From Mobula hypostoma (lineage: Eukaryota): a stretch of 64,000 nt of DNA. A model generated the notes under the pieces. It was not told the DNA's origin. It searched no databases and worked only from the letters and a program-made list of their open reading frames with translations. Below, piece by piece: positions 1-64,000 of this stretch (its first letter is position 1; every line of letters starts with the position of its first letter). The stretch is from contig NC_086097.1 of the NCBI RefSeq assembly GCF_963921235.1, forward strand, positions 131,008,001-131,072,000, given 5' to 3'. Position numbers and translations under genes: made by a program.

Positions 1-1125
1 ACAAGGTAATAAGTGAAACCAGGAGGAGGAGGAGGGATGAAGTAAAGAGATGTACAGGGCAGGTGGAGAGGGAATCTGATAGGAACCAACAAAAGTCCAT
101 GGAAGAAAGAAAAGGGGGAGGCACACCAGAGGGAGGTGATGGGCAGGAAAGGAGATCAGGTGAGAGAGGGAAAAGGGATGGGGAATGTTGAAGGGGTGGG
201 GGTGGGTGGTTGTTGGGAAGCATTACTGGAAGTTCAATAAATCGAAGTTCATGCCATCAGGTTGGAGGCTACTCAGACGGAATACAAGGTATTGTTCCAG
301 CAACCTGACAGTGGCCTCATCATGACAGTAGGGGAGGCCATGGAATGACATATTGGAATGGGAATGGGAAGCGGAATTAAAATGGGTGGGCACTGGGAGA
401 TCCCACCTCTTCTGGCGGACTCAGCAAAGCGGTCTTCCAATCTACTTCACAGCTCACCAATATAAAGGAGGCCACAACCGGGAACACCAGATAGAAACAT
501 AGAAAATAGGTGCAGGAGTAGGCCATTCGGCCCTTTCGAGCCTGCACCGCCATTCAGTATGATCATGGCTGATCATCCAACTCAGAACCCCGTACCAGCC
601 TTCCCTCCATACCCCCGATCCCTTTAGCCACAAGGGCCATAGACTCACAGGTGAAGTGTCGCCTCACCTGGAAGGACTGTTTGGGGCCCTGTAAGGTAGT
701 GAGGGAGGCGGTGCAGGGGCAGATGTAGCACTTGTTCTGCTTGCAAGGGTAAGTGCCAGGAGGAAGATCAGTGGAGAGGGACAAATGGACAAGCAAGGAG
801 CGATCCCTGCGGAAAGCAGAAAGTGGGAGGGGGAGGGAAATACAAGTTTGGTGGTGGGATCCCATTCGAGATGGCAGAAGCTCCGGAGAATTATGTGCTG
901 GACGCAGAGGCTGATGGGTGGTAGGTGAAGAGAGAGGAACCTTATCCCTGGTAGGATGCCAGGAGGTTGGGGGAAGAGCAGATATGCAGGAAACGAAAGA
1001 GATGCGGTGGAGGGCAGCGTTAACGGTAGAGGAAGGGGAGCTCCTTTCTTTGAAAAAGGTGTTCTGGAATGAAAAACCTCATCCTGAGAGGAGATGTGGC
1101 AGAGACTAAGGAACTGAGAGAGCAT
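1..1125 (-). mobile_element. Penelope-like retroelement fragment (RT thumb, Cys-rich linker, GIY-YIG, purine-rich 3' UTR), decayed
   Basis: ORF fragments (PPGTYPCKQNKCYICPC..., SQFLSLCHISSQDEVFH) are paralogous to the 21-23.6 kb copy. Runs off the window start. Confidence 0.88.
491..642 (-). mobile_element. Short CR1 3'-end fragment nested in the Penelope copy
   Basis: (atagaaac)n tail plus aggagtaggccattcggccc-tcgagcctgcaccgcc, near-identical to the reverse complement of 12350-12500. Confidence 0.85.
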
Positions 1126-2981
1126 GCATTTGTCTGTATTAATCTCTACCTATTTCTCTGTCCATATTTCTATCTGGCCTATATCCTGCTAAATCTTGAC
1201 AACCTTCTTCACTACCCACAAATGTCAATTTTTGGGCAAGTATAACGTACATTTCAAAAAAGTGTTTAACCTAAAAAAAAAGCAGCTCTTTATTCAAATG
1301 TTGTCATACAAATTTAGAACTAATTCAGAGGGGAAAAAAAATGCTTTGCATCCATGCTAGACTTTCATGCAAATATACCCAAAACCTGCTTTTGGTTTGG
1401 AGCATAAAAGGATAATTAGTCAGATAATAGAAAAATAGCTGAACTGAAAGCAATCTCAGCTTCACATCACTAGCCAAGGTGGAAAACTGATCATATTCTG
1501 TGTGAAGATGTGAACAGAAAGCACAGTTTCTAGAATCATCTCTTGTTTACAAAGGCAAATTTTCTGCAATTGCTCAGCAATTAGAATGTACAGTACTCCA
1601 GAAATTAAACAATTCTAATCATTTACAAGCACATGCCTTCATTCATTCTGGAATGCCTCCTGGCAGCATCAGAATACATTATGTGGAAGTCTGAAAACTG
1701 GCATTTCTCATTGAAATTTTCTGTTACATTCTCAGTGTAGCTAATAGCAGCAGGCCCCAACATAAACCCTATTGCTGCAATATATGACAACAGCTCTGTC
1801 GCTAGGTACACGCAATACCATCTAAAATTAGCCTGCCTGTGATGTCAGCTTAAAGCCAAAGCATTAAAGCTACAGTACTTGGTTTTGAAACCTATACAGC
1901 AAACCATTGAAACCTGGATGTCACCAACATTCTATTCACATATTAGTAGAATGATTTGTTCACTAAATATCTGTGGTTCACAAATAACATACAGAATCCT
2001 GTAAGCCACCACTCAAATGCTTCAATCTATATTCATTTTCACTGGACTCCTAGTCTCAACTTCAAACCCATTTCTAAAGCCAATTTATCAGAAAACTTGA
2101 GGATGCTCCTCCGTGAAGCCGGAAGGACCAAGATAATGCTGTGCAAAAACATACTAGAAAACAGAATTTCTAGTACAATTTACCTTTTTAAACTCCATCC
2201 ACCTAAATATATATTCTCAGCTGTTAAGCAACGAACAGTCAGACACTCTCCCAAGTATTTGAATTTTACAGAGCATTATAACTCTGATACTTCAGTACTG
2301 GATAGCAAATAAATGTATGGCAAAATGCAAATGAGATGAAAATAATGCTATTAGCATGTTAAATTGATTTGATTTTTAAAATGGTCAAGCAAAGCCCTCT
2401 TAACCCTTATAGGATTTGCAGATTTACAATAAAAATAAAGACAACTGAAATGAAAAATCCATAAATCCAGGAAAGCTACTATGAAGGTTCAAATTAAAAC
2501 AGCTAAGCACAAGTGTGCGTTACTTTGGATTTCCAGCATCTGCAGATTTTCTTGTGATTTTGAAGCACTTTAAAGGACTGAAACCTCTGCAAAATTCAGA
2601 ATCTTACGAAAAGAAAGTGACATGCAACAAAACTTTTGTTGCAGCTAGGCTTCCAGGACTATGTTCAATTGGACAAATAGAGGAATTCAGTTTAGGGCCA
2701 AGTCAGTTTAGAGTGGGATAAATAGCTGGTTGAAGCAAATTAGGAACAAGGGATACAGAATAGGATGCCACAATAGGAGGCCAGAATTAGAGGAACACAG
2801 CAGCTCTTTATGGAGGAATGATGCCACAGACAAATGATATTGGGAACATCATACAGGAGCACAATCAGAAACTGAACCTGAATCTCTCAACCAGCATAGA
2901 GATAAATGAGAAAAATTAAACTGGTGAATTAGCATATTGTCAGAGGTATTGAAGTACAGTGAAAATTTTTGTAATACACTA

Positions 2982-5900
2982 TAAGACCATAAGACATAGG
3001 AGCAGAATTAGGCCATTAGGCCCATTGAGTCTGCTCCACCATTCAATCATGGCTGATCCTTTTATTCCTCCCCCTCAACCCCAGCTCCCGGCCTTCTCCC
3101 CCTAACCTTTGATGCCACATCCAATCAAGAACCTATCAATCTCTGCCTTAAATACACCTAACGACCTGGCCTTCACAGCTGTATATAGTAACAAATTCCA
3201 CAAATTCACCATCCTTTGGCTAAAGAAATTTCTCCGCATCTCTGTTTTGAAAGGGTGCCCCTCTGACCTGAGGCTGTGCCCTCTTGTCCAAGCCTCTCCC
3301 ACCATGGGAAACATCCTTTCCACATCTACTCTGTCTACGCCTTTCAACATTCAAAAAGTTTCAATGAAATCCCCCCTCATCCCTCTGAATTCCAGCAAGT
3401 ACAGACCTAGAGCCCAAGGACTCCCAAGTCCCTTTGCATCTGAGATTTTTGGATTTTCTTCCCGTTTAGAAAATAGTTTGCACATTTATTTCTACTACCA
3501 AAGTGCATGACCATGTATTTTCCAACAGTGTATTTCATTTGCCACTTTCTTGCCCATTCTCCTAATCTGTCCAAATCCTTCTACAGCCTGTTTCCTCAAC
3601 ACTACCTGCCCCTTCACCAACCTTCATATCATCTGCAAACCTGGCGACAAAGGCATCTATTCCATCATCTAAATAATTTATATACAGCATAAAATGAAGT
3701 GGTCCCAACTCCGACCCCTGCGGAACACCACTAGTCACTGGCAGCCAACCAGAAAAGGATCCTTTTATTCTCACTCACTGCGTCCTACCAATTAGCCAAA
3801 GCTCTAACCATGTTAGTAACTTTCTTGTAATACCATGGGCTCTTAACCTGGTAAGCAGCCTCATGTGTGGCACCTTGTTAAAGGCCTTCTGAAAGCCCAA
3901 ATATACAACATCCACTGCATCCCCTTTATCTATTCTACGTTTGTACTTGTAATCTCCTCAACGAATTCCAACAATTTCGTCAGGCAGGATTTTCCCTGAA
4001 GGAAACCATGCTGACTTTGTACTATCTTGTCTTGTGTCATTAAGTACTCCATCACCTCATCCTTAACAATTGACTCCCAACCACTGAGGTCAGGCTAACT
4101 GGTCAATAATTTCCTTTCTGCTGCCTTCCTCCTTTCTTAAAGAGTGGAGTAATATTTGCAATTTTCCAGTCCTCTGGCACCATGTCAGAGTCCAATGATT
4201 TTTGAAAGATAATTTCTCATGCCACCACAATCTCTAATGCTACCTCTTTCAGAACCCTCGGGTGCAGTTCATATGGTCCAGGTGACATATTTACCTTTAG
4301 GTCTTTTAGCTTTTTGAGCACCTTCTCTCTTGCAATAGTAAGTGCACCCACTTCTCTTCCTTCATGCACTACATCAGGCATTCTGCTAGTGTCTTCCACA
4401 GTGAAGACTGATGCAAAATACTCATTTAGTTCATCAGCCATCTCCTTGTCCTGTTATTATTTCTCCTTCCTCATTTTCTAGCAGTCCTATGTCCACTCTC
4501 ATTTCTCTTATTTTTAAGAGACTTGAAAAAACTTTTACTATCCACTTTGATAATATTTGCTAGCTTGCTTTCATATTTCATCTTTTCCATTCTAATGATT
4601 TTTTAGTTGCTCTCTGTAGGTTTTTAAAAGCTTCCCAATCCTCTATCTTCCCAGTCATTTTGGCTTTACTGTATGCTCTTTCTTTTGACATCCCCGCCAA
4701 CAGCTCCTTCCAATTTACTTTGGCCAACTCCTCTCTCATACCACTGTAATTTCTCTTACTCCACTGAAATACTGCTACGTCAGACTTTACTTTCTCCCTA
4801 TCAAATTTCAAGTTGAACTCAATCATATTGTGATCACTGGTTCCTATGGGTTCTTTTACCTTCAGCTCCCTAATTGCCTCCGGTTCATTATATAACACCC
4901 AATCCAGTATAGCCGATTCCCTAGTAGGCTCAACGACAAGCTGCTCTAAAAAGCCATCTTTTAGGCATTCAACAAACTCACTCTCTTGAGATCCATTACC
5001 AACCTGATTTTTCCCAATCAATCTGCATGTTAAAATCTCCCATGACTACCATAACATTGTCCTTTTGACTCACCTTTTCTATTTCCTGCTGTAATCTGTT
5101 GTCCCAGTCACTGTTGGGAGACCTTAAAATAAATGCCATCAATGTCCTTTTACCCTTGCAGTTTCTTAACTCAACCCACAAGGATTCAACATCTTCTGAT
5201 CCTATGTCACATCTTTCTACTGATTTGGTGCCATTTTTTACCAGTAGAGCCACACCACCTCCTCTGCCTACCTTCCTATCCCTCTGATATAATTTGTAAC
5301 CTTGGACATTCAACTCCAAACTACAACCATCTTTCAGTCACAATTCAGTGATGGCCACAACATCATACCTGGCAATCCGTAACAGTGCAACAAGATCATC
5401 CACGTTATTTCTTATACTACGCGCAATTAGATACAACACTTTGAGTATCGTATTTGCTATCCTTTCTGATTTTGCACTCCTAATGATTTGATACTCAGCC
5501 TGTTGGCTGCATCTAAGTCCCATCACCTGCCTGCCCTTCCTGACAGTCTGACTGCACACTGTCTTTACTTTTTTTACCATCCATCCTATCCTGAGTCCCT
5601 TCACTCCAGTTCCCACCCCACTGCCAAATTAGATTAAACTCTCCCCAACAGCTCTAACAAACCTGCCCACGATAATATTGGTCTCCCTTGGGTTCAGGTG
5701 CAACCTGTCACTTTTGAACAGGTCATACCTCCCTCAGACGAGATCCCAATGATCCAAGAAACTGAAGCCCTGCCCCCTGCACCAGCTTCTCAGTCACATA
5801 TTTATATGCCAGATCATCCTGTTTCTACCCTCACTGGTGTGTGGCACAGGCAGCAATCCAGAAATTACTACCCGGGAGGTCCTGCTTCTTAGCTTTCTAC

Positions 5901-6990
5901 CTAGCTCTCTATATTCTCTTTTCAGGAACTCATTGCTTTTCCTTCCCATGTCATTAGTACCAATACGTGCCAAGACATCTGGCTGCTCCCTCTCCAAAAT
6001 GTTGCGGACATGATCTGAGACATCCTTGACCCTGACATTTGGGAGGCAACATACTATCCAGGTGTCCCGTTCACATCCACAGAATCTACTGTCTGTTCCT
6101 CTCACTATTGAGTCCCCTATCACGACCGCTCCCTTCTATTCTGTCTTTCTCTTCTGCACCATGGACCCATGCTCAGTGCCTTAACCCTGCTGCCGTGGCA
6201 TTCTCCCAGGAGGTAATCCCTCACAAGTTATCCGAAGCAGTATACTTATTTCTGAGGGGAAAGGCACAGGAGTGCTCTGCTCTGACTACCTATTTCCATT
6301 TCTCCTGACAGTCACCCAGCTACTTGCCTCCGGCAACTTCGGAAAGACTACTTCCCTGCAATTTTGATCAATTATGTCCTCACTCTCCCGTACAAACTGA
6401 AGGTCATCCAGCTGCTGCTCCAGATCCCTAACACAGTCTTCAAGGAGCTGCAACCGGATGCACTTCACACACATGTAGTTCCCCAGGAGACTCTGGGTCT
6501 CCCAGTTCTCCAACATCCAGCATGAAAAACACACCATAGCCATTTAACTGGTACAGTAAGAGGAAAAAAAGATGAAAAGGAAGTCTTAACAGATGCTTTA
6601 CACAAAGCCAACACCTCTTTTTAGCCAAAGCCTGTCAGTTCTACTCTCGCCACTGGCCTACTCCCGCCAACATCCACTCTGCTTATCCCTTCTGTACTTT
6701 TAGTTGGTTCGTAAAATTCTGTTAACACCGCTGATAGGCCCCATACAATGGACAAATGCCCGGAAGTTCTCTTTTTGAATAACTGCTGCCAACCTGCAAG
6801 AAACACCTCCTCTTCGTAAAGCTCTGTTGATGTCACTGATAGGCCCTGTATAAAGGACTAACGTCCACAAAGCTCTCTTTTTAAATAACCACCGCCGACC
6901 TGCGAGAAACACCTCTTCTTCATAGAACTCTGATGACTGATAGGTCCCATACAATGGACAAACGCCTGTGAAGTTCTCTTCTTAAATGCA
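2982..6990 (-). mobile_element. Near-full-length decayed CR1 LINE: 5' UTR repeats, ORF1 (CxxC zinc finger + SGNH esterase), ORF2 (APE endonuclease + RT), with internal deletions
   Basis: ORF1: CFSCWM...CVKCIRLQLLE and IGDSIVRGTD...VCCLP. ORF2: YDVVAITE, VMGDFN, SDHNMIEF, SGVPQGSELGP, FADDMK, RTRGHSL-like. 3' tail (taagacca)n at 2982. Confidence 0.92.
6710..6988. repeat. ~105-bp tandem repeat (~2.6 copies) in the CR1 5' UTR
   Basis: ctgatagg(c/t)cc...aaacacctc(c/t)tcttc recurs at about 6731, 6836 and 6937. Confidence 0.8.
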
Positions 6991-7019
6991 TGCTATCCTT
7001 ACAGACTATTTCATTATAA

Positions 7020-7320
7020 CAGTGTATTGAGTTTGCAAATAGAATTCAGGAAAAAGTGTTAGTTACAGAGAAATTGAAGTGCAAACAGTCAATAAGGTAC
7101 AAGACGACAATAAGGTAGACTGAGAGGTCAAAAGTCCATCTTATCATACAAGTGTTCCATTCAACAGCAGAAGAGGAGCTGTCCTTGAACCTTGTGGTAC
7201 ACATTAACAGGCTTTTGCATCCACTGTCTGATTATGTGGTCTGCTTTACTGAGGCAGTGGGAAGTATAGACAAAATCAATGAAGGGGAAACTGATTGGCG
7301 AGATGCACTGAGGTGTGTCA
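7020..7320 (-). mobile_element. Rex1/Babar-type LINE 3' fragment, old
   Basis: Similar to 57200-57575 and its continuation at 59177-59205 (agctgtccttgaaccttgtggtac...ggcttttg; gaggcag...gaaggggaaactg). Confidence 0.5.
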
Positions 7321-9392
7321 TTCAGGACTCACCAAGGTATGGACAACAGTGTTTTAAATCAGATGAAGTTTAGGGGTGAGGGAAGCAACAAAATTCAAAC
7401 ACAGGGGTTTCTGCAATAGACTAGCTTAGGTAGAGGTTAGGAAGGTAAAAAGAGTTATTAGATATGAAAATATGCAGTTTTAGTAATGGATAACAAACTG
7501 AATTTAAATACAGTAAGTCTTAAATGCAGTTTGTAACACCTTTGAATTAAATATTCTGACATCAAAATGATTCTGATACCTCGAATGCTTAAGATTACTC
7601 TGAAATCACAGTTCAATGGATGATGATCTCTTTCCCTCCTCAATTCGACTGGGGAAGTCTTTTCCATACCCTAACAGAAGACTGATATTAATAGGCAGGA
7701 ATAAATTAATTGTTACTTCTCAGATTCTCCAATCTCTCTTTTCACAAAAAAACAGCTTTCTGTGTTCCAATCTGAATTTCTTGCACATGCCCCATTAAAA
7801 GCACAATTCAACAACATTCTTCCCCAAAATTTCACATGTCAGAGTTCATCTTCCTGATCTTGTGCTTTTAAATTTCAAGTTCAGTATCAACTACTTCACC
7901 AGCCTCTTCTATTATTTTGTCAGTGATCTGATCTAATTCTTGGAGGCTGTGAGAAAAGAAATTCATCTTTAATCAATGGTACCAAACTTCAGTTTCAGCC
8001 ACCAATGTAGTACTCAGCCTCAACATTTAGTTTCACTTAAGTTAATGCAATCTAAATACTGTTGAGACATACAACCAGCAGCAAATTATTTATCTGACTG
8101 ACCTTTTTCAGCCCAAGGTCATCGTTTGACTATCATAGTTTTAGTTCAATACACATCTTTTAGCTACAGCAACACTGAAGAACCAAGAATCCCAAAAAGA
8201 TCTTGAATAATTTCAGCATATTTCCTGGAAATTGCTCATAGAAAAAGATTTTAAAAAATTATTCAAGGAATGCAAACATCTAGTGCATTTATCATACCAC
8301 AGTGATAATAAGAACAACCTCAGAAGTTGTCTCTATTGTAGCTGCAAGCTCCAGACAATAATTGACTGACAAATAGCCTCATACACCTTTACTACTGAAC
8401 ATGCCCTACAGTTAAACAATATTGCAGAAATAAATGTAATCTCCAGTTGTTTCCATTTGATAATATAAAACTGGACTCTAAAACAGCATTTTCTGCTGAA
8501 GAATAACGGGTCAATCAATGAGAGGGTTAATTACGACCTCAACGGGGTTGCAAATCTGCATTTTTCAACTTAATACTTTATAAAGTCCGAGTTCCTACAA
8601 AACAAAGTACTAATAACTATTTGAGGGCAAGAAGGCCACTTCAATGACCAGATTAATCCGTGCTCAGATCTTCACTTTCGCTTCATATGGAAATGACATT
8701 CAATAGTATAATTTCCATATGGACAAAGTGTTTTTGATAACCAAGGAGAAGAAAATCTCATGACAGAGAAATCAATCCATCTTGAAGCCCCTAGAGTACT
8801 GATCTATATATACTATGTATTGCTAATTTCACAAGCTTTAATGGAATTCCAGCTGAGTTAGTTAAAAAACAGTCTATGCATAGTACCATATAATGAAAAA
8901 ACATGATCGTTGTTGATGTTTTGAGTGCACTCAAGGGCCATTTCAGAATATACAGGAACAGAAAGAGGGATGGAGCAAGTCCTTTTTAAGTTGTATGACT
9001 AACAATCAAAAAAAAAATCACAATTTGAGGATAATACTTTTGACAAATTTCAGGTATCAAATAACTCTCCTGCCGATCTATATTAGCACAAATACCCAAA
9101 AGACTAGAAGAGGGTGCTAAAATAAAAACAAAAAGGCTTCAGTGTGTTCTGGAGATCACAGGTCACATAAAGGCTGCAGAGAATATTTATTCTTCCTGCA
9201 GTTGCTTACAGGAATATTCCATCAGGTTCACCCTAATAGCATGAAGAGAATTCTCAACATAATGCTTGATGTGTTTAAAATATTAAATAATAATGGAAGC
9301 CCAAATCACATGTTTTTCTCGAAATAATCTCAAATACCACATTTATGTCTTCTTAAAAGAAAATCCACAATCAAAGTTGGAACTATAATGAT

Positions 9393-10075
9393 CAGGAGGA
9401 GGAGAAGATGACGGCGTGATGCAGCTTGCGCGGCCACTCCGGTGAATGATATCTGTAATCTGTCAAGTAGGATGCCGCGCACAATCCTGATTTGATGGAG
9501 ACAGACATGAGAGAATGGAGGAACATCTGGAGAAACTTCAGAAATGCCTTTATCACTGCCGCTGTTACTGTGTGATCCAGAATCTCCGAAGGGGTAGGCC
9601 CCAAATCCTCAGCTTTGCTTGTTGCTCAGCGGCCGGGACAGGGTCAAAGCGCTCGGCAGACAGAGATGGTGCTCGGTGTCAAAGGGCTGGTCGGAGGCTC
9701 AAAGTTTTCAGACGGACTCAGAGTCGGCTGTGGTCGGGCGCTTCCAATGCATCGACAGTTGTCGGTGCCTGGTGGTTTATGGCAGAGAGTTTCTCCCTTC
9801 TGCCGCCTGCTATCCGGGACTATCAGGAGTCAAGCGGAACTGAGACTTCTTTTACCGTTCCCATGGTCTGCTCTTTATCAAATTATGGTATTGCTTTGCA
9901 CTGCTGTAACTATATGTTATAATTATGTGGTCTTGTCAGTGTTAGTCTTTGGTTTGTCTTGTTTTTTTTTGTGATATCACTCTGGAGGAACATTGTATCA
10001 TTTCTTAATGCATGCATGCATTTCTAAATGACAATAAATGAGGACTGAGTGCCCTCATAATCTAATCTAATCTAA
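9393..10075 (+). mobile_element. ~680-bp non-autonomous LINE-derived retroelement (GC/CpG-rich head, LINE-like tail)
   Basis: 5' GGAGGAGAAGATGACGGCG head; CpG-rich body with no credible ORF; 3' caataaa, small hairpin atgaggac-tgagt-gccctcat and (aatct)3 tail. Confidence 0.65.
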
Positions 10076-11212
10076 AAATGCAATGTAGAAGATTAAATAC
10101 ATGTAACTATTTTTCCCCAATACAAATTGACAAGAATTCATGTCAACAGCATTTGACATCACCAAGACCTTTTAATTCCACCATCTCTCACCATACTGAT
10201 CTCTTCCTAGGAAGAAAAAGTTGCATCCTAGCCAATACTTCATATATGGAGAAAGATGGCAGCAACCTGACCTCCCTAAGAACATTCAAATGTCTCAAAG
10301 GCTATTACACCTCATCCATGACTGCATATATTAAAATGTGTGAACTGATTGGAAGGTTTTCAAGATTACATAATACATAAAAGTGTGCCATTGAGTTAAA
10401 TGTGAGGAAGACAGAAAAAATGAAAGAACTTAATGGAGTAAAATTTCACTGACTTCCTGCAATTCACATTTTCTTTCAATATAATGGCGAAAATACCAAA
10501 AGTGACTTCTAAGGGCACCAGAATACAATTCTAAAATTGCCACACAGCAAATATTCTTCATTTCAGAACATAAAATTGGATTAATAATCTGAATACGTTG
10601 TTATACCTATTATATATGACTGGAAATTTTAAAAGCAATCACAAACAATTACTGACTCATTGATTAATTTACAAGCTTAAATCTTTCCAGATTTCTATCA
10701 AGATTTGAAAAAGTAAATTACATTGGCATACTTTTGGAGTATGTGCTGACATGTGACTGTTGTTTAATAAGTAATAAAATATTACTTTTACTAATAAAAG
10801 GTCATTTGCTTTCAAATACCTTTGAGTGATTTAGAAGATTAAATACATTGCTCGACGTATGAAAATGAAACAAAACATTTGACAAACTCCTGGTTCTTAT
10901 TTACAGCAATGCACACTGACATTTAAAGCATGGAAAGGTGCAGGTGTGACTTTTGAAAACAGAGCAAGATGTTCTAGCCTACTCAAATTAACTGCTGAAA
11001 ATTAAAGCCTAGTCTTATGCCATTGAAAGGCACTCAATTCTCAACCCAAGCTCCAAGTTACAAACATATTGCATAAGTCAAACCTAAGTACCCACTTCTT
11101 GGCTTCCCTGGATATCAGCAATTTCAAAATTCTGGGATAACATTGGCAAAACTTGCATTTACTGTCCCAATTCTACCTTTTCCCTGAACTGAGTGAGTTG
11201 CTGAACCATTTC

Positions 11213-11735
11213 CACAAGACCTTAAGACATAGGAGCAAAATTGGGCCATTTGGCCTATCGAGTCTTCTCTACCAATCAATCATGGCTGATTTATTTTCCC
11301 TCTCAACCCCATTCTCCCCATAGCCTTTAACGCCCCTACTAATTAAGAACTTATCAAACTCCACTTTAAATATACCCAGTGAGTTGGCCTCAAGAGCCAC
11401 CAGTAGCAATGAATTTCACAGATTCACCACCCTTGCTCTGCAGAAATTCCTCCTCGTCTGTTCTAAAGAAACACCTTCTATTCTGCAGCTCTGACAGTAG
11501 ACTCACCCACTATTTGAAATATCCTCTCAATGTCCACTGTATTTAGGACCTTCAAAATTCAGCAGGTTCCAATGAGATCCCCTCCATTGTTCTAAACTCC
11601 AGCGAGTACAGTCCGAGACTCATCAAATGTTCCTTATATATTAACCCTTCCATTCCTAGGATCATTCTCATAAACCTCCTCTCAGCCCTCTCCTATGCCA
11701 GTATATCCTTTCTTAGATATGGGGCCAAAAACTAA
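11213..11735 (-). mobile_element. CR1 3' fragment (old)
   Basis: taagacataggagcaaaattgggccatt 3' terminus and RT C-terminal DNA similar to 2982-3410. Confidence 0.85.
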
Positions 11736-11749
11736 CCAATAAGCTCCTA

Positions 11750-13530
11750 ACCCTTGACCTCAATATGTCCTCGTGCAATTAGATCCTCGATTTCCTCACT
11801 TGCAAATCCCAGTCAGCTCAGATTGGCAACATTAGCAGGCAGTGAAAAAGGCGAATGGTATGCTGGCATTTATAGCGAGAGGATTCGAGTACAGGAGCAG
11901 GGAGGTACTACTGCAGTTGTACAAGGCCTTGGTGAGACCACACCTGGAGTATTGTGTGCAGTTTTGGTCCCTTAATCTGAGGAAAGACATCCTTGCCATA
12001 GAGGGAGTACAAAGAAGGTTCACCAGATTGATTCCTGGGATGGCAGGACTTTCATATGAAGAAAGACTGGATGGACTGGGCTTGTACTCATTGGAATTTA
12101 GAAGATTGAGGGGGGATCTGATTGAAACGTATAAGATCCTAAAGGGATTGGACAGGCTAGATGCAGGAAGATTGTTCCCGATGTTCGGGAAGTCCAGAAC
12201 GAGGGGCCACAGTTTGAGGATAGAGGGGAAGCCTTTTAGGACCGAGATTAGGAAAAACTTCTTCACACAGAGAGTGGTGAATCTGTGGAATTCTCTGCCA
12301 CAGGAAACAGTTGAGGCCAGTTCATTGGCTATATTTAAGAGGGAGTTAGATATGGCCCTTGTGGCTACGGGGGTCAGGGGGTATGGAGGGAAGGCTGGGG
12401 CGGGGTTCTGAGTTGGATGATCAGCCATGATCACAATAAATGGCGGTGCAGGCTCGAAGGGCCAAATGGCCTACTCCTGCACCTATTTTCTATGTTTCTA
12501 TTTCCACAATTTCCATCAGTACAGGTGAACCACAAAGTTGTGAGCTTAGGCCCCTGCCCAACTCGCTTTACGCTTATGACTGTGTACCTAAACACAGCTT
12601 CAATGCCATATCCAAGCTTGCATACGACACCACTGTCATAGGCCAAATCAAAGGTAGTGATGAATCCACATATAGGAGGGAGATTGAAAATCTGGCTGAG
12701 TGGTGCCATAACAACTTCTTACTCAATGTCAGCAAAACCAGAGAGCTGATTATTGACTTCAGGAGAAGAAACCAGAGGTCCATGAACCAATCCTTAGAGG
12801 ATGAGAGGTGGAGAGGGTCAGCAACTTTTTCTAAAGGACCTGCGACGGCCCAGTGCACAAGTGTAATTATGAAGAGAGAATGGCAGCGTCTCTACTTCCT
12901 TAGGAGTTTGTGGAGATTCTGCATGATATCTAAAAACTTCAACAAACTTCTATAACTATGTAGTCGAGGGCATATTGACTGGCTGCATCACAACCCGGTC
13001 TGGAAACAAAATCCTACAAAAAGTATTGGATACTGCCCTGTCCAACACTGATAAAGCCCTCCCAACCACTGAGCACATCTACATGAAACAATATTGCAGG
13101 AAAGCAGCATTCATCATCAGGGATCCCATCACCCAAGACATGCTCTCTTGTTGCTGCTGCCATCAGGAAGCTGGTGCAGAAGCCTCAGCACTCTAACCAC
13201 CAGGTTCAGAACCATTACTATCCTTCATCCAGCAGGCTCTTGAAACAAAGGGAATAACTTCACTCCACATTCGTCATAGAAATGTTCCCACCACCAATGG
13301 ACTCACCTTCAAGGACTCTTCATTTCATGTTCTTGATATTTATTGCTTATTAATTCATTAATATTTCATCATTTTCTACTTGCACTCTGAACACACTAAT
13401 TGGACAGTTTCATTGATTCTGTTCTGGTTATTATTCTATAGATTTGTTGAGTGTGCCCACAAGAAAATGAACCTCAGTGTTGTATTTAGTGATATAAATG
13501 TACTTAGAAAAATTTGCTTGAACTTTGAAA
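11750..13530 (+). mobile_element. Rex1/Babar-type LINE 3' half (RT fragment), interrupted by a younger CR1
   Basis: Translation YAYDCVPKH...AYDTTVIGQIKGSDESTYRREIENLAEWCHNNFLLNVSKTRELIIDFRR is typical of Rex1/Babar RT. Colinear with 47755-48880. Tail ttgaactttgaa. Confidence 0.82.
11834..12501 (+). mobile_element. Young 5'-truncated CR1 (open RT C-terminal ORF 11842-12411 + 3' UTR)
   Basis: KKANGMLAFIARGFEYRSREVLLQLYKALVRPHLEYCVQFW...RTRGHSLRI. Tail (tttctatg)n. The Rex1 sequence resumes on both sides. Confidence 0.92.
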
Positions 13531-13554
13531 ATTACTCACAATATTCCAAATGCA

Positions 13555-16440
13555 GAGCCAGAGTCATGGAACACTATAGCACAGAAAGGGCCTTTCAGCT
13601 AAACCATTAATCTGCCTGGTCACATCACCTGCATCCAGATCATAGACCTCCACACCCCCACCATTCATGTACCTATCCAAATGTCTCCTAAATGTTGAAA
13701 TCAAACCTGCATTCACCACTTACACTAACAGCTTGTCCCACATACTCACCATCCTCTGAGTGAAGTTCCTCATCATATGCCCCTTAAATATTCCAGCTTT
13801 CACCCTTAATGCACAACCTCTGGTTGTAGTCCCACGCAACATCAGTGGAAAAAGTCTGCTTGTATTTACCCAATCTACACCCCTCAATTTTGTATCTCCA
13901 TCAAATCTCACCTCAACCTTCTGTGTTCTAGGCAATAGAGTCCTAACCTATTCAACCTTTCCCTTTAACTCAGGTCCTCAAGTCCTTGCAACATGCTTGC
14001 CAATTTTCTCTGCAATCTTTCAATCTTATTTACATCTTTTCTGTATGTAGGTGAACAAATCTGCACACAACACTACAAATGAGGCCTCACCAACATCTTA
14101 TACAATTTCAATAAAACATCCCAACTCCTGTACTCAATGCACTGATTTATGAAGGCCAATGTGCCAACAGCTTTCCTGACAACCCTATCTACCTGTGACG
14201 TCACTTTCAAAGAATTATGGATCTGTGTTCCCAGATCATCCCGTTCTACTGCACTCCTCAGTGCCCTATCGCTCACCGTGTAAGACCTACCTTGGTTGGT
14301 CCTTCTGAAGTGCAACACGTCACAGTTGCCTGCATTAAATTTCATCTATTATTTTTCAGCCCATTTTTAAAGCTGTACCAGATCTCATTGCACGCTTTGA
14401 TATTCTTCCTCACTGTTCACTACACCACCATCTTGGTGTCATCTGCAAATTTGCCTCCAGTCAGGGAGGCAACCATCTACTACCACTTTCTGGTTTCTCC
14501 CGCGAAGCCAACCTCTAATGCAATTTAACTACCTCATCTTGAATGCCAAGCAACTGAATATCCTTGACCAACCTCCCATGAGGGACCTTGTCAACGGCCT
14601 TGCTAAAGTCCACATAGACAACATCCACTGCCTTGCTTTCATCAACTTTCCTGGTAACTTCCTCAATAAACCCTATATGATTGGTTAGACACGACCTACT
14701 ACACACAAAGCCATGTTGACTACCCCTAATCCGACCCCGGTCTATCCAAATATTTATATATCCGGTCCCTTATAATGTCTTCCAATAACTTTCCCACTAC
14801 TGCTGTCAAGCTCACCGGCCTATAATTTCCTGTCTTATTCTTACAGCTCTTCTTAAACAACAGAAGATTAGAAATCTTTCAATACTCGCACACCTCACCC
14901 ATGGTGCAGGACGTTTTAAATATCTCTGCTAGGGTCCCTACAATTTTTGCACTAGCCTCCCACAGGGTCTGAGGGAACACACTGCTAGGTCCTGTAGAGT
15001 TATCGACCCTCATTTTCCTCAAGACAGCAAACTCTTCCTCCTCTGTAATCTGCGAAGGTTCCATGACCTCAATGTTGCTTTGTCTCATTTCTATAGACTC
15101 TGTTTCTGTTCCCTGAGTAAATACAGATGCAAAAAATTTATTTACGATCCCCCCATCTCTTCTGGCTCCTCACATAGATTACTACTCTGATCTTCCAGTG
15201 GACCAACTTTGTTCCTTGCCGTCCTTTTGCTCTTAATAAATCTGTAGAAGCCCTTAGGATTCTCCTTTACCTTGTCTGCTAGAGCAACTTAATGCCAACT
15301 TTTAGCCCTCCTGAGTTCTTTTTTAGGTGTTCTCTTGCATTTCTTATACTCCTGAAGTACCTCATTTGTTACTACATGAATTTATCTGCTGCGCACCTCC
15401 TTCTTCTTAAGCAGGGCCTCAATATCTCTCAAAAATCATGGTCATCTAAACTAGTTATCCTTGTCTTTTATTCTGACAGGAACATACAAACTATACTCTC
15501 AAAGTTTCACATTTGAAGGTCTCCCAGAAAACCTGTCCCAATCCACACTTGCCAGATCATTTTTGATACCATCAAAACTGCCCTTATGCTAATTTAGAAT
15601 CTCAACCCAATGACAAGACCTGACCTTTTCCATAATTACCTTAAAACTAATGGCATTATGATCTCTAGATGAACAGCGTTTGTCAACTCAAACTTCTGTC
15701 ACCTGCTGTCTCACTGCCTAATAGGAGATCCAGTATCACACTCCCTGTAGTTGGAACTTCTGTACACTGATTCAGGAAACTTTCTTGAACACATTTGACA
15801 AATTCTTTCCCATCCAGCCCTTTAACAGTATGGAAGTTCCCATCAATATACGGAAAGTTGAAATCATCTACTCTCACAACCTTGTCTTTCTTGCAACAGT
15901 CTGCAATTTCTCTACAAATTTCCTCCTCTAAATCCCATGGACTATTTGGTGATCTCTAATACAATCCCATTAACGTGGCCATATATTTCTTATTCCTCAT
16001 TTCTACCCATAAAGCCTCATTAGATAAGCTCTCTAGTCTGTCCTGTCTGAACACTAACATGATATTTCCCCTGACATAATGCCACCCTTCTCCCTTTAAT
16101 CCCTCTGACTCGAACATGTTTTAAACAACAGAATCCTGGAACACTGAACTGTTAGTTCTACCCCTCCTGCAACCAAGTATCACACTAATGGCTACAATGC
16201 CATAATTCCACATGCTGATCCATACCCTAAGTTCATCTACCTTCCCTACAATTTTCCTTGCATTGAAATCTATATAGCTCAGAACATTAGTGCTAATATG
16301 CTCAACCTTTTTATTTCTGACTATTCACGTAGGCTTAAATAACATCTTTCTCCATGACCACTCCACTAACTGTTCTGGCGCTCTGGCTCCATCCCCCTGC
16401 GGTTCTAGCGTAACCTCCCCCCACCCCCCCCCCAAATAAA
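13555..16440 (-). mobile_element. CR1 LINE (second family), ORF2 endonuclease-RT remnant
   Basis: Fragments VDDFNFPYID, SCLTNHIGFIEEVT...VDVVYVDFSKAVDKVPHGRL, MKFNAGNCDVLHF...LYKMLVRPHL. Confidence 0.85.
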
Positions 16441-16702
16441 GGTACTTGGACCAATCTCAACTTTATATACTTGATTTTATATTCCAGTTCTCTTGAAATT
16501 AAAGCTAATATCACATTGGCCTTCCTGCAAATTAATCTTAGGGAATCCTGTACTAGGACTTCCAAGTCCCTTTGCACCTCTGATTTCTGAATTTGCTCCC
16601 TATTTAGAAAATAATTTATGCTGTTATTCCTTCTACCAAAGCACATATTCTATCTGCCATGTTTTTGTCCATTATCCTGATCTGTCCAGGTCCTTCTGCA
16701 AC
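16441..16702 (-). mobile_element. CR1 RT fragment
   Basis: FGRRNNSINYFLNREQIQKSEVQRDLEVLVQDS. Confidence 0.75.
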
Positions 16703-17824
16703 TCAAAGTAGTTACAATCAAAAAAGTAAAATCTAGACTGAATTGGGTAAGAATGACAAGATTTTTTTCTATAAATCATTAATGTATCAGTCTGCTATCG
16801 ACCAGACATTCACAACAATCTGGTAACACATGGTAGTTTTAATTCCTGAAAATATTACTCAAATTAAATTTTGCTCATTTATTCAAATTCAAATGCTTCC
16901 CTCTGTCCAGGTGGCAGTCTAACTGACTAATAATGAAATGATCTCATTTGAGCTCAATTTCAGCCACAAAGTATAAATAGCTTGTGTCCATCTAAACTGC
17001 ATACGGCACTTTAGGTCTGAGAAACCAAATCAGTTTTGCCTCATCTTTATTTAGCCACTCATGACCAATTATGGTACTCTGAATAATGTCACAAAAGGAT
17101 AAAAGCAGGTACAGAAAACTGAAAACAAACACAAGGAGGTCTGCAGATGCTGGAAATCCAGGTCTCAGCCCAATACGTCAAATGTTAACTCTTTTCCATA
17201 GATGCTCCCTGATCTGTGTTAGAGGAAATAGAAGCAACATTTTACACTGCAAGTGTACTCACACAACAGATAAATTAAATCTCAAAAAGTTAGGTTATTT
17301 TAATTCAATAAATATTTCAAATATTCAAAGCTTAAAGTGTTTGGTCCATACTATTTGAAGTTAACAGGTTCAGAGATTTTATAATGAATTGAAACTGTCA
17401 AGATTACAATCTAGCTATATAAGGAATACCATTTGGAACAAATCTGCAAACATCCACATGAACTTAATGTTGTAAGTCCTCAACTCTCTTATAATTATTT
17501 TATCAATAGCTCCAAAACCCCTGACAAAGCCAATCAGATTATACAATTTCATGTTCAAACACTAATTCAGAAAGTTTATGAAAATCAAAGCTGTAGGTTG
17601 TAGTAAATTGAAATTTAAAAACAAAACACAGTTTCAAACTGAAACATTAACCAGAGGAAAGAAAAAGTCAATGTTTTAGGACAAAACGTTTACTGTTTCG
17701 TACCAAAATTTCTGCCTAACCTGCTGAGTTCTTCCACTATTTTGTGTTTTTATTTCAGAAAGTGCATAAAAGTTGACAGTAGCAGTCTGATTTATTGCTG
17801 AAAGATAACAGTCAGTAATGAACA

Positions 17825-18010
17825 AGACATCCTCAGGTGTATGCTAAACATTCCATGACAACTTTTCAAAGAGGATGAGAATTACCCCTGGTCCTTCTTC
17901 CACTATTTATTCTTCAAACATGAAAAACTGACAATTGACAATTTTCACACTGCCATTTCTTGGACATCATTGTATACAAACTGACTGTCAGATTTTCTTC
18001 ACTAAAACAA
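17825..18010 (+). mobile_element. Degenerate DeuSINE-like (SacSINE1-type) 3' portion
   Basis: ctcaggtgtatgctaaacattccatgacaacttttcaaagagg...cccctggtcc...tatttattcttca...ttttcacactgccatttcttggac...tgtatacaaactgactg resembles my recollection of the shark DeuSINE body. Highly diverged. Confidence 0.5.
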
Positions 18011-18369
18011 GAGCAAAACTTTCGTAGTTCATTTCCAAATCACATTTTGGATCAAAATTTTATAGACCGAGCTTGAGTTTACACTATCCATGTGTTAATC
18101 CGTGAGCTAATGCACTTAAAGGCAGAGATACGAATTAAGGTATACAGCTGAACCGGAATCCCAAATGAACTTAGATACCTCATGAATTACAAAAGGTGGC
18201 ACTTTTCCACAGCTATACTGGGTAGCATGTCAAACTACCAAGTACTTGTACTTCCCCAATTATCAGTTTTTGAAGGCAGCACAGATCAGGTTCTCTTCCC
18301 ACAGGATCAATAAATGGAAGATTGGCACAGCAGAATGATATTTTGGGGAAACAACGCTTTGTAAAATAT

Positions 18370-18948
18370 CGCAACCACGAGGAATTCTGCAGATGCTGGA
18401 AATTCAAGCAACACGCATCAAAGTTGCTGGTGATCCACGGCCTCCTCTACTGTAAAGTTGAAGCCACACTCAGGTTGGAGGAACAACACCTTATATTCCA
18501 TCTGGGTAGCCTCCAACCTGATGGCGTGAACATTGACTTCTCTAACTTCCGCTAATGCCCCACCTCCCCCTCATACCCCATCCGTTATTTATTTATATAC
18601 ACACATTCTTTCTCTCTCTCTCTCCTTTTTCTCCCTCTGTCCCTCTGACTATACCCCTTGCCCATCCTCTGGGTTCCCCCCCACCTTGTCTTTCTCCCTG
18701 GGCCTCCTGTCCCATGATCCTCTCATATCCCTTTTGCCAATCACCTGACCAGCTCCTGGCTCCATCCCTCCCCCTCCTGTCTTCTCCTATCATTTTGGAT
18801 CTCCCCCTCCCCCTCTCACTTTCAAATCTCTTACTAGCTCTTCCTTCAGTTAGTCCTGACGAAGGGTCTTGGCCCGAAACGTCGACTGTACCTCTTCCTA
18901 AAGATGCTGTCTGGCCTGCAGCGTTCACCAGCAACTTTGATGTGTGTT
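18370..18948 (+). mobile_element. Penelope-like insertion: short inverted 3' end (18370-18433) joined to a 5'-truncated sense copy (GIY-YIG C-terminus, UTR, hammerhead)
   Basis: 14-bp TSD gctttgtaaaatat at 18356-18369 and 18949-18962. Peptide RLEEQHLIFHLGSLQPDGVNIDFSNFR*. Confidence 0.9.
18852..18887 (+). ncRNA. Minimal type I hammerhead ribozyme motif (intact core) in a Penelope 3' end
   Basis: AGUC-CUGACGA-A-GGGU(CUUG)GCCC-GAAAC-GUC-GACU: stem I AGUC/GACU, stem II hairpin, palindromic ACGU in place of stem III. Predicted cut after C18883. Confidence 0.85.
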
Positions 18949-21015
18949 GCTTTGTAAAATATTCAAAGTGCTGAGAGAAAATGTTTGTCAAGTGATACAT
19001 TAAAAGGCTCAAAAAACATAATACTGCATATTCAGAAGGTATTTGCAGAAAATAGCATGCTTTAAATTAAAGCTTGGTTAGATGACAAGTACTCAAACTT
19101 AGCTCCAGTAGGTAACAGTACACTGCTTTTACAACCTTGATTACTAAAAGGAAATGAACATTCACTTTTTGTAAAATGAGAAACATTTATAAAGAAAAGA
19201 AAACATTACACTCAAGGCTGCCAAGACTTCATGTACAACAAATAGAGTACTGAATTACCAGCCTGCATAGCCAATATGCCAAAGCGACTAAAAATACAGT
19301 AAACAATAGCAATGGCAAGCGCATCAAACATGCTTTTTAATTACACAGAGGATGTAACTTTTTTTATTTGATGAGGTACTGGCTGATCTACACCACTTCC
19401 TATCCCTGATTCCCTTAATTCCTTAGCCTTGACATCACTCTATCCAAAAATTTAACACCCCTATGTGAAAATACTTCTCTTCATTCAGTACAAAATAACA
19501 TGACACTTCTTTTTGAAATTTTGGCCCTTAGCTCTTGTCACCAGCCAGAAATACTCTCCCTCTGCAATGTTAAGTCTTGCAAAAGTTTGGTTTATTTTAA
19601 TGAGCTCACCTCATTCTCAAATCAACAGAATTATCTCTCCAAACTTCCCCTCATATGTGAGGCCTGCCATCCCAAGAAGCACTCTAATGAACCTCCCTTC
19701 CCTCTATAGCAAGAATACCATATACTTGCCATGTCAAGAGGCCAAAATTGTACTCCATACTCCAGGCTCTAATTATCTTTAGCCTTGTATTCAAATCATC
19801 GTGCAATGAAGGCCAAAAGACTTCCTAAATGCCTGCAGGACTTGGATTAGTTTTCACTGACTTTGTACAAAGGCACCAGGTTCCTTGGAACATCAAAAAT
19901 ATTAAAAATACTCAGTACTTTGTTATTTTTTTCCTATCAAAAGTGGGTAACCTTTCACTTTCTACATGGTACTCCACCTGCCTTGTTGCTGCCCACTTAT
20001 TATGTACACCTGAAGACTAGTTACATCTTCATCACTACTCTTCTATTTAGGTTTAAATAGCAAATTCACTTTTGTTGTCCAGTATTAAAAAACTTGTCAT
20101 AACTATTTTCCTATTTGAAGTTTCCAAGGACAAAGTGATATACAGGGAAAAAATTAAAAGTGAACATTTTTAATATATATGAATTATAATGAGGAATAAT
20201 GAATTAATATCTTTGACAACTAACAGAAATATCCTGATGCTCATGAAATTCTGAGCTTAGCTAAAATCGAGTCCAAATACAGTTAATACAATTTGGCCAA
20301 TAGTCCTCAAGTCAAAGGTTATGGAGAGAAGGCAGGAGAATGGGGTTGAGAGGTAAAATAAATCAGCCATGATTAAATGGCGGAGAAGATTCGTTGGGCC
20401 AATGCCCTAATTCTACTCCTATGTTTTACAGATAGAAAGAACAGACCACAGCACCAAATTACAAAGGGTGAATGTCATACTGATGAGTACTACATAGCAG
20501 CTTGGAATTATGACATACAACATAACAACCCAACCTTCCTTTGCCATGGTGAAGAGAAGCTTCACAAGCTGATATTTTAGCAATTAGCAGTTTCCAGCTC
20601 ACAAATTGCATCTCACTCTCTTTACTCAAATTTAAAGAATATCTCACTTCAATGAAAGCACGGCAGCTTTTACAGGATTAGCCTCAAATCAGCAATCACA
20701 TTGAGATAAATCAGAATTTTTTAATCAGTAAGTGTTTTTGCAAACTTATCCTTCAGGTACTTGATTATCTTTCCAGTGCCAGTTTACAGACACATTTCCA
20801 TCTTACATCCTGAAACATGGATAGCCAAGGCAAAGGTCAACCAAGTGACCTACACTGTTCTGGAGTTAGGATATACAGCAAATATTAATTTCACCAGCAA
20901 CCACTCTTCAGACTTGAACGTGGATTGTAGACTGAATTTAAAATGCAACCCTGAACTATAGATTATCTGGAGCTTCAGAATGGTGTTCATTGTAAACCAG
21001 ACAAAGCTGATCAAT

Positions 21016-23622
21016 ACGCAAATACGGGGAAATCTGCAGATGCTGGAAATTCAAGCCACACACACAAAAAATGCTGGTGAACACAGCAGGCCAGGCAGCA
21101 TTTATAGGAAGAGGTACAGTTGACTTTTTGGGCCGAGATCCTTCGTCAGGACTAACTGAAAGAAGAGATATTAAGAGATTTGAAAGTGGGAGAGGGAGGG
21201 GGAGATCTGAAATGATAGAAGACAGGAGAGGGAGGGATGAAGCTAAGAGCTGGGAAGTTGATTGGCAAAAGGGATACGAGGCTGGAGAAGGGAGAGGATC
21301 ATGGAACAGGAGGCCTAGGGAGAAAGAAAGGGGGAGGGGGGTAAGGTAGAGGATGGGCAAGGAGTTATAGTGAGAGGAACAGAGGGAGAAAAAAGAGAGA
21401 ACAAAGGGGGGGGGAATAATAAATAAATAAGGGATAGGGTACGAAGGGAAGGTGGGGCATTAACGGAAGTTAGAGAAGTCAATGTTCATGCCATCAGGTT
21501 GGAGGCTACCCAGACGGAATATGAGGTGTTGTTTCTCCAACCTGAGTGTGGCTTCATCTTAACAGTAGAGGAGGCCATGGATAGACATGTCAGAATGGGA
21601 ATGGGATGTGGAATTAAAATGTGTGGCCACTGGGAGATCCTGCTTTCTCTGGCAGACAGAGCATAGGTGTTCAGCGAAACGGTCTCCCGGCCTGCGTCGG
21701 GTCTCGCCAATATATAGAAGGCCGCATCAGGAGCACCAGGCGCAGTATATCACCCCAACCGTCTCACAGGTAAAGTGTCACCTTGTGTAAGTGAAAAGGG
21801 GGTTAGAGTATGGGATAGGAAGGGTTAGATGGTGTATGTGACCTGGAAAATATAGCAGGGGCAGGAACTAAACAGAACCAGACACGGTTAGGATGTTGCA
21901 ACGGCATGCTCATTTCTTAGAATAGAGGTGCTTACTGACCTGTACCTCTGCACGTGAAGCTATTGTGACCATGATGAAATTGCTAACCACAAAACCGTCA
22001 CAAGCGTGGACAGGGGAAACAGGTGCTAACTGAAACCTTTTTCTCTGGATATAAATGTAACCTTGTACTTGTGCTAGGCAGAGCTGATTGCCAGACGCTG
22101 TAGAAGCGCATGGTGGTTACCTCTCCTCGGATCAAATTAAATGAAGAATTGATCGAGCCAAAACGTGGCCTCTGGGTGTTTTCTCCGACTGAATAACAAA
22201 TCGGTAAGGACAGCCACACATGGAAGGACTGTCTGGGGCCCTGAATGGTGGTGAGGGAGGAAGTGTAAGGGCATGTGTAGCACTTGTTCCGCTTACAACG
22301 ATAAGTGCCAGGAGGGTGATTGGTGGGGAGGGATGAATGGACAAGGGAGTCGCGTAGGGAGCGATCCCTGTGCAAAGCAGTGGGGGGGGGGGGAGGGAAA
22401 GATGTGCTTAGTGGTAGGATCCCGTTGGAGGTGGTGGAAGTTACGGAGAATTATATGTGGACCCGGAGGCTGGCGGGGTGGTAAGTGAGGACAAGGGGAA
22501 CCCTATTCCTAGTGGGATGGCGGGAGGATGGGTGAGAGCAGATGTGTGTGAAATGGGAGAGATGCGTTTGAAAGCAGAGTCGATGGTGGAGGAAGGAAAG
22601 CCCCTTTCTCTAAAAAAGGAGGACATCTCCTTCGTCCTGGAATGAAAAGCCTCATCCTGAGAGCAGATGCAGCGGAGACGGAAGAATTGCGAGAAGGGGA
22701 TAGTATTTTTGCAAGAGACAGGATGGGAAGAGGAATAGTCCAGGTAGCTGTGACAGTCCGTAGGCTCATAGTGGATATCAGTAGATAAGCCGTCTCCAGA
22801 GATAGAGACAAAAAGATCAAGAAAGGGGTGGGAGGTGTCGGAAATGGACCAGGTAAACTTGAGGGCAGGGTGAAAGTTGGAGGCAAAGTTAATGAAGTCA
22901 ACGAGCTCAGCATGCATGCAGGAAGCAGTGCCAATACAGTCCTTGATGTAGCGAAGGATAAGTGGGGGACAGATACCAGTATAGGCTTGGAACATGGATT
23001 GTTCCACAAAGCCAACAAAAAGGCAGGCATAGCTGGGACCCATACGGGTGCCCATGGCTACACCTTTAGTTTGGAGGAAGTGGGAGGAGCCAAAGGAGAA
23101 ATTATTAAGAGTAAGGACTAATTCCGCTAGACGGAGCAGAGTGGTAGTAGAGGGGAACTGGCTAGGTCCGAAATCTAAAAAGAAGCGGAGAGCTTTGAGA
23201 CCTTCCTGGTGGGGGATGGAAGTATATAGGGACTGGACATCCATGGTGAAAATAAAGCGGTGGGGGCCAGGGAACTGGAAAAAATTCACAGCGTGAGAAG
23301 TGTCACGAACATAGGTGGGAAGGGATTGAACAAGGGGGAATAAAGCAGTGTCGAGGCATGCAGAAATGAGTTTGGTGGGACAGGAGCAAGCTGAGACAAT
23401 GGGTCTACCTGGACAGGCAGGTTTGTGGATCTTGGGTAGGAGGCAGAAACAGGAAGTGCGGGGTGTGGGAACTATAAGGTTGGTAGCAGAGGCTGTGAGA
23501 TCCCCTGAGCTGATAAAGTTGGCGATGGTGTGAAAGACAATGGCCTGGTGCTCCTTAGTGGGGTCATGATCGAGGAGTAAATAAGAGGAGGTATCCGCGA
23601 GTTGTCGCTGTGCCTCGGCACG
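21016..23622 (-). mobile_element. Penelope-like retroelement (Neptune-type), 5'-truncated: RT, Cys linker, GIY-YIG endonuclease, 3' UTR with degenerate hammerhead
   Basis: RT: FTMDVQSLYTSIP, QTKGVAMGTRMGPSYA, RYIKD (YIDD mutated). Linker: GTYRCKRNKCYTC. EN: GVIYCAWCS*CGLLYIGETRRR...RFAEHL. Stop at 21460-21462. Possible TSD gctgat(c/t)aat at 21006-21015 and 23623-23632. Confidence 0.93.
21784..22220 (+). mobile_element. Solo LTR (~435 bp) nested in the Penelope element
   Basis: Absent from the paralogous Penelope at 651-680. Ends TGTGT...ACACA. TATAAA at 22050-22055 and ATTAAA at 22136-22141 in U3-R-U5 order. No clean TSD. Confidence 0.75.
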
Positions 23623-25422
23623 GCTGATTAATGTTCATCTTGGCACCTGAAGTGTGGGTGCCAAAGAAGAAAGTATTTGAGAACTGTATGTAATTCAAAG
23701 GACGTGTTGTAAATACATTGTAACTATAGAAATGTTCAGCATATGTCATGTAATATTGGGTCGAGCAGGCCTCTTCCTCCAAGTGTATCTCAATATGATA
23801 ACTGCTGCTCATTTTAATGAATAAAATACATCTATTTCCACTAGCTTCAGTGACTTTGTTCACATTGGGGGCTTTTCCAGGATACTTACATGACCCATTG
23901 GCCGGCAATTTCAGCAGTCAAGGTGGGTCAGTATTTTTAAAATTAGCACTCTCACATAGATCTGTTTGGGTCAGTGACTACTGGATCACGAGGTATCATG
24001 AACACAGTGGAGACCTGAAATAGTAGATATGAAAGGAGTGTGGGGGGGGGGGGGTGTGTGTGTGTGTGTCTGTTTATGTAAGAGACTAAACATTTGTATG
24101 CTAATTTGGTGAGACAGGGTCATCAGTTGTGAAGGATTGTTACTGACTGGTCAGGACGCCAGTGGAGTGTATGTTTACTCGTTTGAGGATCTGTACAGTA
24201 TCAGATGTGTTTGAGAGTGTTTTTGTTGCTTTAAGAATAAGTCCAACTTTTAAGTGCAAAGGAATACAACAGGCATTGAGTTCAGATGCACGAGTGGCAG
24301 ATTGCAGAGTATGTACTCTGAAGTTTCAAGTATGTACTGGCTAATTTTTATCCATCATTTATATCTTGCATAGTGTGGGAATTAATGTGGACATATTTGA
24401 GGAGAAGTTATACCCAGATATATCTGTCGAGACAGTATCGACTGAGGTTAGGCAACATCAGACTGAGGACTCTGACAACCCAAGCTAGCCCTTGACCTTG
24501 ATTATGACCATCCATAAGCCCTTCATCCCCAGGAAGCAGGGTACTTTGTCAGAGTTGTCCTCAGTTAAGGTCATTTGCGGGAACGCAGAATTTTGGCGCA
24601 AGCTCAAGTAAGTGATTGAAATTCACCTGATACACCCTAAAGATCTGATGTGTTGTTAAAAGCAAAGTGCCCAAGGAATATGTGGGACAGTATGGCTCAG
24701 GGGATGTAGATGGTACGTGGGCAATTACCAGGAACACCAGCAATAAAGAAAGACATCGTTTCTTTAAGGGCGAAGTGTGGCAGCGACTGGGGAGAGGTGA
24801 GAGTAACTGGGAAACAATAATGTCAGTGGTTCAGAGAGCTGATGAGCCTGCCATGGATTATGCAAAATGTAAATAGATAGATATACTTTATTAATCCCGA
24901 GGGAAATTTGGTTACATTGTATCCAGTGTATGGAGAGTATTCAGGATTGGATACAGGTTTCCCCCGCCATCCAAAGGTACAGCATTCCAATGAAACGGTT
25001 CGTAAGCCGAAATGTCGTAAAGTGAAGCAGTTACCATTTATTAATATGGAAAAGATTTTTGAGCGTTCCAGACCCAAAAAACAACCTACCAAATCATGCC
25101 AAATAACACATAAAACCTAAAATAACAGTAACATATAGTAAAAGCAGGAATGATATGATAAATACACAGCCTATATAAAGTAGAAATACTTTTTGCAATC
25201 ATTGAAGCACCACCTAGCGCAGCGAAGATCTCACGCATGCACTCTCGGCAGAAACACTCTCAGCAGAAACACTCTCTCCAGTAACCTTTAAGCTATGAGG
25301 CTGCCAAATCGTACCAAATAACAAATCATACTAAATAACACAAAAATACACAGCCCATATAAAGTAGTAATACTTTTTGCAATCATTGAAGCACAGACTA
25401 GCGCAGCGAAAATCTCACGCAT

Positions 25423-25645
25423 GCGCTCTCGGCAGAAGCACTGTCGGCGCAGGCGCTGTCGGCTGAAGGCACTGTTGGCGCAGACACTGTCGGCTGAAGG
25501 CACTGTCGACGAGACACTGTCAGCTCAAGGTGCTGTCGGCTGAAGGCGCTGTCGGCTGAAGGTGCTGTCGGCTGAAGGCGCTGTCAGCTGAAGGCACTGT
25601 CGGTGGAAGGCACTGTCGGCGCAGGCGCTGTCGGCGGAAGCACTC
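25423..25645. repeat. GC-rich 15/16-bp minisatellite (~13-14 units, gc(a/g)ctgtcggctgaag) within duplicated blocks of the Tigger 3' region
   Basis: Direct reading. The flanking block ccaaatcataccaaataac...ctatataaagtag recurs near 25090, 25305 and 25675. Confidence 0.88.
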
Positions 25646-25808
25646 TCTCCAGTAACCTTTAAGCAACGAGGCTGCCAAATCATACCAAATAACAAATCAT
25701 ACTAAATAACACAAAAATACACAACCTATATAAAGTAGAAATAATGTATGTACAGTGTAGTTTCACTTACGGGAATCCGGATGGTGTGTTAGGCTGAGTC
25801 GTCGGAAA

Positions 25809-27586
25809 TTAGGGTGGTGGAGGTAAAGGAGACTGGGGTGTCATCTCATCGTAGTCTGTTTCCAATAGGGTAGCCAGGTCATCATCTTCTATGTCTGCCT
25901 GCCTCAATGTCGAAGGTCGAGGTTCGTCGTTTGCTGTGGCTGATGTGCAAGACTTGAAAAACGGCAGTATACTTGACTGTTGAGCCTCGCACATTTTTCT
26001 ATCATACAGTTCTTCGTAAGCACTCAAAACATCCTGCAAACCTGCCCTAAACCTACGTGCCCTTTCAAAATTAAAGTCATACTTTTCTGCAATCATTGCA
26101 GCGAAAATCTCAAACAACCGCTTCATGTTCAGTACCTGGACGACTTCATTTTCACTACTGCGTTTGGTTTCGATTGTTAATCTTTCCTCTTGCAATTGCA
26201 TCAGCTCTTCATCTGTCAATTCCTGGTCATGGGATGCCAAAACCTCCTCAACATCATCTTCGTCAACTTCCACAAACCCAGCCTCCTTAGCCAAGCTTAC
26301 TATTGTCGTATTTATTGTTGATGGTTCGAAGCCTTTAAAATCGTTCACTGCTTCGGGACACAGTTTCTTCCAAACGCCATTTCTCATCGAGACTGTTAGC
26401 CTATTGAGAGCATCTCCAATGTTGACGATTGCCAGTTTTACATTTGTAGACTTTCCACATCTCTTGCAAAGATGCTTCAGAGTTGCCCTCTGTCAACAGC
26501 ACTTACAATAAAATCCATCACATTTTGCGTATAGTAAGCCTTAATTGTGGCTATTAGGCCTTGGTCACACGGCTGCAGCAACGATATCGTATTCGGCAGT
26601 AAGAACGTAACACGAATGTTACTGCCATACTCAGTAATGGCAGGCGAATGAGCAGCACAATTATCAACAATCACAAGACACAAGGTTATTTTCTCTAGAG
26701 TATTTTTCAACGAAAGGACTAATGTATCTGCTCATGTACTCAGAAAAAAGCACTTGGGTGTTCCAACTGCTTGGATGTGAACGGAACACAACAGGAAGTG
26801 TTTTCTTATCGACGCCTTTTAAGTGCCCTCGGATTTTCTGAATGGTACACTAGTAGAGGCTTAAGGACAGCATCACCAGTGGCGTTAATAATAGGCATTA
26901 GGGTAAACCTGTTCTTCGATGCCTTGTGTCCCTTAGCCTGCTTTTCTTCTTTCAAAATAAATGTCTTACTCGCAATTTTTTCCAATAAATTGCAGTTTCG
27001 TCACAGTTAAACACTTGCTTATAAGAATAACCACCTTCTGTAATTATTTTCTTCAGTTCTGCTGGAAACCTGTCAGCAGCTTCAGTGTCAGCCGAAGCAC
27101 TCTCTCCAGTAAACGTTAAACTATGAAGCTGCCCTCGCCTCAGAAACCAATCAAACCACCCGTGACTATCTTTAAATTCCACTTTCGCAACACTTTCATC
27201 ACCATCAGCCAGTGCTTTCTGTTTCAGCTTATTAAAAAGACTGACTGATTTCTCCTTAAGTACAAGATAAGTTAAAGGAACACCACGTTTTGTACACCCA
27301 TCAATCCACTCAAGCAATAGACTTTCCATTTTATCCATTACTGTACTGGATGCCGACTAAGAGAGACCACTTTGCTACGAGCAGAACCAACAGTAACATC
27401 GCCAGCTTTCAACATTTTTTCTCCCTGCGTATAAATAGTGCGAATGGTGGATGCAGGCAAGTTCAACGCGTGGACAATGTCCTTGCTTCGTTCACCACGA
27501 TCGAAACGCTTAATTATGTCTAGTTTTACGCAAAGTGTAACACCCTTACGAGCTCTTTTAGGCTTTTCGGATACTTTAGAACTCAT
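25809..27586 (-). pseudogene. Tigger/pogo transposase (psq HTH, CENP-B HTH, DDD domain), frameshifted
   Basis: MSSKVSEKPKRARKGVTLCVKLDIIKRFDRGE, FKDSHGWFDWFLRR, QVFNCDETAIYWK, IVDNCAAHS, LPNTISLLQPCDQGLIATIKAYY, acidic tail. Split over several frames. Confidence 0.92.
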
Positions 27587-30031
27587 CTTGCTAACGGACG
27601 CACAAAATAAATCGAGATAAAACACGTGTTTAAGCAATGGTGGCTAGAATGCAGTTCCGGGGGAGGAGCTTGACTGCTCGGGGCAACCGCTGCTTTTTTT
27701 CGCACGCCGGCATTTTTTTCCGCACACCTGCATTTTTTTCGCACACCGCCATTTTTCATAACAGTGAAAAAACCTTCTGTTAGCGCAAACAGGGTACAAA
27801 TGTAGTTCTTTCGTAACAGTGAGGTTTCGTAAAGCGAATGTTCAAAAAGCGGGGGACACCTGTAATCGGGGTGGGGGGGAGGAGAATGACACAGTCCTGC
27901 ATCAAACACTATTTTGCTTGTTTAATTTTCTGATATTAGAGATTTTTAATATCAAAAATTATTCCAAAACTCTGCTTCCTAACTATTCTACATAAGTAAA
28001 TGAAGTAGAAATTTGAAGCTTCCTACATGTAATGCTTTTGTGACAATGTTAATTATGGCTGCTTTACAATCAAGATATCTTCCAAGGAGACTGGCAGGGT
28101 AACAGCATGATTCTATCCTGGAAAATAGGCACCAGATTGGCTACATTTTCATGTTTGATTTCTAAGTATTGGTCCGAAAGGAAATCCCTGGCAACTGCTC
28201 CAAGACAATCACTGCTTTTGTTGCAACACTATTATCAATAACAACATCACACAGCTTGTTAACTTATTCACAAAGTTCACATCCCATTCCAAACCCTAGC
28301 TGATTAAATACATGTTAAATTCAATCCATCAAAGTAAATTAGACATAGGTTTTTGAAACAAATGTACACCACAGCATCTTTTGCCAGAGACACTTCCACC
28401 TCTATCAGTATTTTTTTTTAAAAACTACAATTCCTCAACTTTCAAATTAAACTAATAGGTACTTCAAATAAAAACTTAACTAGCAATGGAAGAGACTGGT
28501 GATGATTGGGCATTGGGAATAAAGATCCTAACTGTGAAGAGCAACCTTTTTAAAGTCCTGATACATTTAAACAACCTTAGCTGTATCTGCATTATACTGT
28601 TGAGAAAACATTATGATTAGTGTATGGTATAAAAATATAATAAAGGTGTTTCATATAGTGATTAAATCTAATTGAAACCAAAAGATTCAAGTGTTTGGGT
28701 GTTTCAATGCAATTATTCATTACTTAATTTAATTAAGCTTTAAGGATGCACCTGAAATGAGTGATAATTACACTGCCGAGATCAAACATAATTTCTCATT
28801 CACCTTAATATTTAACAAATCTGGAAAGTTAACTGGAATCTGAGACAGTGACCATACCTTTCAATAACTAACAGTTAATTAGCATTGGAAACATTGATTA
28901 CCAATTATAACCAATCTCAATTTAGAAGATATTTCCATGGATGACCCAGGAGAAAGTGGAATTCGGGAGGAGGGGGGCGGTGGTGTGGGGAGGAAGGGAC
29001 AGTTGTGTTCCCAAAATGGTGTCTCAATGACCTTCGAGAAACCATGTAACAATCCACACAGTAGATCAGCAAAACTGACTGACAGAGTAAATGCATAATC
29101 AATGCAGACTCGTTGCATGGGTTAGTGATTAGTTTGTACAGGTTAGAATGAAGGGATGAAACCCATATTCTTCAATTGGTCAAGGTGTGATAAATGAGAT
29201 CCACAGGGATCTGTATTCTGGCTTCAACTCTTCATTCAATGTACTTGGACATAAGGGTGTTTGTTCTTTAATGGTTCAATGATTCTGTGAAATATTGAAA
29301 GTTTACAGTTTATGCTAAATTGAAGTATTTTCTTACAAAAAAAAAGGAAATTAAAATAATTTAGGTATGCATGTATACAATTACTACTACCAAAGGTTAT
29401 TAAGGTAAACTAAAGGCTGACTTCACCATTTTCTCAGGAATGCAATAGGACTACCACTGAGATCAATACTGAATTTTTTAAGAAACATCTTCTGAAAGGT
29501 TATAAACAAAAAACAATATTTGAATATGGAAACAAAAAGCTTGATTTTTTTTTCTTTTCTAGCTCCAGTCTTCCTAGTCAAAATCTGCTCTGAATCACAT
29601 TTCTCAATATCATTGTTCTGCGGGAACTACAGCACAGAATCAGGCTTTTGGACTAAACCAGTTATGTATTTATTCAGTACTTGAATAGCCCATTCTGTTT
29701 TGCAATATTCTTAGCTCCTTCGCATCAATGAAGCATTTGTAAAAGGCTGTTGCCTGTTTTTAATCACTAACTTAAAGGGATCTCAAGAGGAGAAGAAACC
29801 CCATGAACAATCACAAGTCTTACATTTGACTGTATGGTAATGGTCCTATCATTTCCAGGACAGGTGACCCTCCATGAGCCCTGGCCTAAAATGGACAAGC
29901 ATTTTAAAAATTATCATCATAATGAAGTATTAAGTTAAATCACAAGATATATGCCATATGAAGTTAAATCAATAAGTTAACTAGATGAATTATATCACAT
30001 ATTGACTCTCACCGGCGACGATAAAGCTTAC

Positions 30032-30205
30032 CTGGTACAGAGAAATTTCCATCCGCCAAATACAAACCATCCTAGTCCTCGCTTTTTCTGTGTAACTCTA
30101 GCTCTTGGTAATGTATGGTAGTCACTCTCATCATTTTCAAAACCTTCTTCCGACATCATCAATGGCATCTCATCTAAACTGGATGACTCATCTTCTACTT
30201 GATAC
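30032..30205 (-). CDS. ATP9B: Internal coding exon (exon 2) of probable phospholipid-transporting ATPase IIB (P4-ATPase)
   Basis: Minus strand reads ttttgaaaacAG|g tat caa gta gaa gat ... ctc tgt acc ag|GTaagc. It translates (R)[57 protein letters not shown](S), near-identical to the human ATP9B N-terminus as I recall it ([59 protein letters not shown]). Canonical AG/GT, phase 2-2, 174 nt. Not in the ORF track. Confidence 0.96.
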
Positions 30206-32090
30206 CTGTTTTCAAAAATTAAACAACATTATGCTAGCACCATCAATAAATTCTGGATGTGGTATTAATTCAAATATACTAAGGCGTTTGTAATGATTCT
30301 TGGCTACAAGACAAAGCTTTAATATTGTATTAGCTCTATGATATTCATATACATACAAGTGTAAACAATGTAATCAATACCACACTTACAAACTATATCC
30401 TTTACAGGCCCACTTTTAATTGCAATCTACATCACCTTGGTGCAGTTTGAAACAAGAAGTAGCCATCCCTTGAAATGATTCCTTCTGTTGAGGCCCCACC
30501 CCCATCACCATGACCTTCATACAAAATCACTACATCTCAGGATTTTCACTTTATGCAATTCTGCAAAAACTGGTAGAACAAATCTGAAATCCATCAACTC
30601 CAGAATTACAATTCATGGCTTTCTGTGGCCAACTGCTGGGGAGGGCAGGTCATAAGGAAATACAAACTTCTTAAGAAAACTTGAACATGTGCCCAGTGGG
30701 GCAATTTATTCCCCTTTATGCACACGTTTAACAATTCATCATTCATATAGCTCTTTCCACTGTTGTCACCCCTGATATTATTTTTGATTTTTTTTTTACT
30801 TTTTTTTCCTCTAGATGACAGATCCCATGCTACAGCTCTACAGTTTTGCAGTATGACCTGGCACAAAACATCAGTCAATTCCCTTCAATACAAGTTCAGG
30901 AATTTCATTTACTGAATACATCAAAACAATAAGGTGGTTAATAGCATGCATACTTTCCAGTAAAATAGTTCTGTGGATACAATATCAACCTCTTGAGAAA
31001 ACTCAAAATACTTTTGCTTATTCCTGTTTATATTTAAGGTTTTGTTTACCCCCATATAAAGTTGGAGTTTGTGTTTTGCACAAAATGACCATGAAAGCTG
31101 AGAGAAACCACTTTAGTCTCTTTTTTTAAAAAAATGGCCACTCCTGACTTTTCATAAAGCCCTAACCAATTTATTACATATGCATACAAGGCAAGTATTG
31201 TGAGGAATACATTGAAACCCAGTAATAAATTATTGAACACATTACACGAGGACTACAACTATCAATAAAAGTCATTAGCAATTTTGACACTAAATCATTC
31301 AGCTAAAATTTCAAAGATAGAGTTTTCTAATGAAAGGTCATCAGTCTGAAAAGTCAACACGATTTTTCTCTGCAGATGCTGCCTGACAATGATTTCAGTG
31401 ATTAAATTACTGGACTAACAATACTGAGGCACAGATTTGAACCAACCACAACAGCTGACGAACTTAAATTCAGTTAATTTAACAAATCTTAAATTAAAAT
31501 ATTAAAATTTATGAGATTTCCTGGTGGTGGCTGATGGAATAACAGCCATGTGCCATTGCTCCAACGTTAATTATCTTACTATTTCCAACCTGTCTTGATA
31601 CTTCTTTTTTAAGTGTGATATTCTTTCATTATGGGTGGAAGGAGTGCCAGAGGTACTAAAAAGGATGATTTTCCTGCCTCTTTGGATTCTATTATGGAAT
31701 TGCTGCAAAGTCATACACGAGAACCTCTGACAAGTTTCAACAATTCAGCACTGAATTTAAACAAATAGATGGTAAATTGGACTTTATCCAACAAACTCGT
31801 AATGAACACGATAAATGTATTAAAAATAATGAGGAAAATTTGTTGGCTCTGGAAACAGAAGTGGATGAATTGCAGAAGCTTTGTGAAAAGCAATCAGAAG
31901 TCCAAGGAAAGGTTAAGACAGAAGATTATCGACCTAGAAAACAGAAATAGAAGGAACAACCTACAGGTTCTGGGTCTCGAAGAATTAATCAAAGGTAACC
32001 ATCCTATGGAGTTTTTTGCAAACTTTTTGCAAGCATTATTTCCAGAGATTTTGACGTCTGTGCCTATGATCCATCGAGTTCACAGATCTC

Positions 32091-32310
32091 AAACAACAGG
32101 AATTCTGCAGATGCTGGAAATTCAAGCAACACACATAAAAGTTGCTGGTGAATGCAGCAGGCCAGGCAGCATCTCTAGGAAGAGGTGCAGTCGATATTTC
32201 AGGCCGAGATCCTTCGTCCATGGGTCTCAGCCTGAAACGTCGACTGCACCTCTTCCTACAGATGCTGCCTGGCCTGCTGCGTTCACCAGCAACTTTTATG
32301 TGTGTTGCTT
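32091..32310. mobile_element. Penelope-derived head-to-head hairpin insertion in L1 ORF1
   Basis: 15-bp TSD gagttcacagatctc (32076-32090 and 32311-32325). 89-bp arms 32124-32212 and 32222-32310 with 6 mismatches by my count; 9-nt loop inside the hammerhead region. Confidence 0.93.
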
Positions 32311-33392
32311 GAGTTCACAGATCTCCTGTGTTTAGACCTCCTAACGTTCAGAGACCAAGATCAGTAATAATCTGTTTTCAGGAATTTAAAACAAAGGAAC
32401 TCTTAATTCGCAAATGTCGTCTAAGAGGCATGATTGACTATAATGGTCGCAAGATTAGATTTGTTGAAGATTATTCGCCTGAGGTTATGCAGGAACGTGT
32501 TAAGTTCAAAGAAGTTATGTCCGAGCTTTTTAATATGGGTTTCAAACCTTCCCTTCACTACCCAGCCCGACTCAGAATCACACTTAAAAACGGTTCTTTC
32601 GAATGGTTCCGCTCGACTGTTGAAGCATAAAAGTTTTTAAAATCTGAAGGCTAACTACTTAGTTTCTCCTTACATGAAGACACAAGATTAAATGAGAAAC
32701 TTTTAATTCGCAAATCCCGTCGAAGGGGTATGATTGGTGAAAGGGTGGAATACTAAGATTCTCAAAAGATTATTCGCTTGAGGTTATACAGGAATGTGCT
32801 AAATTTAAACAAGCTCTGCTGGAATTTTTTTAACAAGAGTTTTAACCCATCCTTTGGCTACCCAGTTTGACTGAGAATCTCATTAAAGATGGATCCTTCG
32901 AATGATTTCATTTGAATGCTGAAGCACAAAGATTATTTTAATTTGAAGGCTAATTACTTAGTCTGTTTTTCCACGAAGATATAAGATTAATGTTCAATGC
33001 CTATCTGTATGAATAATTGTATCTTTTACTTTTGGTAAACCTTTCTAACTAATTTCCTTTAGTATTTTTTAATACTGTATTTTTTATATACGAGAATTGA
33101 ATCTCTTGTTTGGGTATTGTTTAGTCTGGGCTGGAATATAAATAACCTTGAAACTAATTGGAGCAATCACCAGGTTTTTTGGGGGGGTTGTCCATAGTTT
33201 GTAGATGCTGACTTTCTATTGGTCGGTTTTATTTCTTTGGGAGGTGGGTGGTGTTATGGTTTCAAAGCTGCTTTCAAATTTTTAGCCAACTTGTTGCTTG
33301 GTTACCATTTCTCAAGGTTTATGGCTTGGTTTTTAACTTACATTTTAATCCTTCCTTTAAGTACTATTAAAAATGGACCAAACTATTAATTT

Positions 33393-33531
33393 TAAACAAA
33401 AACAACAGGAATTCTGCAGATGCTGGAAATTCAAGCAACATACATCAAAGTTGCTGGTGAACGCAGCAGGCCAAGCAGCATCTATAGGAAGAGGCGCAGT
33501 CGACGTTTCAGGCCGAGACCCTTCGTCAGGA
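33393..33531 (-). mobile_element. 139-bp Penelope 3'-end unit (hammerhead + tail) inserted just after the L1 ORF2 start
   Basis: 14-bp TSD caaactattaattt (33379-33392 and 33532-33545). Confidence 0.92.
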
Positions 33532-33532
33532 C
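33499..33532 (-). ncRNA. Minimal type I hammerhead ribozyme motif (intact core), same strand as ATP9B pre-mRNA
   Basis: Minus strand GUC-CUGACGA-A-GGGU(CUCG)GCCU-GAAAC-GUC-GAC. Stem I is only 3 bp. Confidence 0.75.
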
Positions 33533-36500
33533 AAACTATTAATTTACTCAGTTTTAACATGAAAGGGTTAAATCACCCTGTTAAACATAATAAGATTTTT
33601 GCTTATATTAAGAAATTTAAGGTCCTTTTTTTTTAATACAAGCAACTCACATATGCAAATGTGATAATCCACATTTTTTTTAGCTGTTGGAACAGACTTT
33701 GTTTTCACTCTTCTTTTCAGGCCAAAGCTAGAGGAGTTTCCATTCTTATAGATAATATATTTTCTTTTGTCCAACATAGTGTCTGATACTAATGGATGTT
33801 TTGTTATAGTTTCAGGAAAACTAGATAATAAATTAATAGTATTTGCCAATGTGTATGCCCCAAATATAGATGACCCAGGATTCTTTGATCACTTTTTTTC
33901 TGTTTTCACCAGATCTGAATCTTTATTCTTTGGTGATGGGAGGAGATTTTAACTGTTGGTTAGACCCCATTTTAAAACAATCATCTTCTAAACCAGCGTC
34001 TCTTAATAAATCAGCTTTGTTTATTCAATCCTTTTTATTGAAGTGTGGTATAGTTGATGTTTGGCATTTTTTACATCTTTAGATAGGGAGTATTCATTTT
34101 TTTTCCTATGTTCATCGCACATATTCCAGGATTGATTTTTTTTTTACATCGATAGTCAAATGATTTCATCAGTTCGTTCCTGTGAATATAAAGAGATTGC
34201 TGTTTCAGATCATGCTCCTATATTTTTATCTTTAAAACTCCCTGGTCTTCTTCAAACCAACAGATTTTGGCGTTTTAATACAACTTGGTTATCTGATAAG
34301 GAATTTTTTAAATTTCCACAGAGGCATATTATTTTATGTTTTGAAGAGAATAAAAAGAAAGAGACTTCTAATCTTATTGTACGGGATACTTTCAAGGCCT
34401 ATATTAGAGGACAAATTATTTCTTATACTGCGAGTGTCAAGAATAAAGCTAATAAAGAAAGAAATGAATTGGCCAATCATTTAAAACAATTAGATCAAAA
34501 ATATGCTCTCGCTCCAGATCCTGTTTTATATAAAAGACGTGTTGAAGTTAAAACTAAATATGATCTTCTGTTAACATATCCAATTGAAACTCAACTTTTT
34601 ACAGATAAAACTCAATTTTACATTAATCATTTTACATAACTCAGGCAAAGTATTGGCCAACCAATTAAAAACTTCTGTAGTTAAACGACAAATTAAAGAA
34701 ATTTACAATACTAATGGTGATAGGACAACTGATTACTCTGAAATAAATGATACCTTTAGAGAATTCTGTTCTAAACTTTATAGTTCTGATTCCCCTAAAG
34801 ATAATACTGTAATGAATAATTTTCTAGAACAATTAAATATCCCTGCACTTTCTGCAGATAATTGCAAACAGATGGATCAACCCATTTCTTATGAGGAAAT
34901 CGCCAAGGCTATACGTTCATTACACTTGGGGAAGGCTACGGGTCCAGATGGATCTTCTGGAGAATTTTATAAGGCTTTTTCTTCATTAATTAAACCGCAG
35001 TTACACATAGTTTTTTTGGATTCTTTCAAATTGGTAGTTTGCCTCAATCTTTTTATGAAGCTTCTATTTCACTTATCCTAAAAAAGAACAAAGATCCAAC
35101 TGAATGCTCTTCATAGAGGCCAATTTCATTACTTAATGTAGATACTAAAATTCTTTCTAAAGTTCTGGCTTGTAGGATTGAAAATATTTTACCTTCTATT
35201 ATTTCTGATCAACAGACTAGATTTATTAAAAACCAACATTCCCATTTTAATATACGCCATGTATTAAATGTTACTTACCCTCCTTCTCAGGAGATATCGG
35301 AATGTGTGATATTCCTGAGATGCTGAGAAGGCCTTCGATCGGGTTGAATAGATTTATTTAAAACCTTAGAAAAATTTCATTTTGGACTAGATTTAATTCA
35401 ATGGATTAAATTACTTTATTTATCTCCTTCTGCTCGGGTTCTTACTAATTTTCAAAATTCCAAACTATTTAAACTTCACCACAGAACTAGACAAGGCTGT
35501 CCGTTGAGTCCCTTACTTTTTGATTTAGCTTTAGAACCCCTTGCCATTGCTTTGCGAGAATCTAATGATATCTGTGGCATTTTAAGGAGAGGTATCACCC
35601 ACAAAATCTCGCTTTACGCTGATGATATATTGATTTTTATCTCTAATGTTGAGACCTAGTTACCTTGTGTACTTTCTTTACTTTACCGTTTTAGCCAATT
35701 TTCAGGATATAAATTGAACCTACATAAGAGTGAATTATTTCCTTTAAATAATTTGGTATCAATTAATACTAATCTCCCTTTTAAAACTGTAAGGAATCAA
35801 TTTACTTATTGGGTGTAACAATCACGAAGAATTACAAACATCTGTTTAAAGAAAACTTTCTTACTTTATTGAACCATGTAAAAAAGATATTATTAAATTG
35901 GTCACCTCTTTCAATATTGTTGATTGGATGAATTAATTCTATTAAAATGAATATTCTACCTAAATTTATATATGTTTTTCAGGCTTTACCCGTTTTTATT
36001 CCTAGATCCTTTTTTGACTCTCTTGAATCTATTTTATCCTCCTATATATGGAAAAATAAACGTCCTTGTTTAAAGTTCATCTTCAAAAATCTAAAAAGTC
36101 TGGAGGTTTAGCCTTACATAATTTTAGGTTTTATTACTGGGCAGTTAATATACGATATCTTACGTCTTGGCTATATTATATTAATCGTGTAGACTGTCCA
36201 GTATGGGTTTCAGAAGCTAATTCTGTCAATAAATTTTCTATTATTTCTCTTCTTGGACCCTTACTTCCTTTATTTGTAAGTAAATTAACTGATAATTTAA
36301 TAGTTAAACATACTCTGAGGATCTGGATACAATTTAGAAAACATCTTAGTTTATTGAGATTTTCCCTTTCTACTCCCATTTATTCTAATTTTTTTTAAAC
36401 CCTCCATGACTGATTTAGTCTTTAAAGAATGGGACAGGTTGGGTATTAAGTGTTTTTGGGATCTGTTTGTTGGAGGAAATCTTTTTTCATTTGAGCAATT

Positions 36501-37789
36501 GTCAGCTAAATATAGCCTACCCAAAACTCATTTTTTTTTTTAGATCTCTACAAATCAGAGACTTTCTAAGATCTCAATTATGCACATTTCCTATAAGCTC
36601 AGATAAGAACATACTAGACATAATTTTTTAAATTTGACACCTTTTTATAATGGTTCAATATCTAATATTTATGGTATGTTACTGGAGACCAGGAATGTTC
36701 CTTCAGACAAAATTAAGAATCTCTGGGAACAAGATTTACAGACATCAATATCTGAGGAAACTTGGAATGAAATTTTTAAACTGGTTAATACTTCATCGCT
36801 ATGTGCTCGCCATTCCTTCATACACCTTCATACAATTTAAGGTGGTACAGAGAGTCCATATGACTAAAGATAAGCTAACTCGTTTTTATTCGGATATATC
36901 TCCCTACTGTGACAGATGCAATAATGGAGAAGCTTCATTAATTCGTATGCTTTGGACTTGTCCATGTCTTGTAAAATATTGGAAGGAAGTTTTTCAAACT
37001 TTTTCTTTACTTTTCAAAGTCAATTTTAAGCCTAATCCTCTGATGGCCCTATTCGGTATTGTTGCAGGACAAGATATCAAGTTGAAGACATCTGATTTAC
37101 ATATTTTGGCCTTTAGCTCTCTTATAGCTAGGAGGGCGCTTTTGTTTAAATGGAAAGATTTTTCTCCTTCTACTCATGCTCAATGGTTATGCGACGTTAT
37201 GTCATGCTTAGATTTAGAGAAGATTCGCTGTTCAATTTCTGAATCTCGTCAAGACTTTCAAACATTGTGGGGACCCTTTCTGAATTATTTTCAAAACCCT
37301 CAATTCGTTGTTTAAATTTAGATGTTGGCTATTATTAATTTTTATTATACGAGAAGGTATTTTATCTTTTTTTCTCCTTAATAAACAGCTTCAGTCTTGG
37401 TAGGGGTTAGACTCTTTTTTTTGTAATAAATTAGTATATTTCAATATAACTTTGACTAACCTATATAAATACGGGGTAATGAGATTGTTATTATGAATAG
37501 ATATACTATAATGTAATTGGTAGTTGCTTTTTTCGACATTATATATACTTTCTTGTATTCTGTATTCTTCTATCTAGAAACTAATAAAAATATTGAAAGA
37601 GAATTTACAATGATGATGGAACTGCTAGGCTATCATAAAAACATGTCATTGCAACAAAAACAACTTCCATTTTCCAATTTATCCACATGCCAGGTAGATT
37701 GGCCACTTACAAATTATCCCTAGTATGGGGATGGTAGGAGAATCAGAGAAATAGATGTGTGAGAGATAATAGTTTATGGGAAGGTTGTC

Positions 37790-38240
37790 AAAACTGTTGA
37801 ACATATGACCAACACCAGCTTACCTGACATCAAAAATATATGTACAGAAAGGTGCCAGCAATATCATGAATTATCCCACCCACCCTGCCCATGGACTGCC
37901 TATCCCACTCACGTCAGAGGCATGGCTATAGAATCAACACCAGGACCAAAAGACTTAAGAATAGTTACTTTTCCCAAGCAGCAAGGCTGATCAACACCTC
38001 TACCCACTAACCCAACACACCATCCACCACCATAACTTTATCATTTACTGTCTATCACCTAAGGTACAGAAACTCATGTACCTAGCATTACTTTCTGTAT
38101 ATAAGCTATTGTATGTATTTATATTTATGTGTTCTTTATCTTATGTTTATTTTTGTGCTGCATCGGATCAGGAGTAACAATTACTTCATTCTCCTTTATA
38201 CTTATGTACTAAAAATTACATCAGAGAATCTTAAATATTG
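37790..38240 (+). mobile_element. Rex1/Babar-type LINE 3' end
   Basis: TSLPDIKNICTERC...HPPCP-like RT tail and T-rich 3' UTR. Confidence 0.6.
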
Positions 38241-38769
38241 AATACTTGACTATTATATTATGTTAACTAGCATAAACTCTGCGGGCTGAATGGTTTCCTT
38301 CAATGCTATGTGGAAAATTGAAAATCATCGATGTTGGTCTCCAATTGAAATCTGTAATCCTAATAGGAATTGGAAAAAAGATTTAAAATACCGTATTGTG
38401 ATAGAGAGGAATCAAATAGATGCTGAGGATATGCCTAAGGCCAGAAGACTTTAATCAAGCAATCAACAGAAACCAATACACAGCTTCAACTTTTGAAAAG
38501 GAATCATCTACTAAAAGTTTCATGAACTTTGATGAGGAACATCCAAAATTCCTTTTAGAAGATGAAAGTTCTAATATCTACCTTTAAGAGTAAGCCAGAA
38601 TGAGCTTCAGCAGGAAATAAAGGAGATTTACAGAGCATAGAAGGGAACAGCAGTCACAGCTGATTTATACAATAGATGACCATCAGCTTCCTGAAATAAT
38701 GGGAAGAAAGACAGGGCATGGAAAGAATATTTTCATTAATGGGACTGTAGGACCAGAAGACCAGAGTCA

Positions 38770-38970
38770 TTTCTTTAGCAGGTAGCAAATCTGTGGACAG
38801 CTATGGAAGCATATTTAAAGTGGAGGTTTACAGGTTCTTGATTAGTAAGTGCGACAAAGGTCACGGGGAGAAGGCAGGAGACTGGGGTTGAGAGGGAAAG
38901 TACATTAGCCATGATCAAAAGGTGGAGCAGACTCAAAAGGGCTGAATGACCTAACTCTGCTCCTTATCAA
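38770..38970 (+). mobile_element. CR1 3' end
   Basis: ggggagaaggcaggagactggggttgag...agccatgatc...ggagcagactc...gggctgaatgacctaactctgctcct. Confidence 0.75.
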
Positions 38971-40419
38971 CTTGCATGGTTTCATTTAAATCTTAAGTTT
39001 ATTCAAAGCAACTATATCAAAAGATGAAGAGAAGTTACTTCCAAAATTACGTAGTTTGTGGAAAACCGTTCTCTTGGTGGGGGAGGGGAAGTTTGCAGAT
39101 TCAATTGGACCCTTTTTGTCAACAAATCTCTTCAGGAGCCAGTTGGAACTAATGGTGCAATGCAGTACAGACCATTTGTACTGGAAAGATCGAGTTTTGT
39201 ATATGGTTAACTCAAATGAACAGACTTAGATCCTCCAGATGTTCCCAAACCAAGTTGAAAGTAGAATCTAAGGCAGACTCATTTAGCACTGCTTCCTCCT
39301 GGTTAGCAGAAGGTTCACACTTGACTAATGTCTCGCAAAGAAGAAAATCCAAAAAGAGTATAGGGGTGTTATTCATGATAATTTATTCAGTAGGAGAATC
39401 AAGTCAGCTGTGAACAATGTTAGAGGTTCAAAATCATAAAGAACTATTGGAATTGTCGATGTACAGGCAGGTCCGGTCAAAAATAATCACACAAAAGTTT
39501 ACTTCTACCACCAATAGAATTAACTTGTCTGGCACAATAGGCATTGGGGAAAAGATCAAACAATTCAGACTTTCTTGATCCAACAGGTAATGAGATATCA
39601 AAAAGTTGACACATCATGTTTAAGTTTGGCTGAATGAAGTGTTATTGCTGTCATTGCTGTCGAAGTCTTGTAACTACTTTCTAGGTACAATGAAGTTTAT
39701 TTTAATCAAAACTGAATTGTTGAAAATATCACTCTTGAAAAAGTGGTCAAATTGAATAAGTGACAAAGAAACAAGACAGTAAGTAGTCAAGTACAAATAA
39801 TGCTATCTGCTATTTTATACCGCATGATAATAGAACTATTTCATGACAACAATTTTACAATATTAATTATTTAGAAACAGAATTAAAAGTATGTCCAGCA
39901 TGTCCAAAATTGAGTTTTCCATTATGGATGAAACTTTAGTCAGTAATAAACATATTCCAGCAAAAATATTTTATAGATTTAGTTTATTACCAAAATACAT
40001 CAAAAATTATCATGTTTAGGTAAAATTAATCATGCAAATATATTCAAGGAAATTCTTTAATTTTTATGTGGTTGATAGGAAACCATTTTAACTTCTACTA
40101 AAATCTGCTTGTAAACTAGCAGGATTTACAAGGGAGCTTAGCAACAAAAGTCTCAGCATGTTCCATTATGGAACATGTTGTCCAATTTGAGTTATTTCAA
40201 GCTATGAAACTGCGATTGTTGGTAGTGTATGGCAAATGACCAAACAGATCCATGGAATATTTCGGAAAGAGCTTTTGCCTGCTTTTCTGTTGAAGGTGAA
40301 ACAAATGGAGATAGCAAAAAAGTTAAAAAAAATTGTCCATGTAAAAATCTCAAAATTTATTCAAGATATCAAACAAGTTATGAATGTCAGATTAAAAAAA
40401 TGTACACCAGAAATGCATT

Positions 40420-42490
40420 TTAGTAGACCGGAGAGGGTAGAGTGCTTTCTTGCAGGATGTGGGAAGACAGGGAGACCTCCAGTGCAAACACATCTGCAAG
40501 AAGCACATCCAGCTGCAGCTTCTTACAGACTGTGTTATAGAAGTGGAGCAATGTTGGTGACAAGCAGATGATAATGGTATCTGATTGCGAATCTGTGATT
40601 CATAGTGTACTATAGTGCTGAAACCTTGTTGTCTGACATCTATTGTATATTAATAACTTGGGTGAGACTGTAGAAGACATGATTAGTAGCTTTGCGGATG
40701 AGATACAAGTTGGTTGCGGAAAGCAAGAAAAGTTGTCTAAGCTACAGCAAGATACAAATTGGAGAGAAAATTGGCTGGGGCATTAGCAGATGGAATTTAA
40801 TTCCAACGGGGTATTGCTGAAGAAAAACATTTTTCAAAGCGAGCATGGCCTGTTGGGACATTCTGCAGAGCTTGAGATTGGACAAGTAGCTACTCTTACA
40901 AGAGAAATGCCCCCGCCAGATTTGAAAAGCGAGTGGGGCCTGTCAAAACATTTTCCAGAGTTGAGATTACACGTTACTAGGCACTAGGCACTTGGCAACA
41001 AGAGAATAAAAAAGTTACCCGTTTTAAGCAGAACAGCCACTGTGCAAATGGACCAGTTTTAGAGTGGGACACTGAGCCTTTGGCTTTAAGAAGCTTCGAT
41101 GCCGAGAGGTAGAGGTTAAGGTAAGCTTCTGCGAAGTTTCTTGTTCTTTCTTATCGGACAGTTAGAGCAGTGGGAATGAGAGTCAGGGCAGTGGAGTGTT
41201 CTCTTGCAGGATGTAGGAAGACAGGGAGACCTCCAGTATCCCTGGCAACTACACCTGCAACAAGTGCATCCAACTGCAGCTTCTTACAAACCATTTTAGG
41301 GAATTGGAGCTGGAGGACCTTATGGCTCATTTGAGACACAGAGGGTTGATTGACATGCGATACAGGGGAATAGTTACACCCAAGGTGCAAGACACAGATA
41401 AATGGACAACCATCAGGAAAGGAAAAAAGGGGTAGGTAATTACTGCAGGTCCCCCTGTAGCCATTCCCCTCAATAACAAGTATATTGCTTTGGATACTAT
41501 GGGAGGGGGCATATAATCTAGCAGAGGAAAGTAATAGCAGTCAGGTCTACAGCACCAAGTCTGGAATTGTGTATGAGAAAGGAAGGAAGAAGAGGCAAAT
41601 AGTAGTGATAAGCGTTTCACTAGTTTGGAGAACAGACAGGAAATTCTGTAGACAAGAATGAGATTCCAGGTGGTATGCTGCCTCCCAGGGACATCTTGGA
41701 TCAAGTCCATAGTATTCTGAAAGGAGAGGGTGAAGAGCAAGACATCATGGCCCATGTTTGTACTAATGACATAGACAGGAAGAGTGACAACTTTCAGCAA
41801 AGCTCCAGGAGTCAGGTTCTAGGTTAAAGTACAGAACTGCCAGGGTGATGATCTCAGCATTGCTACTTGTGCCACTTGCTCGTTAGGTTAGAAATAGGAA
41901 GACTATACATTTCAACATGTCGCTAAGGAGACATAAGCAGAAGAAGGGACTTCAGATTTTTGGATGATTAGGCTCTCTTCCAGCGGAGATGGGACGTGTA
42001 AAAACAGGACGGTTTGTATCTGAACTGGAGGAAGACTAATATCCTTGAAGGAAGGTCTGCTTGTGCTGCTTTGGTGGGGGGGGGGGGAAGGTTGGGAGGT
42101 TCAAACTAGAATTGTGCGGGGGGAGATGGGTATCAGGGTGCCAGGGCAGACAGTGGAGTGAATGTGGGTAAGTTGAAAGAGTAGAAGTTAAGCCTGCATA
42201 AAAACACAAACTAAACGGTTGAGCATGGTTGGACGAAGGTTCAGTTGCATTTTTTTCCAATGTAAGGGATAGTGTAGGTATGGTAGGTGAGTTTAGTGCA
42301 CAGATTGACAAATGTGAAATACTGAGTACAGGGCTTGTATGCTCCTGTAAGAATAAAAGGCATGGCTAACAGATTTAAGCAATCTTGGTTTGAGGAGCAT
42401 TGAAGCCCTGGTTAAGAAAGAGCTGCACAGTAGATATAGACAGCTAGGAACAAATGAAGCACTTGAGTATAGGAAATGCAAGAGAACACT
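40420..42490 (+). mobile_element. CR1 5' portion (UTR repeats, ORF1 zinc finger + esterase), with an upstream duplicate ORF1 fragment
   Basis: VEC(F/S)...GC...YTCNKCIQLQLL-type DNA at both 40430-40570 and 41185-41340. VPLNNKYIALDT and WYAASQG/VCCLPG-type esterase remnants. Confidence 0.7.
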
Positions 42491-42494
42491 TCAA

Positions 42495-45400
42495 AATTGA
42501 AAGTAAACTTATTATCAAAGTACATATATGTCAGCATACACAACCCTGAGATTCATTTTCTTGCAGGCATACTCTAGAAATCTGTAGTAGAACAATAACC
42601 ATAATATAAATCAAAGAAAGAACACACCAAATTGGGCATTCAACCAGTGTGCAAAAGACAACAAACTGTGTGGATACAGAAAGAAAGAATTTTCACAAAC
42701 TCCTAAGGAAACAGAGGCACTTCCGTGCTTTCTTCATAATTGCATTTATGTGCTAGACTCAGAACAGGTCCTCCAAAATAATAACACCAAGCAATTTAAC
42801 TTTGCTGACTCTCTCCACCTCTGATTCCCACAATGAAGATTGGCTCATGGACCTCTGGTTTCCTCCTTCTGAAGTTAATAATTACCTTCTTAGTCTTGCT
42901 GACCTTGAGTAAGAGGTGTTATCAGGGCACCACTCAGCCAGATTTTCAATCTCTCTCCTATATGCTGATTCATCACCACCTTTGATTAAGCCTATGACAG
43001 TGGTTTCATCAGCAAACTTGAATATGGCATTAGAGCTGTACTTGGCCACAGTCATATGTGTAAAGTGAGTAGAACAGGTAACTAAGCACATATCCCTGTG
43101 GTGCACCTGTGCTGATGGGAGATCATGGAGATATTGCTGGCAATCCAAACTGATTAGGTCCGCAAGTGAGGAAATCGAAAATAGAATTGCACAAGGAAGC
43201 ACGGAGGCCAAGGTCTTTGAAAGAATGATGGTATTTAATGTCGAGCTGTAGTCAATAATATATGCATCCTGATGTATGTATCTTTGCTACCCAGATGTTC
43301 CAGGGTTGAGTGAAGAGCCAGTGAGAAGGCATCTACTGTGGACTTGTTGCTCCAGTAGCCAAATTGGAGCAGATTGAAGTCACTCCTCAGGCAAGAGTTG
43401 ATATGTTTCATCACTAACCTCTCAAAACATTTCATCACTGTGGATGTAAGTGCTACCAGATGATACTCATTGAGGCAGGTCACCACACTGTTCTTGGGCT
43501 TTGGTATAATTGAAGCCTGCTTGAAGCAGGTGGGTACCTTGAATTGCCAAAGCACGAGTTTGCAGAGCTCAGTGAACACTCCAGCCATCTGATCAGCACA
43601 GGTCTTTAGTACTTGGCCAGATACCCTGCCTTTACCGGATCCTTTTCAGTCAGCCTCAGAGACTGAAATCACAAGATCATCAGGGGCTTTGGGAGTTTGT
43701 GTTGGTCCCTCCCTGTTCTGAGGGTCAAAACAAGCATAGAAGGCATAGACCTCATCTGCAATGAAGACTTGTTGTTGCCTATGTCACTTGAGTTAACTTT
43801 ATAAGAGGTGACAGTATTCAAGCCCTGCCACGACTGTCCAGCATCCTTCATTAGTTTAAGTTTAGTCCAGAATTGCCACATCCCCCATGAGATGGCATCC
43901 TGAAGATTGAACCTAAACCTCTTGTAATTTTCTTGGTCACCAAACTTGAATACCTCTGATCTAGTCCTCAATAGATTGCGGATCTCATGGTTCATCCAGT
44001 GTTTCTGGTTGGGAAGAAACTCAACTAAAACTGTTTTAAGTCCGTAAGACCTAGGAGCAGAATTCAGTCATTCAGCCCATCAGGTCTGCTCCGCCATTCC
44101 ATGATGGTTGATCCTATTCAACCCAATACAACTGCCTTCTCACCATATCCTTAGATGCCCTGACTGATCAGGAAACAACCAACTTCCACCTTAAGTATAC
44201 CCACAGACTTGGACTCCACAGCAGTCTGTGGCAGAACGTACCACAGATTCACTTACTGACTAAAAAACTCCTCCTTACCTCCATTGTAAAAGGTTATCCC
44301 TCAATTTTGAGGCTATGCCCTCCAGTTCTGGATACCCCCACCATAGAAAATACAGTCTCCACATCCACCTTATCTAGTCATTTCAACATTAGGTAGATTT
44401 CAATGAGATCCCACCACCCCCCCAGCATTCTTCTAAATTCCAGTGAGTACAGGCCCAAGGCTGCCAAATGCTCCTCATATGTTAACCCCTTCATTCCCAG
44501 AATCATCCTCATGAACCACCTTTGGACTCTCTCCAATGACAACACTTCCTTTCTGAGATTTGGAGTCCAAAACTGTTGACGATATTCCAAGTGCGGCCTG
44601 ATTAGTGCCTTATAAAGACTCAGCATTATCTCCTTGCTTTTATATTATATTCCCCTTGAAATAAATGCCAACATTGCATTGTTTTCTTTACTACAGATTC
44701 AACCTGTAAATTAACCTTCTGGGAGTCTTGCACAAGGACTCCCAAGTCCTCCTGCACCTCTGATGTTTAAACCTTCTCCCCATATAGATAATAGTCTGCA
44801 CTATTGTTTCTTTTCCAGAATGCGTTACCATACATTTTCTAACATTGTATTTCATCTGCCACCTTTTTGCCCATTCTTCCAATTTGCCTAAATCTTGTTG
44901 CAATCACATTGCTTCCTCAGCACCATCTACCCCTCCACCTATCTTCATATCAGCCGCAAACTTTGCCACAATGCCATCAGTTCCATTATCCAAATCACTG
45001 ACAAACAATGTGAAAAGTAGCGGTAAGGTTGTCCTTAATAACCATGGTGTATTCATTAAGATCTGCCAATGAGTTCACCAATGCAAAGCAATCCCATGGC
45101 GTTCCTCTGCTTCCTGCAACCATCTCTTTGTTGTCCTAACCTCTGGAGCTTTACACTTTAGCCTCTGCCAGCATGCATATAGCAACAGGACTAACAAGTG
45201 CTCAGATTTACTAAAATGCAGTCTGGGCATGGAGCAGTAGGCATTCCTCATCTTAATATAACAGTGGCCTAGTGTCTTGGGACCGCTGGTGTTACAGGTT
45301 ATATGCAGATGGTAATTAGACAGGGTTTTCTTCCAACAAGCTTTGATTCAAAATGCATCAGGGTGGACTGCTTCTTGATTGGAGACAGTATCATGCAGTA

Positions 45401-45625
45401 TCTCAAGTGCTTGATTTTATAGTAGGCCACTGGTAGTATGCAAACTGAAGTCAGGTTTATGAAGGACAACTCTCTAGGTAATTTGACAGGACAGAATTTG
45501 ACCATTAGGAGCTCAAGTTTGGGAGAACATGAGTTCGACAAACCCATCACATTGGAGAACCATCATGAATCACATACATTCACCTTTTGTCTTTTCCGAA
45601 TCAGTTCAGTCCATTCTGTGAATTG
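42495..45625 (-). mobile_element. Rex1/Babar-type LINE (endonuclease + RT remnants), interrupted by a CR1 at ~44040-45025
   Basis: VPTCFKQASIIPKPK...CLNEYHLVALTSTVMKCFERLV, FKFADETTVIGLIKGGDESAYRREIE, PKLELLMVKFCP...LPRE. Confidence 0.85.
44042..45025 (-). mobile_element. CR1 3' fragment
   Basis: LYKALIRPHLEY, WAKRWQMKYNVRKC. 3' end taagacctaggagcagaatt. Confidence 0.85.
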
Positions 45626-45629
45626 AGAG

Positions 45630-47340
45630 GACTTAAGAGGGAAATTAGGAAGGCTCAAAGAAGGAATGAGATTGCTCTCACAGACAAAATAAAGTCTTCT
45701 GCAAATATATTAAGGTCAAAAGGATAACAAGAAATGAAATTGATTCATTTGAAGATCAGTATGGTCATCCGAGCATGGAGCCGGAAGAGATAGGGAGATC
45801 TTAAATGGACTTTTTTTTGTCTGATATCAATAGTAGGTTGGGAATTATTGCAAGGTATTCAAAGGGACAGAATGTAAGTATTTGGATAGGCAGGGCCTGA
45901 TTAGGGATCATCAACGTGGCTTTGTGCATGGCAGCTCGTGTCTAACCAATCCTTAAGTTTTTCAAGGTGGATACCAGAAAGTTGATGAAGAAAAAGCAGT
46001 GGACATTATCCCACATGGGAGGCTGGTCCAAAAGGTTTAGTCACTTGGCATTCAGGATGAAGTAGTAAACTGGATTCAACATTAGCAGGAGAGGCCAGAG
46101 AGTGGAAGGAAGTGGTTGCCTCTCCGACTGGAGGCTTGTGACTGTTAGTGTGCCCAGGGACTGGTGCTGGGTCCATTGTTGTTTCTCATCTATATTAATA
46201 ATTTGGATGATAATGTGATAAACTGGATCAGCCAATTTGCATATGTAGCGAGGAAGGCTATCAAAATTTGCAGTGGGATCTGGGCCAGCTAGAAAAATGA
46301 GCTGGAAAATAGCAGATGGAATTTAACGCTGACCAGAGTGAAGTGTTTCACTTTGGGAGGACAAACTAGTGTCAGACTTACACAATAAACAGTAGGGCAC
46401 TGAGGAGTGCAGTAAAACAGAGGGATCTTGGAATACAGATCTATAATTCCTTAAAAGTGGCATCCCAGGCACATAGGGTTATAAAGAGAGAGCTTTTGGC
46501 ACATTGGGTTTCATAAATCAATTTGGGGTGTTATATTGAAATTGTATAAGATATTGGTGAGTGAAAATTTGGTATCTTGTATCCAGTTCAGGACACCTAC
46601 CTACCGAATAAGATTGAAAGAGTATAAAGAAGATTTACAAGTATGCTGTTGGGACTTGAAGACTTGAGTTATAGGGGGAAGTTGAATAGGTTACTTTATT
46701 CCATGAAGCATAGATGAATGAGGGGAAATTTGATAGAGGTATACAGAAGTTATGAGGTGTATAGATTGGGTAAATGCAAGCAAGCTTTTTCCACGGAGGT
46801 TGGGTGAAACTAGAAATAGAGGTCATAGGTTAAGGGTGAAAGATGAATTGTTTAAGGGGAACCTAAAGAGGAACACCTTTACTCAGAGGGAGGTGCAAGT
46901 GTGAAATAAGCTACTAGCGGAAGTGGTGGATGCAACATTTAAGTTTGGATAAATAATTGGATGGGCAGGCTATGGAGGGCTATGGTCAAGGAGGGGTTCA
47001 ATGGGACAAGGCAGAATAACTGTTTAGCACAGAAGGCTGGTTTCCATGCTGTAGTGCCCTATGATTCTGATTACAAGGTGTGCATTTTGGGAAGTCAAAC
47101 AGGGGAAGAACAAATACACAATTAATAATAGGGCAATATAGAATGATGAACAGAAGAATCTTAGACCTAGACTCATCTCAATAGTTGCAACACAGTCAAC
47201 AGGATGATAAAGGCAACATAAAGAAAAGTTTGTCGTATAGGTCAGGTCAAGAATATAAAAGTTGGTATACTGTGATACAATTTTACAAAACCAGTTGGCG
47301 AATTGTGTGCAATTCTGGTTACCACTCAATGGGAAGGTTG
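45630..47340 (+). mobile_element. Old CR1 ORF2 fragments
   Basis: caacgtggctttgtgcatggcagctcgtgtctaacc (QHGF..GxSCLTN), agtgtgcccagggactggtgctgggtcc (VPQG.VLGP), 3' tail ctatgattctga near 47060. Confidence 0.75.
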
Positions 47341-47493
47341 TAGTAGTGCTGGTAATCAATCATTTTTTACTCGTCCCCCATGCACCTCCAGTAAGTGAGA
47401 ACTAAATTTAATGCCATTAGTCTGAAAGTAACACATTTGATGAGTCTGCAATCCTAGTCTACTCAAATTGTATAAAAACATCAACAAAGTGAG

Positions 47494-47597
47494 TACAGTC
47501 CTGTTGAAGGGTCTTAGTCCAAAGCATCAACTATTTACTCTTTTCCATCAATGCTAACTGGCCTACTGAGTTCCTCCAGCATTTTGTGTATGTTGTT
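47494..47597 (+). mobile_element. Short Penelope 3'-end unit with degenerate hammerhead
   Basis: cagtc-ctgttga-agggtcttagtcc-aaagcatc...ccagcattttgtgtatgttgtt. Imperfect TSD aacaaa(g/a)tgag at 47483-47493 and 47598-47608. Confidence 0.75.
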
Positions 47598-47754
47598 AAC
47601 AAAATGAGATTAAAACCAAAAGCAATCCAATTCAAAGGATCAAATATAATCAAGTTGTTTGTGGCATTAAAAAGTCACCTCAGAATGGAAAAGTAGCAAA
47701 AAAAAGATCAAGGGAGCAAACTTTACAACAATACAAGTTTTCATGATTTGGACC

Positions 47755-48880
47755 ATAGACCTCAATACCTCCTCGTGCGACTGGATCCTTGATTTCCTCA
47801 CTTGCAGACCCCAGTCAGTACAGTTTGGCAACAATTTTTCCACAATCACCATCAGCACAGGTGCACCACAAGGTTGTGTGCTTAACCCTCTGCTCTACTT
47901 CCTTTATTCTTATGACTGTGAGGTTATGAACAGCTCCCTTGCCATATTTAAGTTTGCTGATTACACTACTGCTGTTGGTCAAATCAAAGGTGCTGATGAA
48001 CTGGCATATACAAGGGAGATTGAAAATCTGGTTGAATGGTATCACAACTAAAAACCTGTCACTCAATGCCAGCAAAACCAAAGTGCTGATGGTTCACTAC
48101 AGGAGGAAGAAATCAGAGGTCCATGAGCCAGTCCTCATCAGGGGATTTGAGATGGAGAAAGTCCTTGAACTTTAAACTCCTTGGCAAGAATTTCTCACAT
48201 CATATCAGAGGATCTGACGGGGACCAGCACATAAGTGCCAATAGAATGAAGGTGAGTCAGTGCTTCTACTTTCTTATAAGTTTGCACAGATTTGACATGT
48301 TGACTAAAACTTTGACACCCAGATGCACAGTAGAGAGTATATTAACTGGTTGCACCACAGCCTGGTATGGAAACAACACCAAGAACAGAAAAGCTTACAA
48401 ATAGTGGTTGACACAGGCCAGTCCATCACAGGAAAAGCCCTCCCCACCATTGAGCACAACAATACTGCTACAAGTAGTATCTTTCAAGGACCCCCACCAT
48501 CCAGCCCATGCCACCTTCTTGCTACTGCCACTGTGATGGCAATACAGGAGCCTTCAGTCCACACCATCAGGTTCAGGGATAGTTATTACCCTCTAACCAT
48601 CTGCCTCCTGAACCAGCATGAATAACTTCCTACCTCAACACTGAACTGGTTCCAAACCTATGGACTCATTTTCAAGGACTCTACAGCTCATGTCCTCAGT
48701 ATTGTTTACTTTTTTATAATGCATTTCCTTTGTACATTGGTTGTCAGTCTTTGTGTGTAGTTTTTCATTGATTCTATTGTATTTCTTTGTTCTACTGTGA
48801 ATGTCTGCAAGAAAATTAATCTCAGGGTAATACATGGTGATATATACATATTTTGATAATAAATTTACTGTGAACTTCGA
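47755..48880 (+). mobile_element. Rex1/Babar-type LINE 3' half
   Basis: [15 protein letters not shown]...[15 protein letters not shown]...YDC...[11 protein letters not shown]. Tail aataaatttactgtgaactt. Confidence 0.88.
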
Positions 48881-50399
48881 TTATTCCAAATGAATGTAGT
48901 TACGTAAAAAAACATAATAGGTTAGCGAACACTCAGGACCCAGTGTACAATTGAATTCTGCATGGGTGCAAACATTATTGAGTCTAACGCAAAACACTTC
49001 ACCCAACCTTCAAGCTTATTACTTGCCTTTTTAGCTAAGATACATCAGTTGCTCAAAATCATCAGGTATTAAGTGAAACATCTTCAACCTGAAACATTCT
49101 TCTCACAGTTGCTGTCTGACTTGCTCAGTATTTCCAGCATTTTCTCTTTTTATTATGCCTTGTTCCCATGCTATAATTTCCTATATTTACTCAGATTTCT
49201 GGCATTTATTGCTTTTCTTTCATTGTAATGTGGCCAAATTAGGGGAGTCAAAGCAATCCCATTAGAGGCCTCTACCTATTCAAAGTTCTTTGGCTTCATT
49301 AACTTCACACTGTTCTGTTAGTTGCCAGGAAATTGTTTTGATTGGAAGAAGTTATTTCTGTGCAAATGTATTAATAAATACAATCTAAATTCTACAGATA
49401 TGGAAAGCATAAAAAATGAAATATTCCCTAATTAAAAGAAACTCATTAAATAACTGACTAAAGGAACAATGCTGAAAGGAAACTGAACCATTTCCCATAA
49501 GGCCCTAAGATATAGGGGCAGAATTAGACTATTCAGCCCATTAGGCCTGGTAACAGGTCTTGTGACAAGATTTTGTTACCAGATCTAGGAGAAAATAATT
49601 AAGTAACTGCAGGCTCCAAAGGTGGCGAACCAAACTTATGCCTTTCATAAAGCTCAATGCTTCCATCACCATATATTAAGTGGTATGCAGATAGAAGACC
49701 TGCATTGAAACGTCCAACTTGTTGCACAGAGCACTGCATATGCTGGATCCACTGAAAGCTAATACAGAATAAGATCAAAGATAGTGACTTGAATCAAGTG
49801 TCCCATAGTGCCAAAGCAAAAAAAAACTTGTTGTAATAAAAACATTTACTCAGTCAGAGAAATTTTCTTTAGAATTGCTTACATATCCTTAGGATGTCAT
49901 AGGAAGATCAGTAGACATTTTCTGAAAGGGTTGTACATATTTCAGTGACATGCATTTCATGAAGTGCGCTGTACTGGCACAGGCATAAAAAGAAATAACA
50001 GCAGTGCAGTATCATCATGAGCTCCTCTTCATTTTGGGTTCAAGTTAGGATGGGTACTTTATGTTTTAGACCGACTGTTGTATATTGGTCGGATGGTCTT
50101 TCCTGGTTTTGGGCCACATTGTCTTCTTTGAGGGAGAGTCAGCGCCAAGGATAGGAAAAGTGAGCACCAAGATCTTGCTGCTAAGTGAAGCAATAATCAT
50201 GTACAAGATGCCTGATATTCTTATTATATCTCCAACAAGCTTTCAGCAGGCATTTAAATGGTGACTTCAACAAACTATAGCAACTAATGGTGGGAAAGTT
50301 TTTTGTATTCTGCATACAAGAGATCTTGGTAAGTTATTACAGGGCAAACTACAACCCTGGCATTGGGAATATTTAAACTACTTAAGCACATACCCAGAC

Positions 50400-50780
50400 A
50401 GTTACATTGCACAGGAAACTACAGATAGTAGTGATTTTGCCCAATACATCCCTCCTCACCAGTGGCAGTTTCATGAGGTACTGCCTCAAGAAGGCAAAGT
50501 CCACAGATACCCATTATCCGGGCCATTCCTTCTTTTCACAGCTACCACAGGAGATGCAGAAGTCTGAAATCCCACAACAGGTTGAAGAACAGCTACTTCT
50601 GGTGAACCATTCTGTTCTCAAATCCACCAGCAAAACCTTAATCACCACTACAGTTTAGCAACACTATGACAACTCTGATAACTTTGAACTAAAATGTGCC
50701 TTTTTGGTTCTGGTGGTGCTTTTTTTCTTTAAAAAATTGACTATAATTTGTTTCTCTTTTGAATGCTGTTTATATGATGC
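50400..50780 (+). mobile_element. Rex1/Babar-type 3' remnant
   Basis: HRKLQIVV...RYCLKKA...THYPGHSFFSQLP. Confidence 0.6.
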
Positions 50781-52104
50781 ACAAGGAAATTGAAAGATAA
50801 AGATAAACAAGTCCTCTGTGGAGACATTTCCTTCCAATTCTTTTTTTAACCATTTAATGCATATGAATTTGGTTTATTTTGCTTAAACAATAGGACCTGC
50901 CAAAATATATTGATTTGTAGGATACCTTTGGAACAATTCAGCACAATTTTTGTCAGCATAGCATGAAAATGTATTACAAAAAATATATTTTCCATTAATT
51001 ATTCAGACCTCAGATAGAATTTTCATCAGATTTAAATCAAAACCAATTTCTGACCCAAGACCAGAATTTCCAGCTTCTGCTATTATAATACTTGTAAATT
51101 GTTTCTTTGCTTCAATCATGCTCTTCTGAATGCTAGCATCAGAGGACATACACAAAGGATACAATTCTTGACTTGTGACAGCTAATGAGTATCAGGTCTA
51201 ACAAATCTGACTTTAAATGTACCCTCTGAACCGGCAAGCAATTTAATACTTTTCAAAAGCAATTTTCCTATTGTGCTGTAAAATTTAAGCGCAGTATTTA
51301 AAGTCAACAATAATGTGATGAATTATGTATTTTTTATATACATGGCAAGTAGAGTGTGGTCTATATTAACCACAACTCTGCTAGTCTATTCTTCAATGAT
51401 GTCACATCCCTCTAGCACTTAACAGTTACTATGTGTCAGTCATGGAATATTACAGTTAATTATGTCTAAGACTAGTACTTTTAACAATGAAACTAAGAGA
51501 AATGGGCTGAACAAAGGACACAAAACAGTAAACATCAAAACTTTCAGCATGAATATAATACTCTTTAGTCTATCAACGTAGACAGTATGACAGATCCCTT
51601 ACTGAGGCAGCTTACTGTTACACCATTCCCAAACAGCCTAAGCAAATAATGTCTGAGCTGACAGAAAAAGATGAACATAAGAAATCTTTTGAAAGTAGCT
51701 TAAAAATGTTTAAATTCTAATGACACCCTTTTGCCCTCATTCTTAATGCCCTGAAATATCTCACTCAGAAAGAGCAATAAAAGGGCTGTACCATTGCTAT
51801 CCACAACTTTTTTTTTATTTAACTAACATTCTGGTTATCATTAACTATGTTATAACACATATTAGCTACTAGTTGGTGTTGAATCCAGAGCTTAAATTAC
51901 AGATATAGTTAATCTTTAGACTCGTACAAATTTCTACAGAGAAGCAGGATGTTGCACAGATCAAATCTCCCCTAAACAGATATTTCTAGAACACGTTTCT
52001 TTTTCTGCATAACAGTCCTTTAAACACATAAATCCACTGATATTTATGGCAACCTGATGGATAATGTAGCTTGGTAACTGCATTATTTATTGAATTTGGC
52101 AATT

Positions 52105-52256
52105 TAGCTAAGTGGTTCCATTCTTGCCTTGAAGTCAAAAAGTGGTGGATTAAAGCCTTACTTTAAACAGACACTAATGAAACAGGAAAAGCTGTACTGC
52201 TCAGAGGTGCCAGCTTTCCAAACGAATATATTAAGTTAGAGCCCATCTGCCTGCTT
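52105..52256 (+). mobile_element. Degenerate DeuSINE-like fragment (Deu core)
   Basis: gctgtactgctcagaggtgccagctttccaaacgaatatattaagttagagcccatctgcc resembles the Deu core as recalled (gcactgtcagaggtgccgtctttcggatgagacgttaaaccgaggccccgtctgcc). Confidence 0.5.
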
Positions 52257-52767
52257 AAGTACTTGCACAAGCTCTGACTGGACTGCAAGGGGGGAAATCT
52301 CTGCTGATCTCCAGCCAATGCTGTTCCCTCCATAATCGCCACCATTTGTTTCTCCACTGCCCTCCGTTAACTACTTGCTGTCCTACTCCGCACAAATTGC
52401 TTGTGTTTTTCAGTAAACAATGGTGATTCCACTGAGGCCAGAAGCTGAGTCCTGGAGATGTGAAATACTTACAGTACATAAGCAATGTGACATGATGGAA
52501 GAATTGGTCTTCTGGATTTTTTCTTTAATGAATATGGTACCAGAGGAACTCCGGCTCTATTGTTAACTGTACATAAATCAGAGCTTAAGGTATGACAACG
52601 TACTTGCAATTTAATTGTCTGGGCAGCTTGGAGAATTTGTGGACCTTCATGTGCTTGTTGTCTTTGTCCTTTCAACTGGTAATAAGCAAGATATTGTTCA
52701 GCTTGCAAGTACTGCCAAAACATTGGTAAGCTGTTGTTGTGTGAAAACTAGCCAATGCATTTCCAAA

Positions 52768-53023
52768 CAACACACACAAAATGCTGGAGGAACTTAGCAG
52801 ACCAGGCAGCATCTATGGAAAAGCATACAGTCAATGTTTCGGGCCGAGACCCTTCAGCAGGACTGGAGAAAGAAATATAATTTCTCCAGTCCTGCTGAAG
52901 GGTCTTGGCCAGAAACATCAACTGTACTCTTTTCCATAGATGCTGCCTGGCCTACTTCGTTCCTCCAGCATTTTGTGTGTGTTGCTTGAACTTCCACCAT
53001 GTGCAGATTTTCTGTCGTTTGTG
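52768..53023. mobile_element. Penelope-derived head-to-head hairpin insertion with two back-to-back hammerhead motifs (second subfamily)
   Basis: 14-bp TSD aatgcatttccaaa (52754-52767 and 53024-53037). Arms 52768-52871 and 52881-52984; 9-nt loop. Cores CUGCUGA...GAAAC at 52828-52865 (-) and 52887-52924 (+). Confidence 0.92.
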
Positions 53024-53125
53024 AATGCATTTCCAAATGCTGCATCAATGACTGTGCCTCAAAGTAACTCCATATGGAGATTGGGTAACACAGTTTTTTT
53101 TTTCCACAGAAAGGGATGAGTCATA

Positions 53126-53766
53126 ATAAGAACATAAGAACATAAGAAATAAGAGCAGGAGTAGGCCATCTGGCCCATCGAGCCTGCCCCGCCATTCAAT
53201 CTTCCTGCCTTTTCCCCATAACCCTTAATTCCCCTACTATGTAAAAACCTATCTAACTGTATCTTAAATATATTTAGTGAAGAAGCCTCAACTGCTTCCC
53301 TGGGCAGACAATTCCACAGATTCACCACCCTCTGGGAAAAACAGTTTCTCCTCATCTCCATCCTAAATCTTCTCCCCTGAATCTTGAGGCAATGTCCCCT
53401 AGCTCTAGTCTCACCTACCAATGGAAACAACTTTCCTACTTCTGTTTTATCTATCCCTTTCAAAATTTTGTATGTTTCTATAAGATTCCCTCTTATTCTT
53501 CTGAATTCCAGAGAGTATAGTCCCAGGTGATTCAATCTCTCCTCATAGGTTAACCCCTTCATCTCTGAATTAACCTGGTGAACCTCCTCTGCACTGCCTC
53601 CAAAGCCAGAATATCCTTCCTCAAGTATGGAGACCAGAACTGCACACAGTACTCCAGGTGCAGCCTCACCAGTACCCGGTATAGTTGAAGCATGACCTCC
53701 CTGCTCTTGAATTCAATCCCTCTAGCAATGAAGGCCAACATTCCATTTGCCTTCTTAATAACCTGT
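53126..53766 (-). mobile_element. Young 5'-truncated CR1
   Basis: KKANGMLAFIARGIEFKSREV...; tail (ataagaac)3. Confidence 0.92.
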
Positions 53767-54559
53767 AGTACGTGTAAGTCACACCGATGACAAAATTCAT
53801 TTAATTCACATAGCACAATTTATCCACACAATACCAAAGTATTTCACCACATCCACTGGTCAACGTACAAACTCAAAAAATCATGCTCATTCAGGATTAC
53901 ATCCCATTTGATCTTATAATCCTGGATGTATGTACAAAACATTAGAAAGACGTAATCCACCATCTTACTGTACAAACCCAGAGGATCAAAAGAACTTTCC
54001 TATGAGGAGGAAAACAAGGTTATTTATTAGATAGGCTAACAAATTTGTTATGCACTATGAAAAAATATGTAAAGAAGTTAACCACATACCATATTCCCCC
54101 CCCCCAAAAAAACATTTTGAACATTCTGCTTTTAAACATCCAAAACTCCACTCATTAACACCTTGCAAAAATGGTTGGAAATGCAATAAATGCAAGCGCT
54201 ATGTGTCAATAGAGAAGAGACCAAATCTTCTAAGATGACCACAAAGTAATGTTATCCACAGCACATCACAGATTTGTTATTGCTGATTTATAACTACGTC
54301 AACTTTAAAATTTGGAGATATGTCACAAAAGCTTTATGAAATTGTGTCTGAGCAACAGAATTGTATATAGTGAGTTACATACCGTACTAAGAAACACTAC
54401 GGCCAATATTTGGGAACTGGCTTTTAAATATTCTGTCTTTGAGGCTATATGTGTGAGCCAGTGTTATTAAAAAGACTACAAAGATAGGAAATGCAATGAT
54501 TTTTATGAACATTAGATTCTGAAAGAGTATTGGCAATCAGAAAGCAGTATTTTTAAAGC

Positions 54560-55690
54560 TACTACTTAACATGGAAGGAGAAGAAATATGAAGCCATAGT
54601 TTTGTGATCCTGACAGCAGATTTCAGCATTTTGCTGACATCTATCATCACAGCTATGATAGAGTGTTTAGATAACAAAATTAATAAAGACAGGCAACGTG
54701 GCTTTAGAAGAGGCAAGTTGTACTTGACAAAACAAAGAATATTTTAAGGAAGCAAGTAGTGAGGAAAGATGAGAAGGGAAAATAAAGGTGGGAGTAATAT
54801 TCTTGGATTTTCCAGAGAACTGTTAAAGGGTTAATTGGGTTAGAGCTATGATTAGCATGAAGAGGTATGGATTAATACACAAAAGACATGGAGATAAACA
54901 TGTCATTTTTCAGGCTGATAAACTGTTACCAGTGGGGTGCCATAGGGATCAGTCCTGAGCCTTCAACTATTCACAATTTAAATTAACAACTTAGAAGAAA
55001 AATGTATCCCCTCTAGCTTGCTGTTGACAGCAACCTGTATTAGAATGATTCGAAGAGCTGACAAATCAACAAAACCTGTTAATAAGTAATACGTAGTAAC
55101 ACTGAATTTGTGCACCTTAACAAAACTACCACAGAAATTAAATGTTTTACAATAAATATTCATGATAGATGGATCTTAGTATCGCAAGACGTGAAAAGTA
55201 AACATAGGTGCACAATTAGGTGATTGGAATATTAAAGGTAAAAATCTTGCTGAGTCTGTAAAGGACATGTGAGATCTCATTTGAAGTACCCTGTACAGTT
55301 GGTCTAAACCGAAAGACATATTTACTTTGGAGTCAGTGCAATGTAGATTCAATAAATTGATTACTAGATGACAATTGTCTTATGAGAGAAGATGGAGTAC
55401 AAGTGCTTGTTTTTCCAAATTACAATCACTGATGCAAAAAAGATTCTAAGAGACTGACTGACACATTTGATGCCAGAAGACCCTTCCAGCTAACTGCAGA
55501 GTTAATCCAGAACTGCAGTAACACAAGCTTAGGATAAAGCATCAGCTACTTAAAACAAAGAGCTGCAAAAGTGCTGGAGTTACCTCAAAGCTGTGTGTGC
55601 CAACAATACGAATATTCAAGGCAGAATTGACTCCATGCCCAAAAATCTCTCAATGTCGATATGAATCTCAGGATAAGCCATGATCAAATT
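54560..55690 (+). mobile_element. Very old CR1 RT remnant
   Basis: caacgtggctttagaagaggcaag, accagtggggtgccatagggatcagtcctgagcc (TSGVP.GSVL.P). Confidence 0.6.
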
Positions 55691-57576
55691 CATCATGCTC
55701 AAAAAATCTTTCCAATGCTTCCATTGACCTTTCTACCAAAAGGCCTAACGTAGCTACAGTATGTACCATTAAATATTTTTTAAAATGTTAAAGAAACACA
55801 CAAAAGAAACTGTCTACAGCCACGCCAACTTCCTGATCATTTTTCTAAGACAGAAAGCCAGAATATTTGTAGGTCAGTTGCTCAGTTTGTTATGCACTTG
55901 AGAAGTGGAACTTAGAAATGTCTGCACTAGGTTCTGTTGACCACATGTGAGCAGCAACTTGTTGGAAATCAGTATCCAGTATTAACTGAGATATTCTGTT
56001 TAGGGGAAAAAAAATCAACTAAATTCCGCACATAGCACATAGAACATTGTCCTTTGACCTTTGAGAACCAAGATTGAACATCCAGCCAACACATATGGGA
56101 TTGAAGTTTTGCTCTCGACAGCTATTACAAGCTTAAGTGAAATCTAATTGGACAGCTTCAACACATTTCCCCCACAGTGCAACACACACATAATTGGGCA
56201 ATTTCTCTCAAGAGGCCACAGATGTTTTGTAAATGGAATGTCCTGTTGGTGTACTACAGGAATCATTTCCGGGCTTGGGGTTACAGCACAACATTATAGC
56301 AGATCAAAAAGGAAAAAAAGATTAACTTCTAGAGCATGGGGCTCCAAATAATTAGCAATAGGATGCTTGTTATGATGCTTTATGTAATTTTGCTCCCATG
56401 CAACTACTGAGATGAGTGTACATTAAAAAAAATTACAAGTGAAACAAAGACAAGACAATGGAAAATTAAACTGTGTGCTGTTAAATTCAAAAGTAAACTT
56501 AATGGACAAAGCAAGGACAGAATGTGCATGTACATTGGGGTACAAATTTCCTGCCTCAGAAAATGCAGCTCATCACGTCACTGAAAACTATTAAACATGA
56601 ATTTTCAAAGACCATGCTGTCAACTCACTCTGGATCATTTCTTCTTGTATAGTCACAAATACAAGATTTTTGACTATATGGTAGTCTGCACAGTACCATG
56701 ATCCTTACTATTCCTTTTCCGCCTGGGAAAGGGAGAGATGTGACAGAAACCCAAAGGGAAATTCTTTTGCATCCAAAGTGTAATCTGTAGATAGAATGAG
56801 CTTCCAGAGGAAATGGTAGAGGCAGGTATAATTACAACTTTTAAAAGACACCTGGACAGGTACATGAATAGAAAAGCTTTTGACAAGTGACATTACAACC
56901 AACTTAGAAAGGCCTCTTCATTAATATTGACCAGTCAGGCCAAAGGGACAATTTCCATTCTGTTGACTCCATGATTAACACAGACTGCATTGTATGCACA
57001 AAATAATAGATGAAAAAACACCGCTTACAATTTCCAAAAACATAGCAAGAATTTCTAAGTTCTCCATACACTAAGACAAGATGTATTATGACCATCCATT
57101 ACCCTCAATCTGTTGGCAGGGTTCCAAAATCATGGGTAAATATGACAAGTCTGTCATCTCTGGCACCGATACTCACACAGGTCTTCACTTCAAATATCGG
57201 CACTAGTTCATTATTGTCACACGTACCAAAATACAATTTGCAAGCCATCCATTCAGATAATTTGTAAATTCAAGTACCTTGAGATTGTACAAGGAAAAAG
57301 TAATAAGACTGTGGGATATATTATTTATGGTTACAGTTAGAGAAAATGCAGGGCAAACATCGTAACAAAGTACACTGAAAGGCCAAGATCAATTTTAAAG
57401 TACAGAGGTCCATACAGTAGTCTTAAAACAGCAGGACAGAAGCTATCTCAGGGCCTGCTGATGTGTGTTTTCAAGCTTTTCTATCTTCTGCCCAATGGAA
57501 AGGAGGGGGAAGAGGAGAATGTCAGGGTGAGAGGGGTCATTTATTATGCTGCTTGTCCAAGGCAGCACAATGTGTA

Positions 57577-59176
57577 CAGTGTCTTGAAAAAATATTCAGC
57601 CACCAACCCTTTGTTCACAGAAATAGGCATTACAACCAGGGATTTGGAGCAATTTAACTGAGAATTCTTATTTGTGAATCACATGCTCCTTTTTCACAGC
57701 AGAGCCCACCCCCCCCAAAAAAAAGAAAACAGGGAAAACTCTGGAGTATGAGAAATGGAAGATTCAAAAACTGAAATGTCAGCAGTTCCAAAGTGTTCAT
57801 CCCCCTTTGCTCAGTTGTACTACCTATTGCAACTATTACAGCCAGTAGTCTTTTTTGGATAAGTTTTCTATTAGCTTTGCACAATGAGATGGAGCAAGAT
57901 TCACCTATTCCTCCTGCAAAGTTGCTCAAGTAGTGCCAGGTTAGTTGGGGAGCTGTGGTGGACAGCAATTTTGAAGTCTTGTCTGAAACGTTCGATCAAG
58001 TTCAGGACTCTGACTGGGCCACTCATGGACATCAATTTTCTTCAATTGAAACCACTCCATGGTTGCTCTGACAGTGTATCTTGGGATGTTGTCCGCTGAA
58101 AGACTAAGTTCCTCCTCAGTTTAAGCTTTCTGGCAGAGGCTAGCAAGTTTTACCAGGATCTCTCTGTATTTAGCAGCATTCATCTTCACATCAATCCTGA
58201 CCAGATTTCCAGTTCTTGCTGCTGAAACCATCCCCATAACACAATGCTTCCTCCACCATACTTTATGATAGGGATGGTGTTACCTGGTTGATGCGCAAAT
58301 CTAGATTTACGCCACATGTACCACTAAAAAAAAAGCCTATCCTTGCCAAAAAGACTTTGCAAAGTGTCACTGAGAAGATACTGTTAAGATGTGGAAGAAT
58401 GTCCGATAAGACTAAAGTGGAACTCAGTGGCCACAACACTAAATAGTACGTGTGCCGTAAATCTAATACTGCACATCAGCCAGGTAACACCATCCCTACT
58501 GTAAAGTACGGTGGAGATAGCATCATACTATGGCATGCTTTTCAGCAGCAAGAACTGGAAATCTGGGCAGGATTGAAGGAAGGATGAATGCCACTAAATA
58601 CAGAGAGATCCTGGATAAAAACCTGCTAGCTTCTGCCAGAAAGCTTAAACTGGGGGCGAAATCTGTCTTCCAGTAGGACAATGACCCAAAGCACACTGCT
58701 AGAGCAACCATGGAATGGCTTGCAATGAAGAAAATTAATGTCCTTAAGTGGCCCAGAGTCCTGACCTTCATGTGATCAAACATTTCTGGTAAGACCTCAA
58801 GGTTGCTGTCCACCGCAGCTCCCCAGCTAACCCGGCAGAGCTTGAGCAATTTTACGAGGAGGAATGGGCAAATCTTGCTCCATCACATTATGCAAAGACA
58901 AAAGAGACTTAACCAAAAAGACTACCAGCTATAAGAGCTGCAAGTTTGTTCAGCTAAGCATTGAGCAAAGAGGTATAAACATTTTCTACTGCTGACATTC
59001 CAGTTTTTCAATTCTTAGTTTTTCATGTTTTACAATTTTCCGTTATTTTTAGCTCTACTGTTAAAAGGCCATGTGATTCACAAGTAAAAATATTGAGTTA
59101 AATTGATCAAAGTCCCTGGTTGTAGTACTCATTTACATGAACAGAGTTGGGGGCTGAATACTTTTTCAAAGCACTG
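57577..59176. mobile_element. Tc1-family DNA transposon derivative, 1600 bp, fold-back (two inverted copies of the 3' half)
   Basis: TA at 57575-57576 and 59177-59178. Ends CAGTG..TTGAAAAA.TATTCAGCC. Plus strand 58330-58945 gives a transposase remnant ([33 protein letters not shown]). The left arm 57577-58327 is its reverse complement. The host Rex1-type fragment resumes across the TA. Confidence 0.92.
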
Positions 59177-59729
59177 TAAATAGAGTCCATGGAAGGGAAA
59201 CTGGAACAGTTCCATATTGTAGAATCATGTCTCAAACTGTTACAGTGAGATTAATATTAACTAATCAACCAATTTTGTGACAAATTTTCTGAAATGCAAT
59301 TTTTTTTAAAAAAATAGGTTTTAAGTGTGATTAGGAATGCAAAATCATTTTGATTCCAACTAACTGCAACTTATCAGTTTGCATTGTATTTTGGGGGAAT
59401 TGCATACATTTAAGACAAGTCATAATAAAAATAGAGCAAATGACAATCTGCTGGAAAAACTCAGCAGATCGAGCTGTGGGAAAAACCTGTCAAGTTCTTG
59501 TAGCAGATTGTGCGTTGCTGCAGTTTCCAACATCTGCTCTTTCTTGTGTCATTAATAAGAATAGTAGCCCATTTCAAAAAAACCGGAACCTTTCCTATTT
59601 GGAGCTCCAAGCCACACCTTTTTAATATGATAGCACAATTGTTAAGTACAACAGCATCTAAATTACTTTTTATTCAAATTTAGTTCAGGTAGGTGAACAT
59701 GTTTGATCAATAACTTTGAATTTCCATAA

Positions 59730-59905
59730 TACATAGGAACAGAATTAGGCCATTTGGTCCATCGAGTCTGCTCCACCATTCAAATAGGGCTGATCCTGCC
59801 ACCACCCACCCCTAGCCCCACTCCCCAGCCTTCTCCCATAACTTTTGATGCCGTGGTCAATCAAGAACCTATCAATCACCACCTTATATCTGGTCTCCAC
59901 AGATG
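59730..59905 (-). mobile_element. CR1 3' end
   Basis: acataggaacagaattaggccatttggtccatcgagtctgctcc. Confidence 0.78.
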
Positions 59906-59989
59906 CCTGGGAATAATCAGCCCCAAATTGAGGATTCCCGTAGCTTACAGTCCAGTGATCAAGGCAAAACATAAAAACAGGGCTTATGT

Positions 59990-60515
59990 TTTTTTTCTTT
60001 CTTTTTAAATCTTTTTATTGAATAAGTATACAAAAGGTAAACCATATAAGCACTAATACACCGTTAGAAATTACAGGAGATATTAATACAGAAAAAAATT
60101 GATACAAACAGTGCAATTTAAACATAAAATAATGTAAAATAATAGTACACTAATTTTATATATATATATATATATATGTATCAATAGAGAAAAGGAAAAA
60201 AAACCACCGTGCAACTAAACTAAAAGCAAAGCAAAGCAATGGGCTAACTTGAAAACAGGTAGAGTTAAAGAACTTAAAATCATGTCCTCAAACCCGACCT
60301 CCATTAAAAACAGTTAAAAAAAGCAAGGAGGGAATATAAATATGAAACAAAAGAGGAAAAAATAATTACATTAAATGAAAATATTGAATAAAAGATCTCC
60401 AGGTCTGTTCAAATTTAAGTGAGGAATCATAAAGATTACTTCTAATTTTCTCCAAATTTAAGCATAATATCATCTGGGAAAACGAAAAAAAGGTAGTTGG
60501 AGCATTAGGCTCCAA
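59990..60515 (-). mobile_element. L1/Tx1-type 3' end (second family)
   Basis: Minus strand encodes ILCLNLEKIRS (compare CLDLEKIRC at ~37210), then an A-rich tail with AATAAA. Contains a (TA)n run at about 60156-60177. Confidence 0.75.
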
Positions 60516-60589
60516 CAATTTTACCATGTTTCAATGTAAATGTGACAATTCAGGATAATCTTTAAAAAGGAAGGAAAAGTTGAAGACAG

Positions 60590-61475
60590 TTAAAGTTCAA
60601 ATTAAATGTTATTCTCCAAGTACATACATGTCGCCATATGAAACATTCAGATTAATTTTCTTGTGTGAATACTCAACAAATCTATACAATGAATTTTTGG
60701 ACACTACCTCACTTATTTTAAATATACAGTATTTCTGTTTTTGCACGTTTTTTGATCTATTCAGTATACGTAATTGGTTTACTTGTTTATTTATTATTAT
60801 TATTTTATTTTTTTCTCTCTCTGCTAGATTAAGCATTGCATTGAACTGCTGCTAAATTAACAAATTTCACGTCACATGCCGGTGACAATAAACCCGATTC
60901 TGATTCTATAACAGAATTAATGAACGCCCATCCAACAAAGCAAGTCCACAGATTGTGGAAATATTTCAATATCAGGGCAAGTGAATTTGAGCGAAATTAT
61001 CCCCTTAGAGCCTGACGGTTGAGGTGTACTAACTGTTCCTGAAACAGCTGGTCCCTGATGATGGACACTCTGCTTTCCTGCGATAGTGTTTCATGTAGAT
61101 GTGCTCAATGGTTGGCAGAATTTTACCCATGATGGATGGGATGTGTCCATTCCTTTTGTCGTAGGATTTTCTGTTCAAGAATATTGGAGCTTCCATAACA
61201 GACAATGATGCAGCCAGTCAATATATTCTCCAATACACATCTAAATTTTTGTTGAACTTTTAGATGTCATGCTGAATATCCGCAAGCTTCAAAGAAGCAG
61301 AGACACTGCAGTGTTTCCTTCATAATTGTACTTATGGACCAAGCTCAAGGCAGGTCCTCCAAGAAAATAACACACAGTAATTTAAAGTTGTTAACCCTCT
61401 CTGTCTCTTATCCTCCGATGAAGGCTTGCTTATGTATCTCTGGATTCCTCCTCTTGCAGTCTATAATCAGCTCCT
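60590..61475 (-). mobile_element. Rex1/Babar-type 3' fragment with a nested opposite-strand tail (~60690-60908)
   Basis: Reverse complement resembles 13430-13530 and 48760-48880. The nested piece ends caataaacccgattctgattct. Confidence 0.65.
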
Positions 61476-61486
61476 TGGTTATTTAT

Positions 61487-61943
61487 ATTCCGTCTAAGTA
61501 GCCTCCAAACTGATGGCATGAACATTAACTTCTCTAACTTCCGCTAATGCCCCACCTCCCCCTCGTACCCCATCTATTATTTATTTATATACACACATTC
61601 TTTCTCTCTCTCTCTCCTTTTTCTCCCTCTGTCCCTCTGACTATACCCCTTGCCCATCCTCTGGGTTTTTCCCCCTCCTCCTTTTCTTTCTCCCTGGGCC
61701 TCCCGTCCCATGATCCTCTCATATCCCTTTTGCCAATCACCTGTCCAGCTCTTGGCTCCATCCCTTCCCCTCCTGTCTTCTCCTATCATTTTGGATCTCC
61801 CCCTCCCCCTCCCACTTTCAAATCTCTTACTAGCTCTTCCTTCAGTTAGTCCTGACAAAGGGTCTCGGCCCGAAACGTCTACTGTATCCCTTCCTAAAGA
61901 TGCTGCCTGGCCTGCTGCGTTCACCAGCAATTTTGATGTGTGT
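61487..61943 (+). mobile_element. 5'-truncated Penelope 3' end with a mutated hammerhead (CUGACAA)
   Basis: 15-bp TSD tccttggttatttat (61472-61486 and 61944-61958). Highly similar to 18490-18948. Confidence 0.9.
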
Positions 61944-62059
61944 TCCTTGGTTATTTATGTTCTCTATATTCACATAGCATTGTACTGCTACCATCAAGGT
62001 AACAAATTTCACGACATATGCCGATATTAAACTTGATTCTAATTCTATTGTGTATGCTT

Positions 62060-64000
62060 GCTACAAATTCACCACCCTCTGGCTAAAGAAATTCCTCATC
62101 TGTTTTAAATGGATGCACCTCTATTCTGAGGCTGCGCCCTCTTGTCCAAGACTTCCACACCATGGGAAACATCCTTTCCACGTCTACTCTGTAAGAGCTT
62201 TCACCATTTGAAAGGTTTCAATGATATCCCCCCCCCCCAATCCTTCTAAATTCCAGCAAGTACAGGCCCAGAGCCATCAAACATACCTCATATGATAACC
62301 CTTTCATTCCCAGAATCATCCCTGTGAACCTCCTCTGAACCCTCTCCAATGCTAGCACATCTCTAAGATCAGGAGTCCAAAACTGTTCACAATACTCAAG
62401 GTGATGCCTCTCCAGTGCCTTATAAGGCCTCAGCATCACATCCCTGCTCTTGTATTCCAGACCCCTTGATATGAATGCTAACATTGCATTTGCCTTCCTC
62501 ACCACCGACCCCACCTGCAAGTTAACCTTTAGAGTGTTCTGCACAAGGACGCCCAAGTCCCTTTGCATCTCAGATTTTTGGATTTTCTCCCTACTTAGAA
62601 AATAGTCTGTGCATTTATTTCTTCTACCAAAGTGCATGACTATGCATTTTCCAACATTGTATTTCATTTGCCACTTTGTTGCCCATTTTCCTAATCCATC
62701 TAAGTCCTTCTGTAGCCTTCTTGCTTCCCCAACACACCAGCTGCCCCACCACCATTCTTCGTATCATCTGCAAACTTAGCAACAAAGCAGTCTATTCAAT
62801 CATGCAAATCATTCATATACAGCATAAAAAGCAGTCCCAACACCGACCCCTGTAGAACACCACTAGTCACTGGCAGCCAACAAGAAAAAGATCATTTTAT
62901 TCCCACTCGCTGCCTCCTACCAGTTTGCCAATGCTTTAACTGTGCTAGTAACTTTCCAGTTAAACCATGGGTTCTTAACTTGGTAAGCAGCCTCATATGT
63001 GGCACCTTGTCAAAAGCCTTCTGAAAATCCAAATATACAACATCCACTGCATCCCCTTTATCTATCCTATTTGTATCTCCTCAAAGAATTCCAACAGGTT
63101 CGTCAGGCAAAATTTTCCCTGAAGGAAACCATGCTGACGTTCTCGTATCTTGTCCTGTGTCACCAAGTACTCCATAACCTCATCCTTAACAATCGACTCC
63201 AACAACTTTCCAACCACTAAGGTCAGGCTAACTGGTCTATAATTTCTTTTCTGCTGTCTCCCTCCTTTCTTAAAGAGTGCAGTGACATTTGCAATTTTCC
63301 AGTCCTTCAGAATCATGCCAGATCTAATGATTTTTGAAAGATCATTACTAATACTTCCACAATCTCTACCTTTACCTCTTTCAGAACCCTAGGGTGCAAT
63401 TTATCTGGCTTGGGTGACTTATGCACCTTTAGGTCTTTCAGTATTTTGAGCACCTTCTCCCTTGTAATAGTAACTGCACCCACTTCCCTCCCTCACACCT
63501 GACACACTGCTAGTGTCTTCCACAGCGAAGACTGATGCAAAATACTCATTTAGTTCATCTGCTATCTCCTTGTCCCCTGTTATTATTTATCCAGCCTCAT
63601 TTTCTAGTGGGCCTATATCCAATTTCACCTCTTTTTTTATATATATACTTGAAAAAGCTTTTTCTATCCACCTTGATATTGTTTACTAGCTTGTTTTCAT
63701 ATTTCATCTTTTCTCTCCTAATGATACTTTTAGTTGCTCTCTGTAGGTTTTTAAAAGCTTGCCAATCCTCTGTCTTCCCACTAATTTTTGCTTTGTTGTA
63801 TTCCCTCTCTTTGGCTTTTCCATTAGCTTTGACTTCCCGCGTCAGCCACAGTTGTACTATTTTGTCATTTGTTTTTGGAATAAATCTATCCTGTACCTTT
63901 TTCATTTTTTCCCAGGAACTCAAGCAATTACTGCTCTGCTGTCATCCCTGCCTACATCTCCTTCCAATTTATTTTGGCCAACTCTCACCTCTCATACCAC
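62060..64000 (-). mobile_element. CR1 ORF2 (RT) remnant, same family as 2982-5450
   Basis: DWKIANVTALFKKGGRQQKRNYRPVSLT...QHGFLQGKFCLTNLLEFFEE, MKYNVGKCIVMHFG. Confidence 0.9.

What the first reader, a model, noticed from the sequence alone, without database searches (positions are those of the whole stretch)
18356..61958. Penelope insertions end at only two fixed points and have 14-15 bp TSDs: a candidate two-site, target-primed internal initiation system
Seen: seven insertions can be bounded. Outer ends fall either at the distal terminus after ...catctgcaga..ttc(c/t)...(gt)tgttt (18370, 21016, 32091, 33393, 53023) or ~35-40 nt upstream, right after ...tgtgtgtt(gctt) (18948, 32310, 47597, 52768, 61943). 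At most of the internal-site junctions the target resembles the element's own continuation gcttgaattt (gcttt, gagtt, tccttg, tttggaa). All three two-armed insertions (18370, 32091, 52768) use one site on each side. Exact TSDs are 14, 15, 14, 14 and 15 bp. Known: PLEs use a GIY-YIG nuclease and often show inverted pseudo-LTRs. Inference: both nicks of a ~14-15 nt staggered cut prime reverse transcription, at two GU-rich sites of the RNA, guided by target microhomology.
Basis: partly seen in the sequence, partly recalled or inferred. Interest (0 to 1): 0.75.

Follow-up and report, generated by a model that had tools for sequence, protein, structure and literature searches.

The report
Penelope retrotransposon with two start sites
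These are broken copies of a Penelope-type jumping gene whose ends fall at two spots 31-44 bases apart and are mostly flanked by 14-15-base duplications, which fits the two-start-site copying already shown for a lizard Penelope element, with a weak hint that the cut DNA likely pairs with the element's RNA at one of the two spots.

Summary
The observation largely holds. Five insertions have exact TSDs of 14, 15, 14, 14 and 15 bp. Three more have decayed 14-bp repeats (11 of 14 letters). One 14-bp TSD is confirmed by empty-site contigs in three runs. The 3' ends fall in two windows, not at fixed points (internal 6 nt wide, distal 8 nt wide), and one arm fits neither. I found a fourth two-armed insertion that also uses one site per side (4 of 4; chance 1/16). 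The element is a Penelope-like retrotransposon (PLE) with a Neptune/Nematis-type Cys linker, RT, GIY-YIG nuclease and minimal hammerhead. The proposed system is mostly published. Frangieh 2024 showed both strands nicked and extended, with two internal RT start sites bounding the 30-40-nt tail. Craig 2021 notes the tail at one end only. What differs here: GU-rich rather than AC-rich sites, a near-constant 14-nt stagger, and target-element similarity at the internal site (17 of 24 letters, P 0.0003). Two held-out older junctions did not show it (5 of 12, P 0.27). The genome-wide check confirmed the distal end but was inconclusive for the internal one.

The parts
18356..18962 (.). Insertion A: 14-bp TSD 18356-69/18949-62; left arm 18370-18433 (minus, distal end, 64 nt); right arm 18434-18948 (plus, internal end, 515 nt). 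The first 4 TSD letters also fit the element.
21002..23632 (-). Insertion B: longest copy, 21016-23618, distal end, 5'-truncated inside RT; decayed 14-bp TSD (11 of 14)
22531..23622 (-). PLE reverse transcriptase region of B (56-58% identical to full-length RT-EN homologues)
22217..22507 (-). Thumb-to-nuclease linker of B with CX4CxxC motif (Neptune/Nematis type); frameshifted relative to RT, with a stop
   Evidence: motif definition in PMC8557442
21472..21777 (-). GIY-YIG endonuclease region of B, with stops, separated from the linker by a nested insertion of about 435 bp
32076..32325 (.). Insertion C: 15-bp TSD (14 if one letter is the element's); left arm 32091-32218 (minus, distal), 3 extra letters, right arm 32222-32310 (plus, internal); hairpin with 9-nt loop; nested in an L1-like element
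33379..33545 (-). Insertion D: 139-nt single arm 33393-33531, distal end, 5' end at the hammerhead edge; 14-bp TSD confirmed by empty-site contigs
   Evidence: joint 33378-33532, 14 shared letters, in 3 of 3 contig runs
33497..33533 (-). Minimal hammerhead motif (stem I, CUGAnGA, stem II, GAAAC-GUC, stem I'), 65 nt upstream of the internal site counted from the predicted cut
   Evidence: pattern match; no Rfam hammerhead hit; activity untested
33393..33436 (-). The optional tail between the internal and distal end windows
47481..47609 (+). Insertion E: single arm about 47495-47595, internal end, decayed 14-bp TSD (11 of 14); no microhomology excess
52754..53037 (.). Insertion F: 14-bp TSD; left arm 52768-52871 (minus, internal), 9-nt spacer, right arm 52881-53023 (plus, distal); second subfamily
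59421..59564 (.).
61472..61958 (+). Insertion G: single arm 61487-61943, internal end; 15-bp TSD, with 1 letter fitting the element at the 3' junction and 4 at the 5' junction
17122..17216 (.). Piece H: two-armed, distal end on the left; right arm stops about 35 nt before the internal site; no TSD found (exception)
2505..2568 (+). Old tail-only piece 2511-2562, distal end, only a 6-bp flanking repeat
17682..17758 (+). Piece J: decayed arm ending near the internal-site region, unbounded

Best explanation
These are 5'-truncated copies of a Penelope-like retrotransposon with a Neptune/Nematis-type linker whose 3' ends fall in two narrow windows 31-44 nt apart and mostly carry 14-15-bp duplications, likely because its GIY-YIG nuclease nicks both DNA strands about 14 nt apart and the freed ends likely prime reverse transcription at two internal RNA start sites. 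Shown here: family identity, TSD lengths, end clustering, and one site per side in 4 of 4 bounded two-armed copies. Shown elsewhere (anole PAc, in vitro): both strands nicked and extended, and two start sites bounding the tail. Inferred: one nick has an A/T-rich preference (distal targets read ATATT, ATTGA, GAGAT, AAATT, AATGC, ATTAA) and primes the distal site. The second nick falls at a set distance and primes the internal site, possibly helped by loose 4-6-nt pairing. The two cDNAs are then joined head to head by end-joining. If only one end primes, a single arm with or without tail results.
For: Family. TSDs; empty-site joint with 14 shared letters in 3 of 3 contig runs. End clustering: 6 of 6 bounded, and P 8e-5 with misfits. 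Paired arms differ by 40, 33, 39 and 31 nt (counted), the published tail length. Single-armed G and E end at the internal site with full TSDs, which needs priming there. In A the tail arm is 64 nt and the other 515 nt with no hairpin junction, so neither arm can be a fold-back copy of the other. In related genomes position 33400 is a top loose end with mixed A/T-rich flanks (696, 562 and 524 contigs, agreement 0.4). In-register similarity at the internal site: 17 of 24, P 0.00026; 22 of 36 with older copies, P 0.0003.
Against: No biochemistry on this element. 'One site per side' in 4 of 4 has chance 1/16. H's right arm fits neither window, and the piece at 2511 has only a 6-bp repeat. No internal-site position is among the 18 loose-end rows shown (696 hidden). 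Of 24 contig pieces shown, 6 have 20 or more loose letters on the tail side: 2 at 33400, 1 at 33434, and 3 elsewhere (33421, 33427, 33443). Exact microhomology is borderline (P 0.053) and held-out junctions give P 0.27. PAc primes without homology. C and F are near-perfect hairpins with 9-nt loops, which fold-back synthesis also explains.
Confidence: 0.65

Rival explanations
1. One primed cDNA folds back on itself to make the second arm, and the tail-less end comes from nuclease resolution or template switching near the tail rather than from a second RNA start site.
For: C and F have arms that stop within a few letters of each other, with 9-nt loops (arm identity 90 of 99 and 94 of 104). Self-priming at palindromic junctions was proposed in PMC3846280. 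PMC8557442 ascribed the tail to nuclease resolution.
Against: It fails for A (short tail arm, 515-nt tail-less arm, non-palindromic junction) and for single-armed G and E. Two RT starts were mapped directly in vitro for PAc.
Confidence: 0.2
2. Two-site priming is right, but the target-element similarity reflects the nuclease or DNA-binding domain preferring DNA that looks like its own tail (or a small-sample fluke), not primer-RNA pairing; each nick picks a start site independently.
For: PAc primes without homology, with no difference in start site between strands, and the D. virilis nuclease needs the tail sequence for recognition (as reported in PMC11167929). Only 1 of the 7 mismatches in the first 6 letters of A, C, F, G is a G-U wobble, and F mismatches at the primer's last base (read). 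Held-out E and I show no excess.
Against: Similarity is register-specific although the break moves over 6 nt (17 matches at shift 0, at most 11 at other shifts). Maximal TSD lengths stay at 14-15 only if the shared letters belong to the target. Distal targets show a different, A/T-rich pattern.
Confidence: 0.35
3. The end pattern is chance or later deletion of ordinary LINE-like 3' ends.
For: Few copies; old pieces H, J and 2511 are ragged.
Against: Intact TSDs abut the tail-less ends; clustering P 8e-5 or lower; three subfamilies share the pattern.
Confidence: 0.03

Closest known systems
PAc, Poseidon element of Anolis carolinensis (Frangieh et al. 2024, PMC11167929)
   Same: Two internal RT start sites bounding a 30-40-nt tail, downstream of a hammerhead; both target strands nicked and extended; A/T-rich target (ATT); predicted dimer.
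   Different: Poseidon clade. Start region AC-rich there, GU-rich here. Reported to prime without homology, whereas four internal junctions here resemble the element. No stagger or TSD length is given in the text parts I read.
Neptune/Nematis EN+ PLEs (Craig et al. 2021, PMC8557442)
   Same: RT plus C-terminal GIY-YIG with CX2-5CxxC linker; 5' truncation; inverted truncated copy; tail often at one end only.
   Different: Clade not fixed by a tree here; no direct partial-tandem pLTR in the window.
Adineta vaga Penelope copies (Arkhipova et al. 2013, PMC3846280)
   Same: Inverted pLTRs, a 31-bp tail on one of them, palindromic junctions, TSDs.
   Different: TSDs of 8, 9 and 10 bp or none in the passages read, against 14-15 here.
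L1 twin priming (Ostertag and Kazazian 2001; seen only as described in PMC2246262, detail recalled)
   Same: Both ends of the target break prime RT, giving an inversion flanked by one TSD. L1 primes with about 4 matching bases and tolerates mismatches (abstract of PMC3649969).
   Different: In L1 the second primer lands at variable places and the arms barely overlap (recalled). Here it is a set site, and the arms overlap by about 20-100 nt.

Membership tests
Penelope-like element, EN+ | PLE-type reverse transcriptase | tested here: met
   RVT_1 E 1.1e-4, below the curated cut-off; 569 long homologues, best 58% identical, most with RVT_1 and many with PF01541; tblastn E 4e-127
Penelope-like element, EN+ | C-terminal GIY-YIG endonuclease after RT | tested here: met
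   21472-21777 aligns to the homologue's C-terminal nuclease region, 47% identical, E 1e-20; broken by stops and a nested insert
Penelope-like element, EN+ | Inverted pLTR arms and 5' truncation | tested here: met
   A, C, F, I, H
Penelope-like element, EN+ | Direct partial-tandem pLTR upstream of the ORF | tested here: inconclusive
   No full-length copy in the window; no genome held
Penelope-like element, EN+ | Optional 30-40-nt tail, often at one end | tested here: met
   Paired arms differ by 31-40 nt
Penelope-like element, EN+ | Minimal hammerhead in the pLTR | tested here: met
   Pattern matched in 7 of 8 arms tried, cleanly in 18830-18952 and decayed in others; Rfam found no hammerhead at E<=1; cleavage untested
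Neptune/Nematis clades | CX2-5CxxC linker between RT and EN | tested here: met
   CX4CxxC at 22217-22507; definition from PMC8557442
Neptune clade | RT phylogeny groups with named Neptune elements | not tested
   Homologues carry no clade names; no tree built
PAc-type two-site internal initiation | RT starts mapped at two sites on both strands | not testable with these tools
   Only the genomic footprint is seen
PAc-type two-site internal initiation | Start in an AC-rich stem-loop | tested here: not met
   Sites are GU-rich on the ORF/hammerhead strand. A hairpin over the internal site is predicted in 4 of 4 single folds, but z-scores are -0.13 to -1.95 and the alignment fold does not recover it
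PAc-type two-site internal initiation | No homology between cut DNA and start site | tested here: inconclusive
   Excess at 4 junctions, none at 2 held-out ones, distal site untestable
L1 twin priming | Second primer at variable internal places, arms nearly non-overlapping (recalled) | tested here: not met
   Fixed 6-nt window; overlaps up to about 100 nt

The most novel reading that the evidence does not exclude
Neptune-type PLEs integrate by programmed, asymmetric twin priming. A dimer makes a fixed 14-nt staggered cut. The sequence-chosen A/T nick always primes the distal site with no pairing, and the ruler-set second nick primes the internal site by loose pairing with the GCUUGAA stretch. 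Both cDNAs tend to stop at the hammerhead's 5' edge. This would explain in one scheme the tail at one end only, the inverted pLTRs and the short solo units, and would mark a clade difference from homology-free Poseidon priming.
Probability: 0.3. Interest if true: 0.55.

Novelty: new member of a known kind. Interest (0 to 1): 0.3.

Why it matters
The later steps of PLE integration (second strand, origin of inverted pLTRs, why the tail sits at one end) are described as unvalidated in the 2024 paper. A very high-copy family with a tight 14-nt TSD would let those steps be read from thousands of genomic junctions: laid depth was about a thousand times that of the L1 flank. It would also extend two-site initiation from Poseidon to a Neptune-type element. 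The core mechanism is not new; only the stagger, the coupling of the two ends and the microhomology would be additions.

Tried and rejected
No whole genome is held, so the genome-wide table could not be built. Pattern scans for more copies found 0 in viral contigs, 1 chance bacterial match in metagenomes and 0 in prokaryote genomes; a protein-based scan of viral contigs found no relative. Run X21 laid 0 reads, so it is no test. Contig depth is flat by construction and cannot show a step at the internal site. The table 5c joints at 33529-33537 (8 of 12 rows shown, 61 hidden) are confounded with the end of the reference and with subfamily divergence near 33497, so I do not count them as support for a 5' stop at the hammerhead. 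The Rfam scan gave only hairpin-driven miRNA matches on F and one weak lncRNA match. A conserved structure at the start sites was not supported by covariation (0 of 9 pairs). The E row was off by one base; it was redone and only one search is used for E. Earlier-findings look-ups by words and by sequence returned nothing. Literature searches for PLE+TSD+hammerhead+shark (0 papers), PLE+twin priming (2), PLE+TSD+Neptune (5), PLE mechanism since 2024 (1), PLE+TSDs+insertion sites (2) and PLE+microhomology (7) turned up no 14-bp PLE stagger and no coupled two-site model in the passages read; the library lacks most subscription journals. Pyatkov 2004 was not held. Structure and complex prediction were not run, since they would not bear on the stagger or on priming.

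Full report
Scope. The window is repeat-rich animal DNA. A cartilaginous fish is my recalled impression from the repeat types; no call names the organism. No whole genome is held, so the work rests on the 64-kb window, one laying of public contigs and papers.

What the element is. The long copy B (21016-23618, minus strand) encodes an RT region that hits RVT_1 weakly (E 1.1e-4, below the Pfam cut-off). It finds 569 homologues of 696-2000 residues, up to 58% identical, many annotated with GIY-YIG PF01541. Aligning two of them back to the window places RT at 22531-23622, a CX4CxxC linker at 22217-22507 and the nuclease at 21472-21777, broken by a frameshift, stops and a nested insert. The Cys linker marks the Neptune and Nematis clades (PMC8557442, passages); I did not build a tree to choose between them. 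On the ORF strand the 3' region carries a minimal hammerhead pattern (7 of 8 arms tried, several decayed), as described for PLEs (PMC6155905, passages). Rfam did not detect it.

TSDs. A search for the longest repeat at each boundary gave exact TSDs of 14, 15, 14, 14 and 15 bp for A, C, D, F and G. B, E and the newly found I have 14-bp repeats with 11 of 14 letters alike, reached by 0.3% of random pairs. For D, contigs from three runs skip 33379-33531 with 14 letters fitting either side, which is the pre-insertion state. In C and G one terminal letter also fits the element, so a single 14-nt stagger fits all five exact cases. If every shared letter were given to the element instead, lengths would be 10, 12, 13, 14 and 10 (read); the tighter maximal set favours the shared letters being target DNA. 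Against a fixed stagger: the old piece at 2511-2562 has only a 6-bp repeat (chance 0.08) and H and J have none. Passages of PMC3846280 give 8, 9 and 10 bp or no TSD for rotifer PLEs.

End points. A profile search of the window and alignments give eight distal ends (2562, 17122, 18370, 21016, 32091, 33393, 53023, 59550), six bounded internal ends (18948, 32310, 47595, 52768, 59435, 61943), one decayed unbounded arm (J) and one misfit: H's right arm, about 35 nt upstream of the internal site. Internal ends lie within 6 nt. The five listed distal ends lie 13-20 nt after CTGCAGA, in a variable-length stretch. So these are two windows, not two points. Clustering is far beyond a uniform spread (0 of 400,000 trials for 6 of 6; P 8e-5 for 6 of 8). 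All four bounded two-armed insertions pair one distal and one internal end, differing by 40, 33, 39 and 31 nt. Independent choice would give that 1 time in 16.

Beyond the window. laid 68,001, 43,758 and 14,179 contigs from three runs and 0 reads from a fourth. Position 33400 is a leading loose end (696, 562, 524 contigs; long, mixed, A/T-rich loose parts), which supports a family-wide distal terminus. No internal-site position appears among the 18 loose-end rows shown, with 696 rows hidden. Distal ends pile on one position because copy D has a variant terminus, whereas internal ends would spread over about 33431-33438, so this neither shows nor excludes a second peak. Six of the 24 pieces shown have long loose tail-side parts: two at 33400, one at 33434 and three elsewhere, which may be diverged subfamilies.

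Microhomology. I compared each target with the element's continuation in register, against random window sites with the same boundary-extension bias. A, C, F and G give 13 of 16 (4 nt), 17 of 24 (6 nt) and 27 of 56 (14 nt), with P 0.0002, 0.0003 and 0.002; local flanks as null gave the same, and no other register exceeds 11 of 24. Exact runs are 4, 2, 0 and 1 (P 0.053). The older junctions E and I give 5 of 12 (P 0.27); all six together give 22 of 36 (P 0.0003). The four significant junctions are the ones that prompted the idea, the held-out pair is decayed and has uncertain references, and only one of seven mismatches is a wobble. Distal targets start ATATT, ATTGA, GAGAT, AAATT, AATGC and ATTAA. 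That resembles PAc's ATT preference, but whether it is nuclease preference or pairing cannot be told, because the RNA beyond the tail is not in the window.

Mechanism. A staggered cut whose two 3' ends each prime RT explains single arms with tail (B, D), single arms without (E, G) and two-armed copies. Fold-back synthesis would explain the hairpins C and F (9-nt loops) but not A, where the tail arm is 64 nt, the other is 515 nt and the junction is not a palindrome, nor G and E. Paired arms come from the same subfamily in A, C, F and I, which is compatible with one RNP. The steps from nick to joined arms are inference.

What is known. PMC11167929 (parts 1-3 of 4 of the text read; supplementary PDFs gave only labels; figures not seen) reports that the anole Poseidon protein cleaves and extends both strands, prefers ATT, is a predicted dimer and starts RT at two internal sites that bound the 30-40-bp tail. 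It also reports no homology to the cut DNA and no difference in start site between strands. PMC8557442 (passages) says the tail is often at one end only. PMC3846280 (passages) shows a 31-bp tail on one inverted pLTR and proposes self-priming. Twin priming is known for L1 (PMC2246262, passage), and L1 primes on about four matches with mismatch tolerance (PMC3649969, abstract). PMC8969392, PMC9977147 and bioRxiv 10.64898/2026.07.22.740005 (passages) added nothing on stagger or coupling. Searches showed no 14-bp PLE stagger or coupled two-site model, but most subscription journals and the unseen figures of PMC11167929 may hold TSD data.

Verdict. This is a real, well-read footprint of a known PLE process in a new family member. 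The two-site internal initiation that gave the finding its first score was published in 2024. What remains are the tight 14-nt TSD, GU-rich sites, possible coupling of the two ends, and a microhomology signal from four junctions that did not replicate in two older ones. Interest 0.3; novel case probability 0.3, interest 0.55 if true.

Noticed in passing
window 32218, 32222, 33531, 47497, 52871, 52881, 17161: Seven arm 5' ends from five insertions fall within about 20 nt of the start of the hammerhead core, whichever site primed them, hinting at a position-defined stop or RNA 5' boundary upstream of an uncleaved ribozyme. Read data were confounded.
   Followed up: partly
window 18370-18433, 2511-2562, 59492-59550, 17122-17160: Four distal arms stop within about 25 nt of the internal site, as expected if the distal cDNA runs into a second primer on the same RNA.
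   Followed up: partly
window 32114-32320 and 52764-52988: Both symmetric two-armed copies have a 9-nt loop with a few letters that fit neither arm.
   Followed up: partly
joints 33400/33433 and 33393/33430: Seven contigs in two runs join a distal end to an internal end on opposite strands, possibly tail-to-tail copies or insertion into another copy's end.
   Followed up: no
window 33393-33445: The GU-rich words at both sites read AC-rich on the other strand, whereas the anole element's start region is AC-rich on the sense strand.
   Followed up: no
window 31769-37315: Copies C and D both sit inside one decayed L1-like element (family label from recall of the ORFs); D lies just after its second ORF's apparent start.
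   Followed up: partly
window 21776-22212: Nested insert of about 435 bp in copy B, beginning TG and ending CA with short inverted ends and no clear TSD.
   Followed up: no
window 1-1121: Older PLE copy on the minus strand, 3' end off the window, interrupted at 491-640 by another repeat's 3' end.
   Followed up: partly
window 58148-58619: 174-nt inverted repeats, 81% complementary, unrelated to the PLE; probably a DNA transposon remnant.
   Followed up: no
window 25451-27643: 16-bp tandem repeat next to ORF fragments that look like a Tigger/pogo transposase (label recalled).
   Followed up: no
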